Shown one piece after another: positions 1 to 64,000 of a DNA stretch of 64,000 nucleotides; within the stretch, counting starts at the first letter, position 1, and the number at the start of each line of letters is the position of its first letter. The notes under the pieces were generated by a model. It did no database searches. It was not told the origin of the DNA and saw only the letters and a list, made by a program, of their open reading frames with translations. The DNA lies in NCBI GenBank assembly GCA_900617105.1, contig UYFQ01000032.1, forward strand, positions 496,001-560,000, read 5' to 3'. The position numbers were made by a program, and so were the translations under genes. Source of the stretch: Hydrurus foetidus. Lineage: Eukaryota.

Positions 1-905
1 CGCAGCGGGACTGGAACCTCTCCACCTACGTGCAGGCGCTGGACGAAGCCGTGGACGTGGCCCGCCAAATCACCGGCAGCCCCGATGTGACGCTGTGGGG
101 CGCGTGCTCCGGCGGCATGACGGCGGCAGCCTATGTCGGCTGGCTGGCGGCGACGGGGCAAAAGAAGGTGGCCAACCTGATCTCCCCGGTGTGCGTGCTC
201 GACCCGTCGAAAACGATGGACACCACGATGGGGCTGATGGTGGGCGAGGAAAGCCTCTCTGCCCTCAAAGTAGCGGTGAAGCGCAAAGGCGTGATCGACG
301 GCTCCGAGCTGGCCCGCGTGTTCGCGTGGCTGCGCCCGAACGATTTGATCTGGAACTACTGGGTCAACAACTACCTGTTGGGTAACAACCCACCGGCGTT
401 TGACATCCTCTACTGGAACGCCGACACCACGCGCCTGCCCGCCGCCTTCCATGCCGATTTGATCGGCATTTTTGAGAAAAACCCCTACGTCAACGCCAAT
501 GCAATGGAGGTGCTGGGCGAGCCGATCGACATGGGCAAAGTCGATGTGGAGGCCTACGTCGTTGCGGGCATCACCGACCACATCACGCCGTGGAAAGCCT
601 GCTTTGAGACGGCCAGGATCTTCGGCGCCAAGAGCACTTTCGTACTGGCAAACGCCGGGCACTTGCAGTGCATGCTGAACCCACCGGGCAGCCCCAAATC
701 GTTCTTCTTTGCAGCCAATGCGGGCGACGCGCAGCCCGAAGCCTGGGCCGAGACCGCGCCGCGCAATGAGGGCAGCTGGTGGCCGCACTGGATGGCGTGG
801 ATGCAGCAGCGCTCAGGCGCCCTCAAGCCCACGCCGAAAAAGCTGGGCAGCCGCAAATACCCGGCTGGCGTTGATGCCCCCGGTGAGTACGTGATGGTGC
901 CTTGA
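1..905 (+). CDS. phaC: PHA synthase, class II-like (5'-truncated by window edge)
   Basis: Frame open from base 3 (QRDWNLSTYVQALDEAV); lipase-box Cys GACSGG, FAWLRPNDLIWNYWVNNYLLG, DHITPW, GH, GSWWPHW motifs typical of PhaC. Confidence 0.92.
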   Translation, partial: QRDWNLSTYVQALDEAVDVARQITGSPDVTLWGACSGGMTAAAYVGWLAATGQKKVANLISPVCVLDPSKTMDTTMGLMVGEESLSALKVAVKRKGVIDGSELARVFAWLRPNDLIWNYWVNNYLLGNNPPAFDILYWNADTTRLPAAFHADLIGIFEKNPYVNANAMEVLGEPIDMGKVDVEAYVVAGITDHITPWKACFETARIFGAKSTFVLANAGHLQCMLNPPGSPKSFFFAANAGDAQPEAWAETAPRNEGSWWPHWMAWMQQRSGALKPTPKKLGSRKYPAGVDAPGEYVMVP

Positions 906-927
906 GCGTCTTGAAAGGGAACACACG

Positions 928-1944
928 ATGACCGCAAACGCAGAAATGAATCCCTTGATGGGTTTGACCTTGGCCAGCACCCCGAGAAAACCTCGGGCCA
1001 AAGCCACACCGAAAGCCATGCCTAAAGCAACATCCAGGACAACGCCCCCAACAGCGGCCGATAGAAAACCAGCCCTCAGCGCTGTGGACAAACTCAGCGG
1101 CGTGCAAATCGACCCCGAGTCTGGTCTGCACATTGGCACGATTGACATCGACGGCCAACTGCTGCGCGTGGGCATTCGCCCTCGGCCTGCCAACTCTACA
1201 GCCCGGTCTAGCGCCCCGCTGTTACTGTTCAACGGCATTGGGGCCAACATGGAACTGGCCGGGCCGTTGCTGGCGGAGCTTGACCAGTTTGAATCCCTGA
1301 TTTTTGACCTTCCCGGCGCAGGCAAATCGCCACCGCCCAAGTACCCTTACCGCCTGTTCAGCATGGCCAGACTGGCCCGCAAGCTGCTCGATGAGCTGGG
1401 GTATGGCACGGTGGACGTGATGGGTGTCTCGTGGGGTGGAGGCTTGGCGCAGCAGTTCGCCATCCAGTACCCCCAACGGGTGCGCCGCTTGGTGCTCGCC
1501 GCAACTGCGATGGGCGGGCCGACCATGGTCCCCGGCCACCCCAGCGTGCTGCTGAAAATGGTGAACCCACGCCGTTACCTGGACAAAGGCTACATGAAGC
1601 GTGTGGCCCCCCAGCTCTACGGCGGCGACCTGCGTACCGACCCGGACGCGATCAAACTCTTCACCGACCACGCCAAAGGGGGCGATAAAAAGGGCTACCG
1701 CTATCAAATGCTGGCCATGCTAGGCTGGACAAGCCTGCCCTGGCTGTGGCGCATCAAGCACCCCACGCTGGTGATGGCCGGTAACGACGACCCGCTGGTG
1801 CCACTCATCAACGCCCGGCTGCACGCTTGGCTGCTGAGCGATGCACGCTTGCACATCCTGAACGACGGCCATTTGTTCTTGCTGACCCGCGCCAAGGAGA
1901 CAGCTGACACCATTGCGGCGTTTTTGGAGGAATCTAAGGCGTAA
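928..1944 (+). CDS. phaZ: intracellular PHA depolymerase (Pseudomonas PhaZ type alpha/beta hydrolase)
   Basis: PLLLFNGIGANMEL, GVSWGG lipase box, DDPLVP, DGHLFL; directly downstream of phaC. Confidence 0.88.
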   Translation: MTANAEMNPLMGLTLASTPRKPRAKATPKAMPKATSRTTPPTAADRKPALSAVDKLSGVQIDPESGLHIGTIDIDGQLLRVGIRPRPANSTARSSAPLLLFNGIGANMELAGPLLAELDQFESLIFDLPGAGKSPPPKYPYRLFSMARLARKLLDELGYGTVDVMGVSWGGGLAQQFAIQYPQRVRRLVLAATAMGGPTMVPGHPSVLLKMVNPRRYLDKGYMKRVAPQLYGGDLRTDPDAIKLFTDHAKGGDKKGYRYQMLAMLGWTSLPWLWRIKHPTLVMAGNDDPLVPLINARLHAWLLSDARLHILNDGHLFLLTRAKETADTIAAFLEESKA

Positions 1945-1984
1945 GCTGTGGGGTGTATTCACCTCAACCGCTCAGGAGACAACC

Positions 1985-2893
1985 TTGGTCACAACCGTTA
2001 AAGCTAAAAAGCCCAGCCCCACCACAAAAGATGCGCCCCCCGTGCGCGTACGCAAAGCGGCGGTGAAACCGGCGGTCAAAACTGCCACCAAAGCACCAGC
2101 CAAAGTGGCTACGACAAGAGCTTCAGCCCAACGTGCGGCCTCTTCCAGCACACCCGCCGAAACCCCGGCAGCGCCTAAATCCTCCTTGCCTAGCGCCGCT
2201 ACGCTGTTTGCCTCCGTTTCAGCGGCTGCCACATCAGCCGCCGCTGCGGCGGCTGAGCGCCAGCCGCTGATCCGCCCTGCCACGGTGGCGATGGTGACAT
2301 CGCTGGCCCGGCAGCTGCAAGGCTGGGCCGGTACGGTGCTGGGCAATGTGGGTGCAGCCACCGATTTATCGCTGTGGATCGCCAAAAACAAAGCTGAAGG
2401 CCCACTCGCCAAAGCCGCCTTGAGCAAAACCCAATCGCTGTTGCGTGACCTGCGCGAAACAGCAGGCCTGACGCGAGACGACCTCAGCAAAGCGCTGGAC
2501 TTGGAAGACCGCTCATTCATGGAAATGGTGGAAAGCGGCCAAGTCACCGCCCTGCCCTTCGATCTGATCTTGCGCTTAGCCTCGGTGTTGGGCCGCAGCG
2601 ACCCGCTGACCATGATTTTGCAGATGACCCGCGTCTACAACCCGAAAATGTGGAAAACACTGGAATCGCTGGGCATTGGCAAGCTGTTTGTACAGGCGGG
2701 GCGCGAGCGTGAATTCGCCAACATCTACCGCAGCAACGACGCAGCGCGGGCACTGTCAGATGCCGATTTCGCCACCGCCCTGGCCTTTACCAGCGCAGCA
2801 TTCAACACCGCGTTGGCTTTCCAGACGACCGTCAAAAAACCCGCCAAGCCCAAAGAATCGGGCAAAGAAGAACCCAAGGAAACCCATGATTAA
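1985..2893 (+). CDS. XRE-like HTH protein with Lys/Ala/Pro-rich N-terminus
   Basis: TTG start after CAGGAG RBS; KKPSP/KAAVKPAVKTATKAPAK low-complexity segment; LRDLRETAGLTRDDLSKAL HTH-like segment. Confidence 0.65.
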   Translation: MVTTVKAKKPSPTTKDAPPVRVRKAAVKPAVKTATKAPAKVATTRASAQRAASSSTPAETPAAPKSSLPSAATLFASVSAAATSAAAAAAERQPLIRPATVAMVTSLARQLQGWAGTVLGNVGAATDLSLWIAKNKAEGPLAKAALSKTQSLLRDLRETAGLTRDDLSKALDLEDRSFMEMVESGQVTALPFDLILRLASVLGRSDPLTMILQMTRVYNPKMWKTLESLGIGKLFVQAGREREFANIYRSNDAARALSDADFATALAFTSAAFNTALAFQTTVKKPAKPKESGKEEPKETHD

Positions 2894-4022
2894 GCGCACC
2901 CTGTTTTCAGAAGACCACGACCAATTCCGTGACTCGGTTCGCCGCTTCATGGAAAACGAAGTGCTGCCCCACCATGATGCCTGGGAAGACCAGGGCTATG
3001 TCGACCGCTCGGTGTGGACAAAGGCCGGTGAAGCCGGATTTTTGTGCCCCACCATGCCCGAAGAATACGGCGGCGTGGGCGTGGACAAGTGCTTCAGCGT
3101 GGTGCTGATGGAAGAACAGTTTCGCGTCAACGCCACCGGACTTGGGTTTGCGCTGCACTCAGAAATCGTGGCCCCCTACATCCTGCACTATGGCAGTGAG
3201 CACCTCAAAACCAAATACCTGCCCAAAATGGCCACAGGTGAAATGATTGGGGCTATCGCCATGTCGGAACCAGCAGCCGGCTCCGACTTGCAAGGCATAC
3301 GCGCCGCAGCGGTGAAGCACGACGACCACTACCTGCTCAATGGCTCCAAAACCTTCATCACCAACGGCTGGCATTGCGATCTGGTGATCGTGGTGGCCAA
3401 AACCAACCCGACCTTGGGGGCCAAAGGCATCAGCCTGTTCATTGTGGACACCTCTATGCCCGGCTTTACCAAGGGCAAGCGGTTGAAAAAAGTCGGATTG
3501 AAAGCACAGGACACCTCTGAGCTGTTTTTTGACAATGTGAAAGTCCCGCTGGAAAACCTGTTGGGTGCAGAAGGCTCCGGCTTTGTGAGCCTGATGCAAG
3601 AGCTGCCTTGGGAGCGCATGCAGATCGCCATCATGTCAATGGCCTCCGCCGAAGCCGCTCTGGAATGGACACTCACCTACACCCGTGAGCGCAAAGCTTT
3701 TGGGCAAGAGATTTTCAAGTTCCAAAACACCCGCTTCACACTGGCCGAGTTGGCCACTGAAATCCAAATTGGCCGCGTCTTCGTAGACCGCTGCATTGAG
3801 CTGCTGCTGAAGAACGAACTCGATACCGCGACCGCTTCCATGGCCAAAGCGTGGTGCTCCGATTTGCAAGGCAAAGTACTGGACGCTTGCGTGCAACTGC
3901 ACGGCGGCTACGGATTCATGTGGGAATATCCGGTTGCCCGCGCCTGGGCCGATGCACGGGTACAGCGGATTTATGGCGGTACCAACGAAATCATGAAGGA
4001 AGTGATCGCGCGCTCACTCTAA
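2886..4022 (+). CDS. acyl-CoA dehydrogenase (long-chain type)
   Basis: AMSEPAAGSD, NGSKTFITNG, R-AFG, QLHGGYG, IYGGTNEIMK motifs; start overlaps upstream stop. Confidence 0.93.
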   Translation: MIKRTLFSEDHDQFRDSVRRFMENEVLPHHDAWEDQGYVDRSVWTKAGEAGFLCPTMPEEYGGVGVDKCFSVVLMEEQFRVNATGLGFALHSEIVAPYILHYGSEHLKTKYLPKMATGEMIGAIAMSEPAAGSDLQGIRAAAVKHDDHYLLNGSKTFITNGWHCDLVIVVAKTNPTLGAKGISLFIVDTSMPGFTKGKRLKKVGLKAQDTSELFFDNVKVPLENLLGAEGSGFVSLMQELPWERMQIAIMSMASAEAALEWTLTYTRERKAFGQEIFKFQNTRFTLAELATEIQIGRVFVDRCIELLLKNELDTATASMAKAWCSDLQGKVLDACVQLHGGYGFMWEYPVARAWADARVQRIYGGTNEIMKEVIARSL

Positions 4023-4120
4023 ATGGTGTTTCAGTGCAAATAAGCCCCCATCAGCGCTTGTTCGCAGGATATGATGTTTCTTGCAAGTAAGAAGTTGGAA
4101 GTTGATAACACCAAGTTCAC

Positions 4121-4154
4121 AACCCCCACTGGGTTTCTCAGTGGGGGTTTTTTT
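4121..4154 (+). terminator. intrinsic terminator
   Basis: AACCCCCACTG-loop-CAGTGGGGGTT followed by T-run, between convergent genes. Confidence 0.8.
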
Positions 4155-4183
4155 ATGGGGGCATCGTGTGGGGTTGCTTGGGG

Positions 4184-5170
4184 TTACTTTTGCTGCCATG
4201 TGTCACCTGCATCCAAGCCCTGTGGATGCGCCAAACGCGCCTCAGCCACAGCATCCCCCAGCAACGTAGCCCGCCACCAGTCGGTGGTGACAGCGGCCAC
4301 CAGCGCATGGTGGCGCACTTGCAGCGTGCGCGAGACCGGCTCACGGGGTACGATTTCTGTAGCACGCCCGGTCTGTCCGCCAAAGGTCATGTGGTCTGCA
4401 TCTTGCAGCACCAACTGGGCTTTGTGCCCCGCAGGCAACGCGGTAAAGACGGCCATACGTCGATCCGGCGTCGCGCCATTGCCCACCACATCACCGTCTC
4501 TCGTCCCTGTGAGGCAAAGCACAGGCCGAGTGAGTGTGGCAAATGCAACAGTGGCATCCCCTGCAACAGGCACCGAGGGCGACAACGCAATGAAGGCAGC
4601 CAGCCGAGGCTCGTCCATGGCAGCCATTCCAGGGTAACGCTGCCCCGCCATGCCCAGCGTGGTGTGCGCACCGAAAGAATGCCCGCTCATCCCTACCGCC
4701 GTAGGCCGTGCGTTGACCCAGCCCGGTGCAGCACTGTGGTGCCGACGCGCAATCTCGTCCAGCACAAAACGAATGTCTTGCAACCGGGCCAGCAACTGCT
4801 GCGCACTGCCCAAACTGCGCAAGCCCGCGCGGTTGGCGAACGAACCTGCCGCTGCACGCACAGCGGCTAAATCACTGCCAGCGTGCTGTACATGCAACAC
4901 CACAAAGCCCGCTGCAGCCCAAGCCTGGCCCCACACGGCCCCGCCCTCACGCGAACCGCCGAGACCGTGGGAAAACAGCACAATAGGCGACGCCCCCGCA
5001 GCACCCGCATTCGGCCAACGCACTTTCACGGGCAGATCGCGCTGACGGCTGGTGTCTGTCCAGACTTCATCAACGACCAAGGGTTCGGGTGCAGCAGTGG
5101 CCTGTCCTGCACAGGCGCTAAGGCCCAAGGCCAGCACATTGCGTCGGTTCATGGGGTTGTTCATACGCAT
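4184..5170 (-). CDS. exported alpha/beta hydrolase (dienelactone hydrolase / PAF-AH-like)
   Basis: NRRNVLAL twin-Arg-like leader, FSHGLGGS, GHSFG nucleophile, TGTRD, ADHMTF; exact start (5152-5170) uncertain. Confidence 0.8.
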   Translation of the reverse strand: MRMNNPMNRRNVLALGLSACAGQATAAPEPLVVDEVWTDTSRQRDLPVKVRWPNAGAAGASPIVLFSHGLGGSREGGAVWGQAWAAAGFVVLHVQHAGSDLAAVRAAAGSFANRAGLRSLGSAQQLLARLQDIRFVLDEIARRHHSAAPGWVNARPTAVGMSGHSFGAHTTLGMAGQRYPGMAAMDEPRLAAFIALSPSVPVAGDATVAFATLTRPVLCLTGTRDGDVVGNGATPDRRMAVFTALPAGHKAQLVLQDADHMTFGGQTGRATEIVPREPVSRTLQVRHHALVAAVTTDWWRATLLGDAVAEARLAHPQGLDAGDTWQQK

Positions 5171-5243
5171 AATTATGGGTTGTTCGGGCTCGCTGCAAGC
5201 GGAATACATTGCAATCGGCCAATGCGGCCACAGGTAACAAAGG

Positions 5244-6101
5244 ATGGACACACCCACACTTACCCTGTTGACCCTCAGCGCCGCCACCTTGGCCTGGGTG
5301 GTCTGGCTGTTGGGCGAACCGTTTTGGGTGGCGCGGCGGCGTGAGCGGGTGCAAAAGGTGGCTTTTCCTGCGGCGTGGCGCAAAATTTTGCGTCGCCGGG
5401 TGCCAATGGTGCGCCGCTTGCCCGTTGATTTGCAGCTGCAACTCAAAAAACACATGCAGGTGTTCATCGCTGAAAAAACCTTCATCGGCTGCGCAGGTCT
5501 GAAAATTACCGATGAAATGCGCGTGGTGATTGCCGCACTTGCCTGCTTGCTCATTTTGAACCGCCCTACAGGCTACTTCCGCAATTTACGGCAAATTTTG
5601 ATCTACCCCGGTGCGTTCGCGGTTGACCGGGTTCACGCCGACGGTACGGGTGTTTTGCAAGAGCAGCGGCAAGCACTGTCAGGGGAATCGTGGTCACAGG
5701 GACAAGTGATTTTGTCGTGGCAAGACAGCTTGGAAGGTGCGGCCGTGGCCAGCGATGGCCGCAATGTGGTGATCCACGAATTCGCCCATCAGCTTGACCA
5801 AGAAAATGGCCCCGCAAATGGCGCACCACGCCTGCCCCGCCATGCGGATTCACGCCGCTGGTCACAGGTTTTTCAAGCGGCTTATGACCGATTGCAGACA
5901 CAAGTCCAGCAGGGTGAAACCGGGCTTTTGAACCCTTACGGCGCAACCAACCCCGCAGAATTTTTCGCGGTGGCATCGGAGGTATTTTTTGAGCAAGCCG
6001 AGGCGATGGCATGGGATGACCCGGCGCTGTACGCGGTGTTATGCGACTTTTACCAAGTCAACCCAGTGAACTGGTTGCCAGTAACATCAGCGCCATGCTA
6101 A
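5244..6101 (+). CDS. M90 family zinc metallopeptidase (MtfA-like)
   Basis: GESW, NVVIHEFAHQLD, YGATNPAEFFAVASEVFFE. Confidence 0.9.
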   Translation: MDTPTLTLLTLSAATLAWVVWLLGEPFWVARRRERVQKVAFPAAWRKILRRRVPMVRRLPVDLQLQLKKHMQVFIAEKTFIGCAGLKITDEMRVVIAALACLLILNRPTGYFRNLRQILIYPGAFAVDRVHADGTGVLQEQRQALSGESWSQGQVILSWQDSLEGAAVASDGRNVVIHEFAHQLDQENGPANGAPRLPRHADSRRWSQVFQAAYDRLQTQVQQGETGLLNPYGATNPAEFFAVASEVFFEQAEAMAWDDPALYAVLCDFYQVNPVNWLPVTSAPC

Positions 6102-6532
6102 TCCAACCCAGCCAAGCCGAAGTACGTCGTTTTTTTTGCTCTGTGTATGCCAAAGGGCAATCTGGACAAGCACTGGAAGCTATTGAAACCATAGCAATCC
6201 AGTGGATTGATGAACACCCGGAATACCATGCTGACTTTGCCGATGCCGATGCCGCTGTGGCCCGCATGTACGAGGTGGAAGACGGCAAGACGAATCCGTT
6301 TTTGCACCTGTCCATGCACCTCTCGATCAGCGAGCAATGCAGCATCGACCAGCCACGCGGCATTCGCCAAGCGGTGGAATTGCTGACGCACAAACGCAAT
6401 TCGCTGCACGCGGCTCACCACGAAACGATGGAATGTCTGGGCACCATGCTGTGGGAAAGCCAACGTGCAGGCCGCCCGCCCGATGGCCATGCCTATATTG
6501 ACTGTGTACAGCGACACGCCACCCGCGATTAA
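6095..6532 (+). CDS. DUF1841 family protein
   Basis: HPEYH, NPFLHLSMHLSISEQCSIDQPRGI motifs. Confidence 0.85.
   Translation: MLIQPSQAEVRRFFCSVYAKGQSGQALEAIETIAIQWIDEHPEYHADFADADAAVARMYEVEDGKTNPFLHLSMHLSISEQCSIDQPRGIRQAVELLTHKRNSLHAAHHETMECLGTMLWESQRAGRPPDGHAYIDCVQRHATRD
6141..6195 (-). repeat. ~55-bp dispersed motif copy (inside DUF1841 gene)
   Basis: core GCTATGGTTTCAATAGC, GC at +8/9 and +21/22; T-tract absent. Confidence 0.6.
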
Positions 6533-6533
6533 C

Positions 6534-6573
6534 AAAAAAACCCGCCAAAGCACTGGGCTTTGGCGGGTTTTTT
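6534..6573. terminator. bidirectional intrinsic terminator
   Basis: A-run CCCGCCAAAGC-loop-GCTTTGGCGGG T-run between convergent genes. Confidence 0.88.
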
Positions 6574-6587
6574 GGCAGCTTGCTAAT

Positions 6588-7274
6588 TTAACGGAAGCGC
6601 GACTCAGGCACCACCTTCAACTCGGTGGGCAGGCTCGACAAATACGCGGCTGTTTCGCGGATTTGCGCTTCAAACTCTTGTGGGCCAACGGCCTTTTGCG
6701 TGGCTTTGATCGTGCCGCTCATAGAGGCATGCGCACGGCCCCACATGGGGTTGCCTTCAACCATGTAAGAGCGCATCGATACCAGCAAGTAGTCTTTGTG
6801 CTGTCCCGCTAACTTGGGGTAGCTGGGATCAAGTGGTGTAGTGAAATTGACTCCGTGGCATGAAGCGCAGTTGCCCGTTTTCAACAGCGCAGCCGCTTTG
6901 GTGCCAGGCTCAATCGTCAGCTTTTCAGGCGCTTTCACAGGCTCGCCACCGTGGGTGCTGTAGTAAGCAGCCAAATTGGCCATGTCTTGATCGGTCAGAC
7001 TGGCAGAAATCGCCTGCATGGTAGGGTGCTTGCGCTCGCCACCTTTGTACTGAACCAAGGCATTCACGATGTACTTGGCCCCTTGACCAGAGATCATTGG
7101 GACTTTATAGACTTGGGGAAAGCTGGCTTGGTAGCCCACAATGCCATGGCAACCAATGCACATGGCATTGATCTTTTCGCCGGCTTTGGCATCGCCTTTG
7201 ATCTCTTGAGAGAGGGCGGCCCCGGTCACTGAGGCGACAGCGAGGGCGAATACGGTGGTCAACAACTTGTTCAT
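6588..7274 (-). CDS. diheme cytochrome c4/c553
   Basis: signal peptide, two CxxCH motifs (CIGCH, CASCH), PKLAGQ. Confidence 0.92.
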   Translation of the reverse strand: MNKLLTTVFALAVASVTGAALSQEIKGDAKAGEKINAMCIGCHGIVGYQASFPQVYKVPMISGQGAKYIVNALVQYKGGERKHPTMQAISASLTDQDMANLAAYYSTHGGEPVKAPEKLTIEPGTKAAALLKTGNCASCHGVNFTTPLDPSYPKLAGQHKDYLLVSMRSYMVEGNPMWGRAHASMSGTIKATQKAVGPQEFEAQIRETAAYLSSLPTELKVVPESRFR

Positions 7275-7444
7275 TTTGCACGCACAATCAGGTGGGGATT
7301 TGATCTTTCGATCCTCTTTTGATTATAGCTGTCGTCTTTTTCAACAGAGCGTCCCGTGGGTAACAAACACTTGATGGCTTTCACTGATAGCCTCTCACAT
7401 TGCACACATTTAACTCCACCACTCACTGCTCCAGCACTACCCCT

Positions 7445-8299
7445 ATGAAGTTCACAGGTTCAGAAAACTACGTTGCCACCCAAGATTTGATGCTCGCTGT
7501 CAACGCTGCCATCACCTTGAAGCGCCCCTTGTTGGTCAAAGGTGAACCCGGCACCGGCAAAACCATGCTGGCGGAAGAAGTAGCTGCCTCATTGGGCATG
7601 CCACTGTTGCAATGGCACATCAAAAGCACCACCAAAGCACAGCAAGGCCTGTATGAATACGACGCGGTAAGCCGTCTGCGTGACAGCCAACTCAGCAGCA
7701 TTGAGGGCAGCGAGAAGGTCAAAGACATCCATAACTACATCCTCAAAGGGGTTTTGTGGCAAGCCTTTACCGCCGAAGAACCCGTCGCCCTGCTGATCGA
7801 CGAGATCGACAAGGCCGATATTGAGTTCCCGAACGACCTGCTGCGCGAGCTCGACCGCATGGAGTTCTACTGCTACGAGACCCGTGAACTGGTGCGCGCT
7901 AAAAACCGCCCGCTGGTGTTCATCACCTCGAACAATGAAAAAGAACTGCCCGATGCATTTTTGCGCCGCTGCTTCTTCCACTACATCAAGTTCCCCGATG
8001 CCACCACGATGCAGCACATCGTGGACGTGCATTTCCCCAGCCTCAAGAAAGAACTGCTCGCTGCGGCGATGAAAACCTTCTATGAAGTGCGCAACCTGCC
8101 CGGCCTGAAGAAAAAACCCTCCACCAGCGAGTTACTGGACTGGCTCAAACTGTTGGTTGCCGAAGATATTCCGTTGGAAGTTTTACAAAGCAAAGATGAC
8201 AAAGTGAGCTTGCCACCCCTGCTTGGAGCGCTCCTGAAAAATGAGCAAGACGTGACCTTGTTTGAAAAGCTGGTGTTCATGAACCAGCGCAACCGCTGA
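7445..8299 (+). CDS. MoxR family AAA+ ATPase
   Basis: GEPGTGKT Walker A, LLIDEIDKA Walker B, ELPDAFLRRC. Confidence 0.92.
   Translation: MKFTGSENYVATQDLMLAVNAAITLKRPLLVKGEPGTGKTMLAEEVAASLGMPLLQWHIKSTTKAQQGLYEYDAVSRLRDSQLSSIEGSEKVKDIHNYILKGVLWQAFTAEEPVALLIDEIDKADIEFPNDLLRELDRMEFYCYETRELVRAKNRPLVFITSNNEKELPDAFLRRCFFHYIKFPDATTMQHIVDVHFPSLKKELLAAAMKTFYEVRNLPGLKKKPSTSELLDWLKLLVAEDIPLEVLQSKDDKVSLPPLLGALLKNEQDVTLFEKLVFMNQRNR
8192..8246 (-). repeat. ~55-bp dispersed motif copy (inside moxR)
   Basis: core GCTCATTTTTCAGGAGC, GC at +8/9 and +21/22, TTT near +36. Confidence 0.55.
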
Positions 8300-8309
8300 A
8301 GTACGCGCA

Positions 8310-8552
8310 ATGAACGGCGAATGGATTCACGGCGTGACCGACGCCTGCGGCTTTATCGGTGGCGCTCTGGGCGGGCTGTTCTTGGGGCAAGCTTTCGGGT
8401 TTGATGTGTTCGCCCCCGGTTACACCAACAACAGCATGGTCGGCATCGTGTTGTGTGGTGTGGGCGGTGGCCTGGGGTTGCAACTGACACGTTGGGCCAT
8501 ACGCCTCACCCGCGCCAACACCACCACCAACCCCAAAAATAAGAAACCTTAG
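8310..8552 (+). CDS. small membrane protein
   Basis: 80-aa ORF with two Gly-rich hydrophobic helices, filling the gap within the operon. Confidence 0.65.
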   Translation: MNGEWIHGVTDACGFIGGALGGLFLGQAFGFDVFAPGYTNNSMVGIVLCGVGGGLGLQLTRWAIRLTRANTTTNPKNKKP

Positions 8553-8554
8553 CC

Positions 8555-9154
8555 ATGACTGCCTTTGTACAACCCGTTGTTCTGTCTCAGCGCGGCGTGC
8601 GCCTGGAGCCGCTGACCCTGGCCCATGAAGACGGCTTGCGTGCTGCCGCTGCCGACGGTGAACTCTGGAACCTTCGCGTCACCTCGGTGCCTGAGCCTGA
8701 AAACACCCGCGCTTACATCGCAACCGCCCTCCAAATGCGCGAAGACGGCAACCGCTTTGCGTTCGCCATCATCGACGTGGCCACCGGCAAAGTGATCGGC
8801 TCCAGCAGCTACCACGACATCATCCCCGCCGTGAAGCGCGTGGAAATTGGCTACACCTGGTACGGCAAAAGCTACCAACGCAGCCACGTCAACAGCACCT
8901 GCAAACTGCTGCTGATGTCCCATGCCTTTGAGACGCTGGGCTGCAACGTGGTGGGCTGGCGCACCGACAACTTCAACTTCGCCAGCCAGGCCGCCATCGA
9001 GCGCCTGGGTGCTCACAAAGACGGCGTGATCCGTGGCCACGCCCTGCGCCGCGACGGCACCATCCGCGACACCGTGATGTACAGCTTGCGCGCCGGCGAA
9101 TGGCCAGAAGCCCGTGCTCAATTGCTGTACCAGTTAGACAAGCCTCGGAGTTAA
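8555..9154 (+). CDS. GNAT N-acetyltransferase (RimJ/RimL family)
   Basis: VEIGYTW, TDNFNFASQAAIERLG, DGTIRDTVMYS. Confidence 0.9.
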   Translation: MTAFVQPVVLSQRGVRLEPLTLAHEDGLRAAAADGELWNLRVTSVPEPENTRAYIATALQMREDGNRFAFAIIDVATGKVIGSSSYHDIIPAVKRVEIGYTWYGKSYQRSHVNSTCKLLLMSHAFETLGCNVVGWRTDNFNFASQAAIERLGAHKDGVIRGHALRRDGTIRDTVMYSLRAGEWPEARAQLLYQLDKPRS

Positions 9155-9160
9155 ATTCCC

Positions 9161-10351
9161 ATGCTGATTGATTTTTTTTACACCCTCCGCACTGCCAAAC
9201 TGCCGGTATCCGTCAAAGAGTTCTTGATGCTGCTCGAAGCGCTGCAAGCCGATGTGGTGGGGCCGCGCTCGGACGATGCGTGCAGCATTGACGATTTTTA
9301 CTACCTCAGCCGCACCACGCTGGTCAAAGACGAAAAGCACTACGACAAGTTTGACCGTGCCTTTGCCGCCTACTTCAAGGGCGTGGAGCTGATCGCTGAT
9401 TTCACCAAAGAAATCCCGCTGGAATGGCTACGTAAAAATCTGGAACTCGAACTCAGTCCTGAAGAAAAAGCCAAAATCGAAAAGATGGGCTGGGATGAGC
9501 TGATGGAGACGCTCAAAAAGCGTTTTGAAGAGCAAAAAGAACGCCACGAAGGCGGCAGCAAATGGATTGGCACGGGTGGCACCAGCCCGTTTGGGGCCAA
9601 TGGTGTCAACCCGCAAGGCATCCGCATCGGGCAAGACAAAAGCCGCAACAAAAGCGCCGTCAAAGTGTGGGATCAACGGGCCTACAAAGACTACGACGAC
9701 TCTCAAGAGCTGGGCACGCGCAACATCAAGGTGGCCCTGCGCCGCCTGCGCAAGTTCGCCCGTGAAGGCAATGCCGAAGAGCTGGATCTGGACGACACCA
9801 TCCGCGCCACCGCCGCCAATGCCGGTTGGCTGGACATCAAAATGGTGCCCGAGCGCCACAACAACGTGAAAGTACTGCTGCTGATGGACGTGGGCGGCAC
9901 GATGGACGAGCACATCAAACGCGTGGAAGAGTTGTTCAGCGCCACCAAAACCGAGTTCAAACACATCGAGTTTTACTACTTCCACAACTGCGTCTACGAT
10001 TTCATGTGGAAGAACAACCGCCGCCGCTTCAGCGAAAAGTTCGACACCTGGGACATCATCCGCAAGTACAACAAAGATTACAAACTGATCTTCATCGGCG
10101 ACGCCACCATGAGCCCGTATGAAATTTTGCAGCCCGGTGGCAGCGTCGAATACAACAATGAAGAAGCCGGTGCCGAGTGGCTGCAACGCCTGACCCACGC
10201 CTTCCCCAAATTCGCCTGGATCAACCCCGAGCCGCAAGGCGTTTGGCAGTACCGGCAAAGCATCAGCATGATGCAGCAGCTGATGAGCAACCGCATGTAC
10301 CCGCTGACGCTCAAAGGGCTGGAAGAAGCGATGCGGCTGCTGAGCAAATAA
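9161..10351 (+). CDS. VWA-domain protein, partner of MoxR ATPase (CoxE-like)
   Basis: LLLMDVGGTM MIDAS-like motif, YYFHNC, IGDATMSPYE; same operon as MoxR. Confidence 0.88.
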   Translation: MLIDFFYTLRTAKLPVSVKEFLMLLEALQADVVGPRSDDACSIDDFYYLSRTTLVKDEKHYDKFDRAFAAYFKGVELIADFTKEIPLEWLRKNLELELSPEEKAKIEKMGWDELMETLKKRFEEQKERHEGGSKWIGTGGTSPFGANGVNPQGIRIGQDKSRNKSAVKVWDQRAYKDYDDSQELGTRNIKVALRRLRKFAREGNAEELDLDDTIRATAANAGWLDIKMVPERHNNVKVLLLMDVGGTMDEHIKRVEELFSATKTEFKHIEFYYFHNCVYDFMWKNNRRRFSEKFDTWDIIRKYNKDYKLIFIGDATMSPYEILQPGGSVEYNNEEAGAEWLQRLTHAFPKFAWINPEPQGVWQYRQSISMMQQLMSNRMYPLTLKGLEEAMRLLSK

Positions 10352-10385
10352 GCCCCGCTGCGCGGCCCCTACAATCGCCCGCACC

Positions 10386-10460
10386 GCCGCCGTAGTTCAA
10401 TGGACAGAACGAGCGCCTCCTAAGCGCTAGATACAGGTTCGATTCCTGTCGGAGGCACCA
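10386..10460 (+). tRNA. tRNA-Arg(CCT)
   Basis: cloverleaf: anticodon arm AGCGC-CTCCTAA-GCGCT, T-arm ACAGG-TTCGATT-CCTGT, encoded CCA. Confidence 0.93.
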
Positions 10461-10503
10461 CAGGGCTTCACACCTCAATTGGCCATTGAATCCATAATCA
10501 GTC

Positions 10504-10842
10504 ATGGATCTCCACCTCTCACATGCCAAGCCACGCATCGAACAGTTGTGCGCATTGCACCACGTGCTTCGGCTTGAGGTGTTCGGCTCCGCTGTGAGCG
10601 CATCCCCCTCGCATCCGCCCAACGACTACGATTTCATTGTTGAACTTGCAGACAGCCAAGGTGCGAGCAAAGCACGTCGGTGGATAGCTTTTGCACAAGC
10701 CCTGGAAGACACCTTGGGTAAGCCAGTTGATTTGATAAGCCTGGCAGCCGTGCGCAACCCTTATATGGCCCAACAAATTCAAGCTAACAGCATTCCTCTT
10801 TATGAGCAGCCCGACCCATCGCGCCCCCAAACTGCTGTTTGA
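10504..10842 (+). CDS. mntA: MNT-type nucleotidyltransferase antitoxin
   Basis: VFGS...DYD motif, LGKPVDL; overlaps downstream HEPN gene. Confidence 0.82.
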   Translation: MDLHLSHAKPRIEQLCALHHVLRLEVFGSAVSASPSHPPNDYDFIVELADSQGASKARRWIAFAQALEDTLGKPVDLISLAAVRNPYMAQQIQANSIPLYEQPDPSRPQTAV

Positions 10843-11164
10843 TGCCGTTGCAGCCATCGACGCTGCGGTGAGTTTTCTCTCGGGTACATCGCTAGACGCT
10901 TACTTTACCGATGCCATGCGGCGCTCAGCCGTAGAGCGTCAACTGGAAATTTTGGGCGAGGCTTGCAGCCGCCTTGACAAGCTTGATGCGCAATGGCTGC
11001 TGACAATCCCCGACATTCGGCTGGCCATCGGGCTGCGCAACCGCATCATCCACGGCTATGACGCGGTAGATGATGCGATGGTTTATGAGACGGTACACGT
11101 CGATTTACCCAGTCTGCGAGAAGCCTTGGCGAACGCCTTGCTTCAATGCGACAAGGCGATTTAA
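10802..11164 (+). CDS. hepT: HEPN (DUF86) RNase toxin
   Basis: AVERQLEILGEA and RNRIIHGY (Rx4H followed by Tyr). Confidence 0.88.
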   Translation: MSSPTHRAPKLLFDAVAAIDAAVSFLSGTSLDAYFTDAMRRSAVERQLEILGEACSRLDKLDAQWLLTIPDIRLAIGLRNRIIHGYDAVDDAMVYETVHVDLPSLREALANALLQCDKAI

Positions 11165-11167
11165 CCG

Positions 11168-12019
11168 CTACAGCTTGAACGCCACAACCTCCTGTCGCTG
11201 CTCTCCCAAGCCCTCAATCCCCAGCGTCACCACGTCGCCTTTCTTCAAAAACACCGGGTTCGGCTTCATACCCAGGCCGACACCGGGAGGGGTGCCGGTG
11301 GTGATCACATCGCCGGGCTCCAGCGTCATGAACTGGCTCAGGTAGCTCACGATTTTGGCGATGCTGAAAATCATGGTTTTGGTGTTACCGGTTTGCATGC
11401 GCACGCCGTTCACGTCCAGCCACATCGCCAGTTTTTGCGGGTTGGTTATTTCATCGCGCGTCACCAGCCAAGGGCCGATGGGGCCGAAGGTGTCGCAGCC
11501 TTTGCCCTTGTCCCACTGGCTGCCGCGCTCCAGCTGGTATTCGCGCTCGCTCACGTCGTCAATGGTGCAGTACCCGGCGACATGGCTAAGGGCTTCTTTT
11601 TGCGAGACGTAGCGGGCGCGTTTGCCAATGACCACGCCCAGCTCCACTTCCCAGTCGGTCTTTTTAGAACCTTTGGGCAGCATCACCGGGTCGTTCGGGC
11701 CTTGGATGCAGCTGGTGGCCTTCATGAAGACGATAGGTTCTACCGGGATGGGCAAGTTGGATTCAGCCGCGTGGTCAGCGTAGTTCAGGCCGATGGCGAT
11801 GAATTTGCGCACCCCATTGACCGGGCAACCCAGGCGCGGGCTGCCTTTGACGGCGGGGAGTTTGGTGGTATCAAGCTGGGCGATCTTGGCCAGCGCCTCA
11901 TCGCTCAGTTGATCGGGGCCAATGTCTTTGACGGCTTTGCTCAGGTCACGCAAAACGCCTTGGGCGTCGATGAGACCGGGCTTTTCAGCGCCCGGGTTGC
12001 CGTAGCGAACGAGTTTCAT
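11168..12019 (-). CDS. fumarylacetoacetate hydrolase family protein (possible 2,4-diketo acid hydrolase)
   Basis: IGLNYADH, DWEVEL, DVSER, KG-DTFGPIGP, TGTPPGVG. Confidence 0.9.
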   Translation of the reverse strand: MKLVRYGNPGAEKPGLIDAQGVLRDLSKAVKDIGPDQLSDEALAKIAQLDTTKLPAVKGSPRLGCPVNGVRKFIAIGLNYADHAAESNLPIPVEPIVFMKATSCIQGPNDPVMLPKGSKKTDWEVELGVVIGKRARYVSQKEALSHVAGYCTIDDVSEREYQLERGSQWDKGKGCDTFGPIGPWLVTRDEITNPQKLAMWLDVNGVRMQTGNTKTMIFSIAKIVSYLSQFMTLEPGDVITTGTPPGVGLGMKPNPVFLKKGDVVTLGIEGLGEQRQEVVAFKL

Positions 12020-12067
12020 GGGTCTTCCTTAAGAAGGGTTGGGGGTTAAATTAGTTTCTAAATATCA

Positions 12068-12802
12068 TCAAATGGTAATACCACCGTCAACCGAATAGGC
12101 TTGCCCGGTCACAAACACAGATTCATCGCTGGCCAGGAACACCACCAGCGGCGCAATCTCTGCGGCTTGTGCCAAGCGGCCCATAGGCTGGCGGGCAATG
12201 AAGGCGTTGCGTGCGGCCACCGGGTCGTCGTTGGCGTTGATGCGCTCAGACAGCGAAGGCGTATCGACGGTGCCGGGGCAGACCGCGTTACAGCGAACGC
12301 CCTGCCCAACGTAATCGGCAGCCACGCTTTTGGTGAGACCAATCACAGCCGCCTTGCTGGCCCCGTAGATGCAGCGGTTGGGCAAGCCCTTGATGCTGCT
12401 GCACACGCTGGCCATGTTGATGATGGTGCCGCCACCGTTGGCAATCATCTTGGGCAGCACCGCTTGAATCGTCCAGAACTGGGCACGGGCATTCAGGTTG
12501 AAGCTGAAATCCCAATCGGCATCGGTCGCGTTCAGCAGCGAGCCATTGGCGACGACACCGGCGCAGTTGAAAAGGATGTTCAGCGCAGGCAATTGCGCGG
12601 CCATCGCCTGGATAGCGTCCTTGTCCAGCACATCGAGCACGGCCGTGTGGATGTTGGCAACACCGGCGTAATCCGCCAGAAATTGGGGGTTCACGTCCGT
12701 GGCCCAAACCTGAGCGCCCTCTGCGGCCATGGCGAGTGCGGTGGCGCGGCCTATGCCTTGGCCTGCGGCGGTGATGAGGGCAGTTTTTCCTTGGAGGCGC
12801 AT
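12068..12802 (-). CDS. SDR oxidoreductase, BDH2 / 2-keto-3-deoxy-sugar-acid dehydrogenase-like
   Basis: TAAGQGIG, LFNCAG, NRCIYGASKAAVIGLTKS, CPGTVDTPSL. Confidence 0.88.
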   Translation of the reverse strand: MRLQGKTALITAAGQGIGRATALAMAAEGAQVWATDVNPQFLADYAGVANIHTAVLDVLDKDAIQAMAAQLPALNILFNCAGVVANGSLLNATDADWDFSFNLNARAQFWTIQAVLPKMIANGGGTIINMASVCSSIKGLPNRCIYGASKAAVIGLTKSVAADYVGQGVRCNAVCPGTVDTPSLSERINANDDPVAARNAFIARQPMGRLAQAAEIAPLVVFLASDESVFVTGQAYSVDGGITI

Positions 12803-12909
12803 GGGGTGTCTTTCTGCAAAAGGGGCAATGACAGGCGGTGATGACAGGGTGATAACAAGGTGCATAGGGGTTTAGCCCGATGCCAGTGTTGGCGATTGAT
12901 GGGATTATT

Positions 12910-12934
12910 AATTGGCCTTACCACTTAACCAATT
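12910..12934. promoter_or_regulatory. putative FadR/UxuR-type operator
   Basis: AATTGG-N13-CCAATT with inner TGG-N5-CCA, between the divergent SDR and GntR genes. Confidence 0.5.
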
Positions 12935-12953
12935 CGTAGTATCCCGTATCCCC

Positions 12954-13664
12954 ATGCCCATTCAACCCCTAGAACCTCAGCGCCTGTACCGCCAAATTTC
13001 TGAGCAACTGCGCCAGTTGATCGTGTCGGGCGAATTCGCGGTCGGTGCCCGCCTGCCCGCAGAACGCGACTTGGCCAAGCAACTGGGTGTCAGCCGCCCC
13101 TCGGTACGTGAAGCCTTGATTGCAATGGAGGTAGAAGGCTGGGTCGAGGTGCGTACCGGATCAGGTGTCTATGTGCTGGAGCGCAGCAGCACCGACCGCC
13201 CTGATGCGGTGGCCCCAAGCGAATGGGGGCCACTGGAGTTGATTCGCGCCCGCCGTGTTGTCGAAGGCGAGATTGCCGCGCTGGCCGCTGTGCAGGCCAA
13301 CCGCAAGGACATCAACGCCATTGAGCTCGCCCTGCAAGCCATGCGCGACGACGCCAACGCGGGCCGCTTGCCACTGGAAGGCGACCGCGCCTTCCACACC
13401 GCCATCGTGCAGACCTGCGGCAACGTGGTGCTGACTGAAACCGTGCAAAGCTTTTGGGATTCACGCCGTGGCCCGCTGTTCACACGATTGGGGGGCTACT
13501 TTGAAACACTCGACTCCTGGCGTGCCGCGATTGAGGAACACGAAGCCGTGCTGACCGCCATCCACGCTCACGATGGCCCCGCCGCACGCACGGCCATGCA
13601 AACCCACATGGACAAAGCCCATGCCCGCTTCAGCGTGAGCTGGCGCAAAGTCAAAGCCAACTGA
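12954..13664 (+). CDS. GntR/FadR family transcriptional regulator
   Basis: RLPAERDLAKQLGVSRPSVREAL wHTH plus FCD domain (DRAFH, EH). Confidence 0.93.
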   Translation: MPIQPLEPQRLYRQISEQLRQLIVSGEFAVGARLPAERDLAKQLGVSRPSVREALIAMEVEGWVEVRTGSGVYVLERSSTDRPDAVAPSEWGPLELIRARRVVEGEIAALAAVQANRKDINAIELALQAMRDDANAGRLPLEGDRAFHTAIVQTCGNVVLTETVQSFWDSRRGPLFTRLGGYFETLDSWRAAIEEHEAVLTAIHAHDGPAARTAMQTHMDKAHARFSVSWRKVKAN

Positions 13665-13721
13665 TCCCCCTTTACCCCACCCGTCCCGCCCGTCATGTCA
13701 CTTTTTCCTTTGGAGACTTTA

Positions 13722-14705
13722 ATGAAACGCAATACTGTTAAATTCATAGCTGCATGCGCAGTAGCAACCTTGGCTACTGGCCTTTTGAGCATTGCACAGG
13801 CGCAAACCAAACTCAAATGGGCGCATGTCTACGAGACCTCGGAGCCGTACCACAAGCAGTCGGTCTGGGCAGCGGAAGAGATCAAAAAACGCAGCAACGG
13901 CAAGTTCGATATCCAGGTGTTCCCCGCCTCCACCTTGGGCAAAGAAAGCGACCTGAACCAGGGCATGACGCTGGGGTCGGTGGACATGATTATCAGCGGC
14001 ACCTCGTTCGCCGCACGGGCTTACCCCCGGCTGGGCATCGCCTATTACCCGTTCATCTTCCGCGATGCCGACCACCTGATTGCCTATGCCAAGAGCGACG
14101 TGTTTGCTGAAATGGTGGAAGGCTACCGCCAAAAAACCGGCATTCAAATTTTGGCCTACACCTACTACGGCGCACGCCACACCACGGCCCAAAAACCGTT
14201 CACCGACTGCGCAGGCATGAAGGGCCTGAAGATTCGCGTGCCTGATGTACCGGCCTACACCGCCACCCCCAAAGCTTGCGGTGCCAACCCCACCCCCATC
14301 GCCTTTGCCGAGGTGTATCTGGCCCTGCAAAACGGCACCGTGGATGCGCAAGAAAACCCGCTGACGACCATCGAAGCCAAGAAGTTTTATGAGGTGCAAA
14401 AAGCCATCATGCTCACCGGCCACATCGTCGATGGCCTGACCACACAGGTCGCACCGCATGTCTGGAACACCCTCAGCGCCGCCGAGAAAACCATGTTCAC
14501 CGAAGTCACCCGCGAAGCCGCTGCCCGCAGCACGGCGGACATCAAAAAACGGGAATCTGAACTGGTGGACGAATTCAAAAAGAAGGGCCTCAATATCGTG
14601 AACGTAGACCGCAAGAGCTTTGTGGACGCGGTGCTGAAGTCGTCCCCGGTGGAGTCGATGGGGTTTGACCGCAAGGACTACGACCGCATCACTTCATTGA
14701 AATAA
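13722..14705 (+). CDS. dctP: TRAP transporter substrate-binding protein
   Basis: signal peptide, GLKIRVP, EVYLALQNGTVDAQENP. Confidence 0.93.
   Translation: MKRNTVKFIAACAVATLATGLLSIAQAQTKLKWAHVYETSEPYHKQSVWAAEEIKKRSNGKFDIQVFPASTLGKESDLNQGMTLGSVDMIISGTSFAARAYPRLGIAYYPFIFRDADHLIAYAKSDVFAEMVEGYRQKTGIQILAYTYYGARHTTAQKPFTDCAGMKGLKIRVPDVPAYTATPKACGANPTPIAFAEVYLALQNGTVDAQENPLTTIEAKKFYEVQKAIMLTGHIVDGLTTQVAPHVWNTLSAAEKTMFTEVTREAAARSTADIKKRESELVDEFKKKGLNIVNVDRKSFVDAVLKSSPVESMGFDRKDYDRITSLK
13734..13788 (+). repeat. ~55-bp dispersed motif copy (encodes part of the DctP signal peptide)
   Basis: core ACTGTTAAATTCATAGC, GC at +8/9, TTTT at +33. Confidence 0.65.
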
Positions 14706-14755
14706 GACCAGCCATCAGAACTGAAAAAGACGCAACCTGAACGCAGAAAGCAGCC

Positions 14756-15313
14756 ATGCAAGAGACTCAAAAAATCGTCGGTGACGACGGTGAATTTCAC
14801 GTAGAAGACGACGAAGTGGACTTGTCCCCCGTCACCACCGAGGCCTGGATTTCGCTGGGTTTCTTCTGGCTGCTGGGGTTGACGGTTTTCACCCAGTTTT
14901 TCACCCGTTACGTGCTCAATGATTCTGCCGCATGGACGGAAGAAATCGCCCGCTACATGCTGATCGCAACCGTCTTCGTCGGTGCTGCGGTAGGCGTCAC
15001 CAAGAACAACCATATTCAGGTGGACTTCTTTTACCGCTTCATGCCCAAGCCAGTGGCACGCGGCATGGCGATGCTGGTGGACGCCATTCGTATCGTGTTC
15101 TTCGCGGCCACGGTGTACCTCACGTGGATGATGATGCAAAAAATGGACAGCTACAAGATGACCATCATCGACCTGCCGATGAACATCGTCTACGGCATTT
15201 GCCTGTTCGGTTTTGCCGCCATGCTGGTGCGCTCGGTGCAGGTGGCGCGTGTCCACATGGCCCGTGGCTACACCGTTTTGGAACGGCCTGAATCCACTAT
15301 GGATGACCGCTAG
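14756..15313 (+). CDS. dctQ: TRAP small permease
   Basis: 4 TM helices, WTEEIARY, HIQVD. Confidence 0.92.
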   Translation: MQETQKIVGDDGEFHVEDDEVDLSPVTTEAWISLGFFWLLGLTVFTQFFTRYVLNDSAAWTEEIARYMLIATVFVGAAVGVTKNNHIQVDFFYRFMPKPVARGMAMLVDAIRIVFFAATVYLTWMMMQKMDSYKMTIIDLPMNIVYGICLFGFAAMLVRSVQVARVHMARGYTVLERPESTMDDR

Positions 15314-15363
15314 AACGAACTCCGCAACAGCATTCGCACACCCCAAATACCGAACACCACCCC

Positions 15364-16758
15364 ATGCTCAAAATCATCTTTCTGCTCTTTATGGGCACCG
15401 GCATGCCCGTCGCGATTGCGATGGCGGGCTCGTCGCTCGTCTACATCCTCGCCACCGGCAACCTGCCTCCGTTCGTGGTGATTCACCGCATGATCTCAGG
15501 CATCGACAGCTTTCCGCTGCTGGCCGTGCCCTTCTTCATCCTGGCGGGCAACCTGATGAACAACGCGGGCATCACCACCCGCATCTACAACTTTGCGCTG
15601 GCCCTGGTGGGCTGGATGAAGGGCGGCTTGGGCCATGTCAACGTGGTCGGCTCGGTGATTTTTGCGGGCATGAGTGGCACCGCGATTGCCGATGCTGCGG
15701 GCCTGGGCACCATCGAGATCAAGGCCATGCAAGAGCACGGCTACAGCACCGAATTTGCCGTGGGCGTGACAGCCGCGTCGGCCACGCTCGGCCCCATCAT
15801 CCCGCCCAGTTTGCCATTCGTGATCTACGGGATGATGAGCAACGTCAGCATTGGGGCGCTGTTCCTCGCGGGCATCTTGCCCGGCATGCTGATGGCCATC
15901 GCGATGATGCTGACGGTGGCCTACTTCGCGCACAAAAACGGCTGGGGTGCGGACGTGAAGTTCTCTTGGCCCAAAGTCGCCAAAGCCTTGATCGAGCTGA
16001 GCGTGGTGATCGCGTGGCCGCTGGCGATGTGGCTGCTGATCGTCAAAGCTGAACTGCCACCGCAAGCCACCGTCATCGCCGGGCTGGCTGCGCTGTTTGC
16101 GGCTGACAAATTTTTCAAATTTCAGGCCGTGCTGCCCATCATGACACCCGTGTTGCTGATTGGCGGCATGACGACCGGCATATTCACCCCCACCGAAGGC
16201 GCGATTGCCGCCTGCCTGTGGGCGATGGTGCTGGGCTTTGCGTGGTACCGCACGCTCAAGTTCAAGATGTTCGTGAAGGTTTGTCTGGACACCGTAGAGA
16301 CCACCAGCACCGTGCTGTTCATCGTCGCTGCAGCCAGCATTTTTGGATGGATGCTGACAGCCACCGGTGTCACCGCTGCCATTGGCGAATGGGTGCTGGG
16401 TTTCACCAAAGACCCGAACATGTTCCTGCTGATGGCCAATTTGCTGATGCTGTTTGTAGGCTGCTTTTTGGAACCCACCGCCGCCATCACCATCCTGGTG
16501 CCCATCCTCTTGCCGATTTGCCTGAAGCTGGGCGTTGACCCCATCCACTTTGGGCTGGTGATGGTGCTGAACCTGATGATCGGTCTGCTGCACCCACCCA
16601 TGGGCATGGTGCTGTTTGTGCTGGCCCGCGTCGCCAAGCTGAGCGTAGAACGTACCACCATGGCCATCTTGCCCTGGCTGGTGCCGCTCCTGGGCAGCCT
16701 GGTACTCATCACCTACTTCCCCAAAGCCGTGTTGTGGCTGCCGAAGATGTTTTATTGA
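15364..16758 (+). CDS. dctM: TRAP large permease
   Basis: LLAVPFFILAGNLMN, GMSGTAIADAA, GPIIPPS, DPIHFG. Confidence 0.93.
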   Translation: MLKIIFLLFMGTGMPVAIAMAGSSLVYILATGNLPPFVVIHRMISGIDSFPLLAVPFFILAGNLMNNAGITTRIYNFALALVGWMKGGLGHVNVVGSVIFAGMSGTAIADAAGLGTIEIKAMQEHGYSTEFAVGVTAASATLGPIIPPSLPFVIYGMMSNVSIGALFLAGILPGMLMAIAMMLTVAYFAHKNGWGADVKFSWPKVAKALIELSVVIAWPLAMWLLIVKAELPPQATVIAGLAALFAADKFFKFQAVLPIMTPVLLIGGMTTGIFTPTEGAIAACLWAMVLGFAWYRTLKFKMFVKVCLDTVETTSTVLFIVAAASIFGWMLTATGVTAAIGEWVLGFTKDPNMFLLMANLLMLFVGCFLEPTAAITILVPILLPICLKLGVDPIHFGLVMVLNLMIGLLHPPMGMVLFVLARVAKLSVERTTMAILPWLVPLLGSLVLITYFPKAVLWLPKMFY

Positions 16759-16785
16759 ACTCAGCCCTTAAATCCCCCTGCACCT

Positions 16786-18318
16786 ATGTCAACACCCCCC
16801 TACATTCGCCTGCACGCTCTGGATGACGTGCTGATCGCCCGCAGCCAGCTGCTGAGTGGCACCCCGGTGGAACACATCACCGTCAAAGGCCTGATTCCAC
16901 CTGGCCACAAGATCGCCACGCGGGCAATCTCTACTGGCGAGCCGGTACGCCGCTACAACCAGATCATCGGCTTTGCCAGCCGCCCCATCGCAGCGGGCGA
17001 GCATGTCCACACGCAAAACCTGAACATGGGGCCGGACAAAGGCGACTTTGCGCGGGACTACGCCTTCGGGGCCGATGTGAAGCCCGCCCCCCCCCGATTA
17101 GAAGCAACCTTCATGGGCTACCAACGCGCTGATGGCCGGGTGGCGACGCGCAATTACATTGGCATCCTTTCCAGCGTGAACTGCTCCGCCACAGCCGCGC
17201 GGGCGATTGCTGACCAGTTCTCACGCCAGACCAACCCGGCCGCTTTGGCCGATTTTCCGCATGTCGATGGGGTCGTCGCTCTCACCCACGGCACCGGCTG
17301 CGGCATGGACGGCGAAGGCTTGGGGATGCGTCTGCTGGAGCGCACGCTGGCTGGTTACGCCACCCACCCCAATTTCGCCGCCGTGCTGGTGATTGGCCTG
17401 GGCTGCGAGGGCAACCAAATCAGCGCCTGGCTGGCGCACAGCAGTCTGGCGGAAGGTGACACGCTGCGCACTTTCAACATCCAGGACACCGGCGGCACCC
17501 GCAAGACCGTTGCCAAAGGCATCGCCTTGGTTCAGGCGATGCTGCCCAAAGCCAATGAAGCACGGCGCACGCCATGCAGCGCAGCGCACATCACCATCGG
17601 TTTGCAGTGCGGTGGCTCAGACGGCTATTCCGGCATCAGCGCCAACCCGGCACTGGGTGCTGCGGTGGACTTGCTGGTGGCCCACGGTGGCACCGCCATC
17701 CTCAGCGAAACCCCCGAAATATACGGTGCAGAGCACCTGCTGACGCGCCGTGCCGTACAGCGCGAGATGGGCGAAAAACTCATCGCCCGCATCAAGTGGT
17801 GGGAGCATTACACCCAAATCAACGAGGGCGAGATGAACAACAACCCCTCGCCCGGCAACAAGGCGGGTGGCCTCACCACCATCCTGGAAAAGTCACTGGG
17901 TGCCGTCGCCAAAGGCGGCACCAGCAACCTGCAAGCGGTGTACGAGTACGCCGAACCCGTTACCGCCCACGGCTTCGTCTACATGGACACCCCCGGCTAC
18001 GACCCGGTGAGCGCCACCGGCCAAGTCGCAGGCGGCGCGAACCTGATTTGCTTCACAACGGGGAGAGGCAGTGCCTATGGCTGTGCGCCAAGCCCCTCGC
18101 TCAAGCTCGCCACCAATTCGGCACTGTGGCACAAGCAGGAAGACGACATGGACATCAACTGCGGCGAAATCATCGACGGCACGTCCACCGTCGCCGCGAT
18201 GGGCCAGCGCATTTTTGACGCGGTGCTGGCCACGGCTTCGGGTACGCCCAGCAAGAGCGAGAAACACGGCTACGGGCAAAACGAATTTGTGCCCTGGCAA
18301 GTGGGAGCGGTGATGTGA
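16786..18318 (+). CDS. uxaA: UxaA/GarD family sugar-acid dehydratase with SAF domain
   Basis: PGHKIA, HGTGCG, GLGCE, QCGGSD, NPSPGNKAGGLTTILEKSLG, FTTGRG; substrate uncertain. Confidence 0.85.
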   Translation: MSTPPYIRLHALDDVLIARSQLLSGTPVEHITVKGLIPPGHKIATRAISTGEPVRRYNQIIGFASRPIAAGEHVHTQNLNMGPDKGDFARDYAFGADVKPAPPRLEATFMGYQRADGRVATRNYIGILSSVNCSATAARAIADQFSRQTNPAALADFPHVDGVVALTHGTGCGMDGEGLGMRLLERTLAGYATHPNFAAVLVIGLGCEGNQISAWLAHSSLAEGDTLRTFNIQDTGGTRKTVAKGIALVQAMLPKANEARRTPCSAAHITIGLQCGGSDGYSGISANPALGAAVDLLVAHGGTAILSETPEIYGAEHLLTRRAVQREMGEKLIARIKWWEHYTQINEGEMNNNPSPGNKAGGLTTILEKSLGAVAKGGTSNLQAVYEYAEPVTAHGFVYMDTPGYDPVSATGQVAGGANLICFTTGRGSAYGCAPSPSLKLATNSALWHKQEDDMDINCGEIIDGTSTVAAMGQRIFDAVLATASGTPSKSEKHGYGQNEFVPWQVGAVM

Positions 18319-19406
18319 GTGCGCTTGAAAAATCACCGGAAAAAAGGTTTACAGCGCAAATCCTGAGGGCGCAAATAGCTGCGATTTTGGTAGCAGCAGG
18401 TAGCACACAGATTGAAGCTCAAACTGTCGCTGCCAACCTCGTGATGGCTAACCTGAGCGGCCACGACTCGCACGGCGTGGGCATGGTGCCGCGCTATGTA
18501 GAGGCAGTGCTTGAAGGCGGTCTGCACCCCAACGCAGACCTCCAAGTGCAGCTTGACATGGGCACGATGCTGAGCCTGGACGCCCAACGCGGCTATGGCC
18601 AGGTGGCAGGGGTACAGGCCATGGAACTGGGCATGGCACGGGCTATGCAGCACGGCAGCTGCATCATGGCACTGGCGAATTCGCACCACCTGGGACGGAT
18701 TGGGCACTTTGCGGAAATGGCGACCGCGCAAGGGCTGGTGTCGATTCATTTGGTGAACGTGCTGTCCCGCCCCGTGGTTGCACCGTGGGGTGGCGGCGAT
18801 GGACGTTTTGGAACAAACCCGTGTTGTATTGGCATACCGTTGCCGGGTGCTGAACCCTTCATCCTCGACTTTGCCACCAGCCGAGTCGCCCAAGGCAAGA
18901 TGCGTGTCGCCTACAACAAGGGCGAAACCGTGGCGCCCGGCATGCTGATCGATGCCCAGGGCCAACCCACCAATGACCCTGGTGTGGTGGTCGTCCCGCA
19001 AGGTGATAACCCGGCACACGGTTTGTTCGGTGCACTGATGACCTTTGGCGAACACAAGGGCTATGGCCTCGCCGTCGCGTGCGAACTTTTGGGTGGCGCA
19101 CTGACAGGCGGTGGTACATGGCACAAACCTGCCGACACCTCACGCGCCGTGCTGAACAGCATGTTGACGGTGCTGATAGACCCCGTCAAATTAGGAACCC
19201 AAGCCCGCTTCGCCCAAGACTCCACCGCCTTCATAGACTGGTTGCGGCGCAGCCCGGCAGGTGCGGGGTTCGAGGGCGTACAGATTGCCGGTGAGCCAGA
19301 ACGCGCAGCGCGCCTTGAGCGCGAACGTGACGGTATCACCATTGACGCCCACACCTGGGCAGACATCAACACCGCCGCCCGAAAAGTCGGCCTCACACTC
19401 CCATGA
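18315..19406 (+). CDS. Ldh_2 family malate/lactate/ureidoglycolate-type dehydrogenase
   Basis: GHDSHG, NSHHLGRIG, GTNP, DFATS, HKGYGL. Confidence 0.9.
   Translation: MSALEKSPEKRFTAQILRAQIAAILVAAGSTQIEAQTVAANLVMANLSGHDSHGVGMVPRYVEAVLEGGLHPNADLQVQLDMGTMLSLDAQRGYGQVAGVQAMELGMARAMQHGSCIMALANSHHLGRIGHFAEMATAQGLVSIHLVNVLSRPVVAPWGGGDGRFGTNPCCIGIPLPGAEPFILDFATSRVAQGKMRVAYNKGETVAPGMLIDAQGQPTNDPGVVVVPQGDNPAHGLFGALMTFGEHKGYGLAVACELLGGALTGGGTWHKPADTSRAVLNSMLTVLIDPVKLGTQARFAQDSTAFIDWLRRSPAGAGFEGVQIAGEPERAARLERERDGITIDAHTWADINTAARKVGLTLP
18340..18394 (-). repeat. ~55-bp dispersed motif copy (N-terminus of Ldh_2 gene)
   Basis: core GCTACCAAAATCGCAGC, GC at +8/9 and +21/22, T6 at +33. Confidence 0.7.
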
Positions 19407-20176
19407 CGCTCAATACCCCCCCTATCAGCGAACAAGTAGCCCTCGTCACTGGCGCGAACGCAGGCATGGGCCTTGCCACCGCCAAAGCGTTGCTGGCCGC
19501 AGGCTACAAAGTGGCCGTGACCGATCTGGACACCACCCAAGCGCAGGCGGCCCTCAGTCTGATGATCTCACCCGAGGCGCAACACAAAAGGCTGTTTTTC
19601 ACCCGCATGGACGTGAGCGATCAAGCCGAAGTCCATGTGGCGTGCGATGCCATCACACAGCACTTTGGCCGTATCGACGTGTGCGTCAACAACGCGGGTT
19701 TCTTGCAGTACGCCAACTGCGAAGACACCACGCCCGAGCTGTGGCACAAGACGCTGCGCATCAATCTGGACGGCGTGTTCTACGTCAGCCAGCGGGTCGC
19801 GCCCGGCATGAAGGCCAGGGGCTTTGGGCGCATCGTCAACGTGGCATCGTACGGGGCCAAAACAGGTGGCCTCTCGCCCCTGCCTGCGTATGCGGCCAGT
19901 AAAGGCGGCGTGGTGTCCCTCACGTTCAGCTTCGCCCGTGAATACGCGGCTTTCGGTGTCACCTGCAATGCCTTGGCACCGACCTTTGTGAAAACCCAAA
20001 TGCTGACAGAGCAGGTCAGCCCCGAGCGCCAAGTCGAACTCCGCAAGATGATCCCTGTTGGCCGCTTTTGCGAGCTGGAAGAGTTCGCCCACGCGGTGCT
20101 GTTTTTGGCACACCCTATGAGTGGGTTCATCACCGGGGAGGTGTTGGATTTGAACGGGGGGTTGCAGTTTGACTAA
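19403..20176 (+). CDS. SDR family oxidoreductase
   Basis: TGANAGMG, NNAG, YAASK. Confidence 0.88.
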   Translation: MTLNTPPISEQVALVTGANAGMGLATAKALLAAGYKVAVTDLDTTQAQAALSLMISPEAQHKRLFFTRMDVSDQAEVHVACDAITQHFGRIDVCVNNAGFLQYANCEDTTPELWHKTLRINLDGVFYVSQRVAPGMKARGFGRIVNVASYGAKTGGLSPLPAYAASKGGVVSLTFSFAREYAAFGVTCNALAPTFVKTQMLTEQVSPERQVELRKMIPVGRFCELEEFAHAVLFLAHPMSGFITGEVLDLNGGLQFD

Positions 20177-21602
20177 GCTCACCACCTTGAATGCCTCATC
20201 CCTCCCCGGGCTGGCTGAACGCGGCATTCGCACCCCCAGCTACCCGCGCAGCGGGCCAGTTGGCGTGGTGCATCTGGGCTTGGGCGCGTTTCACCGTGCC
20301 CACCAGGCCTTCGTGTTCGATGCGCTGCTGCACAGTGGGGACAAGCGCTGGGGCGTGCTGGGTGTCGCGATGCACAACCCCGCCGTGGCAGATACCTTGA
20401 AAGCCCAAGACGGCCTGTACGCCGTGCAGATCGCCAGCAGCGCAGGCACCCATTGGCAGGTGCCAGGGGCCATCTGGCACACCTGCGTGGCGGCACGCGA
20501 AGCGCAGCAGGTCATTGATGCGCTGGCCGCACCCTCCACGCGCTGGGTCACGCTGACCGTCACCGAAAAAGGCTACGGCCCAGAACTCGCGGCCTTGCTG
20601 GTGCAAGGTCTGGCGGCACGGCAGGCTGCGGGCCTGGGCGGACTCACCCTCGCCTCGTGCGACAACCTGTCTGACAATGGCCGCAAGCTCGAAGCGTTGT
20701 GTGTCGGGATGGCCCAAAGTACCGACCACGAACACGCCGGTCTCGCCGACTGGATCACCACAGCCTGCACCTTCCCGAACAGCATGGTTGACCGCATCGT
20801 GCCCGCCGCCACACCTGAGCGCTTGCAGTCCGCATCCCTTGCCCTGGGTGTTGACGACCGCGCCGCACTGGGCACCGAGGCGTTCTGGGAATGGGTCATT
20901 GAGCGGCGCTTTGTGGACGACAGCGACGCGCAGACCCTGGCCGACGCAGGCGTCACCGTGGTGGATGACGTGCGCCCTTTCGAGACCGCCAAGCTTCGCA
21001 TGCTGAACGGCAGCCACACCGCCATGGCCTGCCTGGGCGCGGTAGCAGGCTTGCCCGTTATCAGCGACTGCATTGCGCAGCCAGCGGTGCGCAAGTTCGT
21101 CCACCGGCTGATGACCGAAGAAGTTGGCCCCCAGCTCCAACGCCAAGACTGGCCGCAGTACCGCGATGCCCTGCTGGCACGCTTTGCCAACCCGGCCTTG
21201 CAGCACAGCGTCCACCAGATCGCCACCGACTGCTCACAAAAAATCCCCCAACGCTGGCCAGCCTCGGCGCTGGGCGTGCTGGGCGCGTACCGGATACCTG
21301 AGTGCCTGGCCTTTGCCGCGGCGGTGTGGCTGCGCTACCTGCGTGCCGTGGACGACCAGGGCACGCCGTACCCGCTGAACGACCCGATGGCGACAGCATT
21401 GCACGCGCTGGCGCTGGAGCACGCAGCCGATACCACCGCCACCGTGCAAGCGCTGTGCACGCTGCCCGCCATTTGGGGCGATGCCCTGCCCCAGCATGCC
21501 GCGTGGCTGGCACGCATTGCGCACTGGCTGAGCCAGATCAACCAACAAGGTGTGATCCTCGCATTAACTACCTTCAACACCTTAGACACCACAGCACTAT
21601 GA
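20169..21602 (+). CDS. uxuB: mannitol dehydrogenase family, fructuronate reductase-like
   Basis: [52 protein letters not shown]. Confidence 0.85.
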
Positions 21603-22810
21603 AAATCACCAACGCCCGTGTCATCGTTTGCAGCCCTGGCCGCAACTTCGTCACCCTCAAAATCGAAACCGATGAAGGCCTGACTGGCATCGGGGACGCC
21701 ACGCTGAATGGCCGCGAGCTGTCCGTCGTCAGCTACCTCACCGAGCATGTCATTCCCTGCCTGATAGGCCGTGACGCGCACCAGATCGAAGACATTTGGC
21801 AGTACCTCTACAAAGGCGCGTACTGGCGGCGCGGGCCGGTCACGATGAGTGCCATCGCCGCTGTGGACACGGCACTGTGGGACATCAAAGCCAAAGCCGC
21901 TGGCCTGCCGCTGTACCAATTGCTGGGGGGCAAGAGCCGCACCGGCGTGATGGTTTACGGCCACGCCAACGGCGCAGACATCACCCAAACCGTGGAAGAA
22001 GTGCTACGGTACAAAGAAATGGGCTACCTCGCCATCCGCGCCCAATCGGGTGTGCCAGGGCTTGAAAAAGTCTACGGCGTGGGCCGTGGCACGCTGTTTT
22101 ACGAACCTGCTGATGCTGATTTGCCCAGCGAGCACGACTGGAGCACTGAAAAATACCTGCGTCACACGCCCCAGCTGTTCGACGCGGTGCGCGCGGCGGT
22201 AGGGCCAGACATCCACCTGCTGCACGATGTCCATCACCGCTTAACCCCCATCGAAGCGGGTCGCCTGGGCAAAGCGCTGGAGCCGTACCACCTGTTTTGG
22301 ATGGAAGATGCCACGCCCGCCGAGAACCAGGAGGCTTTCCGCCTGATTCGCCAGCACACCACCACGCCGCTGGCTGTGGGTGAGATTTTCAACACGATTT
22401 GGGACTGCAAAGACCTGATTCAAAACCAGCTGATCGACTACATCCGCACCACCGTCGTCCATGCGGGCGGCATCACGCATTTGCGCCGCATTGCCGATCT
22501 TGCCGCGATGTACCAAGTGCGCACAGGCTGCCATGGTGCAACCGATTTAAGCCCGGTCTGCATGGGTGCGGCCCTGCACTTTGACACCTGGGTGCCCAAC
22601 TTCGGCATTCAAGAGTACATGCGCCACACCGAAGCCACCGATGAGGTCTTCCCGCACGATTACAGCTTTGCCAAAGGCTTCATGCACTGCGGCGAAAAGC
22701 CGGGGCACGGGGTGGAAATTGACGAGGCACTGGCCGCCAAGTACCCGTACCAACGGGCGTATTTGCCGGTGAACCGGCTACAGCATGACGGGACGCTGTG
22801 GAACTGGTGA
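21599..22810 (+). CDS. manD: D-mannonate dehydratase, enolase superfamily (ManD/RspA)
   Basis: [53 protein letters not shown] overlap with upstream gene. Confidence 0.93.
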
Positions 22811-22844
22811 TGCCAGATCGAACTGCCCCAGTCAATCGCCCTTC

Positions 22845-23603
22845 TCAATCACCCTGAAATCCGGCGGCACGGTATGTCAAGACCAGCGTGTCGCGGTAAC
22901 CGCTGGCGTCGGGATCACCGTCCATCTTCAGCGGTTGAATAGGGGTTGATTCGTGAATCACCCGCGCATCGTCGAGCAGCAGCACCGACCACGGTTGCAT
23001 CAGCGTGAAGCGCAAGCCATTGGGGCCATTCGCTTCAAACACACGGGTTTCTGCGCCTTTGATACCCACCCGATTGATCAAAAACACCGCCACAAAATCC
23101 ACCCCATCGCGGTGTGCGCCCTCGGGTGTGGGGCGGCCAATGCCGTCGGTGGTGTCGATGCGAAACTGGTGCGCCTCAACGTGCCAGCGCACGGTAGCGG
23201 GCCGGGCGGCTGAGCTCACTTGGGCCAGCGCCAACACGACTTGCGACCACGCCGCGTGGGCAACGGTTGCGGGCAGCATCGGCTCAAACCAGCGCTGCAT
23301 ACCGCCGTGTAGCGCGTTGTATTCCAGCGGTTGCCAATGTGCGCGGTGTGGGACTTGCGCGACAGCGCCGTCCTCCACGACAAAGCAAGAATGGCGGCGG
23401 CGGCGGTAGTTGCCACCGTCTTTCAGGTAAGCGTCAGCGGGTAAATCGTTCCAGCTGGGGCGCAACATGTCCAGCGCATCAAGACTGCAAGCGGCGAGGG
23501 AACGCAGCCCCTCGCTATCGAGAACGGCGTAACCCTGCTGGCGCAGGGCGGAAGCGGCGGCGATGGGTGGCGTGATGGGAGGTAAAAGCAGGGTTTGGCT
23601 CAT
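22845..23603 (-). CDS. 2OG-Fe(II) dioxygenase family protein
   Basis: PTPEGAHRDGVDF (HxD), VIHESTPI, RDTLVLT. Confidence 0.85.
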   Translation of the reverse strand: MSQTLLLPPITPPIAAASALRQQGYAVLDSEGLRSLAACSLDALDMLRPSWNDLPADAYLKDGGNYRRRRHSCFVVEDGAVAQVPHRAHWQPLEYNALHGGMQRWFEPMLPATVAHAAWSQVVLALAQVSSAARPATVRWHVEAHQFRIDTTDGIGRPTPEGAHRDGVDFVAVFLINRVGIKGAETRVFEANGPNGLRFTLMQPWSVLLLDDARVIHESTPIQPLKMDGDPDASGYRDTLVLTYRAAGFQGD

Positions 23604-23676
23604 GCCGATAGATTACCAGCAAGCGCCCCCACCCTTTGCAGTCTGGCACCCTACCCTGTCACCACACCTTGGCTTG

Positions 23677-24915
23677 TCAGCGGTCCAGCGTCAAACCGGC
23701 ATCCTGTAAGCGTTCGACCAGCACCTCGCCCAGAGCGGAGGCGGGTGTCAATACGCCGCCACCCTTAGCACCACCGGGCAGGCGTTGGGCATCGCGCACC
23801 AAGGCCATCGCCGCTTCGCAGACCATGATGGTGGTGGCACGGTTGCCGGGGTCTCCCTGGCCTGCCACTTTGACGCGCACCTGGTTGCCGCTGGCGCTGG
23901 TGCCCACCAGTTCGCAGCGGAACGAGCCGTTGTCCATCGCTGATTCGGATGGCCCAGAGCCAGGCGCGGGTACGAATTTTTTGACCAAGGCACGCACGGC
24001 GGATGAGCGCATCGCCACGTTGCCCTGGATCATCCCGGCGCAAAAGCCCGCTGCGGCAACAGCGGCAAGTGGGCCCGCCCCAAAGCGCATGTACTCTTGG
24101 TAGTGGAAGCTGTTCGCTTTGCCGCCATAACCGAGCAACGCAGCACTGCGGCGCACCACGCGGGTGTTGACGGTGCCCATCACGAACGGGCCTAACCAGG
24201 CTTTGAAATCATTGTCGCGGGACGGTGCAAACGGGTCTGCGTCGATGGCGTGCGGTGTGGGGACGCTGCCCTCGGGGTTGAGCAAAAATGGCTTTTCCAT
24301 CGCCTTGGACTGCCCGGTGTCGATCATGTTCAAGGCCGAAGCCAGCGTGCCGCCGTTCACACCGCCGCGCATGCTGAAGCTGGCTTTCACGGTGGCGCAG
24401 GTTTCGCCGTGCTGCGCTTGCATCGCCTGCACCACCAGCCATGCGCCGATGTCGGAGGGCACGGAATCAAAACCGCAGCAGGGCACGATGCGCGTGCCGC
24501 TGCGTGCGGCAGCGTCGTGGTGCTGGTCGATCATGTCGCGCACCCAGGCGGTTTCGCCGGTGATGTCCACGTAATGCGTGCCGTTGGCGACACAAGCAGC
24601 CACCAAAGCGCTGCCGAACACCGCAAACGGCCCGGCGGTGCTCAGTACCACGCGGGCGCTGGCGGCCAAGGCGTTGAGCGCGTCAACATCGCCCGAATCG
24701 GCTACCACGATACCGGCGCTGAGCGCGGAGCTGCCTGCCTCGCGGCGAATGGCTTCCAGCTTTTTGGCGTTGCGCCCGGCCAAGGCCCAGCGCAAATCCT
24801 TCGCATGCTCAGCAAAGTAGGCCACAGTTTGGCGACCGACGAAGCCGGTGGCACCGTACAAAATCACGTCATAAGGGCGGATGGAGGAGCGAGTGGAAGG
24901 GCTGGACTTGGACAT
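23677..24915 (-). CDS. saccharopine dehydrogenase-like oxidoreductase (trans-acting enoyl reductase family)
   Basis: YGATGFVG, AGRN, STAGPF, HYVDITGE, CGFDSVPSD, GGVLTPA. Confidence 0.88.
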   Translation of the reverse strand: MSKSSPSTRSSIRPYDVILYGATGFVGRQTVAYFAEHAKDLRWALAGRNAKKLEAIRREAGSSALSAGIVVADSGDVDALNALAASARVVLSTAGPFAVFGSALVAACVANGTHYVDITGETAWVRDMIDQHHDAAARSGTRIVPCCGFDSVPSDIGAWLVVQAMQAQHGETCATVKASFSMRGGVNGGTLASALNMIDTGQSKAMEKPFLLNPEGSVPTPHAIDADPFAPSRDNDFKAWLGPFVMGTVNTRVVRRSAALLGYGGKANSFHYQEYMRFGAGPLAAVAAAGFCAGMIQGNVAMRSSAVRALVKKFVPAPGSGPSESAMDNGSFRCELVGTSASGNQVRVKVAGQGDPGNRATTIMVCEAAMALVRDAQRLPGGAKGGGVLTPASALGEVLVERLQDAGLTLDR

Positions 24916-24950
24916 GGGGATCTTTTTTGACAAAGTAAGAGAGGCAAATA

Positions 24951-25005
24951 ACTTCAAATTTGATAGCTGTTGTCGTTTATACAGCCTGCTATAAATGGGG
25001 TTTTT
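24951..25005 (+). repeat. ~55-bp dispersed motif copy (intergenic)
   Basis: core ACTTCAAATTTGATAGC, GC at +21/22, T5 at +34. Confidence 0.7.
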
Positions 25006-25013
25006 AATCCGAT

Positions 25014-25856
25014 TTACAGCACGGCACGGCCCATCCAGCCGCCAATGCGCCGCACCAACCACTTGGGGGTGCCGCGAGAAGCCAGCACCGAAGCTTGGTT
25101 CGCCACACCGGGCACGCAAATCACTTGGCCTTTCATGCAGGCTTTGAAGCCCAAACGCGCCACGTCCATCGCATCGGCAATCAGCACGGCGGGGATTTTG
25201 CCGAGCTGGGGGCTGCCTGCTGCTGCCTGGCTGACCATGCTGGTGGCGGTCACACCAGGGCACAGCGCGGAAATGGTCACACCGGTGCCCTTGAGCTCCT
25301 CAGACAGCGATTCGGTGAGCGACAGCACATACGCCTTGGTGGCGGCATAGGTGGCGAGTGAGGGGATGGGCTGGAAGGCGGCAATCGAGGCCACGTTCAG
25401 CACCCGGCCCTGGCCACGCTCCACCATGCCGGGCAAAAAGGCGTTCAACATGGCGGTCAGGCCCGAGATGTTCAGGTCAATCATGGCTTGGCTGCTTTCA
25501 GCACCGGCTTTGATGAACGCGCCATGCGACAGCACCCCGGCGCAGTTGACCAGCACGTCCACCGTGCGGCGTTGGCGCTTGAGGCGGGCGGCCAGTTGGG
25601 TGGCGGCGACGGGCTCTGACAGGTCAGCAGGCTCAGCCCAAGCGTTGATGCCGTGCTTGGACGCCATCGCCTCGGCCAGCGTTTTGAGCTTGTCGGCGCT
25701 GCGGGCCACCAACACCAGATCGAAACCAGCCTCGGCAAAGCAGGTGGCAAGCGCCTCACCGATGCCCGATGACGCACCGGTAATCAGGGCCACAGGGGCG
25801 GAATGCGCGGGGGTGGATTGAGAAGATGTTTTTGACGCTTTTTGAGCTGTAGGCAT
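25014..25856 (-). CDS. SDR family oxidoreductase
   Basis: TGASSGIG, VNCAG, YAATKA; GGAG RBS before 25856. Confidence 0.9.
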   Translation of the reverse strand: MPTAQKASKTSSQSTPAHSAPVALITGASSGIGEALATCFAEAGFDLVLVARSADKLKTLAEAMASKHGINAWAEPADLSEPVAATQLAARLKRQRRTVDVLVNCAGVLSHGAFIKAGAESSQAMIDLNISGLTAMLNAFLPGMVERGQGRVLNVASIAAFQPIPSLATYAATKAYVLSLTESLSEELKGTGVTISALCPGVTATSMVSQAAAGSPQLGKIPAVLIADAMDVARLGFKACMKGQVICVPGVANQASVLASRGTPKWLVRRIGGWMGRAVL

Positions 25857-25938
25857 GCGGTTCTCCAAAAGAGGGGTATTTGGCCCGCAAACCCGCCACA
25901 CCGCTAGATGTTCCACCCCAGAATACTGTCGCTTAGGC

Positions 25939-25958
25939 TACCCAAAGCCCTTTGGGTA
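25939..25958. promoter_or_regulatory. perfect inverted repeat, putative operator
   Basis: TACCCAAAG-CC-CTTTGGGTA between two divergent oxidoreductase genes. Confidence 0.45.
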
Positions 25959-26056
25959 ATCGCTAACATCGACCGCGCTGTGCAGCCTGTCCAGCACACT
26001 AAACACATGTGCAGCCCCTCATTTTTGACCCTAGATTGACCTTAGAAAGCTCCCCC

Positions 26057-27094
26057 ATGACCGCACTTGCCACCCTGACCAACCACCAAATCCGCCTGTC
26101 CTCCCGCCCTGTCGGCATGGCCACACGCGCTAACTTCAGCTTCACCGAAGAAGCCGTTACCGAACCTGCGGAAGGCGGCGTGCTGGTCAAAACCCTGGCC
26201 CTGTCGCTCGACCCCGCCATGCGCGGCTGGATGAACGAAGGCAAAAGCTACATCCCCCCCGTGCAAATCAACGAAGTGATGCGCGCCGGTGGCGTGGGCA
26301 CCGTGATCGCCTCTAAAAACCCGGACTACGCCGTGGGCGACACCGTGAATGCAGGACTGGGTGTGCAAGAGTACTGCCTGATCCCCGCTGACCAGATCAA
26401 GCGCAACGGCATGTTCAAAATTGACCTGCGCGTGGGCAGCGCTACCCAGTGGCTCAATGTGTTGGGCATGCCCGGTATGACGGGCTACTTTGGCCTGATG
26501 GACGTGGGCCTGCCCAAAGCCGGTGAAACGGTGGTGGTCTCAGGCGCGGCCGGTGCCGTGGGCCAAACCGTGGGCCAAATGGCCAAACTCAAAGGCTGCC
26601 GTGTGGTCGGCATCGCTGGCGGTGCCGCCAAGTGCGATTGGGTGGTGAAAGAACTCGGTTTTGACGCTTGCATCGACTACAAAGCCGGTGACGTGAAGGC
26701 GGGTTTGAAAGAGCACTGCCCCAAAGGCGTGGACATTTACTTTGACAACGTAGGCGGCGACATTCTGGATGCTGTGCTGACCCGCATCAACCGGGGCGCA
26801 CGCATCATTATCTGCGGCGCGATCAGCCAGTACAACAACACGACCCCCGTCAAAGGTCCGGCCAACTACCTCAGCCTGCTGGTCAACCGCGCTCGCATGG
26901 AAGGCATCGTGGTGTTCGACTACGCTGACCGCTACCACTTGGCGATCGCTGAGATGGCCGGGTATTTGAAGTCCGGCCAAATGAAGAGCAAAGAAGACGT
27001 GGTCGTCGGCATTCAGACTTTCCCAGAGACGCTGACGAAGCTTTTCAATGGTGAGAATTTTGGCAAGCTGGTGTTGCAGGTGGCTGAAAGCTGA
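26057..27094 (+). CDS. NADP-dependent alkenal/one oxidoreductase (CurA/PtGR-like MDR)
   Basis: SLDPAMRGWM, LGMPGMTGYFG, SGAAGAVG, YFDNVGG, CGAISQYN. Confidence 0.9.
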   Translation: MTALATLTNHQIRLSSRPVGMATRANFSFTEEAVTEPAEGGVLVKTLALSLDPAMRGWMNEGKSYIPPVQINEVMRAGGVGTVIASKNPDYAVGDTVNAGLGVQEYCLIPADQIKRNGMFKIDLRVGSATQWLNVLGMPGMTGYFGLMDVGLPKAGETVVVSGAAGAVGQTVGQMAKLKGCRVVGIAGGAAKCDWVVKELGFDACIDYKAGDVKAGLKEHCPKGVDIYFDNVGGDILDAVLTRINRGARIIICGAISQYNNTTPVKGPANYLSLLVNRARMEGIVVFDYADRYHLAIAEMAGYLKSGQMKSKEDVVVGIQTFPETLTKLFNGENFGKLVLQVAES

Positions 27095-27139
27095 TAAATG
27101 CGGACCGAGCAGCAGACGCTGCTCGGTATCATCCCCGCC

Positions 27140-27490
27140 ATGATTACCCTTTATGGCATCCCCAACTGCGACACAGTGAAAAAAGCCCGTGCCTGGCTCA
27201 CCGCGCAAGGCGTGGCACACCAATTTCACGATTTCAAAAAGCAGGGCGTACCCCCAGACCGCTTGAATGCATGGTCACAAACGGTAGGCTGGGAGACGCT
27301 GCTGAACCGCAAAGGCACGACTTGGCGCAAGCTGGACGCAGCCACGCAAGCCAGCGTCACCGATGCCGCTTCTGCCCAAGCGCTGATGCTGGCGCAAGTC
27401 AGCGCCATCAAGCGCCCGGTGGTGGACTGGGGCGCAGGGCGCATCACCGTGGGCTTCAAAGAGGCTTTCGATGCCCAGCTTTACATCTGA
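27140..27490 (+). CDS. ArsC/YffB family reductase
   Basis: YGIPNCDTVKKA, LNRKGTTWRKL, IKRPV. Confidence 0.9.
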   Translation: MITLYGIPNCDTVKKARAWLTAQGVAHQFHDFKKQGVPPDRLNAWSQTVGWETLLNRKGTTWRKLDAATQASVTDAASAQALMLAQVSAIKRPVVDWGAGRITVGFKEAFDAQLYI

Positions 27491-27640
27491 AACATCCAGA
27501 CCAAGGAACTCAGCCTTGCCAAGCCGAGTCTGAATGTTTAACCTGCACGGCAATGCCGCTGTTTCGGTTTTGTAGACTTTTTACCAACCTGATGCGTTGA
27601 ACAGCGTGAATCAACGCCCAGCCCCTTGGAGACCCTGACC

Positions 27641-28429
27641 ATGAAAACCCCTGTTGTTTGTGCCCTTGCCATGACCGCCATCACCGCGTGGAGCATGAAT
27701 GCCCAAGCACAAGAGGTGGGCCGTGTGATTTCGAGCACCCCCATCGTGCAGCAAGTCGGTGTACCGCGCCAAGTCTGCTCTAACCAGCAAGTGGCGGTGA
27801 ACGCCCCTAAATCAGGTGCAGGTGCGCTGATGGGGGCCATTGCCGGGGGTGGTCTGGGCAATGCCGTGGGCCAAGGCGGTGGCAAGGCACTGGCCACCGT
27901 AGCGGGCTTGATGGGCGGTGCGATTTTGGGCAACAGCATCGAAGGCCCCAACGCGCAGCTGCAAAACGTGCAGCAATGCGGCACCCAAACCAGCTATGAA
28001 AACCGCACCGTGGGGTACAACGTGGTCTACGAATACGGTGGCCGCCAATACAACGTACAGATGCCCCAAGACCCTGGCCAAACCGTGCAACTGCAGGTAA
28101 CGCCGGTGGGTGCCACCAACTCGGCACCTAACTACCAGCAGCAGAACGCGGGCATTCAAGGCACGTATGCGCCACAGACGGTTTACGAGCAGCCGCAACA
28201 GCTGCAACAAATTCAAACCTACGTGCAGCCGCAGATTCAGACCTACACCGAAAGCTACGGCTACGCGGCACCCGCCGTGGTCTACCCCTATGCGACTTAT
28301 GCCCCAGCCACTTACTACCGGCCTTACTACGCACCAGCACCGGTTTCGCTGAGCTTTGGCTTCAGAGGCGGCTACGGTGGCAGTAACTTTCGAGGTGGTC
28401 ACGGTCACCACGGCCACCACTGGCGCTAA
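27641..28429 (+). CDS. glycine-zipper 2TM exported protein (YcfJ-like)
   Basis: signal peptide, GALMGAIAGGGLGNAVGQGGG zipper, YNVVYEYGG, Q/Y/P-rich tail. Confidence 0.85.
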   Translation: MKTPVVCALAMTAITAWSMNAQAQEVGRVISSTPIVQQVGVPRQVCSNQQVAVNAPKSGAGALMGAIAGGGLGNAVGQGGGKALATVAGLMGGAILGNSIEGPNAQLQNVQQCGTQTSYENRTVGYNVVYEYGGRQYNVQMPQDPGQTVQLQVTPVGATNSAPNYQQQNAGIQGTYAPQTVYEQPQQLQQIQTYVQPQIQTYTESYGYAAPAVVYPYATYAPATYYRPYYAPAPVSLSFGFRGGYGGSNFRGGHGHHGHHWR

Positions 28430-28432
28430 GCT

Positions 28433-29302
28433 TTACAGCACCGTCTGAATCAAAGCTCCTTTGAACAATACTGGCCCTGTGGGGCCAGTTTCGCTTGGCA
28501 CGCCGCCTTTAGGCTCCAGGCTGATCGCCAAAGCGGGGATGTTTTTCACCGATGACTCGTTCGCAGTCAGCCGAATCACATCACCATCGCCCAACACACC
28601 CAGCGATTGAGGCCCAGCAGCAGCAGCGCCGGGTTTGGCATCTCCCGGCAAACCAGGTAAGGCCCACAGCTGGAGCGAGCGGTCAAATGCTGTTTGGTAG
28701 CCACCCACGCGCTTGACCGTCAGGGTGTTTTTGCGCGGGTCGTAAGTCACCAGCATTGAAGCTGTGGCTTTGTCATCGGCCAACACGGCCACATAGTCAA
28801 TACGCGATTCAGCCTGCAAAGCGACTACCCGCATTGCACTTTGGCGCACGGCTTGGCTGGCTTCAACCAACGCGAGGTCTTTTTGCTTGACCTGGGTGCT
28901 CAAACTCAAGCCCACGCCCACAGCCGCCACGGTGGCAAGACCCGTGGCCAGTGCCGTACCTCGCCACAGGCCCACGCTGCGGCGCAGACGGCTCAAAATT
29001 TGGTGGTGCAAGCTGTTGTCTACTTGCACCAAGGGCGCAGGGCGCGCCGATGCAGCGCTGGCAGCAGCAGAAACATCCATCTCGTTTGCAATGCGTTTCC
29101 ACACGTTCGGACTGGGGATGCTGGCAGGTTGCAACTCGGTCATGGCAGCCAGACGCTCTTGCCAAATATGGGCGGCGGTGCGGATGGTAACGCTTTCACG
29201 GGCCAGGGTCTCAAAGCGGCGGCGTGCGCCACCGCGCAAGGTGCCCAGCGCGTAGCTGGAGGCCAAATGATCGAGCAAAGCAGAGTTGGATAACAGGTTC
29301 AT
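28433..29302 (-). CDS. rskA: anti-sigma factor, RskA family
   Basis: YALGTLRGGARRRFE, central TM helix, LQLW, AISLEPKGG, GPTGPV. Confidence 0.82.
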   Translation of the reverse strand: MNLLSNSALLDHLASSYALGTLRGGARRRFETLARESVTIRTAAHIWQERLAAMTELQPASIPSPNVWKRIANEMDVSAAASAASARPAPLVQVDNSLHHQILSRLRRSVGLWRGTALATGLATVAAVGVGLSLSTQVKQKDLALVEASQAVRQSAMRVVALQAESRIDYVAVLADDKATASMLVTYDPRKNTLTVKRVGGYQTAFDRSLQLWALPGLPGDAKPGAAAAGPQSLGVLGDGDVIRLTANESSVKNIPALAISLEPKGGVPSETGPTGPVLFKGALIQTVL

Positions 29303-29316
29303 GGTCTTCACCCCTT

Positions 29317-29946
29317 TCACGCAAAGTGGGCCATGCAGCCCCGCAACTGGTCAAGCCCACGCCGAATCCAGGTTTTCACCGTGCCCAGCGGCAGCTTGAG
29401 CTGCTCCGCCAGCTCGCTGTGGCTGAGGTCACGCAGGTAGGCCAAACTGACCACTTCACGCTGGCGGGCTTCGAGCTTGCGCAGGCATTCGTGCAAGGCA
29501 TAGGCGGTTTCACTGGCCTGCGTGGTGTCCATCGGGTTGGGCGTGTCACCGGCCAAGGTGTCGCTCAGCACCTCGTCCAATTCTTGCGTCAAGCCTGCAC
29601 GGTCGCTGACGCGGCGGCGCAGAAAATCCAAGGCCCGGCTGCGCACAATCAACCCCATCCAGGCCATAGGCGGACTGAGGTTCAGCCGGTAATCAGCTGC
29701 CACGCGCCAGATGTTCAAAAAAGCCTCTTGCAGCACGTCTTCTGCCCATTCTTTGTTACGCACCACGCGCAGCGCCAGCCCATAGAGCTTGGACGCGCTC
29801 AAGTCGTACAAATCCTTCAGCGCCTTGTGGGCATCCGGGCCTTTGTCCGCAATGCGGTTGATAAGGGCAATGAGCTGCATATCGGGGTTGTCCGAAGAAT
29901 GAGGGGGATGATCGGAATGGGGGAGATCGGTGCTGACGGTAGGCAT
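29317..29946 (-). CDS. ECF sigma factor (SigK-like)
   Basis: AEDVLQEAF region 2, LSHSELAEQLKLPLGTVKTWIRRG region 4; start uncertain. Confidence 0.9.
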   Translation of the reverse strand: MPTVSTDLPHSDHPPHSSDNPDMQLIALINRIADKGPDAHKALKDLYDLSASKLYGLALRVVRNKEWAEDVLQEAFLNIWRVAADYRLNLSPPMAWMGLIVRSRALDFLRRRVSDRAGLTQELDEVLSDTLAGDTPNPMDTTQASETAYALHECLRKLEARQREVVSLAYLRDLSHSELAEQLKLPLGTVKTWIRRGLDQLRGCMAHFA

Positions 29947-30076
29947 AGACGGGCGGTGACAGTTGGTTGAATTACGCAGCAAACACGGGTTTGGATTCAC
30001 TGATTTTGACACCGTGCGCTTATCCGCACCGGGCAACATCCCGGAATACGTCAATGACCTTGCTTACAATTCCGCC

Positions 30077-30400
30077 ATGACTACAGACACCCTCCCCAAC
30101 ATCACCGTATCCACCAAAGCCAGCGTCTACTTTGACGGCAAATGCATCAGCCATGGCGTGACTTTTCCTGACGGCACCAAGAAAAGCGTCGGCGTGATCT
30201 TGCCCGCCACGCTGACCTTCAGCACCGGGGCCCCCGAAATCATGGAATGCGTAGCCGGCGCTTGCGAATACCGCCTCGCGGGCAGCGACGTGTGGGTGGC
30301 ATCAAGCGCAGGTGAGAAATTCAGAGTACCCGGCAACGCCAAGTTTGACATTCGCGTGAGCGATGCAGGCGGCTACCACTACATCTGCCACTTCGGCTAA
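30077..30400 (+). CDS. ppnP: pyrimidine/purine nucleoside phosphorylase
   Basis: YFDGKCISH, DGTKKSVGVI, FSTGAPEIME, C-terminal YICHF. Confidence 0.88.
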   Translation: MTTDTLPNITVSTKASVYFDGKCISHGVTFPDGTKKSVGVILPATLTFSTGAPEIMECVAGACEYRLAGSDVWVASSAGEKFRVPGNAKFDIRVSDAGGYHYICHFG

Positions 30401-30420
30401 ACCACCACCGAAATCACGCC

Positions 30421-31503
30421 TCAAATAACCACCGGCTCCGGCTCCAAGCGGATGCCAAAGCGCTCGTACACGCTGGTTTGAATGGCTTTAGCCAAGGTCA
30501 TCACCTCGCCGCCGGTGACGGGGTTGTCCGGCCCGCCCCGGTTCACCAGCACCAGCGCTTGTTTTTCGTAAACCCCGGCATGGCCTATGGTTTTGCCCTT
30601 CCAGCCGCAGGCATCAATCAGCCAACCGGCGGCCAGTTTGATGTTGCCGTCGGCCATTTTGTAATGCACGATGCGTGGCTCGCGCTGGATGATGTCGGCG
30701 CACTGCTCGGGTGACACGGTGGGATTTTTAAAAAAACTGCCAGCATTGCCCAGCACTTTGGGGTCAGGCAGCTTGGCACGGCGGATGGCGCAGACCCACT
30801 CATAAATTTGTAGCGCGTTAGGCATATCCACTTTGCTTTCAAGCTGTTTTTTATCCAACTCAGCGTAGCCCAGTACCGGCTTCCACAGCTTGGGCAGGTT
30901 GAAGCGCACATGGGTAATCAGCGCTTTGCCGGCTAAGCCAAAACCGCGCTCGTCAGAGGCGTGCTTGAACACCGAATCGCGGTAGCCAAAAGCACATTGG
31001 GCGGCGTTCAGCGTGAAGCACTCGCCGGTTTCCAGGTTGATCGCGTCCAGCGATTCAAAGCGGTCTTGCAGCTCCACGCCGTAGGCACCGATGTTTTGCA
31101 CCGGGGCCGCGCCCACGGTGCCGGGGATGAGCGCCAAATTTTCCAAGCCGGGGTAGCCTTGGGCCAAGCACCAGCCCACGCAGTCATGCCAGTTTTCACC
31201 GGCCCCGGCCTCCACAATCCAGGCTTTGGCGGTTTCAGCCACCAAGCGCAAGCCTTTGATTTCGACTTTCAGCACCGGCAGCTTTACATCGCCGGTCAGC
31301 ACGATGTTGCTGCCACCGCCCAAGATGAACACCGGCGATGCGGGCGGGCGCACAAATTCCGGATTCAATGGCAGGTTTAACGGCGGGTCAGCCAGCAGCG
31401 CTTGCAGGCTGGCAACATCAGTCACACGCCACAGCGAAGTGGCGCGGGCCACGATGCCAAAGGCGTTGTGGGCTTGCAGGGGAACGTTGGACTCGAAGAA
31501 CAT
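30421..31503 (-). CDS. murB: UDP-N-acetylenolpyruvoylglucosamine reductase
   Basis: GGGSN, GLENLALIPGTVGAAPVQNIGAYG, FGYRDS, GNAGSFFKNP, LEPEP. Confidence 0.96.
   Translation of the reverse strand: MFFESNVPLQAHNAFGIVARATSLWRVTDVASLQALLADPPLNLPLNPEFVRPPASPVFILGGGSNIVLTGDVKLPVLKVEIKGLRLVAETAKAWIVEAGAGENWHDCVGWCLAQGYPGLENLALIPGTVGAAPVQNIGAYGVELQDRFESLDAINLETGECFTLNAAQCAFGYRDSVFKHASDERGFGLAGKALITHVRFNLPKLWKPVLGYAELDKKQLESKVDMPNALQIYEWVCAIRRAKLPDPKVLGNAGSFFKNPTVSPEQCADIIQREPRIVHYKMADGNIKLAAGWLIDACGWKGKTIGHAGVYEKQALVLVNRGGPDNPVTGGEVMTLAKAIQTSVYERFGIRLEPEPVVI
30798..30852 (+). repeat. ~55-bp dispersed motif copy (inside murB)
   Basis: core ACTCATAAATTTGTAGC, GC at +8/9 and +21/22, T6 at +33. Confidence 0.7.
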
Positions 31504-31570
31504 GGGAGAATTGTCGCACTCCACCTAGTCTCTTCTTACCCCCTCTTTATCCCTCTGAACTGGTTAAACC

Positions 31571-32056
31571 ATGCCTACTTTTGATACCGTTTGCGAAGCC
31601 GATTTGCCTGAAGTGCGCAACGCCGTGGACAATACCGCCAAAGAAATCAACACCCGCTTTGACTTCAAAGGCACCGCCGCAGCCGTCGAAATCAAAGACA
31701 AAGAAATCACGATGACAGGCGACTCTGATTTTCAGCTCAGCCAAATCGAAGACATTTTGCGCAACAAGCTGACCAAGCGCAGCGTGGACGTTCGTTTTTT
31801 GGACATTGGCAAGGTGCAAAAAATCGGTGGCGACAAGGTAAAACAGGTCATCACCGTGCGCAATGGCATTGAGAGCGATCAGGCCAAGAAAATCCAAACC
31901 CTCATCAAAGGCAGCAAATTGAAAGTGCAAGCCGCCATCCAAGGAGACGCCATCCGCGTGACCGGTGCCAAGCGCGACGATCTGCAAGCCGCGATGGCAC
32001 TGCTGCGCAAAGACATCACTGACATCCCGATAAGCTTCAATAACTTCAGAGACTGA
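31571..32056 (+). CDS. yajQ: YajQ family nucleotide/c-di-GMP-binding protein
   Basis: [36 protein letters not shown]. Confidence 0.95.
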
Positions 32057-32128
32057 GCATAATGAAGTGGTGAATTCACCCAACAGTAATCAATACCCTC
32101 TGCGCCCTTCCATCTTCAAGACTTTCGC

Positions 32129-33376
32129 ATGGATTTGATCGAGCTACAGCGCGATAAGCTTTCCCTTGGCATGACATTGCGCTTCACGCTGCGTGACGAG
32201 TCAGGTGGCGTGCTGTTGGGCAAAGGCCACCGAATTGAAAGCCCACAGCAACTGGCCCATTTAAAAGCCCGCAAATCCATCTTCATTGAGATGAACGAGT
32301 CGGACGAATCGGTTCGCATGTTGATGTCGGGCTTAGCCGATTTAGACCGAGCTGATGCCCCCATCAAAGATTTTTCCAAGTACTTGCAAACCAAGAAAAG
32401 TCCGACCGAAGAAAAGCTCACGGGCACCTTTGTACAGCGCTGGAGCGACGTGGAATCGCGCCTAGGTGGGCTTTTGGCCAACATTGCCACCACCACCGAT
32501 TTCGAACCCCGCCTGCGCACGCTGGCACAGCACGTTCACCTGCTGATGGCCGAAGATGCCACGGCCTCACAGTTTTTGCTGTTCAACCGGGCTGTCAGCC
32601 ACTTCAGCGGCTACAGCGTGCTGCATTCCTTGTTGTGTGCCGCACTGGCCCATTCCTTGTCGCAGATGTTTGCACTTTCAGACCTGGAACGCCGTAGCCT
32701 GACCTGTGCCGCCCTGACGATGAACTGCGCCATGACCAGCCTGCAAGATGAGTTGACGGTACAAAAAGCCGTGCCCAATCCGCACCAGCGCCGCATGATC
32801 GACAACCACGCTACTGCAGGGCGACAAATGCTGATCCACGTGGGCGTGCTGGACACGCTGTGGCTGGAAACCGTCGAGAAGCATCATGCCACCTTAGCAG
32901 GCCCTGACGCACTGGCCGACTGGCCGCAGCTCGACCGTATGGCCAAAATTTTGCAAACCGTAGACCGCTACACCGCAGCCATGAGTCCGCGCAAATCCCG
33001 CGCCGGGCGCACTGCCCGCGATTCGGTGAAAACCGTGATTGTTCAGGCAGGAAGCACCAAGCACGACGAAGTGGGATCAGCCTTGGTGCGCATCCTGGGC
33101 CTCAGCCCACCCGGCACCTACGTCAAACTGACCAACGGCGAAACCGCTGTGGTGATGCGCCGAGGCCCTACCCCCAACGAGCCCCTGGTCGCCAGCGTGC
33201 TCAACCGCAACGACGAACCGATTGCCGAACCCCGCCTTCATGACACTGCTCGCGAGAAACTGCCTATTGCGGCCACCTTGGTCGCCACCACAATCCGGGT
33301 CAACCTGAAAATGGACAACATCCTGCGCTTGATGCCCAAACCCGTTCAGGCCCCCGTTGTCACTTTGCCGCTTTAA
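32129..33376 (+). CDS. HD-GYP-like protein with degenerate motifs
   Basis: YSVLHS, AALTMN in place of [26 protein letters not shown]. Confidence 0.72.
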
Positions 33377-34019
33377 GTGGTTTTTTTGACGACCCCAGCC
33401 GCGACTCCGTACCCGCCATCAACCGCTCGATGTTCTCGCGGTGGCGGTAGGCCAACAGCGCAGCCATCACAACCAAAGCCAGCGTGACAGGTGTCTCAGC
33501 CAACCACACCACGCGGCTGCCAAACAGGTAATACACCGGTGCAAACACCGCTGTCACCAGCGAAGCGAGCGACGAATAGCGGAAGAAAAACGCCACGATC
33601 GCCCAGGTCAGCAAACACCCCAGCCCCAGCCAAGCATCGACCCCGATGAACACGCCCAGCGCCGTTGCCACGCCCTTACCCCCCTGAAAGCGAAAGAACA
33701 CGGGCCACAAATGCCCCAAAAACGCCGCCAGCGCCACCAGTGCCATAGTGCCGTCCTCCAGCCCGTAAGCCTTGCCGTAAACCCGCACCAAAAACACCGG
33801 CAACCAGCCCTTCAAGCCATCGAACAACAGCGTAATCAGGGCCGCTGGTTTAGAGCCTGAGCGCAGCACATTCGTCGCCCCTGGGTTTTTCGAACCAAAA
33901 GTGCGCGGGTCGCTCAACCCCATCACGCGGCTGACGATGACGGCGAACGAGAACGAACCCAGTAAATAGGCCAACACCGTGGCGAGCAGGGGGTAAAAGG
34001 ATTCCAAGGGTGCGTCCAA
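33360..34019 (-). CDS. plsY: glycerol-3-phosphate acyltransferase
   Basis: [37 protein letters not shown]. Confidence 0.96.
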
Positions 34020-34037
34020 TCTTTCAAAGCGATGACG

Positions 34038-34529
34038 CTATTCTGCCAGCGCACACTGCACCGGTTTGGCCCCCAACAGCGCCACACAGACCTGCGGAAC
34101 TATCCCCACCAAATACCCCCGTCGCCCACCGTTGATAGCGATACGCGGTAACGCCAAAATCGTCTCTTCAATGAACACCGGCATGGCTTTGCGCGTGGCA
34201 AATGGCGAAGTGCCGCCGACCAAATACCCGCTGTGCCGGTTCGCCACCTCCGGCTTGCACGGTGCGACCGATTTGCAACCGATTTGCCGCGCCAAATTCT
34301 TGGTAGACACCGTGCGGTTGCCATGCATCAGCACCACCAAGGGCTTCGCCTTCTCGTCTTCCATGATGAGGGTTTTGACGACGGTGAACGCATCGAACCC
34401 CAGCTCCGCCGCACTGTGCTGCGCACCACCGTGCTCCAGGTACTCGTAAGGATGCTCAGTGAAGGGCACCTTGTGCAATTTAAGAAACTGGGTGGCGGGG
34501 GTTTCGGAGATGTGGGCGGCTTTGGACAT
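34038..34529 (-). CDS. ybaK: Cys-tRNA(Pro) deacylase
   Basis: TPAT, VKTL, SGYLVGGTSPF, NGGRRG. Confidence 0.92.
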   Translation of the reverse strand: MSKAAHISETPATQFLKLHKVPFTEHPYEYLEHGGAQHSAAELGFDAFTVVKTLIMEDEKAKPLVVLMHGNRTVSTKNLARQIGCKSVAPCKPEVANRHSGYLVGGTSPFATRKAMPVFIEETILALPRIAINGGRRGYLVGIVPQVCVALLGAKPVQCALAE

Positions 34530-34530
34530 G

Positions 34531-34968
34531 CTACTGGGCCAGTGACGATAAAAACCCGGCAGGGGTGCAGATAGAAATACCCCGGTAAGGATGCAGCACG
34601 AGCAGATCGTTATCCCCCGTCACCAGCGTCGTGGCAGCCGCATCCAGGGCCAACGCCAAAAATTTATTGTCCTTGGGGTCTCGGCAGTCCGTCACCTGCG
34701 TGCTGCTGTGGACGATGCTGACTTTACTGGCCAAATTCGCCAGCACCAGCAAGCGTTTTTCCAAGGGCAAGTAGCGCTCGAATTTGCTGCGCTGAAGCAC
34801 AAAAGACAGCTCATCCCAAGTGCGCGCACTGAACACCAGCTGGTGAGCGTTCAGCGCATGGGTCAACACCTCGCGCGGCAGCGAACGTGGGAACAGCATG
34901 GCACTCAAGATGACGTTCGTGTCCACCACGATGGGCGGCTTAACGAACGACTCAGATGCGGTTGTCAT
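34531..34968 (-). CDS. PIN-domain toxin (PIN_3-like)
   Basis: VVDTNVILSA, CRDPKDNKFLALA, VTGDNDLL. Confidence 0.9.
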   Translation of the reverse strand: MTTASESFVKPPIVVDTNVILSAMLFPRSLPREVLTHALNAHQLVFSARTWDELSFVLQRSKFERYLPLEKRLLVLANLASKVSIVHSSTQVTDCRDPKDNKFLALALDAAATTLVTGDNDLLVLHPYRGISICTPAGFLSSLAQ

Positions 34969-35263
34969 GGACGATTTGCATCACATCGTCTTCGGTCAAA
35001 CCAGCGGTCTGCGCTGCATCCCCAAAACTGTCCAACAGCGCCCCCAGGTCATCCCCGGCCTTGTCACCGGCAAACGCACGCGCTTGCCCATGCAGCAACA
35101 GCGCCCGCCCAATCAAGATGGCGGTATCCCCGCGCACATCGCGGTCTGAAATCGCCCAAAACAAAGGGCGACCATGCCGGGTCACGCAAACCACATCATC
35201 CTGCATGGACTCGATGAAGTCCCCATAGCGGTTTTGAACATCGCGTGAAGTCAGTGTTTGCAT
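34952..35263 (-). CDS. Phd/YefM family antitoxin
   Basis: SRDVQNRYGDFIE...VTRHGRP; overlaps PIN gene start. Confidence 0.8.
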   Translation of the reverse strand: MQTLTSRDVQNRYGDFIESMQDDVVCVTRHGRPLFWAISDRDVRGDTAILIGRALLLHGQARAFAGDKAGDDLGALLDSFGDAAQTAGLTEDDVMQIVHDNRI

Positions 35264-35331
35264 GGTGTGGTCTTGAGATTTGTAGATATTATATTGACAA
35301 TACCTATTTTATAGACAGGCTTGCATCAACC

Positions 35332-36402
35332 TCACAAAGCCGGATCCCGCATCTCCCAGCGGATCGCATCAATCTGTTTCAGCAGCTCAGGTGACAGCGC
35401 CGTGCCCCACGCATTCAAGCACTCATCCAATTGCGCCAAAGAGGTGACACCGATGATGGTACTGGCCACGCGCCAGTTGGTGTAACAAAACGCCAGCGCC
35501 AGCTGGGTGGGCGTCAGGCCGTGCTCTTTCGCCAGGGCGTTGTAGCGGCGGGCGGCTACCAGGGCTTCGGAGCGGCCCCAGCGTTGTTTGCGCACGCTCT
35601 CGAATTTGCCGATGCGGGCATCGCGAGGGGTGCCGGGGCCGTCGATACCGGATTCGTCGTACTTACCGGTCAAGAGGCCAAAACCTAGCGGGGAATAGGC
35701 CAGCAGGCCGACATTCAGGCGGTGCATGCTTTCGTCCAGGCCGTTGTCTACAGCGCGGTTCACCAGGCAGTAGGGGTTTTGCACGCTGGCCACGCGCGGC
35801 AGGCCGTGCTGCTCAGCCAAGCGTGTGAACTCATGCACGCCGTAGGGGGTTTCGTTAGAGAGGCCAATGTGGCGGATTTTGCCGGCTTTGACGAGCTGGC
35901 CCAAGGCTTCGAGCTGTTCGTGGATGGAGGTCACGCTGTTGTCTTTGGCGGGGTCAAAGTACACCATGCCAAAGGCGGGTACATGGCGCTCGGGCCAATG
36001 GATTTGGTAGAGGTCGATCACCTCGGTTTGCAGGCGCTTGAGGCTGGCGTGGCACGACGCGGTGATGTCAGCAGCCGTCATGCCCCCACCCGCACGCACC
36101 CAGGGCATGCCGCGCGAGGGGCCAGCGACTTTGGTGGCCAGCACCAGCTTCTCACGCGCACCGGGGTTACGCGCGAACCAGTTGCCGATGATGGTTTCCG
36201 TCGCGCCAAAGGTTTCGGCACGGGCTGGCACGGCGTACATCTCTGCGGTGTCGATGAAGTTCACGCCGCGCTCTAAGCTGCGGCTGAGGATGGCGTGGGC
36301 GCTGGCCTCACTGACCTGCTCGCCAAACGTCATGGTGCCCAGGCAAATGGGGGTGACGTGAAGGTCGCTTTGGCCGAGGGGGGTGCGGGGAAGAGAGATC
36401 AT
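35332..36402 (-). CDS. aldo/keto reductase (Tas-like)
   Basis: LGTMTFGEQ, DTAEMY, ATKVAG, DLYQIHWP, GLSNET, AYSPL. Confidence 0.92.
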   Translation of the reverse strand: MISLPRTPLGQSDLHVTPICLGTMTFGEQVSEASAHAILSRSLERGVNFIDTAEMYAVPARAETFGATETIIGNWFARNPGAREKLVLATKVAGPSRGMPWVRAGGGMTAADITASCHASLKRLQTEVIDLYQIHWPERHVPAFGMVYFDPAKDNSVTSIHEQLEALGQLVKAGKIRHIGLSNETPYGVHEFTRLAEQHGLPRVASVQNPYCLVNRAVDNGLDESMHRLNVGLLAYSPLGFGLLTGKYDESGIDGPGTPRDARIGKFESVRKQRWGRSEALVAARRYNALAKEHGLTPTQLALAFCYTNWRVASTIIGVTSLAQLDECLNAWGTALSPELLKQIDAIRWEMRDPAL

Positions 36403-36414
36403 GGAAGTCCTAAA

Positions 36415-36469
36415 AGTCCTGAATTGATAGCTGACTGTGCTTACGAGATAAGTGGATTACGGCATTTAA
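36415..36469 (+). repeat. ~55-bp dispersed motif copy (straddles vapC stop)
   Basis: core AGTCCTGAATTGATAGC, GC at +8/9, TTT at +34. Confidence 0.6.
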
Positions 36470-36875
36470 GTTTGGGGAAACGGCTGAAATCGCGGTCAGC
36501 CGTCCAGAACTCGCGCACGCCGTGTTGTAGGCAGATGGCGGCAATGCGGGCATCGTGAACCATACCGTCAACAATCAAACCGCCCAGCAGCATAGGTTTG
36601 AGTGTGGCCCAGTGACTCTGGGTTTCACCGATCAGTTGAAGACTGCCGCTGCCCATCCAGGCATCAAGCTGGCTACAGGCTTGGGCTGGCGTACTGGCTG
36701 GAATGTAGCGTTTGGGATGGGTTGCAATGCTGTAAAACTCATGGAGGCATGGCAAGGGAATAGCCCATGGTCGGCGGTGTGTAGCCAGTGCCTGAATGCA
36801 GTCAAACGACAGTTGGTTAAACGGTGACTCAAAGCGGTGGGCATAAACCAGGATGTTGGCATCGACAGCGATCAT
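36441..36875 (-). CDS. vapC: VapC PIN-domain toxin
   Basis: MIAVDANILVYA, HEF, HDARIAAI, TADRDFSRF. Confidence 0.9.
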   Translation of the reverse strand: MIAVDANILVYAHRFESPFNQLSFDCIQALATHRRPWAIPLPCLHEFYSIATHPKRYIPASTPAQACSQLDAWMGSGSLQLIGETQSHWATLKPMLLGGLIVDGMVHDARIAAICLQHGVREFWTADRDFSRFPKLKCRNPLIS

Positions 36876-37120
36876 CCGCCGTGCCCCTCGTAAATCAGCG
36901 CACGAAGGGTGGGCCAGTCGGCATTCGCATACTCGGGGTTGAGGCCCTGACCATGCACCCGGGCATCCACCATCACATAGGGCTTCTCAGCGGCCTTTTC
37001 CTGCACCATCAGCGCTTGAAGAGCGCGAACAAACACTTCTTTGAGTGTCAGCCCTTGCTGGTCAGCAAACTGGCGGGCTTGCGCCATGATGGGGTCGGGC
37101 AGGTTGAGCGTGGTTTTCAT
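36872..37120 (-). CDS. vapB: VapB-like ribbon-helix-helix antitoxin
   Basis: MKTTLNLPD RHH start; ATGA overlap with vapC. Confidence 0.8.
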   Translation of the reverse strand: MKTTLNLPDPIMAQARQFADQQGLTLKEVFVRALQALMVQEKAAEKPYVMVDARVHGQGLNPEYANADWPTLRALIYEGHGG

Positions 37121-37155
37121 GGCGGTATGGCTTCTAAAGTACGGCTAGCCATATC

Positions 37156-38913
37156 TTAACGAACAAGCTGAGCCCGCGCCTCTTCTTGCAGGCGCAACAC
37201 CCGCCGCTGCACCTTGCCGGTGGTTGTCATCGGCAAAGCATCCGTGAACTCAATCTCCTTGGGGTACTCGTAAGGCGCAAGCTGGCCTTTGACGTGGGCT
37301 TGCAATTGGGCGATCACATCAGCATCAAATTGGGCTTGACCGCTTTCTGATAAAGCACGAGCAGCTACAAAATCAGGAGCAAGCACCACATAGGCTTTTA
37401 CCACGGCACCGCGCTCAGGGTGCGGCTTGGGGACGACGGCGGCGTTGGCGACTGCGGGGTGTTTGACGAGGCAGTTTTCGATCTCACTCGGGCCGATGCG
37501 GTAGCCCGCTGCTTTGAACACATCGTCCGCCCGGCCCTGGTACCAAAGGTAGCCGTCGGCATCGCGGGTGGCAAGGTCGCCGGTGCGGCACCAGTTGCCA
37601 GTGTATTTTTTGGCGGTGGCGCTGTCGTTTTTCCAGTAGCCCAAGAAGAAGATGGGGTCAGGGTTGCCATCCGCATCGAAGCGGTGCAGCGCCACGTCGC
37701 CCGGCACGCCCACGGGGCATTCAACGCCGTCGTCATCAATCACGGCGACGCGGTGCCCGGGGTAGCCTTGGCCCATGCTGCCGGGCTTGGCAGGCCACAG
37801 GCGCGAGCAGTTGCCCACGATGTAGTTGATCTCGGTCTGGCCGAACATCTCGTTCACTGTCACGCCCAATTGCTGCTGGCAATAGTCGAAAACGGCATCG
37901 CCCACCGCCTCACCGGCGCTCATCAGCGCTTGCAATTGCAGGCCGGGGTAGGCTTGGCGCGGCTGGGGGCAGGCCTTCATCATGGCTTTGAGGGCGGTGG
38001 GGAACAAGAAGCTGTGCGTCACGCCGTGCTGCTGCATCAACCCGAACGCCGTCTCGGGGCTGAAGCGGCCATTGAAGGCGACGATGGGGCGACCAAAGTA
38101 AAGCGTGGGCAGCAGCGCGTCCATCAACCCACCTGTCCAAGCCCAGTCGGCGGGACTCCAGAAGACGGCACGGCTTGAGGCCGTGGCATCCCACGGGTCA
38201 AAGCCAAACCAGTTTTGGCTGCACACAAAGCCGCTCAGGTTGCCAATCAAGGCCCGGTGCGGGATCAACGCGCCTTTGGGTGGGCCGGTGGTGCCGCTGG
38301 TGTAGATCAGAACAGCGCCCTCTTCTGCTTTGGTTTTGACAGCTGTGAACGCTTTACTGGCATTCCGTAAGGCGAAATTCCATTCATCAAACCCAGCACC
38401 ATCGACCTCCACAGCCAGCACATGGCGCAAGGCAGGGCAGGCGGCACGCACGGCAGCGATGTTGGCGTGCGTGCTGCTGTCCACGATGGCAACCACGGCA
38501 TCGCTGTCTTGCAAGCGGTATTCCAGCGCTTCAGGGCCGAATAACTGGGACAGCGGCACGGCGATGGCCCCCAACTGCAACACCGCCATGTAGGCCACGG
38601 CGGTCTCGAAGCGCTGGGGCAGCACGATGGCCACACGGTCACCGCGCTGCACGCCCAAACCACGCAGGACGTTGGACGCACGGCAGGCAGCCTCACCCAG
38701 CTCCGCATAGGTATGAAAAACGGGCTCACCGGTTATCTGATGAGCGATGACAGCTATCCTTTCAGAAGCATCAGTTGACTTAGCCCAGCGGGTACTGCAC
38801 ACCTCGGCCATGTTGAAATACTCGGGCACCTGCCAGCGGAACTGGCTGTGCAATTCGCGGTAGCGGTCATGGGTACGTTCAGATGTTTTGTCGCTGCGTT
38901 GACTGCGTGCCAT
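37156..38913 (-). CDS. AMP-dependent acyl-CoA synthetase
   Basis: YTSGTTGPPKG, FGQTE, TGD, GRADD, YEYPK, TTTGK. Confidence 0.93.
   Translation of the reverse strand: MARSQRSDKTSERTHDRYRELHSQFRWQVPEYFNMAEVCSTRWAKSTDASERIAVIAHQITGEPVFHTYAELGEAACRASNVLRGLGVQRGDRVAIVLPQRFETAVAYMAVLQLGAIAVPLSQLFGPEALEYRLQDSDAVVAIVDSSTHANIAAVRAACPALRHVLAVEVDGAGFDEWNFALRNASKAFTAVKTKAEEGAVLIYTSGTTGPPKGALIPHRALIGNLSGFVCSQNWFGFDPWDATASSRAVFWSPADWAWTGGLMDALLPTLYFGRPIVAFNGRFSPETAFGLMQQHGVTHSFLFPTALKAMMKACPQPRQAYPGLQLQALMSAGEAVGDAVFDYCQQQLGVTVNEMFGQTEINYIVGNCSRLWPAKPGSMGQGYPGHRVAVIDDDGVECPVGVPGDVALHRFDADGNPDPIFFLGYWKNDSATAKKYTGNWCRTGDLATRDADGYLWYQGRADDVFKAAGYRIGPSEIENCLVKHPAVANAAVVPKPHPERGAVVKAYVVLAPDFVAARALSESGQAQFDADVIAQLQAHVKGQLAPYEYPKEIEFTDALPMTTTGKVQRRVLRLQEEARAQLVR
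37326..37380 (-). repeat. ~55-bp dispersed motif copy (inside acyl-CoA synthetase, C-terminal part)
   Basis: core GCTCCTGATTTTGTAGC, GC at +8/9 and +21/22, AATTT at +33. Confidence 0.75.
38715..38769 (-). repeat. ~55-bp dispersed motif copy (inside acyl-CoA synthetase, N-terminal part)
   Basis: core GCTTCTGAAAGGATAGC, GC at +8/9, T5 at +33. Confidence 0.7.
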
Positions 38914-38938
38914 GTCTCAAATCCTTATGATGACTCAA

Positions 38939-39871
38939 ATGTACCCACTCGAACTCTACCAAGTACGCCGCGCATCGCGCAGCGAGTTTGTCCCCATCCG
39001 CAACTTGAACTACCACGTCCGCCTCTGGGGCGAGCCCTCGCCTGAGCGCACACCGCTGGTGCTGGTGCATGGTTGGATGGACGTGGGCGCGTCTTACCAG
39101 TTTATGGTGGACGCGCTGGCCCAAGACCACTTTGTGATCGCCCCCGACTGGCGCGGCTACGGCCTGACCGACGCGGGTGGCGTAGACAACTTCTGGTTCC
39201 CAGACTATCTGGCCGATCTGGACGGCTTACTTGACCACTACGCCCCTGGGCAAGCGGTCAATCTGGTAGGCCACAGCATGGGCGGTAACGTGGTGATGTG
39301 GTACGCCGGTATCCGGCCAGAGCGCATCCGCCGCCTCGTCAATTTAGAAGGTTTTGGGATGCCCGCCACCCAGGCCACCCAAGCGCCCAGCCGCTACGCC
39401 CGCTGGATGGACGAATTGAAAAGCCTGCACCGTGGCGAATTGGCCCTGCGCCCCTACCCCACCCTGGACGGCGTAGCCCGCCGCCTGACCAAAACCAACC
39501 CCCGTCTGGCCCGCGATGCAGCTGGTGAAGCCAAAGCCTTGTGGCTAGCCCAACATTGGGCACGCCAAAACGCTGAAGGAACATGGGACATCTTGGGCGA
39601 AGCAGCCCACAAAATCGTCAACGCCAACCTCTACAAGGTGGACGAAGTGCTGGCCATCTACCAACGCATCACCGCCCCCACCCTCGCCGTGGAAGCCAGC
39701 GATAACCAAATAGCACAGTGGTGGAAAGGCAGCTACACCCTGGCTGAATACCACGAGCGCCTGAAATCCGTGCCCAACGTGACGACAGCGCTGATCGAAG
39801 ACGCGGGGCACATGCTGCACCACGACCAGCCGGAGAAGCTGGCGAAATTGATTGAGGATTTCATCGCTTGA
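38939..39871 (+). CDS. alpha/beta hydrolase
   Basis: HGWMD, PDWRGYG, GHSMGG, AGHMLHHDQP; start uncertain (38912-38939). Confidence 0.9.
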   Translation: MYPLELYQVRRASRSEFVPIRNLNYHVRLWGEPSPERTPLVLVHGWMDVGASYQFMVDALAQDHFVIAPDWRGYGLTDAGGVDNFWFPDYLADLDGLLDHYAPGQAVNLVGHSMGGNVVMWYAGIRPERIRRLVNLEGFGMPATQATQAPSRYARWMDELKSLHRGELALRPYPTLDGVARRLTKTNPRLARDAAGEAKALWLAQHWARQNAEGTWDILGEAAHKIVNANLYKVDEVLAIYQRITAPTLAVEASDNQIAQWWKGSYTLAEYHERLKSVPNVTTALIEDAGHMLHHDQPEKLAKLIEDFIA

Positions 39872-39942
39872 GGCGTGCATTTTCTCGATTTTTGGAACAC
39901 CAAACCCCTAGAATTTAAGGATTACAACGCTGGGGGGCAGGT

Positions 39943-41040
39943 ATGAAACGAGTCAAACGGGTCATCTGTGGTTTGGGCATGGTGCTTGCACTGTGCAGTT
40001 CTGCGGCATTCGCTGACGAACTTGAAGACAATTTGACAACAGTGTGGGAAAGCCTGTGGCATCAAACAGGAACGCCCATGCGCCTTGTACGCTGGGGCAA
40101 ACCCATCCAGGTCCGCTTATCAGGGCTTGATCTTGAAGTACACCGCGAGCACACATCGAAAGCTTTGCGCGAAGCAGCGACACTGACTGGGCTGCAAATA
40201 ACCGACATCAGCGAGCAAGACAGCAGCGTTGCAGAGGCGAACTTCACCATTGAGTTTGTTGATTTCAGGGCTTTGAACGAAAACGAAGGGTGCATCACCT
40301 CCGTAACCTGGAAGACCGATGGCTTGATCGACAAGGTAGCGATGAAAGCCAAAAGCGGTGAAGCTTGGCGCTGCATGTACCATGAAATCATGCACGCGAT
40401 GGGTGTGATGGGGCACCCCATCGGTAAAACCGTGCTGAGCTACTTCCCCTGGCGGCGCGATGTCTTTATGCCAATGGACGCACTGATGCTGCGCAGTTGG
40501 TACTCGCCTGAAATGAAGCCCCGCATGACGCCCCTGCAAGGGCTGGTGCTTTTGTCGGATGCGGTGGTTCAACAAACAACCCCCGCTGATCTCGCGGCAC
40601 GCACCATCCAGCAAAAATTTTTACAAACGACATTCGCGCAGATGGAAGCCTATGCAGAGGGACGAGGAGAAGTACCTCCTGTGGTCAAGCGGTCTGGCAG
40701 ATCCAGCACCCAAGCCATGCAGGCAGGCCAACTGGCCATGAGTTACTTTGTGGGCTTGGCCTATGCAGACGGCACCATCGTCCCAGTCAACTCAAGCAAA
40801 GCCGCCGTCTGGTTTGAACGCGCTGCGCGGCAAAGCCACAGTCCCTCACAAATTTTGCTGGCACGGTTGTTGGAAAAAGGGGATGGCGTAGACCGCGATC
40901 TGGTGAAAGCCTACAAATGGTTCAGTTTGGCAGCCATTCAAAAAAACAGCTTGGGCAAGCCGGGGGTGGAACGCATCGCCACTTTACTCAGTCCAGAGCA
41001 GCTTGAAGAAGCCCAAAGTCGCGTCATCGCCTTCAAATGA
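39943..41040 (+). CDS. exported zincin-like (HExxH) protein with Sel1-like repeats
   Basis: signal peptide, HEIMHAMGVMGH, C-terminal repeats (KAAVWFERAARQ, GDGVDRDLVKAYKWF). Confidence 0.7.
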   Translation: MKRVKRVICGLGMVLALCSSAAFADELEDNLTTVWESLWHQTGTPMRLVRWGKPIQVRLSGLDLEVHREHTSKALREAATLTGLQITDISEQDSSVAEANFTIEFVDFRALNENEGCITSVTWKTDGLIDKVAMKAKSGEAWRCMYHEIMHAMGVMGHPIGKTVLSYFPWRRDVFMPMDALMLRSWYSPEMKPRMTPLQGLVLLSDAVVQQTTPADLAARTIQQKFLQTTFAQMEAYAEGRGEVPPVVKRSGRSSTQAMQAGQLAMSYFVGLAYADGTIVPVNSSKAAVWFERAARQSHSPSQILLARLLEKGDGVDRDLVKAYKWFSLAAIQKNSLGKPGVERIATLLSPEQLEEAQSRVIAFK

Positions 41041-41091
41041 CCACGCTCAATGTCCGCTCTGCTGGCATGCGAAAGAAGAAAGCGACTGCTT

Positions 41092-41877
41092 TTACAGCAG
41101 CTTCGCCAAACTAGCGTCCAAATGCTCCGTGGGCAGCCGTTTGAACCCTGAGCGGGCAAAGCGCTGCAAACGCCCAACGACAAAGGCTGTCAGCAGAGAA
41201 GCCAACACCTGCACATCCACGGCAGGCTTGGACGTGGATGACACGTTGGCGACCCCCAGGGCGGCATCGCCACGCAGGTTTTGCTTCAACGTGGCTTCAA
41301 TCTTGTCAAAAAACTGGTTCATGCGCTGTTGCAAGCGTTCGTTCTCGAACACCAGCGCATCGCCCACCATCACGCGGGTCATGCCGGGGTTTTTCTCGCC
41401 GAATTGCAGCAGCATGGTCACGACGCGGCTGGTTTGCTGAGCGGGCGTGCCTTCGCGGGTGGCGATTTGGTTCACCAAAGAGAACACGCTTTGCTCGATG
41501 AACTCGATCAAGCCTTCAAACATCTGCGCTTTGCTGGCGAAGTGGCGGTACAACGCGGCTTCGCTGACCTCCAGCCGGGCGGCCAAAGCGGCGGTGGTGA
41601 TGCGCTCAGCACCGGGCTGCTCCAGCATGGTGGCCAGGGTTTGCAAGATTTGCGCTCGCCGCTCGCCAGGCTTGGGGCGCTTGCGGGTGGCCACAGGCTC
41701 CACTGCAATCTCAGTGAACAGGTCTTGCGATGTGGTGCTCTCATCGACCCCAGTAGCTTCGATGGTGACGGTTAAAACGTCAGCGTCTAAAGCTTCAGCA
41801 GGCTGCGCTGGGTGCAGTTCAAGCTGATCAAAGTCAAAAACAGGAGAAGAAGACTCAGAAAGTTCAGCGTGGGGCAT
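41092..41877 (-). CDS. slmA: nucleoid occlusion factor SlmA (TetR family)
   Basis: RKRPKPGERRAQILQ, ITTAALAARLEVSEAALYRHFASK; downstream of argB; start uncertain. Confidence 0.88.
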   Translation of the reverse strand: MPHAELSESSSPVFDFDQLELHPAQPAEALDADVLTVTIEATGVDESTTSQDLFTEIAVEPVATRKRPKPGERRAQILQTLATMLEQPGAERITTAALAARLEVSEAALYRHFASKAQMFEGLIEFIEQSVFSLVNQIATREGTPAQQTSRVVTMLLQFGEKNPGMTRVMVGDALVFENERLQQRMNQFFDKIEATLKQNLRGDAALGVANVSSTSKPAVDVQVLASLLTAFVVGRLQRFARSGFKRLPTEHLDASLAKLL

Positions 41878-41960
41878 GGTGGGCAAAGAAGCTGGCGAAG
41901 AAGACGACAAAGAGTTTGGCAAAGGTTTCGGCACAGTGAATTTCAAAAAGATGGCCCTGC

Positions 41961-42893
41961 TCAGTGCGAGCGGATCATGGTGCCGTAGGCTTGCTCGGTC
42001 AAAATTTCCAGCAACATGGCGTGCGGCACCCGGCCATCAATGATGTGAACGGCATTGACTCCGCTCTTGGCTGCGTCCAGCGCACCAGCAATTTTGGGCA
42101 ACATGCCGCCGCTGATGGTGCCGTCTGCAAACAGGCCGTCGATCTCGCGGGCGGTCAGGTCGGTCAGCAGCTTGCCCGACTTGTCCAGCACGCCAGGGAT
42201 GTTGGTCAGCAGCACCAGCTTCTCGGCTTTCAGCACGATGGCGAGTTTGCTGGCCACCACGTCGGCGTTGATGTTGTAGCTCTCGTTGTTGTCACCAAAA
42301 CCTATAGGGCTGATGACGGGGATGAAGGCATCGTCTTGCAATGCTTTCACCACGCTGGGGTCAATAGACACGATATCGCCCACTTGGCCCACATCATGCT
42401 CTTTGGTGGGGTCGTTGTTGTCCAGCATTTTGAGCTTTTGCGCCCGGATCATGCCGCCATCACGCCCAGTCAAGCCCACGGCCTTGCCACCGGCTTGGTT
42501 GATGAGGCCCACAATGTCTTGCTGCACTTCACCGGCCAGCACCCATTCGACGACTTCCATCGTCTCGGCATCGGTCACGCGCATGCCTTGGATGAATTCG
42601 CCCTTTTTGCCCAAACGGTTCAGCGCCGTTTCAATCTGCGGGCCACCGCCGTGGACGACCACGGGGTTCATACCCACCAATTTGAGCAGCACCACATCTT
42701 CAGCAAAGTCCGCTTGGAGGGCGGGATCGGTCATGGCGTTACCGCCGTACTTGATGACCAGCGTTTTGCCGTGAAACTTGCGGATGTAAGGCAGAGCCTG
42801 GGCCAGGATCTCAGCCTTTTCGCGGGGCAAAATGTGGGCCAGCGAAGCGTCGGTGGTCAGAGGTGCGGCAGAAGAAGGTGTGGAGGTGGTCAT
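41961..42893 (-). CDS. argB: acetylglutamate kinase
   Basis: [40 protein letters not shown]. Confidence 0.97.
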
Positions 42894-42982
42894 GGGCAGA
42901 GTGACTCAAAAAAGAAAGATTGAGTCAGATTGTAGAGAGTGCCTAAGACCTTCCGGAGGCTGCGAAAACGAGGGAAGCCGTG

Positions 42983-44323
42983 CTAAGCCACCGCTACACT
43001 GCCCCGCAGCGTGTACGTCATCGCTTCGGTGATCTTCACGTCAATCAACTGACCGATCAAGCGTTCGCCGCCCACCGCTGGCCCGGTGAAGTTGACCACC
43101 CGGTTGCACTCGGTGCGGCCCATGAATTCGGTGGCATCGCGCTTGGCATGGCCTTCGACCAGCACCCGCTGCACCGTGCCCAAACGGCTTTCGCTGATGG
43201 TTTTGATGTTGGCGTTGATGGCGGCTTGCAGGCGGTGCAGGCGGGCGAGTTTCACTTCTTGGGGGGTGTCGTCGTGCAGCGCGGCGGCGGGGGTACCGGG
43301 GCGGGGGCTGAAGATAAAGCTGAAGGAATTGTCGAAATGCACATCATCAATCAGCTTCATCATTTTGTTGAAATCGTCGTCGGTTTCACCGGGGAAGCCC
43401 ACGATGAAATCAGAACTCATCGCCATGTCGGGGCGAATGGCGCGGAGTTTGCGCACGGTGCTTTTGAATTCCATCGCCGTGTAGCCACGCTTCATCGCCA
43501 TCAAAATGCGGTCAGAGCCGTGCTGCACGGGCAGGTGCAGGTGGTTCACGAGCTTGGGGATGCGGGCGTAGGCTTCGATCAAACGGGGGGTGAATTCGTT
43601 GGGGTGGCTGGTGGTGTAGCGGATGCGCTCAATGCCGGGGATGTCGGCCACGTAGTCAAGCAGCAGGGCGAAATCGGCAATGTCTGCGGTGTCGCCCATC
43701 TTGCCCCGGTAGGCGTTGACGTTTTGGCCCAGCAAGGTGATTTCTTTGACACCTTGATCCGCCAAACCGGCGACTTCGACCAGCACATCGTCAAACGGAC
43801 GGCTCACCTCTTCGCCTCGCGTGTAGGGCACCACACAGTAGCTGCAGTATTTAGAGCAGCCTTCCATGATGCTGACGAAGGCGGTGGCCCCTTCCACGCG
43901 GGCGGGGGGCAGGTGGTCGAACTTTTCGATTTCGGGGAAGCTGATGTCCACCTGGGGGCGGTCAAGGCGAGTGCGGGCGGCCAGTAAATCAGGCAGACGG
44001 TGCAAGGTTTGCGGGCCAAACACCACATCCACATAGGGCGCGCGTTGGATGATGGAAGCGCCTTCTTGGCTGGCGACGCAGCCGCCGACGGCAATTTTCA
44101 CGCCTTTTTTCTTCAGGTGGCGGATGCGGCCCAGGTCGCTGAACACCTTTTCTTGGGCTTTTTCGCGCACCGAGCAGGTGTTGAACAAAATCAAATCGGC
44201 TTCTTCGACGTTTTGCGTGGTCTCGTAGCCTGAAGCGGCGTGCAGCACGTCCACCATCTTGTCCGAGTCGTACTCGTTCATTTGGCAGCCGAAGGTTTTG
44301 ATAAAGACTTTAGGGGCGGTCAT
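42983..44323 (-). CDS. miaB: tRNA-2-methylthio-N6-dimethylallyladenosine synthase
   Basis: [26 protein letters not shown] radical-SAM motif, [14 protein letters not shown] domain. Confidence 0.97.
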
Positions 44324-44345
44324 GGGGATCTTTGTGTCGAATGAG

Positions 44346-44400
44346 ACTGTAAATTCAATAGCAGCTACCGCTTATCTAAAAAGCGGTAAAGGCTTATTTG
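44346..44400 (+). repeat. ~55-bp dispersed motif copy (upstream of miaB)
   Basis: core ACTGTAAATTCAATAGC, CCGCTT..AAGCGG inner palindrome, TTATTT near +32. Confidence 0.75.
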
Positions 44401-44777
44401 GCTTGCAATTTGAGCGCGGCTTCTTCGGGTGTGAGCAGCCAGACTTCGTTCACCATGCCGGTGTTTTCGCGGGTGTAGTTCACCAGCAGTTTTTGCCCAA
44501 CGAGTGCGCCAGACATCACCAGCATGTTCTGCGGGCTGTGGATGCGCGCGCCGGGGGAGAGGCGGTCTGCTTTACCGTTAACCAACACCTCTGGCGGTGC
44601 AGTGACCACCAAGCTGCCGCGCTGGGTGTTACGGGGGAACTCACGCCCTACAGCAGAAGTTTGGGGGCTGGCGGCACCAGGCCATGCTGTGGCACCCAGG
44701 CAGACGATGGCTGCGCTGATGGCAACGGCGCGGACGTAAGAAAAAAGGGCACGAGGAAAGAGAAGGCAGCGGTTCAT
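44394..44777 (-). CDS. conserved exported hypothetical protein
   Basis: signal-like N-terminus, REFP, RLSPGARI, VNYT, VWLLT. Confidence 0.7.
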   Translation of the reverse strand: MNRCLLFPRALFSYVRAVAISAAIVCLGATAWPGAASPQTSAVGREFPRNTQRGSLVVTAPPEVLVNGKADRLSPGARIHSPQNMLVMSGALVGQKLLVNYTRENTGMVNEVWLLTPEEAALKLQAK

Positions 44778-44811
44778 GGTGTGTATCCAGAGGCTGAAGC
44801 AAGAGAGAGGT

Positions 44812-44841
44812 AAAAAAAAGCACCGACTAGCGGTGCTTTTT
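44812..44841. terminator. terminator downstream of tRNA-Met
   Basis: AAAAAGCACCG-loop-CGGTGCTTTTT. Confidence 0.75.
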
Positions 44842-44849
44842 AAATTTTT

Positions 44850-44926
44850 TGGTGGTGGTAGGTGGATTTGAACCACCGACTTCAGCATTATGAATGCTGC
44901 GCTCTAACCAACTGAGCTATACCACC
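44850..44926 (-). tRNA. tRNA-Met(CAT), elongator type
   Basis: acceptor GGTGGTA/TACCACC, anticodon arm CAGCA-TTCATAA-TGCTG, TTCAAAT T-loop, CCA; fully paired 1:72 so not an initiator. Confidence 0.92.
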
Positions 44927-44960
44927 GACAGCCATAGAGTATAGCAGGTTTGTAAAAGTC

Positions 44961-47015
44961 TCAAAGCGGCGAACGCAGGTGCAACTCCGGCCGGGGATCG
45001 GCTTGGTAGGGTTGTACCGGATTGGCTTGGGCAAGGCTGCGCTCCAGCGCCGTCAACGCCTCTTGCACTTGCTGCAAGGCGCTGGCTTGCGCGGGTGACA
45101 GCACTTGGTTGGCGTGCCTGCCTGTCAGTGGGGATGCGGTCATGCTTTCAATGATGTGCGCTGACAGTTGACCGGTGTAGGGTGCGAACTGCGCTGCTTC
45201 GGTAAATCCCCCCATACGTGTACGCAGTGCCCCGACAAAGCTGTTGAAGCGCACCCAGCGGTGCTCACGCCAGCCTGGGGACTCCACGGAGCCTCTCGCC
45301 TGCGGGTCTAGGAATTTTTTGACCAATTTCTCCCCAGCGGGCCGCCCGTACTGCCCGGCCATGCGCAGAATCACTTTCCCGGAAATTTTCAAATCCAAGC
45401 CGCCTAAAACCGATGCCTCGGTATCGCTTTCAGACGCTCTTTCGCGTTCAAGCCCGATATGCACCACGCGATCACGCACGCCGGGTTGGCGCACGGAGGT
45501 GCTGTCGTTCCAACTGCGCATGGTGCCCAAAATATCGCTGAAAAAGCCGAATAACTCGTTCAGTGGCGTGGGCTTGAGGGGCGTGGCTGCACCGGGTGAA
45601 TGGGGTGGTGGTTCGTCGAACTCCTGAAGGCCATCGTCGTGCGCCTCGGTCGTCCATACAGCGTCATTGCCTCGCCCCTTGTCCAGCATGATGCCAAAGG
45701 TGGGCCAGCGGGGCAGGACGGCATCGAACTGGTGGATGGGAAAGTTGGCACACAGGCCACCGTCTGAAAACCAGCATTTGTAAAACGGATCCGCCCCTGC
45801 CACAGGTTGCGGTTTCAACGCCCACAGCGGGACAGGTTTGAACAGCACCGGAAAGCTCAGGCTCATGCGCGTAGCAACGATGATGGGCAAGTCCCCTTGG
45901 GGGAGTTCGTAGTACTCATCACCTTTGGCTGTGCCGGCCGGCTGTGGGGTATACAGGTTAGCCTTTACCTTCAAATGCCGCATCACGTCATCGGGGAAGA
46001 AGGCGGACAACTCAGCCGCTTTGAAAAACAAGCGGTTGCTGGTGCCTGCGAGCGGCAAACCGTAGGGACGGCCTTGCGTGAGGTTGCTCGTCACCATACG
46101 CAGGTCAATCGAGCGGGGGCGATGGGTGTTGGGTAGCGCCGCTGGCGAAAGCGGTGCGGGGGGCGTAGGGCCACCGGGTGCATCCCACAGGTCTTTGAAG
46201 GTAAGTACATGGCTGGATGTGCGGCCCGCTGCACCTTGAATGCCCTCGTGCAACCAGTCAATCAGCCCCTGCGGCGCACCGGCTTTGGGGCTGGTTTGCA
46301 TACCGGTACACAGGCCCACGCCGCCCGGCAACAGTCCGATTTTCACATCGCGCCAGACACCCAGCGCGATGAACACCACCATGCCGGCGAAGGCACAACC
46401 CAAACCCAACGCCAAGAGCGCGACCAAAGGAGGGATCGCCAAAGGCACCACTGGAGGCAGTACCGCCACAGCCCAACCGAAACCCAAGGTGCAGATCACG
46501 CCGACAGCAACCCCCATCCACGCCCACAACGCATAGGCGCTGAGCAGCACGTCCAAAGCGGCTTGCAAACGGGCCCATTTGGAATGGCTGGTGGGTGCGC
46601 TGCACAGCGACACGAACAAGTCGAACAGGCGCTGTGCGTGGGGGGCGGGCTGAAACAGCGAAAACAGCTTGGTGTCTTTGTTGCCGCTGCGGGGTTGCTG
46701 GCCAGGTTCCTGGGGCGCATCTTCGGCCAGCTTGAGGGGGACTTTCAGCATCACCTCGTTGAAGCCCCGCACGCTGCCATAGCGGCGGCTGTACTCCGCC
46801 GCTGCGGTCAACGCCGCCGCCAACGCCCCGACCGAGGTGCCGCCGATATTTTTGAAACGGTACTGGTGGGCCAGCGCCATGATGGCCCAGGGGTAGACCA
46901 CGCCATCGACCACACCGCCTTTCATCACCACATCGCAATAGCGGTCGATGGGGGGTTGCGCGTCTGGGTTCAGGGGCGGTGGTGGCGGGAATTCGAGCTC
47001 AGGGTTGGGGTGCAT
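44961..47015 (-). CDS. patatin-like phospholipase with inserted transmembrane hairpin
   Basis: KGGVVDG oxyanion loop, GTSVG nucleophile, SDGG catalytic Asp, RMSLSFPVLF; two hydrophobic helices; overlaps DyP 3' end. Confidence 0.85.
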   Translation of the reverse strand: MHPNPELEFPPPPPLNPDAQPPIDRYCDVVMKGGVVDGVVYPWAIMALAHQYRFKNIGGTSVGALAAALTAAAEYSRRYGSVRGFNEVMLKVPLKLAEDAPQEPGQQPRSGNKDTKLFSLFQPAPHAQRLFDLFVSLCSAPTSHSKWARLQAALDVLLSAYALWAWMGVAVGVICTLGFGWAVAVLPPVVPLAIPPLVALLALGLGCAFAGMVVFIALGVWRDVKIGLLPGGVGLCTGMQTSPKAGAPQGLIDWLHEGIQGAAGRTSSHVLTFKDLWDAPGGPTPPAPLSPAALPNTHRPRSIDLRMVTSNLTQGRPYGLPLAGTSNRLFFKAAELSAFFPDDVMRHLKVKANLYTPQPAGTAKGDEYYELPQGDLPIIVATRMSLSFPVLFKPVPLWALKPQPVAGADPFYKCWFSDGGLCANFPIHQFDAVLPRWPTFGIMLDKGRGNDAVWTTEAHDDGLQEFDEPPPHSPGAATPLKPTPLNELFGFFSDILGTMRSWNDSTSVRQPGVRDRVVHIGLERERASESDTEASVLGGLDLKISGKVILRMAGQYGRPAGEKLVKKFLDPQARGSVESPGWREHRWVRFNSFVGALRTRMGGFTEAAQFAPYTGQLSAHIIESMTASPLTGRHANQVLSPAQASALQQVQEALTALERSLAQANPVQPYQADPRPELHLRSPL

Positions 47016-48513
47016 GAGGCGTTCCCAAATCAGCAAAAACATCGCCGTCATGCATCATTTTCAAACCTTGGACACCGGGGAAAAAGGCGTACATCGTGCC
47101 CAGGGTGCGTACAAACGGCGTGAAGCCTTGAACCGACACCTGCGTGTCACCGTCGCGCTGGGGAATGTCAAAAAAGGCGGTTTTATCGCTGTGGTGACCT
47201 ATCAAGGGGTCTTTGGCGCTGCCTCGGTTGGGCACACCCATCGGGTTGGCATCGGCCCATTCGCTGAGCAAATGTTCAAACTGGTCTTCCAAGCTGGCGC
47301 AAAAAAACAAACCCAGCAGACCACGCTCGACCGGTGGGGCCGTGCTGTCGGCCTCCTCTGCCGCATTCCACACCGGGCCATAGGGGATGCCGCGCCGTAC
47401 CACGGGGCGGCGGCGGGTGGGCACCACCGCATCGGTGCGGGGGTTCATGCGGCGGATGTGGGCACCAAAGGGGCAGCCTACGCCTTCCTCGTCCTCTCTG
47501 AAATTAAAGCCGTCCAGCCCGTCCGGTGGAGGGGCGTGAGGTGACGCAGGGTGCAGCGCAGGGGCTGTGTTCTCGTCGGGCCTCACGACCTGCCCATTGC
47601 GCCAGCGACCCAGCAATTTTGCACGCAAATATTCTGGTAAAACGTTTATGTTATCTGCGTTACGTGCTACAAATTTTTCAAACTCAAGCACGTCTTGCTG
47701 CATAGGGCGGAAGGCACCAAAGCTGGCATTTTTGAAGAAACAGGCGATCTTGGCAGACTGTTCATGTGCGGGAACGCCCGACAAATCAGGCCGCTCGGTG
47801 GCCAGCCGCCATGCGTTGAAGCCTTCGTCATTCGCGTAACCCAGCAGCACTTCGCCGGGTTGGTGGGCATTCTTAGGAGATTTTGGGGAGGCACCTTGGA
47901 TGTGAACTTTCGAGATACCGTCCAGCATCCCGAAATGAACCCGCCGGGCTTTGCGGGCCTCGGGCGTGTGCTCTAGGTGCTGGCCGTCAAAGGCGTTGCG
48001 CCATCCCGCGTCAGTAAAGGCACCGTTGGCGAGCGTTTGCAGCACGGCTTGGGTAGCGTCCAGCGCCGCTGGGGTGTCCGCGTGCCACGTCAGCAAGACG
48101 TGGGCGGTGTGGGGCTCAAAAAGCGGGTTCCAAAACGTGGCCGCATTGCTGCCGGTATCGGCCAAATGCGCTGCGGCCCTGGGGTACGCCCCTTGCGCAA
48201 AGGCACGGGCTTTGTTTTGAAAGACAGCTTGGTAGCGAGGCTGAAGGCCCAAAGCGACGAGGCCGTTGAACGTCAAACCCAAGCCCACGGGGCATTGGTG
48301 CTCAGACAAGCGCTGGCTGACGTGCCTGCGGTGGTGCTCCGCCGTGGTCAGCCAGTGGTCGTGCGCCAGTTGGACGAGAAAGTCTTTGGCCAGACGCGCA
48401 TCCGCCACCGTCAGCACCACGTAGCGGCTGCAGTGCAGGTCGTAGCCCTGGAGCACCAGTTTTTGAATGTCGTTCAGCGCTAGCGTGGGCTGCGGTGTGG
48501 CGGGCGCACTCAT
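46999..48513 (-). CDS. DyP-type heme peroxidase
   Basis: HFGMLDGIS (GxxDG), CPFGAHIRRMNPR, RRGIPYG, RGLLGLFFCASLEDQFE; ATGA overlap with P450 stop. Confidence 0.88.
   Translation of the reverse strand: MSAPATPQPTLALNDIQKLVLQGYDLHCSRYVVLTVADARLAKDFLVQLAHDHWLTTAEHHRRHVSQRLSEHQCPVGLGLTFNGLVALGLQPRYQAVFQNKARAFAQGAYPRAAAHLADTGSNAATFWNPLFEPHTAHVLLTWHADTPAALDATQAVLQTLANGAFTDAGWRNAFDGQHLEHTPEARKARRVHFGMLDGISKVHIQGASPKSPKNAHQPGEVLLGYANDEGFNAWRLATERPDLSGVPAHEQSAKIACFFKNASFGAFRPMQQDVLEFEKFVARNADNINVLPEYLRAKLLGRWRNGQVVRPDENTAPALHPASPHAPPPDGLDGFNFREDEEGVGCPFGAHIRRMNPRTDAVVPTRRRPVVRRGIPYGPVWNAAEEADSTAPPVERGLLGLFFCASLEDQFEHLLSEWADANPMGVPNRGSAKDPLIGHHSDKTAFFDIPQRDGDTQVSVQGFTPFVRTLGTMYAFFPGVQGLKMMHDGDVFADLGTPHAPQP
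47628..47682 (-). repeat. ~55-bp dispersed motif copy (inside DyP gene)
   Basis: core TTTGAAAAATTTGTAGC, GC at +8/9, AC at +21/22, AATATTT at +33. Confidence 0.55.
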
Positions 48514-50426
48514 TGCTTGTGCCTGCACAGGTCATTTTGGATTTGCGCGACTTCGGCCTGGGGATAAGCGCTGAAAAAATAGTCGCCGACCGCACGCTGG
48601 TGAAAGCGCCGGATCGTGTCCACAAACTCTTTGGGGAACTCGTTCACTGGCAGAGGCGGTGCATCTTGGATGTGCTCAAAGATGCGGTCAAAGAGCGGGC
48701 CAATCTGGAGGGCAAAGTGCTCGATATAGGAATCAAAATCACGGTCGTAAATGGTGAAAAGGGCCAGTTTGCTGTCGTGGTCAAACAGCATGAACTGCGC
48801 AAAATGCACATGCTTGGCATCGATCAGTTTTTTCTCGATGCGGGGCGCACCAGCCTGGATGATCTGCTTGAGCTTTTCGGCATGCTCTGAAAGCGGCAGT
48901 TTGACGTTCATGATGACGTTCAACGGCGACTGCTTGATGACGGCTGTACGGTTGAACTCCATCGGGTAGCTTTGGCTGGTATAGCCCCACTTTTTTTGCA
49001 GCCCCAAGCGCTGGCCGGTTCTGGGGCTGATGCGCTCTGCCAAGCCTTCGAGCAGCAGGGTTTGCCGTGCAATATGGGTGATAAGCGGCATCGCCAAATG
49101 CTGGCCCACGCACTGGTGGACAAAGCTGGGGTCACTGGGGTCGCCACCAAAGATCAAGGGGTCGTAGCCTTTTCGGGTTTCGTCGAACTGATCGGCTTCT
49201 TCCGGTTGGTAGGCATTCAAGTCGCGTGTGGCCGCACCTAAGGCCAAGATGACGGTGCTGCCTGCAGGAATGGTGGGGCTACCGCCTTCCGAAAACGAAA
49301 TATCTCGCGTGGTTTTGCGCGGCAAGAAGGCTGCAGGCGGGTTGAGCCGCAGGGCTTCCCAGACAAAGGGGGTGAATGACGCATCTGGCCCGGCTCGGGT
49401 GCCTGACTGCTCTGCGGCTTTGACCGCCGCATCATGGGCGCGCTCCCACACGCCAGCGCCTGAACGAAAGAACTGGTTGATCGTCATGGCTACACCGCTT
49501 TGCACATTGCCTACGGTGCCTGCAATCAGGCCAACAACAATCACCGCCAATTCCATCGCGCTGTAGGGTTCGGGAGTCCCCGGTGTACCTTGAGCTTGTG
49601 CCATGCGCCTGAGCACAGGGCTGAAGGCCTTGAGCGGGAAAGATCGACGGGTAGGCTCGAACGCTTGCACCTCTGCCAATTCAGCGTCGATGGTGGCGAG
49701 TTCATCGGTCTGCGCCAGCCCGATAGGCGATTGGTACAGCCCGATCAAATCGGCCACCCGCTTGGCCAGTGCGCCCAAGGCAGCACTGTTTTCAGGAATC
49801 ACAAAAGGATCGGTGACGAAGTGGCGGGCATAGGTTTGGTAAGCCAGTCCGCTAGAGGCTTTGCGCAGCGCAGCTTCCAGCAGCACATGGTCAGCTTGGG
49901 CAAAGCCAAACAAAAAGCCCACAAAGCGTAAAGCTGCTTGCTCGGCCAGATCGGCCAAGTCAAACGCGCGTTGCTTGAGGGGCAGCACAGCTGCTGTCAT
50001 GAAGCTGATGCTGCACAGCGCCTCAATGGTGGGCGCATCGCAATAGAGGTAGCTTCTGGCAAACTTGTGTTGCTGGGTATGGTCAGCACCGTGGTCAAGG
50101 CCCAGCATGAACGTACCACTGCCCAAGGCTTGGTAGGGCGAATTGCTGAAATCGACCGTGCTGTTTTGGAAAGCCTGCTTCACGTGGTCTCGCACTGTGA
50201 GAAGGTAGACCGTTTGGTGAAACTGGGAGGGGGCCCTGTCTGTGGCGCTTTCTTTGACATCGGCGCGGCTCTGGAACGCCAGCACGGTGGGCGTTTTCAG
50301 CAAGCAGCGGTACAGATCCGCGCGGTCGCGGTCGTCGCTCAGCCAAGTGAACAGCAGGTGGTTGGCGTGCTGTGGATTGCGTTGGTTTGTTGCGTTGAAT
50401 TCATCGAGCTTCGTCAATGTTGTCAT
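48510..50426 (-). CDS. atypical cytochrome P450 fused to a C-terminal ~135-aa domain
   Basis: EALR (ExxR), FLPR, heme Cys HQCVGQHLA, I-helix GLIAGTVGNVQ; tail PLNVIMNV..HVHFAQF..FTIYDRDF..FFSAYP. Confidence 0.82.
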   Translation of the reverse strand: MTTLTKLDEFNATNQRNPQHANHLLFTWLSDDRDRADLYRCLLKTPTVLAFQSRADVKESATDRAPSQFHQTVYLLTVRDHVKQAFQNSTVDFSNSPYQALGSGTFMLGLDHGADHTQQHKFARSYLYCDAPTIEALCSISFMTAAVLPLKQRAFDLADLAEQAALRFVGFLFGFAQADHVLLEAALRKASSGLAYQTYARHFVTDPFVIPENSAALGALAKRVADLIGLYQSPIGLAQTDELATIDAELAEVQAFEPTRRSFPLKAFSPVLRRMAQAQGTPGTPEPYSAMELAVIVVGLIAGTVGNVQSGVAMTINQFFRSGAGVWERAHDAAVKAAEQSGTRAGPDASFTPFVWEALRLNPPAAFLPRKTTRDISFSEGGSPTIPAGSTVILALGAATRDLNAYQPEEADQFDETRKGYDPLIFGGDPSDPSFVHQCVGQHLAMPLITHIARQTLLLEGLAERISPRTGQRLGLQKKWGYTSQSYPMEFNRTAVIKQSPLNVIMNVKLPLSEHAEKLKQIIQAGAPRIEKKLIDAKHVHFAQFMLFDHDSKLALFTIYDRDFDSYIEHFALQIGPLFDRIFEHIQDAPPLPVNEFPKEFVDTIRRFHQRAVGDYFFSAYPQAEVAQIQNDLCRHKQ

Positions 50427-50459
50427 TCCAGTCCCCTTTTAAATGCGTGTCTGTACGTG

Positions 50460-53400
50460 CTAAACCACCTGTGGCACTCCTTCAAGCATGTTCAGCAAAT
50501 GCGCTGCGGACACCCCATCATGCGTGCTCAAGTCTTCTTTCATGTTGCTCATGGCCAAGCGCAAAGCGTGTTGCGCCTCAGGAATGCGGCCTTGGCGCAT
50601 CCACAGCCGCGCCAAACTGGTGGCAGCACGCAGGGCCAGCGCATCGAGTTGACGGCTGCGGGAGAAATCCAGTGCGCTGCTGAACCAGCGCTCAGCCTCG
50701 GCTTGGCGGTCTTGGCCCTGTAGCGCCGCCGATTGCAACAGCAATTCGCCGTAAAGGCGGCGAATTTCAGGCTCGTAGTAGCGCTCGCCATAGCGTGAAA
50801 CCAAATCAAACGCGGTTTGCAGCAGCGGCAAGCCTTCAATGGGCCGCCCAGCCAGGGCATAACCTTCGGCTTGGATGGCAAGGTAAAAAGCCCGCGTCAC
50901 CACCGCCCCCGTGGCCACCCACATGCTGTAACCCTCGGCCATCTCTGCAATCCCCGCCGTAGCGTCACCCAGTTGCGCCACAGCACGGCCATGGATCAGT
51001 TTGGCATGGGCCAGCCAGACGGCAAAACCGCCTTCTTCGCAGATATCTTTGGCACGTTGCGCATCGTGCAGCGCTTGGGGGTATTCGCCGCGAAAGTAAT
51101 GCAGCATGGCTACCAGCCCAAAGGCTTCACCCTGGCTGAACTTGTGCTTAAGTTGCTCAGCCAGCGCAATGGCAGATTGCCCACGGCGCAAGGCGTCTTG
51201 CGGGTAGCCCAACTCCCATTGGGCCAAGGCGCTGTAGCACAGGCACATCACGCCGGGGTCTTGCACCGCGCCGGGGCGGTGGGCCAGCTGCTGGTAATGG
51301 GCCAGACTCTCGTCCATATGGGCCACCGCAGAGACCAACTCCCCTTGGTGGAACAAAATATTGGCGACAGCCCAGGTGGCCTGCACTTGGCGCATAGGGT
51401 CGCTGGATTGGCTGACCAAATCAGCCGCTTGGGCAGCGATGGCATGGGCTTGGCCAAAGTTACCGCGCATAAAGTGGTAGCCCTCCAGACCGAACTGCAC
51501 TTTCAGCAGCGCACGCTGGTCGCCACTGGCACGGCAAAGCACCAACGCCCGCTGGTAAATCGCCCCGACACGCTCGGCGCCATAGCCTTCGGTCGCGATG
51601 AGCTGCCCAGCCAGCAGCAGTTGCAGGCTGAGCTCGGCGCGGTCACGCTCTTGGCTGGTGGGCAGCATGTCCACCAAAGCCAAGCCCTGCCCCAAATGGC
51701 TGATCGCCTCTTCGTGGGCTGAGCGCGAGAGGGCCATGCGGGCGGCCAGCTCCCAGTGTTGCAAAGCCAGGGCGTGGATACCCGCGCCGGTGTAGTGGTA
51801 AGCCAGCATTTCGGGCTGGCTGCGTGCCAATTCAGGAAAGCACTCGTTCACGGTCAGCGCGATGGCCCGGTGAAACTTGCGGCGATCGCGCTCCCAAAGA
51901 GATTGGTAAGCGGCGTCGCGCATCAGGGCGTGCTTGAAGAAATAGCTTTTGCCTTCCCTGCCTCGCCCATCCCCGCCTCCCGCACCTTTTTGCCCCCCTT
52001 TTTCCATCAGCATGCCAGACACCACCAGCGCATGCAGTCGCCCAGCCAAGTTGTCGGCCCGCAGGGGTGAGCTGTCGTGCGCCAGCACAGCTTCCATCAA
52101 GCTCAAAGAAAACTCACGACCCATGGCGCTGCCCAGTTGGGCGATGTGTTTGGCCCCCGCCAAGCGGTCAAGCCGCGCCATCAGCAGGTCTTGTATCGTG
52201 CCAGGCACGGTAAGCGTGAGGGTGGATACGCCGTCGCGAAGGTCATCGGCTTCCCCAGCGGGACTGATGGCGGTACTGCTGTGGACCACGTTGTCGGCTT
52301 TGAGATCGAGCAGCATGCGGGCCGATTCTTCGATAAACAGGGGCACGCCATCGGCCTTGTCCGCCAATAGCCGAATCGCTTCGCTTGGCAACGGGAAATC
52401 GCCGTAGATGCTTCGGATCATGCTCTGGGTAGCCTCAGGTGTCAGGCCTTTCAACTCCATTTCTTTGACGGCAAAATCAGGCTTTCGCCCCGCTGCAGCT
52501 TCGGTACGTTGGGTGAGCAACAACATCAAAGGCAGGTCTGTGGAAGCCAGTACCACCTGCTTAAGCAGCTCTCGACTGGACGGGTCTAGCCACTGCACGT
52601 CTTCAACCACCAAGCACATGGGGGCGCGGCGTGCCTCTTGGGTAATCCAGCTCACCAGAACTTGGATGGTCACTTGACGTTGCTTTTCGGTAGAAATTTG
52701 GGCCTCTGCTGCCGCGTCACTCCCTGTGGCCGTAGGGCTGAGCTCCTGCGGTATGCCCAAAAGCATGGCCATGGCGTTGAGCGCAGCCAAAGTGTCAAAG
52801 GGAATACGGTGCTCCGTGCGTCGCTCAATACCGCCGAAGACCGTGTCCAAACGCAAACCGGCCTCCAGTTTGGTCAGTTTTTGGACTGCGGTATCGGATT
52901 CTTGAATCTTCAACCAGCGTCGCAGCAAATCCGTAACAGGTCTGAAGGCGCTGTTGGCATGGTCAGGGGTACAGCGGCACTCCCGCGTCAGGTGATTGCG
53001 GGCTATGAGCGCATGCCGAAACTCACGCACCAGCCGGGTTTTACCTATGCCGGCTTCACCCGACACCAAAACGGCTATCCCCGTGCTCTGGCAGGTTTGT
53101 GACCAGCGCTCTTGCAACCAGCCCAGCTCGCGTGCGCGGCCCACGAAGCGGGTGGGTAGTGGCGCTGATTCAGGTGGACTGCTGTAGGCTTGGCGCTCGC
53201 CCAGCAGGCGGTAGGCGGTGCCAGGGCGGTCAATGCCCTTGAGCAGAGGCACCTGCTCCAAAGGTGAAAAATCGAATTGAAGCTTCACTATTTGGCGTGT
53301 GGATTCGCTGACCACCGCTGTTCCCGGTGCCGCAATAGACTGCAAGCGTGCAGCAAAGTGAATCGCTACACCCACCGGCATACCAGCCTTGACGGCGACC

Positions 53401-54791
53401 GATCCCGTCACAATGCCAATGCGAATGCGCAGTTGCAATTGGGCCACCGCCTCCACCATCTCCAGCGCAGCGCGCAAGCACTGTGCGGCGGCGTTTTCAA
53501 AGGCCACGTGCAGGCCAAAGTAACACATCACGCCATCACTGCCCTGTGGATCGTTGGCCACCCCACCCCACTTCACCACAATTTGGGCGCAGCAGGCGTG
53601 GTAGTTGTCCAGCACATCGCTGTACTTCTCTGGCCCCAGTGCATTCAGCAGCTTGGTGGAATCCACCAAATCGTAAGACAACACCGTGACCTGCCGCTGG
53701 TTGTTGACCTCTTGCGGTGGGAGGGTCGGTTGGGCCACGACCGCTGTAGCATCACCGTACAGCGAGGTGTCCAGACAGGCCGATACGGACAGTGTGGCTG
53801 AGCCCTGCGTCACCAAAGCCGCATCGCGCAGTGCTCCACCCAAACTCGCGCCCCGCGCCAAGGCTTTGTAAAACTCGGCCATGTAGCTGGGTTGGTCATC
53901 GCCTGCGAGCAAGGTGTTGCGAAACAAGGCGCTCAAACCTGCGCGGCTGATGCTACTGGCCAGCAGTGCATGGTCATCCCGTGCCCGATGCAGAGTGCTG
54001 GTGAGTGCTTGAGGCGCGCGGCCCATGTCGGTATCGGTACGCTCGAAAATAAGCAGCGCCGGTGGCAAGGCCAAACCTGACAGTTCATGCACCGACACAG
54101 CCCCCGTGCCCGGCTCACCTGCCGCAGGGCGTACCGTGGCAACCAAAGGGCCAATGCAGTGAACGACATCGCTTTCGCCTACCAACCGCAGCAGCTGGGC
54201 ATGGGCCAGCTCATAGGCCACCAAACCTTTGACCGAAATGCCCTCTACCCCTTCCAAGCGACGCAGCAGGCCCTGGGCATACAGGTGGCCAAAGTGCAGC
54301 TCATCGTCCGTGTGAACCACCAGCACCTTGAGTTCATCCACCACCGTTCGGATGGGGGATGGGGCGGTGGCCGGCTGGTCTGACAGCAGATACCGCGAGA
54401 CCACAAACTTATGGCCCCAAAACTGCTGGCCATCAAAGGCTGCTTCCCAGGGGACGGGCTGCAAAGCCTCGTTGATTTGCAAGAACAAGGGCCGCTCTGG
54501 GCTTTCCACCAAAAAGAGACCGATGGATGGTGGCACCAGCCGTGAAAAAATCAGCTGACCCAAGCGGTGAATCCGGTCGTCTTGGCTGCTGTAGTCTGTT
54601 TCCTCGAACGAAGGGGCGGAGGGTTGACGAAGCAGCATCGCCGCTTCAGTCGTGATGTCGTCGAGCGCAGCCGCACTGACAGCGATGACCCCTATGCGCC
54701 CCACGGTGCGCGAATCACTCAGCGATGCCGAGACAAAGCCATGCTCCCACATCAAAGTGAGGCTGATAGGGCGAATGTCAGGGCTGTGCAT
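50460..54791 (-). CDS. multidomain sensor: degenerate CHAT + class III cyclase + AAA/STAND-like NTPase + TPR-like repeats
   Basis: VPWEAAFD/VVHCIG/EFYKAL/LYGD (CHAT-like); RQVTVLSYDLVDST, GSDGVMCYFG, AARLQ (cyclase); FVGRARE, GEAGIGKT, VVEDVQW, DGVPLFIEE, FKHALMRDAAY; helical C-terminus. Confidence 0.85.
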   Translation of the reverse strand: MHSPDIRPISLTLMWEHGFVSASLSDSRTVGRIGVIAVSAAALDDITTEAAMLLRQPSAPSFEETDYSSQDDRIHRLGQLIFSRLVPPSIGLFLVESPERPLFLQINEALQPVPWEAAFDGQQFWGHKFVVSRYLLSDQPATAPSPIRTVVDELKVLVVHTDDELHFGHLYAQGLLRRLEGVEGISVKGLVAYELAHAQLLRLVGESDVVHCIGPLVATVRPAAGEPGTGAVSVHELSGLALPPALLIFERTDTDMGRAPQALTSTLHRARDDHALLASSISRAGLSALFRNTLLAGDDQPSYMAEFYKALARGASLGGALRDAALVTQGSATLSVSACLDTSLYGDATAVVAQPTLPPQEVNNQRQVTVLSYDLVDSTKLLNALGPEKYSDVLDNYHACCAQIVVKWGGVANDPQGSDGVMCYFGLHVAFENAAAQCLRAALEMVEAVAQLQLRIRIGIVTGSVAVKAGMPVGVAIHFAARLQSIAAPGTAVVSESTRQIVKLQFDFSPLEQVPLLKGIDRPGTAYRLLGERQAYSSPPESAPLPTRFVGRARELGWLQERWSQTCQSTGIAVLVSGEAGIGKTRLVREFRHALIARNHLTRECRCTPDHANSAFRPVTDLLRRWLKIQESDTAVQKLTKLEAGLRLDTVFGGIERRTEHRIPFDTLAALNAMAMLLGIPQELSPTATGSDAAAEAQISTEKQRQVTIQVLVSWITQEARRAPMCLVVEDVQWLDPSSRELLKQVVLASTDLPLMLLLTQRTEAAAGRKPDFAVKEMELKGLTPEATQSMIRSIYGDFPLPSEAIRLLADKADGVPLFIEESARMLLDLKADNVVHSSTAISPAGEADDLRDGVSTLTLTVPGTIQDLLMARLDRLAGAKHIAQLGSAMGREFSLSLMEAVLAHDSSPLRADNLAGRLHALVVSGMLMEKGGQKGAGGGDGRGREGKSYFFKHALMRDAAYQSLWERDRRKFHRAIALTVNECFPELARSQPEMLAYHYTGAGIHALALQHWELAARMALSRSAHEEAISHLGQGLALVDMLPTSQERDRAELSLQLLLAGQLIATEGYGAERVGAIYQRALVLCRASGDQRALLKVQFGLEGYHFMRGNFGQAHAIAAQAADLVSQSSDPMRQVQATWAVANILFHQGELVSAVAHMDESLAHYQQLAHRPGAVQDPGVMCLCYSALAQWELGYPQDALRRGQSAIALAEQLKHKFSQGEAFGLVAMLHYFRGEYPQALHDAQRAKDICEEGGFAVWLAHAKLIHGRAVAQLGDATAGIAEMAEGYSMWVATGAVVTRAFYLAIQAEGYALAGRPIEGLPLLQTAFDLVSRYGERYYEPEIRRLYGELLLQSAALQGQDRQAEAERWFSSALDFSRSRQLDALALRAATSLARLWMRQGRIPEAQHALRLAMSNMKEDLSTHDGVSAAHLLNMLEGVPQVV

Positions 54792-54840
54792 GGCGCAGCG
54801 ACTTGGGGTGGCGAGATGCTCTTTTACACGTTGATGCGGC

Positions 54841-55632
54841 CTATTGGTGTTGGAACACGGCTTTGCGCTTGTTCACAAACGCATCCATGCCTTCTTTTTG
54901 GTCACGGGTAGCAAACAGCGCGTGGAACATGCGGCGCTCGAACATGATGCCGTCAGACAAACCGCCCTCAAAGGCCCGGTTCACCGACTCTTTGGCCGCC
55001 ATGGTGGCGATCTGCGAGAAATCGCTGATGACCAATGCAGCACCTAAGGCTTCGTCCATTAATTTATCCAAAGGCACGATACGGCTGACCAGCCCTGCCC
55101 GCTCGGCTTCGGTCGCGTCCATCATGCGCCCTGTGAGAGCCATGTCCATCGCTTTGGCTTTGCCAACCGCACGCGGCAAACGCTGCGTGCCGCCGGCACC
55201 GGGAATCACACCCAGCTTGATCTCGGGCTGGCCAAAGCGGGTGTTGTCGGCCGCGATGATGAAATCGCACATCATCGCCAGCTCACAGCCCCCGCCCAAA
55301 GCAAAACCACTCACCGCCGCGATGACGGGCTTGCGAACACCACGGATGGCTTCCCAGTTACGGGTGATGTAGTCGTTTTTGTAAACATCCGCAAAGCTGT
55401 AGCTTGCCATCGCCCCAATGTCGGCACCTGCGGCAAAAGCCTTTTCGCTACCCGTGACCACCATGCAGCCAATGGATGGATCGGCATCAAACGCCTTGAG
55501 CGCGGCACCCAGCTCGTCCATCAACGCATCGTTCAACGCATTGAGCTGTTTAGGCCGGTTCAGGGTGATGATGCCGACTTTGCCAGCCTCGGTGCGGACC
55601 AAAATGTTCTCGTAGTTCATGGTGGGTTCCAT
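54841..55632 (-). CDS. enoyl-CoA hydratase
   Basis: [43 protein letters not shown]. Confidence 0.95.
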
Positions 55633-55767
55633 TTTCTTGTGCTTCTGGTGTGTTGCTTGTTTGTAAACTTGGCAAGACTATAACCAAGAGACCCAACAAG
55701 CGGTAATGCCTTGGCATTTGAGGGTGAATGCTTTTCTTGAGATAAACGCAGACAAAGGAACCCCGTG

Positions 55768-56439
55768 ATGCGTATTTTGCTGGTGGAAGACAACCTACAG
55801 TTGTCTGAGTGGTTGGCACGTACCCTAGAGAGAGAGCGCTATATCGTTGAATGTGTAGGTAACGGTGAAGAGGCCAATTTCCGCCTGCGTACCGAGGTGT
55901 ATGACTTGGTGATTCTGGATTTGGGCCTACCGCAGATGCGAGGCGAAGAGGTATTGAGCCGTCTAAGGGCTCGCAATAACCACATGCCCGTGCTTATCTT
56001 GACGGCACGTGATGACATTCAAAGCCGCATTCATGGCCTGGATATGGGGGCCGATGACTACATGGTCAAGCCCTTTGATGTGGCTGAGCTGGAAGCCCGT
56101 GTCCGCGTGCTGTTGCGCCGCTCAGCCAACCACATGAACCCCGTGGTGCAGTGCGGTAACTTGGTGTTTGACACCAACACCCAGCAATTTTCAGTGAACC
56201 AGCAAGCACTGTCGCTAACACCCAGAGAACAGGCTTTGCTGCACACCTTGGTGATGAAGGTCGGAAAGACCGTCAGTAAGCAAGCGATTTCGGAAGCCTT
56301 GTTTACCGTCAATGAAACCGTGTCGTCAGATGCGATTGAAATCTACATTCACCGGTTGCGCAAAAAACTCCAATCCTCGCAGGCCTGCATCGTGACCCTG
56401 CGCGGGCTGGGTTATGTGCTGACACACGATGGTATTTAG
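55768..56439 (+). CDS. OmpR-family response regulator, TctD-like
   Basis: LLVED, ILDLGLP, GADDYMVKPF, IEIYIHRLRKKL, TLRGLGY. Confidence 0.9.
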   Translation: MRILLVEDNLQLSEWLARTLERERYIVECVGNGEEANFRLRTEVYDLVILDLGLPQMRGEEVLSRLRARNNHMPVLILTARDDIQSRIHGLDMGADDYMVKPFDVAELEARVRVLLRRSANHMNPVVQCGNLVFDTNTQQFSVNQQALSLTPREQALLHTLVMKVGKTVSKQAISEALFTVNETVSSDAIEIYIHRLRKKLQSSQACIVTLRGLGYVLTHDGI

Positions 56440-57853
56440 AAGCCTTCGCGCCCAGTTGTCTGTGTGGGTGATGGCACCTTTGTTGGCAGTGGCGCTGTTG
56501 GATGCCTGGATGACCTACCGCAGCGCACAAGAAATGGCAACGCTGGTGCAAGACCGCATGCTGCTGGGGGCGGCCCGCATGATGGGAGAGCAAGTGTCTT
56601 TGGAGGATGGCGTGCTGCAAGCCGATATTCCCCCATCAGCACTTGAGCTGTTTGCCTCACCCAGCCAAGACCGGGTGTTTTACCGGATTTCAAAATCTGA
56701 CCAGCAGTTGCTGGCAGGCTACCCAGATTTACCCCTTCCGCCCCACCTGCCGCTGGCGGAACAGGCACTCTTTTTCGATACCACCTTGCGAGAACGTGCC
56801 GTGCATGGGGTCGTTTTTGCGCAACCGGTATGGAGCGTGCCAGGGCACGCCCCCGTGCTGATTGAGGTGGCGCAAACCCTGGAGGGGCGAAACGCACTTG
56901 TACAAGAAATATGGGGTCATGCCGTGCGCAGGCAACTCACCATGTTGGGTGTTGTTGCCTTGTTCTTGTGGTTAGGGCTAAGGTATGTCACCCAGCCGCT
57001 GGTCAAATTGCGTGACCGTATGCTGGAGCGCCGAACGGGCACGCTGGAACCCTTGGCATACGCGCGTTTGCCGAGTGAACTCAAGCCTTTGGTGCTGGCA
57101 CTGAATGACTATGTCGAGCGGCTGAACCAGCACATGTCGTCGCACAGCCGCTTTATAGCAGATGCGTCTCACCAGCTGCGAACGCCCCTCACACTGCTCA
57201 ATACGCAAGTTGTTTATGCACTGCGGCATAAAGATGCCGTTCGGCGAGAAGAAGCCTTGGTGGCTATGCACCGCAGTGTGCAGCACGGCATTCGCTTGGT
57301 GAACCAACTGCTGTCTTTTTCAAGGGCTGAGGCGGGGCTGGGCCAGTTAGAGCAGCAAATACCCGTCGATTTGGCCGAAGTCGTGCAACGCGCCCTAGAG
57401 TCGCTGGCCTCGGTTGCACAACAACGGCAGATTGACCTTGGTTTTTCGCAGCCACTTGACACGACGTTCATTTTGATTGCACCTCAAATGGCCTATGAAT
57501 TGGTTGCGAACTTATTGGACAACGCCCTGCGGTACACCTCCGTAGGCGGCATGGTGACGGCGAGCATCACCAAACGACCCAGCGAGGCCGGGTGTACCGT
57601 GCTCCACATTGAAGACAATGGCCCAGGCATTCCTGAAACAGAGCGAGAGCGGGTGTTTGAGCGCTTTTACCGTCTGAACGAAGCGCAGTCCGACGGCTGC
57701 GGGCTGGGTTTGTCCATTGCCCGTGAAATCACCAAATCGTGCGGTGCGGCAATTTCGCTGCAAACGCCACAGGGCGGGATGGGGCTGATGGTGGAGGTCG
57801 TTTTCCCTGCTTTATCTCCCACGCTACCTCCGACGATACATCCCTCGTTGTGA
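56429..57853 (+). CDS. sensor histidine kinase, TctE-like
   Basis: DRMLLGAA periplasmic domain start, FIADASHQLRTPL, NLLDNALRY, DNGPG, GLGL. Confidence 0.9.
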   Translation: MVFRSLRAQLSVWVMAPLLAVALLDAWMTYRSAQEMATLVQDRMLLGAARMMGEQVSLEDGVLQADIPPSALELFASPSQDRVFYRISKSDQQLLAGYPDLPLPPHLPLAEQALFFDTTLRERAVHGVVFAQPVWSVPGHAPVLIEVAQTLEGRNALVQEIWGHAVRRQLTMLGVVALFLWLGLRYVTQPLVKLRDRMLERRTGTLEPLAYARLPSELKPLVLALNDYVERLNQHMSSHSRFIADASHQLRTPLTLLNTQVVYALRHKDAVRREEALVAMHRSVQHGIRLVNQLLSFSRAEAGLGQLEQQIPVDLAEVVQRALESLASVAQQRQIDLGFSQPLDTTFILIAPQMAYELVANLLDNALRYTSVGGMVTASITKRPSEAGCTVLHIEDNGPGIPETERERVFERFYRLNEAQSDGCGLGLSIAREITKSCGAAISLQTPQGGMGLMVEVVFPALSPTLPPTIHPSL

Positions 57854-57854
57854 T

Positions 57855-58874
57855 TCACGGCTTGGAAGCCTTGGCAAATTCCGTGGTGAAGGTTTGCGAC
57901 AAATCAATGTGTTTGCCCATCACAGCCCGGTTGATGGTGGAAAGAACTTTCAGCACCGTTGCTGGGCCGGTTTCAGGCATCACGCCATCAAGGGTGAACA
58001 TGGACTTGCTGGCCGCAAGTGATTGGATGTAAAGCGCTTTGTTGCCCGCCCAATCCCCCGGCGGGAGTTGGTCTGCAATCTCTTTGGCAGAGTGAGAACG
58101 TATGAAAACCAAGGCTTTCACCAAGGCATTGCTTAAGCCCTGAACTTCGGTGCGATGGGTGGTAATCCATGCTGTTTTCATGTACAGACAGGCAAAGGGG
58201 TAAAGTCCCCCCAGGGCTTTTTGAGTCGCAGCGGGTGTACGCAAATCAACCAAAACTTGTGCATCTCCCGTGGACAGCAGGGCAGACGCAGTAGGCTCCG
58301 TGGTCATGCCGGCATCAACGCGGCCTTGTTTCAGTGCTTGGGTGAAGCTGGTGCCACTGCCCACGGATAACAAGGTAAATTCGTTCGGCTTGAGCCCATG
58401 CAGGCTGGCCAAATACAGGGTTAAAAATGCGGTGGATGATCCTAAGCTGGTCACACCTGAGTACCGATTTTTAAGGTCTGCGGGTGAGTTGATCTCACCA
58501 GCCAATCTGGAGGCGATCAATGCCACCTCACCCGGTGACTGGGTGAACTGCACCACCGATTTCACCGTTTTACCCTTGGCTTGCAACAGCACGGTGTGGT
58601 CATAGGCCCCAATCACGCCCTGGGCCGCGCCCGTCAGCAACATGTCCTGCGCATTGGATCCGGCTGATTCGTTCAGCAGCTGCACATCCAACCCCTGGTC
58701 TTTGAAATAGCCCAACTGCATTGCCAACCGGGCAGGCAGGTAAATTTGCTTTTCCAAACCTGCGGCAATGAGGACGATTTTGCCCTCTGAGGCAGCGCTG
58801 CTGCTATGGCTGCTTGCGGCGATCAGCGCGATACCGATCCAGCGCACGGTGTGGCGCATGAGAAAGCTGCGCAT
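57855..58874 (-). CDS. NitT/TauT-family ABC substrate-binding protein (orphan)
   Basis: signal peptide, GLEKQIYLPA, GYFKDQGLDV, GAYDHT, GVTSLGSST. Confidence 0.85.
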   Translation of the reverse strand: MRSFLMRHTVRWIGIALIAASSHSSSAASEGKIVLIAAGLEKQIYLPARLAMQLGYFKDQGLDVQLLNESAGSNAQDMLLTGAAQGVIGAYDHTVLLQAKGKTVKSVVQFTQSPGEVALIASRLAGEINSPADLKNRYSGVTSLGSSTAFLTLYLASLHGLKPNEFTLLSVGSGTSFTQALKQGRVDAGMTTEPTASALLSTGDAQVLVDLRTPAATQKALGGLYPFACLYMKTAWITTHRTEVQGLSNALVKALVFIRSHSAKEIADQLPPGDWAGNKALYIQSLAASKSMFTLDGVMPETGPATVLKVLSTINRAVMGKHIDLSQTFTTEFAKASKP

Positions 58875-59028
58875 GAAGTCTCCTTGTGCGTGGCGGGTGG
58901 CTGGGAATCCAGCCTTTGCACGTCTTCTTGGGTAAATTTTAGCTTTGCAGTGTGAACAGTGCCTTGTCATTTTTTAAAGACAACACCCTGATTTTCCTGT
59001 CATGGCTTTCCCTTACAGCGACCGGATC

Positions 59029-59044
59029 GAAAGCGAATTGAAAG
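59029..59044 (+). promoter_or_regulatory. GAAAG-N6-GAAAG direct repeat, possible response-regulator box
   Basis: 11-bp-period direct repeat upstream of the porin, near an OmpR-family regulator. Confidence 0.35.
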
Positions 59045-59136
59045 GTTGAATGCACTAGATTCGTATTGGGCACTTTACAAAGGCTCTGGGTGTTGCTGGT
59101 CAACGCCGCATGACATATAACTTTCAAGGACATCGC

Positions 59137-60483
59137 ATGAAATTCAAGCACCTCGCCCTCACCGCAGTCGCCGCCAGCCTCATCTCCGCTGGCGCTCAGG
59201 CGCAATCTATGGAGCAGTTGCAGCAGGCTTTGGCGCAAGCGCAAGCCGCAGCGGCACAAGCCCAAGCCGCAGCAGAAAAAGCCATGGCAGCTTTGGCTCA
59301 GGTACAACAGGCTGCGGCCCAAGCGCAGCAAGCAGCAGCTGAAACCAAAGCAACGGCCAGCCAAGCTTCTGCCCCCATGTCATCGTCCGCCAAAGGTGCA
59401 GGCACCGGTTTGACTTTCCAAAGTGGTGCGAACTCAGTCACTTTGTATGGCCTGATCGACGCGACCATCAGCAACCGCACCAACGCTGGCACGGGTGGCA
59501 AGTCCCTGACAGGCTTTCAAGATGCTTGGTTCAGCGGCAACCGCTGGGGCATGACGGGCAAACGGGACTTGGGCACGAGCGATGGCCTGAAAGCCATTTT
59601 CAGGTTGGAGAGTGAATTCAATTACCGTGACGGTGTCGGCCCTGATGTGCCGTCGCTGTTCAACCGCGATGCTTGGTTGGGCTTGGAAAGCGACACGCTG
59701 GGCAAGTTGACCTTTGGTCGTCAAAACACCCTGCCACGAGATTTTTCGCAAAACTATGGCGACCCCTATGGCAGCGCCAAAGTCACGCTGGATGAAGGCG
59801 GCTGGACCAACAACAACAATTTCAAGCAGATGATTTTCTACGCGGGTAGCGCATCGGGTACGCGCTACAACGACGGCATCGTCTGGAAGAAGCAAATGGG
59901 CGACGTGGTGGCCGGTTTGGGCTACCAATTCGGTGGTGTGGCTGGTGACTTTGGCCGGGGCTCCACCAAAGCCGCTGCATTGGCTTACAACGGCGGCAAG
60001 TTCAATGTGTCCGGCTTTGTGAACTCTGCGAGCGTGGCAGGTTTGAAGAACAACTCTTACTCGATTGGCGGTAACTACCAATTGGACATGGTTCGCTTGA
60101 ACGCGGGTTACTTCAATTACAAGGCAGATCAAGCTGCGGCCATCGGTCAGCGCAAAGACAATGGCATCACGGTGTCGGCGAAATTCACACCCGGCGGCAA
60201 GATGGACTACGAAATCGGCTACCAAGTCATGAAAGCGGATAAAGCCGCCGTCAACGCTTCAGGCTATGTGTTGAATGCCTTTGCCAATGCCAGTGCTGCA
60301 ACCGCCAGCGCCTCCGGCAAGCGCAAGACCTTGTACGGCTCGGCCTTCTACCATCTTGATAGCACGACTGATCTGTATGTCGCGATTGACCGGCTGAACA
60401 CCGACGGCACTTACCTTGCCGCTTCGGCGAACGGTGCCAAAACCCAAACCGAACTCGGTTTAGGTCTGCGCATCAAGTTCTAA
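59137..60483 (+). CDS. Gram-negative porin with N-terminal Ala/Gln coiled coil
   Basis: signal peptide, SVTLYGLID, GNRWG, AIFRLESEF, FNRDAWLGL, LTFGRQ, terminal Phe. Confidence 0.88.
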   Translation: MKFKHLALTAVAASLISAGAQAQSMEQLQQALAQAQAAAAQAQAAAEKAMAALAQVQQAAAQAQQAAAETKATASQASAPMSSSAKGAGTGLTFQSGANSVTLYGLIDATISNRTNAGTGGKSLTGFQDAWFSGNRWGMTGKRDLGTSDGLKAIFRLESEFNYRDGVGPDVPSLFNRDAWLGLESDTLGKLTFGRQNTLPRDFSQNYGDPYGSAKVTLDEGGWTNNNNFKQMIFYAGSASGTRYNDGIVWKKQMGDVVAGLGYQFGGVAGDFGRGSTKAAALAYNGGKFNVSGFVNSASVAGLKNNSYSIGGNYQLDMVRLNAGYFNYKADQAAAIGQRKDNGITVSAKFTPGGKMDYEIGYQVMKADKAAVNASGYVLNAFANASAATASASGKRKTLYGSAFYHLDSTTDLYVAIDRLNTDGTYLAASANGAKTQTELGLGLRIKF

Positions 60484-60520
60484 GCTGACAGCCACACCGT
60501 AGCGTAGCCGCGAAAGTTGG

Positions 60521-60555
60521 GGAGCGTGTTGGTAACAGCACGCTTCTTTTTATTT
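60521..60555 (+). terminator. intrinsic terminator after porin
   Basis: GGAGCGTGTTG-GTAA-CAGCACGCTTC followed by T-run. Confidence 0.75.
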
Positions 60556-60601
60556 CAAGTCGTGCTTTCCCCGTTGGAAAGTGCCTGATGTACTAGCACC
60601 A

Positions 60602-60616
60602 TAATGACAGTCATTA
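60602..60616. promoter_or_regulatory. perfect palindrome upstream of Bug gene
   Basis: TAATGAC-A-GTCATTA just upstream of the RBS. Confidence 0.45.
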
Positions 60617-60635
60617 CTGTTGAGGAGATTTTTTG

Positions 60636-61607
60636 ATGAAACGCCGTTCCCTGATTCAAGCCGCTGGTGCAGCGGTCGCCCTGCCCTCGTTGGCCTGGGC
60701 ACAAGACAAATACCCCAGCAAAGCCATTTCGTGGATTTGCCCTTATGCCGCTGGTGGCAACGCTGACCAGCGCTCACGCCAAGTGGCCAAAGTGATGGGG
60801 GCTTTGCTGGGCCAGCCTATCATCATCGACAACAAATCAGGTGCCGGTGGCAACATTGGCACCGAAGCAATTGCCCGTGGCAAGCCTGACGGCTACACCA
60901 TCGGCATGGGCAACATCGCCCCGCTGGCGGTGAACCAGTCGCTGTTCAAAAAACTGAACTTTGATCCGTTCACCGATTTGGTGCCTATCTTTTTGATCGA
61001 ACGTGGCCCATTGATGCTGATGGTCAAGACGGATTCACCGTTCAAAACGGTGAAAGACGTGGTGGCAGCGGCCAAAGCGGCCCCTGGCAAGCTGGCTTAC
61101 GGCTCAGGCGGCATTGGCGGCACCCACCACTTGAGCGGGGCCTTGTTTGAGCACGCTGCGGGCATCGACATGATCCATGCGCCCTACAAGAGCGGCTCGG
61201 CTGCAGCTACCGATTTGATGGGCGGCCAAGTCAACCTGATGTTTGAGCAAATGTACGCCGCCATGCCTGCTGTCAAGGGCGGAAAAATGCGTGCGTTGGC
61301 TGTCACCAGCAAAGTGCGCTCACCGCTGATGCCTGATGTGCCCACCATGGTCGAAGCGGGCTTTCCCGGTTTTGAAGTGCTGAACTGGCAAGGCTTGGTA
61401 GGCCCCAAAGGGATGCCCGCTGACCTCATCAAGTTGCTGAATGAAATCGGCAACAAAGCGCTGCAAGACCCCGATTTGCGCCTGAAAATCACCAGCCAAG
61501 GCAATGAAGTGGTGGGTGGCACACCCGAGCAGTTCGCCGCCCTCATCAAGGCCGAAGCACCCCGCTGGGCCAAGGTGGTGAAAGACGCGAAGATTGATCC
61601 GGAATAA
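60636..61607 (+). CDS. Bug/TctC tripartite tricarboxylate transporter substrate-binding protein
   Basis: Tat-like KRRSLIQ, PYAAGGNAD, NKSGAGGNIG, PDGYT, HAPYK, PDVPT. Confidence 0.92.
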   Translation: MKRRSLIQAAGAAVALPSLAWAQDKYPSKAISWICPYAAGGNADQRSRQVAKVMGALLGQPIIIDNKSGAGGNIGTEAIARGKPDGYTIGMGNIAPLAVNQSLFKKLNFDPFTDLVPIFLIERGPLMLMVKTDSPFKTVKDVVAAAKAAPGKLAYGSGGIGGTHHLSGALFEHAAGIDMIHAPYKSGSAAATDLMGGQVNLMFEQMYAAMPAVKGGKMRALAVTSKVRSPLMPDVPTMVEAGFPGFEVLNWQGLVGPKGMPADLIKLLNEIGNKALQDPDLRLKITSQGNEVVGGTPEQFAALIKAEAPRWAKVVKDAKIDPE

Positions 61608-61653
61608 GCCATAAAGCGTGAGCCGTGAGCTGACATCGGCTCACGCGCACAGG

Positions 61654-62805
61654 TCAATGCAAGGGCACTGCCGCAGGGATTGCGGTGGTGCCCATTTTGC
61701 TTTGGGCACCCGCATTACCTTGCGACTGCTCAATTTTCTCGATCATCAAATCCACCCACGTTTCCGCATTCAGGGTGATTTTGATGCGCACCGGCAGGTA
61801 CTGCAGCGAGGGTGCAAACCACATTTCGGCGGTGATCGGCCCGCTAGGGTTCGCCAAGGGGCGTGGTTTCAGGTGGTAGGCGCTGATGGTACCCAGGCGC
61901 GGGCTGGTCAGGGTTTCCAGCGCCACCACGTCGTAAGTCCATTCGGCCAAGGCGCTGGGGCGGGCCAGCCACACCTGCACCGTTTTACCCGGCTCAGGCA
62001 CTGCCAAACCCGTTGAAAAGCGGTGGCCCAGCTCGACAAACTGGCTGGCCGTATCTTGCGTGGCGGGCTGGCGGGTGACGTGATTGCCGTCGTACAAGCG
62101 CACCTGCTGCGCGTCCATCGCCACTTGCAGCGCTTTGGTGCCCAGGCGCTTTTCTTCGTAGGCGGCGGGTTCCAAGCCCTGGGGGGTGACAAGGCCTTGG
62201 CTGGTCATCGAAAAAATGGTGACACCGCTCAAACCCAGCTCCACCAGCACCTGGTATTTGGCACCGTCACGCGTCCACTGCACGCGGGCATCGCCCGTGA
62301 TGGGGCCACGGTAATTGCCGCTCAAGGCGTAGCTCAGCCGGGTGTCCAGCGGCCAATCGTCCAACGGTGGGGGAGGCGGTGGTGCGGGGGCTGAAGCCGC
62401 AACCTGCGGTGAGGCGGGTGATGGTGTAGATGCTGGTGGCAGTGCAGGCATCTTGGGGCCGGTGTCCGTTGGGATATCACCTCCGACAATCTCCCCGTCT
62501 GTATCCGCCTTAGCCTGCGCTGTCGTGGTACTGGCCTCTTGCGGCACAGACGGCGAGGGGTTGACTTTTGCTATGGTATTCGCAGCTGCCAGCACTGATC
62601 TGGGTTGCACATGCTGCGGTTTTGGCTTTACAGGAACTGTGAGTGGCAAGGGGGGCAAGCTGCTGCGCAACTCACGGGTGAACAGCGGCACGGCCATCGT
62701 TTTGAGGCGTGCAGGCTCTTGCCACAGCGAGCTCAGCGCCTGCAACGCCAGCAGGTGCAGGGCGATGACGGCCAGCCCAAGCCCCGCAATCAGGCGCCTA
62801 GCCAT
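61654..62805 (-). CDS. DUF3108-like exported protein with Pro-rich linker
   Basis: N-terminal hydrophobic helix, Pro/Ala-rich linker, WP--TRLSY, QDTASQF, EMWFAPSLQYLPVRI. Confidence 0.72.
   Translation of the reverse strand: MARRLIAGLGLAVIALHLLALQALSSLWQEPARLKTMAVPLFTRELRSSLPPLPLTVPVKPKPQHVQPRSVLAAANTIAKVNPSPSVPQEASTTTAQAKADTDGEIVGGDIPTDTGPKMPALPPASTPSPASPQVAASAPAPPPPPPLDDWPLDTRLSYALSGNYRGPITGDARVQWTRDGAKYQVLVELGLSGVTIFSMTSQGLVTPQGLEPAAYEEKRLGTKALQVAMDAQQVRLYDGNHVTRQPATQDTASQFVELGHRFSTGLAVPEPGKTVQVWLARPSALAEWTYDVVALETLTSPRLGTISAYHLKPRPLANPSGPITAEMWFAPSLQYLPVRIKITLNAETWVDLMIEKIEQSQGNAGAQSKMGTTAIPAAVPLH
62570..62624 (+). repeat. ~55-bp dispersed motif copy (inside DUF3108 linker)
   Basis: core GCTATGGTATTCGCAGC, GC at +21/22, TTTT at +34. 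Confidence 0.65.
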
Positions 62806-63998
62806 GCGCCGACCCGCGCTGCATCCTGCACGCCCAAGCGCCAACTGCTGCGGGACGTGTTCACCGCACCTGCGGAACCCGAGGAACCGGTGTGAGGAAC
62901 CGTCAAGCGCAGGCGCATCAGGCGTTTGTCGCGCGATACCAGGGCGCTGACTTCGGTGGCGGTGCCCGCAAGCAGCGGCAGATCGTCCAGCTTGCCCAAG
63001 CGCCAATCGTCTACCCCCAGCCATTCGTCGCCAGTGGCGAAACCGGCTTGCTCCGCCAGCCCGCCACGCAGCACGGTTTTGATACTGACAACACCCCCCG
63101 CCTCCCCCACACGCAAGCCCAGTTGTTGGGCCAGGGCGGCGGGTTCTTCGATGACCTGCACACCATGGCGTTGCAGCAGGTCTTGCCACGGCAGGTCTTG
63201 CGTGCCGTGTACCCAGGCGGCCAACTCGGGCGCGAAACTGCGGCCTGACAGCGCTTGCAGCACGGCGGCAAAGTCGGCTTGCGTCATGGGGCCACTCACC
63301 TCCCCGTTGTCCTCTGCGTTGCAACAACGCAGCCACAGCAGGCGCATCGCGTCATCCAAGGTGGCGGCGCTTTCCTGGCGCAGGGTCAAATCAAAACACA
63401 GCGCCACCAGCGCACCTTTGGTGTAGTAGCTCACCGTGGCATTGGGCGTGTTTTCGTCCACCCGGTAGTATTTTGTCCAGGCTTCAAAACTGGATTTTGC
63501 TACCGAATGGATAGCACGCCCTGGTGTCTGCATGACCTGATTGACGGTTTTGGTCAGCAGCTTCAGGTAGCCCACGTCGTCCAGCAAGCCTGCGCGGCGC
63601 AGCAGCAAGTCGTCGTAGTAGCTGGTGAAACCCTCAAAGAACCACAGCAGTTCGGTGTAGTTTTCTTGGTCGTAGCGGTAAGGCACGAATTCAGCCGGAC
63701 ACAGGCGTTTGACGTTCCAGGTGTGAAAGTACTCGTGGCTGATGAGGCCCAGGAGAGTGGCGTAACCGTCAGGTTGCTTCACGCCCCCGTCAGATTGTTT
63801 GGCGTTAAGCGTTGTTTCTGTGGTCAAGCGTGGCAAATCACGCCGCGTACAAATCAAAGCCGTGGAGTTGCGGTGTTCCAGCCCGCCGTAGCCATCGTCC
63901 ACGGCATTGAGCATGAACAGGTAGTCTTGGTGCGCAGGCTTGGCAGTGCCTTTTTTACTGGGGTGCCAAAACCGAATTTCAGCCTCGCAGATGCTTTG
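62790..63998 (-). CDS. M61 glycyl aminopeptidase with PDZ domain (5'-truncated)
   Basis: GGLEH, HEYFHTWNVKR, WFFEGFTSYY, SYYTKG; frame open to the window edge. Confidence 0.92.
   Translation of the reverse strand, partial: QSICEAEIRFWHPSKKGTAKPAHQDYLFMLNAVDDGYGGLEHRNSTALICTRRDLPRLTTETTLNAKQSDGGVKQPDGYATLLGLISHEYFHTWNVKRLCPAEFVPYRYDQENYTELLWFFEGFTSYYDDLLLRRAGLLDDVGYLKLLTKTVNQVMQTPGRAIHSVAKSSFEAWTKYYRVDENTPNATVSYYTKGALVALCFDLTLRQESAATLDDAMRLLWLRCCNAEDNGEVSGPMTQADFAAVLQALSGRSFAPELAAWVHGTQDLPWQDLLQRHGVQVIEEPAALAQQLGLRVGEAGGVVSIKTVLRGGLAEQAGFATGDEWLGVDDWRLGKLDDLPLLAGTATEVSALVSRDKRLMRLRLTVPHTGSSGSAGAVNTSRSSWRLGVQDAARVGAWLGA
63499..63553 (+). repeat. ~55-bp dispersed motif copy (inside M61 gene)
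   Basis: core GCTACCGAATGGATAGC, TTTT at +33; middle part weaker. Confidence 0.5.
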
Positions 63999-64000
63999 CG

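Follow-up and report, generated by a model that had tools for sequence, protein, structure and literature searches.

A motif of about 67 bp with a fixed geometry is present family-wide in the Comamonadaceae, with hundreds of copies per genome in many members. It is likely a self-DNA tag with a putative protein reader, perhaps a DNA-uptake signal. In these bacteria of water, soil and wastewater, one long DNA signal overlies genes by the hundred, some of them essential, and costs amino-acid changes; a signal written over genes at such a cost implies that an abundant reader must exist.

Motif copies in the window

The window, i.e., the whole stretch of 64,000 nt that was analysed, had been described in an initial annotation as carrying 13 copies of a cryptic motif, mostly inside unrelated genes. 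On re-checking, all 13 proved to be real, with correct coordinates and strands, and a further copy brought the total to 14, of which 11 are inside genes (Table 1). As had been claimed, 10 of the original 13 lie wholly in genes supported by Pfam or NCBIfam, murB among them. Column counts over the 13 copies were complete for AGC at columns 15-17 and for T3 (13/13 each), followed by G25 (12/13), C2, C26, C39, T52 and T53 (11/13 each) and G38 (9/13). Leave-one-out scores ranged from 11.7 to 42.5 bits and placed the copies within the top 10-17 of ~128,000 window positions.

A matrix built from 85 sites in 397 kb of a sister genome (G001) recovered all 13 copies and the 14th, with no other match above 8 bits, although three of the window's genes (at 44394, 61654 and 62790) have orthologues in its training set, so that its independence is incomplete at these genes. 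A matrix from Polaromonas and Acidovorax loci recovered 10 of the 13 as well as the 14th. Three copies, at 47628, 63499 and 8192, were weak; at the first of these, in the DyP peroxidase gene, the alignment to solved DyP chains has no gap. When the codon-level control proposed in the initial annotation was applied, 8 matches above 16 bits were observed against a mean of 0.25 (maximum 2) in 100 synonymous resamplings, and 100 codon shuffles of the window ORFs gave none; this control covered 57 window ORFs, with one ORF on the wrong strand and the M61 peptidase gene left out.

Table 1. Copies of the motif in the 64,000-nt window
Feature	Position	Strand	Context	Score (bits)
Motif copy	6141..6195	-	Antisense in DUF1841 gene (6041-6532, +; Pfam PF08897)	30.2
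Motif copy, weak	8192..8246	-	Near 3' end of AAA ATPase gene (7400-8299, +)	14.0
Motif copy	13734..13788	+	N-terminal region of TRAP DctP gene (13695-14705, +)	28.3
Motif copy	18340..18394	-	Start of malate/lactate/ureidoglycolate dehydrogenase gene (18315-19406, +)	31.5
Motif copy	24951..25005	+	Intergenic, immediately downstream of SDR gene (25014-25916, -)	36.3
Motif copy	30798..30852	+	murB (30421-31524, -), residues 225-243; overprinted, length unchanged	30.0
Motif copy	36415..36469	+	Spans 3' end of PIN/VapC gene and gap before aldo-keto reductase gene	23.7
Motif copy	37326..37380	-	Acyl-CoA synthetase gene (37156-38913, -), residues 512-530; 12-residue insertion relative to Sphaerotilaceae orthologues	41.3
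Motif copy, 14th	38327..38381	+	Acyl-CoA synthetase gene (37156-38913, -), residues 178-196; no insertion	26.5
Motif copy	38715..38769	-	Acyl-CoA synthetase gene (37156-38913, -), residues 49-67; exceeds most outgroup orthologues by ~2 residues	30.7
Motif copy, best	44346..44400	+	Between end of 164-aa ORF and start of miaB	45.2
Motif copy, weakest	47628..47682	-	DyP peroxidase gene (46999-48528, -)	8.3 (20.8 leave-one-out)
Motif copy	62570..62624	+	In DUF3108 gene (61654-63336, -)	35.3
Motif copy, weak	63499..63553	+	In M61 peptidase gene (62790 to beyond 63998, -)	12.6

Architecture of the motif

The element is longer than the ~55-bp layout first described: it measures ~67 bp, and the genome-wide consensus has an additional A-tract at +63 to +66. 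Three blocks are linked, namely the 17-bp dyad GCTAT-N7-ATAGC, a second dyad that is looser and lineage-specific and has its centre 23 bp away, and T/A tracts in phase. The fixed spacing extends genome-wide. Of the core seeds in three genomes (163, 136 and 124), 68, 61 and 55 had the second block at shift 0, about half of all seeds being mirror readings of the palindromic core, while any shift of 1-3 bases accounted for at most 2 seeds. Each site carries ~48 bits of information, and the density is 1 per 4.5 kb. A pattern with an 18-bp core had 4 viral matches and the one with the correct spacing 89, the two patterns differing in one fixed base as well; among cultured phages, BLAST found nothing that truly matched.

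The second inverted repeat of the initial annotation is present, although loose in the window's lineage, and does not clearly behave as a covarying hairpin: across seven registers, covariation did not go beyond p ~0.01, at one off-centre register. Base-pair excess was absent from the first dyad and weak in the second, in one of three genomes, and the folding energy of the second block was below that of column shuffles in two of three. The most conserved block is RTAGC; the imperfect hairpin that follows the conserved RTAG tetranucleotide is good in Acidovorax and poor in G001.

Distribution among genomes and replicons

Between 20 and 871 strict matches were found in 86 of 301 genomes, and most of the remaining genomes had nearly none; Diaphorobacter aerolatus, for example, had no match above 16 bits in 241 kb. 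This sharp presence or absence among close relatives should make the reader findable by whole-genome profiling. A location mostly inside genes is true of the window's lineage (49 of 88 copies in G001) and does not extend to Polaromonas aquatica or Acidovorax (19 of ~65-74). Seven Comamonadaceae plasmids (2.0 Mb) had 6 strict matches, and the four Polaromonas plasmids (1.24 Mb) had 1, compared with ~100 per Mb on the P. aquatica chromosome, which here stands in for the plasmids' own host chromosomes. The Comamonas odontotermitis chromid, with 10 matches in 49 kb, had a density like that of a chromosome. In the lowest-GC fifth of 5-kb bins, 0.31-0.38 matches were counted, against 0.75-1.16.

Hundreds of sites occur all round two complete chromosomes, neither kept from nor limited to the terminus. 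An architectural role had been suggested together with checks for ori-ter and strand bias, and neither bias was found; the suggestion may still hold, although neighbouring sites lie at random distances (CV 0.98 vs 0.97 for random placement), so that even spacing was rejected, and neither an ori-ter nor a replichore pattern emerged. Of 52 copies in an Acidovorax genome (G004), 22 were on the leading and 30 on the lagging strand, samples of another genome (G003) had copies on both strands, and orientation relative to transcription was balanced (40 with, 43 against). A polar strand domain was also considered and set aside: long one-strand runs among the matches listed were read as artefacts or chance, since seven stretches sampled inside the G004 run had 9 plus and 12 minus copies. 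Non-coding copies concentrate in gaps between convergent genes and directly behind stop codons, and avoid promoter gaps (in G001, 9 copies in 17 convergent gaps and 2 in 42 divergent ones).

Origin and evolution of the sites

The copies are independent of one another, nearest neighbours differing at 15-24 or more of 69 positions. No near-identical young copies and no target duplications were found, and a flanking direct repeat was shared by at most 3 of 49-62 copies. Weak sites were rare in G003 and G004, and motif scores were sharply bimodal, which suggests that each site is held at high quality.

The murB site was gained by point substitution: without any indel, its score climbs from about -50 bits where the motif is absent, by way of -30 to +24 in Polaromonas, up to +29 in the window. 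The old site at 37326 appears to track lineage dialects, as the Polaromonas matrix is the better fit for 11 of 13 Polaromonas orthologues and the G001 matrix for 3 of 3 from the window's clade; this comparison covers two clades and so few independent events. When 16 of the 86 coding sites were compared with orthologues, 10 added at most one residue and 6 lay on insertions of 4-18 residues, and 9 of 14 credible coding sites had no length change. Thus, the suggested analogy with the palindromic elements of Rickettsia (RPEs) applies to a minority of copies and fails for the majority. In motif-hosting segments, identity with outgroup orthologues was 37.5%, compared with 68% elsewhere. The other initial suggestion, a genome-wide protein-binding site laid over coding DNA, is favoured by the exact spacing, the lack of orientation bias and of clear covariation, the independence of copies and the gain of the murB site by substitution.

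gcuF/DUF1010 integron cassettes

The motif also occurs in gcuF/DUF1010 (PF06231) integron cassettes (gcuF1: PMC3375312), which are found on 1,803 plasmids; the cassette between dfrA12 and aadA2 bears the name gcuF. All 11 cassettes examined had one Acidovorax-type copy each at a fixed offset; these 11 were chosen by motif score, and the top DUF1010 matches in G004 were found independently. The motif was the best-conserved part of the cassette (0.86 vs 0.79, 0.72 and 0.63), and in two shortened cassettes DNA had been lost right up to the motif edge. The cassette copies differ from the chromosomal ones in that they are without the left half of the first dyad, while the chromosomal copies have no attC.

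Candidate readers

No reader protein was found among PilQ, ComEC, ComEA, PilE/ComP-like pilins, prepilin-like genes and the RAYT-like gene. PilQ was above the cut-off in 294 of 301 genomes, motif-rich and motif-free alike, and had no motif-linked sequence signature; ComEC (15 of 16 genomes) and HhH/ComEA-type matches (22 of 22) were likewise present whether or not the motif was abundant. PilE-like copy number does not follow the motif (two or more copies are present in 22 of the 86 motif-rich genomes). No conserved orphan pilin is common to the three motif-rich genomes examined, their minor-pilin operons are highly divergent, and none of their prepilin-like genes tracks the motif. One RAYT-like gene lies near pilQ; its HUH and tyrosine motifs are intact in 5 of 5 Comamonadaceae, and the Aquabacterium gene no longer has the tyrosine motif. 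The gene is present in 26 of 28 genomes irrespective of motif content and is not flanked by paired motif copies. SlmA, whose gene is in the window, was set aside on site number and distribution: the sites of SlmA and MatP number a few tens and are either kept out of the terminus or restricted to it.

Acidovorax temperans and A. facilis are described as naturally transformable in the accessible part of one report (PMC4212676). Verminephrobacter is the one relative with reported selective DNA uptake, which we discounted as support: the supplement of Tong et al. gives a single spaced pair for V. eiseniae, unrelated to the motif and different in geometry, against 53-140 in A. ebreus, P. naphthalenivorans and Rhodoferax ferrireducens (PMC5217627). 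V. eiseniae therefore seems to be without the motif, a view based on that supplement rather than on a chromosome scan.

Possible roles of the motif

Tentatively, we favour a double-stranded, fixed-geometry tag of ~67 bp, read by a putative host protein and most likely biasing DNA uptake in transformation. Fragments with a better match would be taken up and recombined more often, and matches would accumulate wherever the protein or promoter tolerates them, by molecular drive as for USS and DUS; a changed reader would re-tune old sites, a lost reader would let them decay, and gcuF/DUF1010 cassettes would bring the tag to otherwise untagged arrays. As expected of an uptake signal, the motif is strongly over-represented in both orientations, within and between genes, and is scarce on plasmids, in low-GC DNA and in constrained coding DNA. 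The competence genes PilQ, ComEC and ComEA are present, as they are in motif-free relatives, while no dedicated, conserved pilin receptor tracking the motif was found in the three motif-rich genomes examined in detail. Pure point-mutation drive fits less well, given the six insertion-borne copies (one of 18 residues) and the rarity of weak sites.

All genomic patterns found also fit an intracellular binder. In this alternative, which we consider doubtful, the motif would be bound in the cytoplasm by a clade-specific protein of the nucleoid or of DNA processing, with a role, for example, in organising the chromosome or in separating it from incoming DNA, possibly as a dimer of dimers reading both dyads and bending the A-tracts. 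The two dyads 23 bp apart at exact spacing, a core conserved across genera, the bimodal scores, the chromosome-like density on the chromid and the failure of competence genes to track the motif all point this way, whereas the random gaps without ori-ter pattern speak against a ruler or macrodomain role, single sites are dispensable (the murB site is absent from motif-rich Acidovorax, and D. aerolatus has no motif), and no candidate protein was found. Descent from an old palindromic repeat of REP or RPE type that was dispersed by an HUH (RAYT-type) enzyme before its domestication, with RTAG as the REP 'foot', is unlikely. The conserved RTAGC followed by an imperfect hairpin in Acidovorax, the clustering of non-coding copies in convergent gaps and behind stop codons, the in-frame insertions of 12 and 18 residues, the folding energies and the conserved RAYT-like gene are consistent with it; against it stand the lack of near-identical copies and target duplications, the poor base-pair excess, a RAYT-like gene that ignores motif content and has no flanking pairs, and the coding sites of unchanged length. 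In addition, the accessible part of the GTAG survey of Di Nocera names none of the Burkholderiales genera looked for (PMC3733652).

A transcription-factor operator, terminator or RNA stability element is largely refuted and very improbable. The LysR consensus is T-N11-A, which the first dyad fits, and many non-coding copies follow stop codons; however, promoter-bearing divergent gaps are avoided, orientation is balanced, and half of the copies fall within the coding sequences of unrelated genes. There is no clear covariation, and the motif had no Rfam family match at gathering score, a search of the window returning only two tRNAs.

If uptake bias is the true role, sequence-specific transformation would have no more than a third case in this motif, which would also offer a handle for genetics in these bacteria. 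A bolder form, which we hold to be less probable, is that the Comamonadaceae are a third bacterial family with self-DNA uptake specificity, based on a 67-bp three-block signal and a non-ComP receptor, and that the ORF-poor gcuF cassettes (on ~1,800 sequenced plasmids) are a portable signal that would tag arrays as 'self' for the Comamonadaceae that first hosted them. Either way, gcuF, among the commonest class 1 integron cassettes without an assigned function, gains a concrete candidate cargo.

Comparison with known systems

Other dispersed repeats of the Comamonadaceae differ from the motif. BRE is GC-rich, 90 bp long and present in at most 29 copies, and the one sequence compared has no core (PMC3110155, in part); VeiPR1 is set apart by its description as unique to V. 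eiseniae in the available part of its report (PMC3975124), and the accessible text of Kjeldsen 2012 holds nothing on repeats (PMC3318438). The motif resembles REP/REPIN-RAYT systems and RPEs in the RTAG before an imperfect palindrome, the copies after stop codons and some in-frame insertions, but differs in having no young subfamilies, a RAYT-like gene without paired copies and coding copies that mostly overprint, a full-length in-frame insertion not being the rule (an 18-residue insert in 1 of 16). Its copies are not replichore-oriented like KOPS or Chi, nor is it restricted in number and position like the sites of SlmA and MatP.

The novelty implied by the initial annotation is not complete, as fragments of the element were published without function in 2017. 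Tong et al. listed GCTTAT(N5)AAGCG in A. ebreus TPSY (114 copies) and ATAGCT(N22)CAAAAG in P. naphthalenivorans CJ2 (125 copies), pairs that match blocks of the motif at the right distances and share its bias to convergent gaps; in the consulted parts of that paper, they stand as separate 'potential novel motifs' of single genomes, without the full element, family range, gene overprinting, cassette link or mechanism (PMC5217627).

Unlike the USS of Pasteurellaceae and the DUS of Neisseriaceae, the motif is ~67 bp long with two dyads, is sparser (~1 per 4.5 kb) and has a palindromic sequence of its own instead of occurring in pairs; no conserved pilin was found that could be its reader, and its uptake role is putative. 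USS and DUS have a core of 9-12 bp, or 29-32 bp with their tracts. The motif is like them in its high copy number, its genic and intergenic copies in either orientation, its AT tracts at fixed spacing and its lineage dialects, and in a host with type IV pili and ComEC. USS and DUS are under-represented in newly acquired and constrained coding DNA, according to the available part of Mora et al. 2021 (PMC7811141), and the motif is likewise scarce in such DNA.

Occurrence of the motif in the window and in Comamonadaceae

In a quick tree based on MurB only, the window DNA falls in Comamonadaceae, beside two MAGs and near Polaromonas. The 13 motif copies reported in the initial annotation were confirmed at their coordinates; each was regained by a leave-one-out matrix (11.7-42.5 bits), and all 13 were also found by a matrix trained on the sister genome G001 (85 sites from 397 kb; MurB 94% identical to that of the window), whose independence is partial where G001 contig C2 carries orthologues of three window genes. 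With this matrix three copies are weak (8.3-14.0 bits), and beyond the 13 copies and a fourteenth (see table) no match above 8 bits was present in the window. In the 57 window ORFs, eight matches exceeded 16 bits, versus 0.25 after synonymous-codon resampling (maximum of 2 in 100) and none after codon shuffling; as both controls lose the matches, the signal lies at the DNA level and is not a by-product of protein sequence. The motif-bearing genes are unrelated (DUF1841, AAA ATPase, DctP, dehydrogenase, MurB, DyP, DUF3108 and M61 peptidase), and one acyl-CoA synthetase gene holds three copies. The weakest copy is the only one in the patatin-DyP cluster, which may be acquired DNA.

Locations of features in the window and in related genomes
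Feature	Location	Remark
Fourteenth motif copy	window 38327-38381	found with the G001 matrix
Two PIN-family toxin genes with adjoining small ORFs	window 34531-35263 and 36441-37159	likely toxin-antitoxin pairs
SlmA nucleoid occlusion factor gene	window 41092-41946	adjoins argB
Patatin-DyP cluster	window 44961-54791	patatin, DyP peroxidase, P450-like protein, 1,443-aa adenylate-cyclase-like/TOMM-fusion-like protein
RAYT-like gene	G001:C11:75596-76297 and orthologues (L224-L228)	HUH gene near pilQ
Short attC cassette arrays with gcuF-like cassettes	Acidovorax sp. M2 (G004), about 3.022 Mb and 2.827 Mb (L253, L256)	chromosome

A 26-base pattern matched 329 times in G001, 456 in Polaromonas aquatica and 404 in Acidovorax sp. 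M2, and 0-1 times in the tested Sphaerotilaceae; a reversed control pattern gave 0-10 matches. Among 301 family genomes, 86 contain 20-871 strict (fixed-pattern) matches (median 183), nine contain 10-19 and 206 fewer, with similar forward and reverse counts, although the strict pattern may overlook dialects: genome G263 (L040) has 5 strict matches, yet 6 matrix hits in 21 kb. In the G263 dialect, as in the gcuF cassette copies, the first dyad lacks its left half, which suggests that this half would be dispensable for the predicted reader protein. No match above 16 bits was detected in 241 kb of Diaphorobacter aerolatus, and none in 800 kb of Aquabacterium. In the MurB tree, genomes lacking the motif branch within motif-rich groups. 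Three Polaromonas genomes, G305, G312 and G314 (L003, L016 and L018), contain 49-55 strict matches versus 300-500 in most congeners; ongoing motif decay is possible, and these genomes would be useful for tracing the reader.

Anatomy and placement of the motif

Block 1 forms a dyad of 17 bp around an AT centre, with RTAGC as its best-conserved part. The block 2 dyad has its centre 23 bp further along, and its sequence varies between lineages: Acidovorax has GCGCTT..AAGCGC, Polaromonas GCCC..GGGC and G001 a loose GC..GC. After it come a T-tract (52-54) and an A-tract (63-66); the spacing, previously described as conserved, is exact. No clear covariation of the arms was seen within genomes: block 1 arms paired below permuted rows in all three genomes, and block 2 arms slightly above them in G001 only (386 vs 359, p 0.012). 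Folding energy was below that of column shuffles in two of three genomes, for which uneven copy quality is a possible cause.

In G001 the motif occurs at 2.1 copies per 10 kb with random gaps. Neither replichore bias nor bias relative to transcription (40:43) was found. In G001, coding copies account for 49 of 88, and 29 of 46 are read in two mirror-image frames; by an ad hoc, imperfect gene caller, non-coding copies concentrate in convergent gaps and within 60 bases past a stop, and divergent gaps are avoided. Low-GC bins are 2- to 4-fold poorer in the motif (significant in G001, borderline in two other genomes). Seven Comamonadaceae plasmids (2.0 Mb) contain 6 strict matches, and a Comamonas odontotermitis replicon with core genes has 10 matrix hits in 49 kb, a chromosome-like density. 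This replicon, NZ_CP083452 (L386), is recorded as a plasmid, yet contains priA, argB and slmA and is a chromid or chromosome fragment. Virus records hold 89 strict matches; three of the four checked are proviruses.

How sites arise

Along the tree, the score of the murB site rises from about -50 bits to +29 bits with length unchanged, and its residue changes agree with the motif. Of the three acyl-CoA synthetase sites, two lengthen the protein by 0-2 residues, and a 12-residue insertion carries the other. Motif-free Comamonadaceae have retained this insertion but not the motif, which suggests that they lost the motif later. Alignment to outgroup orthologues, proposed earlier for separating insertion from overprinting, was possible for 16 of 86 coding sites (two more fell outside the alignment): ten add at most one residue and six add 4-18, compared with 7.4% of 1,951 control windows. 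If two probable wrong-frame calls are removed from the 16, 9 of the remaining 14 add no residue. No target duplications surround the copies. Between nearest-neighbour copies there are 15-24 or more differences over 69 positions, on average only 1-3 fewer than in column shuffles, and the copies are not clones. An old shared site matches the dialect of each clade. From gain by substitution, unclonal copies and these dialects, we infer that sites are maintained and re-tuned individually as DNA.

Integron cassettes

A BLAST search of plasmids with an Acidovorax copy led to DUF1010 cassettes, present on 1,803 of 72,556 plasmids (coverage >=80%). The cassette located between dfrA12 and aadA2 reaches 55.6 bits, plasmid pYKBP039 carries six DUF1010-type cassettes in tandem, and the Acidovorax sp. 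M2 chromosome has three such cassettes in attC arrays. In 11 DUF1010 cassettes, themselves chosen by motif score, no other part is as well conserved as the motif. According to Hocquet et al. (PMC3375312), the 319-bp gcuF1 is nearest to an Acidovorax JS42 cassette.

Candidate readers and possible function

Competence genes, pilins and a RAYT-like gene were profiled as readers, and none tracks the motif. The RAYT-like HUH gene is single-copy and present in 26 of 28 genomes searched; in many of them its distance from pilQ is 5-10 kb. Its HUH and tyrosine motifs are kept in five Comamonadaceae, the tyrosine motif is lost in Aquabacterium, and no REPs flank it; it looks domesticated. Among motif-rich genomes, the 4.3-kb pilQ region was free of copies in all 15 examined (L427-L450), and 7 of 10 have one at comEC, at varying places; three pilA loci (L287-L289) have none.

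We favour a motif that would be read as double-stranded DNA by a protein. That it biases DNA uptake is our tentative reading, somewhat short of an even chance, and would most simply account for sites arising wherever tolerated, being individually dispensable, being scarce in foreign DNA and forming dialects. A cytoplasmic binder agrees with the same genomic maps and seems somewhat less likely. Less probable still is a domesticated REP-like repeat, which would account for the insertions and the RTAG foot. An uptake result in Verminephrobacter eiseniae (PMC4212676) was not counted for uptake bias because that genome is without such spaced pairs in the tables of Tong et al.

Motif fragments appear as potential novel motifs in Tong et al. 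2017 (PMC5217627); neither the whole element nor any Comamonadaceae uptake sequence was found in the literature, most subscription papers, Pinel's VeiPR1 thesis and bioRxiv supplements aside. The motif is real, is spread through the family and has no earlier description as a system, one that combines a long signal, a putative reader and a tie to a common integron cassette. In its genomic behaviour the motif resembles uptake sequences, and by this analogy it may work like one.

What the first reader, a model, noticed from the sequence alone, without database searches (positions are those of the whole stretch)
44961..54791. Four-gene cassette: pseudo-CHAT/cyclase/NTPase/TPR sensor, atypical P450 fusion, DyP peroxidase and membrane patatin (candidate oxylipin signalling or conflict system)
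Seen: four co-directional genes with tight coupling (33-bp gap with an RBS, an ATGA overlap, a 17-bp overlap), lying between a housekeeping enoyl-CoA hydratase and tRNA-Met. Established: patatins release fatty acids and act as membrane-disrupting effectors in CBASS (CapV). Class III cyclases make the cNMP signal in Pycsar. STAND-type NTPase-TPR proteins act as ligand-sensing switches. DyPs and CYP74-type P450s act on peroxides. Inference: the enzymes form a lipase-to-peroxide-to-P450 route making or detoxifying an oxidised-lipid signal under control of the sensor; alternatively this is a defence module with a phospholipase effector. I do not recognise this combination as a named system.
Basis: partly seen in the sequence, partly recalled or inferred. 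Interest (0 to 1): 0.9.

Follow-up and report, generated by a model that had tools for sequence, protein, structure and literature searches.

The report
Sensor-linked bacterial lipid-peroxide enzyme cassette
A conserved, apparently unnamed bacterial gene cassette joins a large signalling protein to two haem enzymes and usually a phospholipase; it likely converts membrane fatty acids, through a peroxide, into oxidised lipids under predicted cyclic-nucleotide control, which would give a testable natural job to a peroxidase class whose role is unknown.

Summary
The four intact, tightly coupled genes are there as described. The cassette is an insertion between enoyl-CoA hydratase and tRNA-Met (adjacent in 9 of 10 nearest other genomes) and is patchy (8 of 201 family genomes). 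Across 89 related loci the DyP always follows the P450 (81/81 with room), the sensor is directly upstream in 55/62, and the patatin follows in 49/67. The core is therefore sensor + P450 + DyP; the patatin is frequent but dispensable. The P450 keeps its haem cysteine, but a near-invariant Asn replaces the oxygen-activating Thr, as in reductase-free hydroperoxide isomerases. No redox partner travels with it. Its C-terminal alpha+beta barrel domain is a constant DyP neighbour; elsewhere the pair sits with a second P450 family or a catalase-like enzyme, often beside fatty-acid genes (including Deinococcus DyP). The cyclase resembles active LipJ, and CRP regulators recur nearby. Best reading: a cyclic-nucleotide-linked fatty-acid hydroperoxide (oxylipin-type) pathway (0.45). 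No lipoxygenase or dioxygenase was found nearby, so the peroxide source is open. Defence is poorly supported. No activity was tested. DyP-P450 fusions were catalogued in 2022; I found no paper on this cassette.

The parts
50460..54791 (-). Sensor, 1443 aa: CHAT-like domain without catalytic motifs (about residues 1-350), class III cyclase domain (363-516), STAND-type NTPase (548-756), TPR region
   Evidence: Pfam Guanylate_cyc, AAA_16, TPR_12; TIGR03903 455 bits, below its 706 cut-off; ESM Atlas CHAT 0.95; motif counts
53244..53705 (-). LipJ/Rv1900c-like cyclase domain: both metal-binding Asp (D374, D419) and R482 kept in 30/30; catalytic Asn replaced by His (H478, 29/30)
   Evidence: Closest solved structure 1ybt (LipJ), E 5e-14, which has the same His; counts
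48510..50426 (-). Atypical cytochrome P450 (about residues 7-495) fused to a C-terminal barrel domain; C439 haem ligand (codon 49112-49110), N307 at the conserved-Thr position (codon 49508-49506)
   Evidence: Model pLDDT 85; P450 fold Z about 30, identity at most 20%; profile alignments; conservation
48519..48944 (-). Unnamed dimeric alpha+beta (ferredoxin-like) barrel domain, residues 495-636; a constant neighbour or fusion partner of this DyP class
   Evidence: No credible Pfam match; model matches mutarotase/ABM/TcmI-type barrels at Z 8-9; 912 representatives at E<=0.001; contexts
46999..48513 (-). Class V (C-type) DyP peroxidase, 504 aa, with distal Asp198, proximal His352 and distal Arg374; no hydrophobic leader or membrane segment
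   Evidence: Closest solved structure Deinococcus DyP 8RE3/8RE2, E 4e-30; residues kept 31/31, 31/31, 30/31; hydropathy
44961..47015 (-). Patatin-like phospholipase, 684 aa, with Gly loop, Ser61 and Asp418 and a hydrophobic insert (156-221); frequent but dispensable member
   Evidence: Pfam Patatin; relatives annotated 'RpoH suppressor' at 28-30% identity; S and D each 15/16; DyP-patatin fusion P0232
54841..55632 (-). Flank, not part of the cassette: enoyl-CoA hydratase, left border of the insertion site
   Evidence: ECH_1; directly followed by tRNA-Met in 9 of the 10 next-best genomes
44850..44926 (-). Flank, not part of the cassette: tRNA-Met, right border, followed by a terminator-like hairpin at 44815-44841

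Best explanation
This is a conserved operon-like cassette that likely runs a fatty-acid hydroperoxide (oxylipin-type) pathway: the patatin likely frees fatty acids from the inner membrane, the DyP with its barrel partner likely makes or activates the peroxide, the reductase-free P450 likely rearranges or cleaves it, and the NTPase-TPR sensor is predicted to make a cyclic nucleotide read by a CRP-type regulator. Shown: gene order and linkage, folds, catalytic residues, loss of the P450 acid-alcohol pair, absence of a travelling redox partner, recurrence of CRP and fatty-acid genes near relatives. Inferred: every substrate, product and the direction of control (the sensor may switch the pathway on or sense its product). 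Where the patatin is absent, free fatty acids would come from other lipases or from outside.
For: DyP follows the P450 fusion in 81/81 loci with room, sensor directly upstream in 55/62, patatin after DyP in 49/67. Five P450-barrel-DyP fusions among 150 listed representatives and one DyP-patatin fusion. Two gap-free profile alignments place N307 on the conserved Thr and G306 on the acid residue (CalO2, CYP143); N is kept in 43/43 close and 34/35 diverse relatives, Cys439 in all, and an acid-alcohol pair occurs in 0/43 and 1/35. An Asn at this axial position marks prostacyclin synthase (ATQGN287) and fungal diol/epoxy-alcohol synthases, which need no reductase (PMC13049297). No dedicated ferredoxin or reductase among 89 neighbouring ORFs. 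The barrel-DyP pair also occurs with an unrelated P450 family lacking the pair (3 genomes) or with a catalase-family protein (7 of 9 plasmid regions read); four metagenome catalase-like partners carry R-G-T-H, the Thr-His of coral catalase-related allene oxide synthase (PMC5617202). 3-hydroxyacyl-CoA dehydrogenase lies in 4 of those 9 regions, oleate hydratase plus thioesterase in 2. A CRP gene lies near 14 dereplicated loci, on either side.
Against: No lipoxygenase or haem dioxygenase among 89 neighbouring ORFs, and DyPs are not known to me as fatty-acid dioxygenases, so the hydroperoxide source is unexplained. The patatin is absent from 18 of 67 loci (about 4 changes on the tree). The fungal NxxQ motif is not met (N-x-Q here; Q only 21/35), and the review says the Asn can be dispensable and does not fix the reaction. 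No CYP74, CYP8 or fungal companion P450 is among the listed sequence or fold hits. The fatty-acid genes sit beside the catalase-type clusters, whose barrels are only 27-43% identical to ours, and the two oleate-hydratase cases share one layout. The plasmid catalases have Ala, not Thr, before the distal His. The cyclase lacks the usual purine-selecting residues. The CRP subfamily is common (74/201 genomes), is beside only 9 of 20 well-flanked loci and is not in this window.
Confidence: 0.45

Rival explanations
1. A membrane-repair and detoxification unit: the patatin removes peroxidised or toxic unsaturated acyl chains, and DyP and P450 destroy the peroxides; no signal or product is made.
For: Needs no dioxygenase, which fits. 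Related clusters pair barrel-DyP with a catalase-family protein, a TetR regulator, oleate hydratase and 3-hydroxyacyl-CoA dehydrogenase. PMC9719856 offers peroxide scavenging as one role for DyP-P450 fusions.
Against: A 1400-residue NTPase-cyclase switch is a heavy regulator for scavenging, yet it is kept in 34/34 dereplicated well-flanked loci. Deinococcus DyP is inactive on H2O2 at neutral pH (PMC10820274). The cassette is rare (8/201 genomes).
Confidence: 0.2
2. A small biosynthetic or catabolic pathway for a non-lipid compound (aromatic or other), in which DyP and a peroxide-driven P450 act in turn and the barrel is a cofactor-free oxygenase, cyclase or isomerase.
For: The barrel's fold matches ABM oxygenases, polyketide cyclases and mutarotases. 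DyPs oxidise aromatics. In Rhodoferax/Albidiferax a LigB-type ring-opening dioxygenase gene follows the DyP instead of the patatin.
Against: The LigB neighbour belongs to one clade with shared flanks. No precursor-synthesis genes recur. The patatin is spread across the whole tree and fuses to DyP.
Confidence: 0.15
3. An anti-phage or conflict system: the STAND-TPR protein senses an invader, makes a cyclic nucleotide and triggers the membrane patatin, with the haem enzymes adding oxidative damage.
For: STAND-TPR sensors, class III cyclases and patatins are all used in defence (established knowledge; weak PycC matches). Patchy presence and insertion next to a tRNA. One copy lies in a MoxR-vWA ternary system and three lie near toxin-antitoxin genes.
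Against: No PADLOC match for patatin, P450 or DyP. Of 101 neighbouring ORFs, 11 match PADLOC, all through generic domains (cNMP-binding, kinase, ABC, ankyrin). The candidate effector is the dispensable gene and has no cNMP-binding domain by Pfam; the cNMP-binding neighbours are CRP transcription factors.
Confidence: 0.12

Closest known systems
Fungal dioxygenase-P450 fusions (linoleate diol, epoxy alcohol and allene oxide synthases; PMC13049297) and prostacyclin synthase CYP8A1
   Same: A peroxidase-type haem enzyme coupled to a P450 with an Asn in place of the I-helix Thr and an HxC haem motif; no reductase partner.
   Different: The first enzyme here is a DyP with a barrel partner, not a cyclooxygenase-family dioxygenase; no NxxQ motif; no sequence hit to those P450s; a cyclase sensor and a patatin are part of the unit.
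DyP subclass V4, 'P450 domain plus DyP domain' (PMC9719856, sequence survey)
   Same: P450 N-terminal to a class V DyP, as in the fused relatives P0271, P0300, P0312, P0351, P0363; the paper raises the same psi-factor-oxygenase analogy.
   Different: V4 is described with transmembrane regions between the domains; here a soluble barrel domain lies between them and the genes are separate. The passages read do not mention the barrel, sensor or patatin. I did not see the V4 member list.
Deinococcus radiodurans DyP (DrDyP, PDB 8RE2/8RE3; PMC10820274)
   Same: Closest solved DyP (E 4e-30); its gene also follows a barrel-family gene; natural substrate unknown.
   Different: Its third enzyme is a catalase-family protein, with 3-hydroxyacyl-CoA dehydrogenase and TetR, not P450, cyclase sensor or patatin.
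CYP74 clan (plant and bacterial allene oxide synthases, hydroperoxide lyases)
   Same: Asn in the I-helix groove and an insertion in the haem-binding loop.
   Different: The Asn context differs (GTVGN versus FNxxGG), the insertion is 6 residues here and variable in the family, the ExxR motif is lost in many relatives, and no CYP74 was among the listed hits.
Cyclase-NTPase-TPR proteins (TIGR03903 TOMM kinase/cyclase; LipJ/Rv1900c-type cyclase domain)
   Same: Same cyclase-AAA-TPR body (455 bits over residues 351-1395); cyclase shares LipJ's His for Asn.
   Different: N-terminal pseudo-CHAT instead of a kinase; below the family cut-off; no TOMM genes nearby.
CBASS (CapV) and Pycsar
   Same: A nucleotide cyclase domain and a patatin in one operon.
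   Different: No CD-NTase; PycC matches are weak and domain-level; patatin is of a different, membrane-inserted family with no PADLOC match; haem enzymes are the core.

Membership tests
Cytochrome P450 superfamily | P450 fold | tested here: met
   Model residues 7-495 align to P450s at Z about 30, rmsd about 3, 360-390 residues
Cytochrome P450 superfamily | Haem-ligating Cys in HxCxG | tested here: met
   C439 in 43/43 and 35/35
Conventional P450 monooxygenase | I-helix acid-alcohol pair | tested here: not met
   G306-N307 at these positions; pair in 0/43 and 1/35
Fungal DOX-CYP companion P450s (LDS/EAS) | Axial Asn in SRS4 | tested here: met
   By profile alignment register only, not by superposition; motif from PMC13049297
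Fungal DOX-CYP companion P450s (LDS/EAS) | NxxQ motif | tested here: not met
   N-V-Q-S; Gln at +2 against NQxQ
Fungal DOX-CYP companion P450s (LDS/EAS) | Cyclooxygenase-family dioxygenase partner | tested here: not met
   None fused and none among 89 neighbouring ORFs
CYP74 clan | Nine-residue insertion in the haem loop and FN-type groove motif | tested here: not met
   Phe-to-Cys span 14 here, 8-21 in the family; features from PMC8124189
CYP74 clan | Sequence or structural grouping with CYP74 | tested here: inconclusive
   Not among listed hits; no tree with CYP74 was built
Self-sufficient (hydroperoxide-using) P450s | Turnover of a hydroperoxide without reductase | not testable with these tools
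   Needs an enzyme assay
DyP class V | GxxDG Asp, proximal His, distal Arg, about 500 residues | tested here: met
DyP subclass V4 | P450 and DyP in one chain with transmembrane regions between | tested here: not met
   Separate genes here; no membrane segment between the domains; fused relatives exist but were not placed against V4 members
Patatin-like acyl hydrolases | Gly-rich loop, GxSxG Ser, DGG Asp | tested here: met
Class III nucleotide cyclase (active) | Two metal Asp, transition-state Asn/Arg, purine-selecting pair | tested here: inconclusive
   Asp, Asp and Arg 30/30; Asn is His as in LipJ; selecting residues non-canonical; activity untested
STAND NTPase | Walker A and B, C-terminal TPR sensor | tested here: met
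   K584 and D731 30/30; AAA_16, TPR_12
CHAT protease (active) | His-Gly and Cys catalytic motifs | tested here: not met
   Motif positions variable and non-catalytic; fold likeness
CBASS / Pycsar | CD-NTase or PycC plus cognate effector, defence-island context | tested here: not met
CBASS / Pycsar | Protection against phage | not testable with these tools
   Needs phage challenge

The most novel reading that the evidence does not exclude
The barrel-DyP pair is a new class of fatty-acid dioxygenase. It would take the place that lipoxygenase and cyclooxygenase-type enzymes hold in plants, corals and fungi, feeding interchangeable second enzymes (two unrelated reductase-free P450 families, or catalase-related proteins). 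In this cassette it would form a complete lipase-to-oxylipin signalling cascade wired to a STAND-cyclase switch and CRP, and it would give class V DyPs such as DrDyP their natural reaction.
Probability: 0.2. Interest if true: 0.92.

Novelty: new variant of a known kind. Interest (0 to 1): 0.7.

Why it matters
The natural substrates of bacterial class V DyPs are stated to be unknown (PMC10820274). This cassette names a constant partner domain, a swappable second haem enzyme and a lipase, so the question becomes a few enzyme assays. If the lipid reading holds, it is a bacterial oxylipin route without lipoxygenase, tied to cyclic-nucleotide signalling. The P450 family (at most 20% identical to solved structures) would be a new reductase-free catalyst.

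Tried and rejected
No whole genome is held for the window, so a lipoxygenase, CRP or reductase elsewhere in this organism could not be sought; the close relative G001 has the CRP subfamily on another contig. Expression: no RNA holder listed; two RNA runs of the same label gave no laid reads, which is no test; the two DNA runs agree with the window without gaps but may be its source. Complex prediction of DyP with the barrel gave no answer (score 0.00, alignments not used). Profile search of the sensor's N-terminus against solved structures found nothing. A metagenome scan with the DyP alone found nothing. Catalase-like partners had no useful solved relative. Pfam matches for the barrel were scattered and below cut-off. 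The Sphingomonas patatin beside a catalase-type cluster is unrelated to ours and is not counted as support. No terminal repeats among those listed, no integrase noticed among the ORFs read in 38-62 kb (by eye), and GC3 of the cassette (0.68-0.72) lies within the range of its neighbours (0.64-0.77), so a recent mobile element is not supported. Consensus promoter scan was at chance level. The first adjacency count for DyP used a faulty cut-off and was redone. Literature searches found no paper on the cassette; PMC2447327 held only references for my terms.


Full report
Observation. None is interrupted. Composition is flat across the region.

An insertion, and a patchy one. In a search of 31 relatives of the closest genome (G001, which carries the same cassette at the same site), the ten next-best enoyl-CoA hydratase matches were examined: in 9 of 10 the gene is followed directly by tRNA-Met. 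The cassette was therefore inserted between the two. A profile of the P450 fusion found full-length members in 8 of 201 genomes of the family, two of which (G001, G004) were already known. All six newly fetched ones carry the four genes in this order, one (G084) in broken form. These genomes are partly incomplete, so the rate is a lower bound. G149, marked unpublished, is only one of the 201 counted.

What travels together. The P450 fusion has 178 relatives among 7,997 scored candidates. Genome and metagenome scans gave 89 loci with the P450 part, 55 after clustering at 85% nucleotide identity. Counting only loci with enough flanking DNA: DyP comes next in 81/81 (48/48 dereplicated); the sensor is directly upstream in 55/62 (38/40, the other two having it downstream); the patatin follows DyP in 49/67 (31/40); all four stand in the window's order in 32/52 (25/34). 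On a quick tree of 37 P450s (one broken row dropped) patatin presence needs 4 changes, at least 2 forced by well-supported branches, and is spread over the whole tree, which fits repeated loss but does not prove it. Starting from the patatin, 29 of the 120 listed hits share an exact contig length with a listed P450 hit, against 0.7 expected. Fusions tie the parts: five P450-barrel-DyP chains among 150 listed representatives and one DyP-patatin chain. Named carriers are nearly all Burkholderiales or unclassified Betaproteobacteria, plus one labelled Gammaproteobacteria.

The P450. The model (pLDDT 85) has a full P450 fold over residues 7-495 (Z about 30, identity at most 20%). Cys439 is invariant. 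With a profile of 35 diverse representatives, two gap-free alignments put G306-N307 on the acid-Thr pair; a narrower profile gave a gapped, ambiguous alignment to CYP51. Asn307 is kept in 43/43 and 34/35. According to a 2026 review (PMC13049297; abstract, passages and Table 3 text read), an Asn at this axial position occurs in prostacyclin synthase (ATQGN), fungal diol and epoxy-alcohol synthases (GMxxNQxQ) and plant allene oxide synthase, all of which use a peroxide substrate and no reductase; ours reads GTVGNVQ. The same review says that the Asn can be dispensable. The NxxQ motif (PMC8097960, passages) and the fixed nine-residue CYP74 insertion (PMC8124189, passages) are not met. So it likely works like a hydroperoxide-using P450, but it is not shown to belong to any of those families.

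The barrel and its partners. Residues 495-636 fold as a dimeric alpha+beta barrel (Z 8-9 to mutarotases, ABM oxygenases and polyketide cyclases, a middling score) with no credible Pfam match and 912 representatives. It stays with the DyP while the third enzyme changes. Three family genomes have barrel-DyP-P450 fusions with a different P450 family that also lacks the acid-alcohol pair, each followed by a winged-helix STAND-TPR regulator. One has catalase-like, barrel, DyP. Of 26 plasmid hits I read 9: DyP is next in 9/9, a catalase-family gene adjacent in 7/9, 3-hydroxyacyl-CoA dehydrogenase in 4/9 (Deinococcus, Agrobacterium, Roseomonas, Acinetobacter), oleate hydratase with thioesterase in 2/9 with one shared layout. 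The Deinococcus gene is DrDyP, our closest solved DyP, whose paper (PMC10820274; abstract and passages) reports no H2O2 activity at neutral pH and an unknown substrate. Four metagenome catalase-like partners have R-G-T-H, like T66-H67 of coral catalase-related allene oxide synthase (PMC5617202, passages); the plasmid ones have Ala there. P450s and catalase-related proteins are the two enzyme kinds that convert fatty-acid hydroperoxides, which is the strongest indirect argument for the lipid reading.

The sensor. The N-terminus is CHAT-like without catalytic motifs and is replaced by SAM or absent in some relatives. Walker A and B are invariant. The cyclase keeps both metal Asp and the Arg; its Asn-to-His change is shared with LipJ/Rv1900c, the closest structure, described as an adenylyl cyclase with a functional dimer (PMC4174876, two passages). 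A CRP gene lies near 14 dereplicated loci, upstream or downstream and often within 100 bp, and a LuxR-type gene near 10. Against over-reading: this CRP subfamily is in 74/201 genomes (7 of 8 carriers; Fisher p 0.004, uncorrected for genome size or kinship), is beside 9 of 20 well-flanked loci, and is not in this window.

What is missing. Of 126 candidate neighbouring ORFs (some are shadow frames), 89 were scanned with Pfam and 101 with PADLOC. There was no lipoxygenase, haem dioxygenase or dedicated redox partner (one 2Fe-2S gene belongs to a molybdopterin oxidoreductase), and 11 PADLOC matches, all through generic domains. The peroxide source is the open step, and defence gets little support.

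What is known. DyP-P450 fusions were catalogued as subclass V4 with the same fungal analogy (PMC9719856; abstract and passages; supplements not seen, and they may list relatives of these proteins). Searches found no paper on the cassette, the barrel or this patatin family; the library lacks most subscription journals. Earlier notes of this scan, seen only late, reach a like reading for this and sister layouts; they are unchecked and not counted as support.

Verdict. A real, conserved, apparently undescribed cassette. Fatty-acid hydroperoxide chemistry in some form is about 0.65 likely (product-forming 0.45, detoxifying 0.2), non-lipid chemistry 0.15, defence 0.12. Interest 0.7.

Noticed in passing
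P0386, P0391-P0393, P0396, P0403, P0406, P0410, P0413 (alignment A5): The barrel domain is also fused behind an unnamed 430-residue domain with a conserved CxxCH haem-c motif, several with a leader-like N-terminus; no credible Pfam or NCBIfam match. A fourth kind of haem partner.
   Followed up: partly
L053:4861-10021 (Deinococcus radiodurans): DrDyP lies in a TetR / 3-hydroxyacyl-CoA dehydrogenase / barrel / DyP / catalase-family cluster; 'operon', 'catalase' and 'fatty acid' do not occur in the main text of its 2024 paper.
   Followed up: partly
L055:1742-8788 and L059:751-7788: A plasmid-borne block of oleate hydratase, 3-hydroxyacyl-CoA dehydrogenase, thioesterase, TetR, catalase-family, barrel and DyP genes next to insertion sequences in Agrobacterium and Roseomonas.
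   Followed up: partly
L049:9274-15110, L050:8351-14278, L051:9022-14973: Barrel-DyP-P450 triple fusions followed by a winged-helix STAND-TPR regulator: an independent assembly of the same parts with a DNA-binding output in place of a cyclase.
   Followed up: partly
L048 (G084:C6): A copy in which sensor, P450, patatin and the adjacent CRP are all in pieces: decay or sequencing errors.
   Followed up: no
L018:2911-5790: One copy sits directly behind a MoxR-vWA-beta-propeller ternary system gene (bpX6), a conflict-system context.
   Followed up: no
L003, L015, L063, L070, L071 upstream of the sensor: A glycerophosphodiester phosphodiesterase gene precedes the cassette in one group of loci; it would act on the head group left by a phospholipase, but may be shared synteny.
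   Followed up: no
P0003, P0018, P0023, P0087: P450 fusions with a duplicated barrel domain, and stand-alone double-barrel proteins of about 285 residues, fit a barrel that works as a dimer.
   Followed up: no
window 39943-41040 (+): 365-aa protein with DUF2927 and Sel1 repeats.
   Followed up: no
window 44815-44841: Terminator-like hairpin with A and T runs on both sides just after tRNA-Met; no strong terminator was seen between enoyl-CoA hydratase, the cassette and the tRNA, so read-through is possible.
   Followed up: no

Follow-up and report, generated by a model that had tools for sequence, protein, structure and literature searches.

The I-helix of P450 monooxygenases carries an acid–alcohol pair, (D/E)–T, as described in the available part of PMC12937128. 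Three sets of P450s serve here as the closest described systems. The first is the CYP74 clan (AOS, HPL, DES, and EAS), whose haem-binding loop has a fixed insert of nine residues (PMC10813956, accessible portion). The second comprises the fungal Ppo enzymes (5,8- and 7,8-LDS, 10R-EAS, 8- and 9-AOS); the available part of PMC13049297 gives the motif GMxxN887QxQ for the 5,8-LDS of fungi, FML (SRS1a) and LPR (SRS5) in its Table 3, and HxC in its text. The third is prostacyclin synthase (CYP8A1), with the motif ATQGN287 in the same part of PMC13049297, its Asn corresponding to the position following AGYE in thromboxane synthase. According to that text, several enzymes can dispense with the I-helix Asn, which settles neither the reaction type nor the choice between homolytic and heterolytic scission.

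Few bacterial oxylipin enzymes are known. The two-step logic of a producer and a consumer is represented in bacteria by the 10S-dioxygenase and catalase-related hydroperoxide lyase of Nostoc punctiforme and by PA2077/PA2078 (FadCcp) of Pseudomonas aeruginosa. The DOX–P450 fusions in the available part of PMC4420034 are fungal only, and the accessible portion of PMC11719350 has nothing on bacterial members. Here we analyze a P450 encoded in a 64-kb stretch of DNA (hereinafter, the window), which most likely works like the P450 half of a fungal Ppo enzyme or like prostacyclin synthase.

The P450 and Its Gene Cassette

The P450 gene is the second of four co-directional genes, whose order is cyclase-STAND, P450, DyP, and patatin (Table 1). 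The P450 part of the 638-aa product comprises residues ~1–495, followed by a C-terminal alpha/beta domain (~496–638). The ORF scores above the cut-off of the Pfam p450 model (E 1.4e-8), and its AlphaFold2 model (mean pLDDT 92.7) contains a long I helix at residues 290–321. In the fold search, the P450 core alone matched bacterial P450 structures with Z about 30 (VIA Z 30, about 375 residues, rmsd about 3). Both the P450 fold and the proximal Cys in FxxGx(n)HxCxG, the marks of the superfamily, are present. Residues Gly299, Gly303, Asn307, His437, and Cys439 are invariant in the query and the best 120 of its 178 homologues (121/121).

Table 1. Features of the cassette and of the P450 (positions in the window).
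Feature	Position	Strand	Comment
Class III cyclase-like + STAND NTPase + TPR protein, 1443 aa	50460..54791	minus	First cassette gene
P450 with fused C-terminal domain, 638 aa	48510..50426	minus	ORF translation, Pfam, AF2, fold search
F106-M107-L108	50103..50111	minus	Kept in 120, 119, and 120 of 121 sequences (query + best 120 of 178)
I-helix G299–Q309	49500..49532	minus	By alignment, Gly306 = acid position, Asn307 (49506–49508) = conserved-Thr position
F367-L-P-R370	49317..49328	minus	Similar to (A)LPR in SRS5 of fungal LDS
Haem-binding loop F426–C439	49110..49151	minus	6-residue insert; Cys439, predicted thiolate ligand
C-terminal domain, ~140 aa	48513..48941	minus	No named family; predicted beta-alpha-beta-beta-alpha
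DyP-type haem peroxidase	46999..48528	minus	Start codon (ATG at 48513) shares bases with the stop of the P450 gene (ATGA)
Patatin-like phospholipase	44961..47051	minus	GxSxG (Ser73), DGG (Asp430), hydrophobic stretch ~168–230

A scan of GTDB genomes yielded 58 loci, 57 of them with the P450 core and nearly all from Betaproteobacteria. Among loci with enough sequence, DyP follows the P450 in 53 out of 53 (four others end at a contig edge), the cyclase-STAND gene adjoins it in 55 out of 55 (54 by tblastn and one by Pfam; two loci are truncated), and 37 out of 51 contain patatin. The catalytic residues are retained as well: Asp203 of GxxDG, distal Arg378, and proximal His357 of DyP in 51 out of 51 loci, Asp374 and Asp419 of the cyclase in 52 out of 52, and Ser73 and Asp430 of patatin in 30 and 31 out of 31 loci, respectively. 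The DyP protein matches TIGR01413 with E 2.7e-17, which is below the cut-off of that model. The PADLOC 2023 anti-phage models gave no match for the P450, DyP, or patatin; for the cyclase domain, they gave only weak matches to PycC. The G+C content of the cassette, 0.59–0.62, equals that of its flanks and does not indicate recent acquisition. A literature search, lying largely outside subscription journals and supplements, returned no description of the cassette. A word-index search for stand-alone or longer relatives of the P450 retrieved almost only the family itself.

Register of the I-Helix Asparagine

The original prediction had read the I-helix as GLIAGTVGNVQ, devoid of the acid–Thr pair, and the translation of residues 299–309 bears this out. 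The register was derived from one multiple alignment of the family with 14 ordinary P450s taken from the genome searches, in which G303-T304-V305-G306-N307 aligns with A-G-x-(E/D)-T. The ordinary P450s have Thr in the Asn307 column (13 out of 14), Asp or Glu in the Gly306 column (12 out of 14), and Gly in the Thr304 column (14 out of 14). The register was identical when profiles were compared by hhalign with a Glu–Thr-retaining relative from Methylobacterium; in one case, a gapped local alignment with CYP51, Gly306 fell on the Thr, one residue off. Since Gly306 and Asn307 occupy the columns of the acid and the Thr, both are replaced in this P450, and the (D/E)–T pair of canonical monooxygenases is absent.

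In a wider alignment of 230 proteins, 227 retain Asn307, and 122 have Thr at position 304 (67 out of 121 for the query and the best 120 of 178 homologues). The alignment register and this variability rule out Thr304, the Thr of “AGT,” as the catalytic residue. The earlier reading would have been refuted by a canonical Thr at the place of oxygen activation, and none was seen in the sequence and profile alignments. Natural variants at the acid–Thr site within the clade include Gly–Asn, Asp–Asn, Pro–Thr, and Glu–Thr; such variation at one site is useful for finding out what steers O–O scission.

Ferredoxins and Redox Partners

The claim that the cassette encodes no ferredoxin or reductase is true for the four genes considered here, and a plant-type ferredoxin query found no match in the window, but it does not extend to the whole family. 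In 10 out of 57 cassette loci, the gene immediately upstream of cyclase-STAND encodes a plant-type [2Fe-2S] ferredoxin (counted by tblastn with one plant-type query; ferredoxins were also found by Pfam). All ten loci are of the Rhodoferax/Albidiferax type, occupy one genomic site, and lack patatin. Of 16 genomes of this genus, 12 have the close ferredoxin together with the cassette, and the other four have a more distant ferredoxin with no cassette nearby. The ferredoxin thus could not be separated from the cassette in the 16 genomes, and it should not be set aside as a bystander.

This ferredoxin gene, found beside the cassette in one lineage, speaks for an ordinary ferredoxin-dependent monooxygenase with an unusual I-helix and borrowed electron donors, acting on a lipid or some other substrate. 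The nearest solved folds, among the best 50 fold matches, are those of ordinary bacterial monooxygenases. Moreover, CYP7A1, CYP8B1, and P450cin have Asn at the place of the conserved Thr, yet use a reductase. P450eryF functions as a monooxygenase without the Thr (PMC12937128, available part). We nevertheless consider this explanation quite unlikely, as not only the Thr but also the acid is missing, no such ferredoxin is seen in 47 out of 57 loci or in the window, and the clade-wide linkage to haem peroxidases and dioxygenases (see below) was not seen for ordinary P450s.

Loss of the acid–Thr pair and missing redox partners also fit peroxide-shunt P450s, and both traits, as well as the lipase neighbors and the presence of CYP152N1 at Foldseek rank 35, would agree with an H2O2-driven, CYP152-like peroxygenase acting on patatin-released fatty acids, with DyP guarding against excess H2O2. 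This appears highly improbable: the I-helix of the CYP152 type has an Arg–Pro pair, whereas no such pair is conserved in residues 299–312, the cassette contains no H2O2-forming oxidase, and the sister clade is fused to COX-like domains.

Comparison With CYP74, Fungal Ppo Enzymes, and Prostacyclin Synthase

The likeness to the CYP74 clan comprises the missing acid–Thr pair, an Asn in the I-helix, a lengthened Cys loop, and predicted independence of O2 and redox partners. The loop had been described as about six residues longer than FGxGxHxCxG, and indeed FGGDPSDPSFVHQC (residues 426–439) covers 14 residues from Phe to Cys vs. eight in FGxGxHxC. In the family, however, the insert is unconserved, ranging from 0 to +15 residues (+6 here), vs. 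the fixed nine of CYP74: the Phe-to-Cys span is 9–21 residues in the query and the best 120 of 178 homologues, reaches 23 in further members, and has the canonical length of eight in three distant family members. Being variable and absent in some members, the insert carries no CYP74 signal. In CYP74, the I-helix Asn (N321 type) lies upstream of the GGxKI groove. The position of the Asn differs by about seven residues: in the register that we infer from the plant AOS motif printed in the available part of PMC13049297, the Asn would be placed about seven residues earlier, at the position of Leu300, which is occupied by L, M, and S in 88, 18, and 12 out of 121 sequences, respectively (query and best 120 of 178). 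On insert length and Asn register, membership in CYP74 is rejected. Neither CYP74 nor CYP8A1 occurs among the best 50 fold matches or the best 60 PDB sequence matches, though kinship may exist.

The motifs of fungal LDS and EAS are matched more closely. In a comparison of short motifs by eye with the available part of PMC13049297, the P450 has F106ML (SRS1a FML), G303xxxN307 with Gly four residues before the Asn (SRS4), F367LPR (SRS5 LPR, or LxR), and HQC, which conforms to the bacterial-type HxC. The NQxQ motif of LDS is not reproduced, as the P450 has NVQS; position 308 is V in 74 and I in 41, position 309 is Q in 102, and position 310 is A in 94 out of 121 sequences (query and best 120 of 178). 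The sister clade of the P450 is fused to the same Pfam peroxidase–cyclooxygenase family as in Ppo enzymes. On the other hand, the 638-aa protein has no An_peroxidase or N-terminal haem dioxygenase domain, being instead fused to the unnamed C-domain and paired with DyP, and the domain order of Ppo is reversed in the bacterial-type fusions, where the P450 is N-terminal. No fungal Ppo sequences were identified among the proteins retrieved by the family searches.

With prostacyclin synthase the P450 shares T-x-G-N, Asn standing at the Thr position (PMC13049297, available part); it differs from CYP8A1, whose substrate is an endoperoxide, in having a bacterial-type fold and HxC pocket. Hence, as placed by the alignments and printed motifs, the Asn of the P450 is in the register of prostacyclin synthase and fungal Ppo enzymes, and the register of CYP74 is different. 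Of the CYP74/Ppo likeness put forward in the original prediction, the Ppo part is retained at the motif level, and the CYP74 part is abandoned because of the Asn register and the variable insert. For experiments, the clade offers soluble P450s of small size in which the Asn stands in the same register as in prostacyclin synthase and the diol synthases of fungi.

Fusions With COX-Like Dioxygenases and Phylogeny

When 1.84 billion representatives were searched with a profile, 104 matches were obtained at E up to 1e-30 (150 were listed), and 30 long or distant proteins, 28 of them from the matches listed in this search, were scanned for fusions. Fusions of a P450 with An_peroxidase were found in six of the 30. 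LYRWH, the Tyr-radical/proximal-His site, and FAQW(F/V)(T/S)D(S/G)F are kept in all six, and DA(F/L)xQ in five; FtdsF, FxxxY342, and DAFxQ are the motifs of the Nostoc linoleate 10S-dioxygenase in the available part of PMC13049297. A PDB search with one of these fusions returned COX-2 as the best matches (E 2e-68). Five of the six COX-like fusions have Asp/Glu–Asn in the I-helix, and the same five lie in the clade sister to the family.

This position was recovered with FastTree (support 1.0, 92 rows), SH-aLRT (100, 64 rows), on a set of 42 rows (100/99), and under the LG+C20 mixture model (100), in trees whose rows were thinned by hand and from which CYP74, CYP8, and fungal Ppo sequences are absent. 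Forcing the family together with other C-domain P450s was rejected by the topology test (p 1.9e-5); forcing it to the side of ordinary P450s was not rejected by the AU test (p 0.06). At least four switches of partner type are seen along the tree. Many partner-linked relatives keep Glu–Thr at the acid–Thr site; therefore, there is no one-to-one correspondence between I-helix motif and partner. The reversed-order bacterial-type P450–COX fusions bear on the origin of the fungal Ppo enzymes.

Given the Gly–Asn replacement and the relatives fused to cyclooxygenase-like enzymes, rearrangement of a hydroperoxide without electron donors is likely. The P450 probably uses a lipid hydroperoxide; the chances seem about even for the whole reading, in which it would serve a predicted oxylipin pathway of bacteria as a redox-partner-free hydroperoxide isomerase. 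The core of the original reading, a fatty-acid hydroperoxide as the predicted substrate of an enzyme other than an ordinary monooxygenase, finds support in the COX-fused sister clade and in the partner genes; its CYP74 half does not.

C-Terminal Domain

The domain fused to the P450 (residues about 496–638) had been overlooked in the original prediction. It has no match in Pfam, NCBIfam, or PDB, matches only unnamed clusters in the Atlas (0.89–0.90), and shows no homology with DyP by hhalign. His541 is invariant, and there is no conserved Cys, which rules out a fused ferredoxin. In Deinococcus, Rhodococcus, Sphingomonas, and Gloeothece records, the C-domain is encoded by a separate gene directly before the DyP gene, and it is absent from the P450–COX fusions; that is, it travels with DyP rather than with the P450. 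Five proteins join the family P450, the C-domain, and DyP in one chain.

Partner Genes and Possible Sources of a Hydroperoxide

The family profile found seven distant relatives in 401 Pseudomonadota genomes, all of them either beside or fused to DyP (five) or beside an NF040606 di-haem cytochrome c peroxidase (two). The best plasmid match also adjoins an NF040606 di-haem gene, with a weak patatin match next door. The NF040606 proteins are RoxA-like and therefore resemble PA2077/PA2078 of P. aeruginosa, as compared by description only with the available part of PMC4496055. In a second screen, a profile of these eight relatives was run on 401 and 301 further genomes, and 12 new clade members were picked by score or by a partial high-scoring match before their neighbors were inspected. 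DyP (eight) or di-haem (three) genes occur within ~6 kb of 11 out of 12, the twelfth being a 135-aa fragment; at 1.5 kb, DyP, di-haem, or the C-domain is found for 10 out of 12 new members vs. none of 43 ordinary P450s. An additional row resembling the clade had no partner at this distance. In related modules, the place of patatin is taken by lipases unrelated to it, namely Lipase_3 (two loci) or an LCAT-like gene (one locus).

Viewed from the DyP side, 24 DyP loci outside the family contain a clade P450 in 15 cases, a catalase-related gene in five, and neither in four. COX-like genes near DyP were found in none of the 57 cassette loci and none of these 24 loci, and di-haem genes in none of the 24.

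Of the 57 cassette genomes, 50 (a large part of them incomplete) were searched for producers of hydroperoxide: weak lipoxygenase matches were observed in three, An_peroxidase in 11, and matches of the di-haem query in nine. The closest relative, with 72% identity, has a genome in which neither LOX nor COX-like nor di-haem queries found a match. The 57 cassette loci and the window gave no hits of the COX, catalase, or LOX type; near two of the 57 cassettes, the opposite strand carries a pair of distant di-haem-like genes. With no producer gene found at the loci, the hydroperoxide, if the P450 needs one, would be either made by DyP or of chemical origin.

Chemical origin would mean repair of lipid peroxides: hydroperoxides arising through singlet oxygen or radicals would be excised by patatin, reduced by DyP, and rearranged by the P450. 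DyP keeps the Asp, Arg, and His of an ordinary peroxidase, known dioxygenases are absent from most cassette genomes, and a diol synthase is described as relieving hydroperoxide toxicity in the available part of PMC4496055, all of which agree with repair. We consider it unlikely, since DyP takes the C-terminal slot that the COX-like domain has in its fusions and was not seen together with COX-like genes, so that a substitute producer fits better than a second consumer; in addition, the tight linkage to the cyclase-STAND gene suggests signaling.

DyP is proposed as the dioxygenase because it fills the fusion slot of the COX-like domain and because the partner type switches on the tree. That DyP makes the hydroperoxide seems plausible, with somewhat less than an even chance. 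Dioxygenase activity of DyP on fatty acids has not been found in print by a search largely outside subscription journals and supplements. Compared with the two-step systems of Nostoc and P. aeruginosa, a P450 would be the consumer here, and DyP is the sole candidate for the producer.

In the proposed pathway, patatin would free an unsaturated fatty acid from membrane lipid, and DyP with the small C-domain, to judge by gene-slot equivalence only, would add O2 to yield the hydroperoxide. In the P450, the hydroperoxide would lie over the haem, its O–O bond held in position by Asn307, and be rearranged to a diol or an epoxy-alcohol, as fungal LDS and EAS do, which seems likelier than an allene oxide. 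The cyclase-STAND protein, together with a Crp regulator in some lineages, would tie the pathway to signaling.

More tentatively, and with the odds rather against it, this widespread bacterial P450 clade may be a dedicated hydroperoxide-rearranging module with three interchangeable haem dioxygenases (COX-like, RoxA-like di-haem, or DyP with the C-domain), DyP with the C-domain may be a fatty-acid dioxygenase, and the cassette may form a self-contained oxylipin signaling circuit of free-living Betaproteobacteria. If so, its products would act as lipase, dioxygenase, isomerase, and cyclase-STAND receptor or regulator, and the dioxygenase would have a fold that is not known for this activity. The clade thereby yields a specific prediction that is cheap to test, namely, oxygenation of fatty acids by a DyP subfamily.

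A locus of Deinococcus radiodurans, comprising genes for a small protein, DyP, and a catalase-family protein, differs from the cassette in having the catalase-related gene in place of the P450 and neither patatin nor cyclase-STAND in the 16 kb examined. Its likeness lies in the C-domain and the DyP subfamily, the relation being seen in the best PDB matches, 8re3/8re2 (E 4e-30).

Variation of the P450 and its fusions

The ExxR motif of the K-helix (residues 357–360 of the P450), near-universal among P450s, is degenerate in many of the P450 relatives encoded at the cassette loci L001–L057, with Glu retained in 25 out of 57 and Arg in 36 out of 57. The domain composition varies as well: the C-domain is duplicated in longer P450 forms (loci L018, L019, L023, and L056, and protein P0224), and at locus L036, in a complete genome, the cyclase-STAND protein and the P450 share a single open frame of 1936 codons. 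In two assemblies (L037 and L050), the P450 reading frame is broken, through either error or decay.

Six proteins from the profile search (P0258, P0262, P0267, P0277, P0287, and P0292) are fusions of a P450 with a cyclooxygenase-like domain. They carry Nostoc 10S-dioxygenase motifs, and their domain order is the reverse of that in fungal Ppo. Fusions of this kind originated at least twice, in different branches of the P450s.

Cyclase-STAND protein

The cyclase domain departs at two places from the usual class III sequence, which has an Asn at one and a Lys motif at the other. Its metal-binding Asp pair is intact, but the position of the Asn is occupied by His in 49 out of 52 sequences, and a QG(D/S/N)DG loop replaces the Lys motif. 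The domain may have a different activity or base specificity. The N-terminal 350 amino acids of the window protein have no Pfam match; we take this region to resemble a degenerate CHAT domain.

Genomic context

The cassette is adjoined by a Crp-family regulator at 17 loci and by a LuxR-like HTH protein at 18 loci, in several lineages (one or both at L007, L012–L017, L020–L022, L029, L030, L033, L034, L041, L048, L055, and L056); the window contains neither. Two other reading frames lie near the window cassette (see the table).

In Deinococcus, Rhodococcus, Sphingomonas, and two further genomes, DyP is grouped with a C-domain gene and a small gene of the catalase family; this triad in some cases adjoins thioesterase or fatty-acid oxidation genes. 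Finally, a few cassette-bearing genomes have, apart from the cassette, a cluster with a full An_peroxidase gene and a weak lipoxygenase match, which in genome G441 also contains a di-haem motif.

Coordinates of the cyclase-STAND gene, neighboring genes, and related loci (L, locus; G, genome; C, contig)
Feature	Location	Remark
Cyclase-STAND gene	window 50460–54791	
164-aa ORF, no family	window 44394–44888	between cassette and miaB
DUF2927 + Sel1 protein	window 39943–41040	beyond the 164-aa ORF
Locus L036	G003:C1:4322156–4323430	
C-domain/DyP/catalase-family triad	L061:7800–11033	
C-domain/DyP/catalase-family triad	L062:7896–11178	
C-domain/DyP/catalase-family triad	L063:6634–9834	
C-domain/DyP/catalase-family triad	L200	
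C-domain/DyP/catalase-family triad	L203	
An_peroxidase cluster	G436:C37:8129–10821	
An_peroxidase cluster	G441:C1:62249–67147
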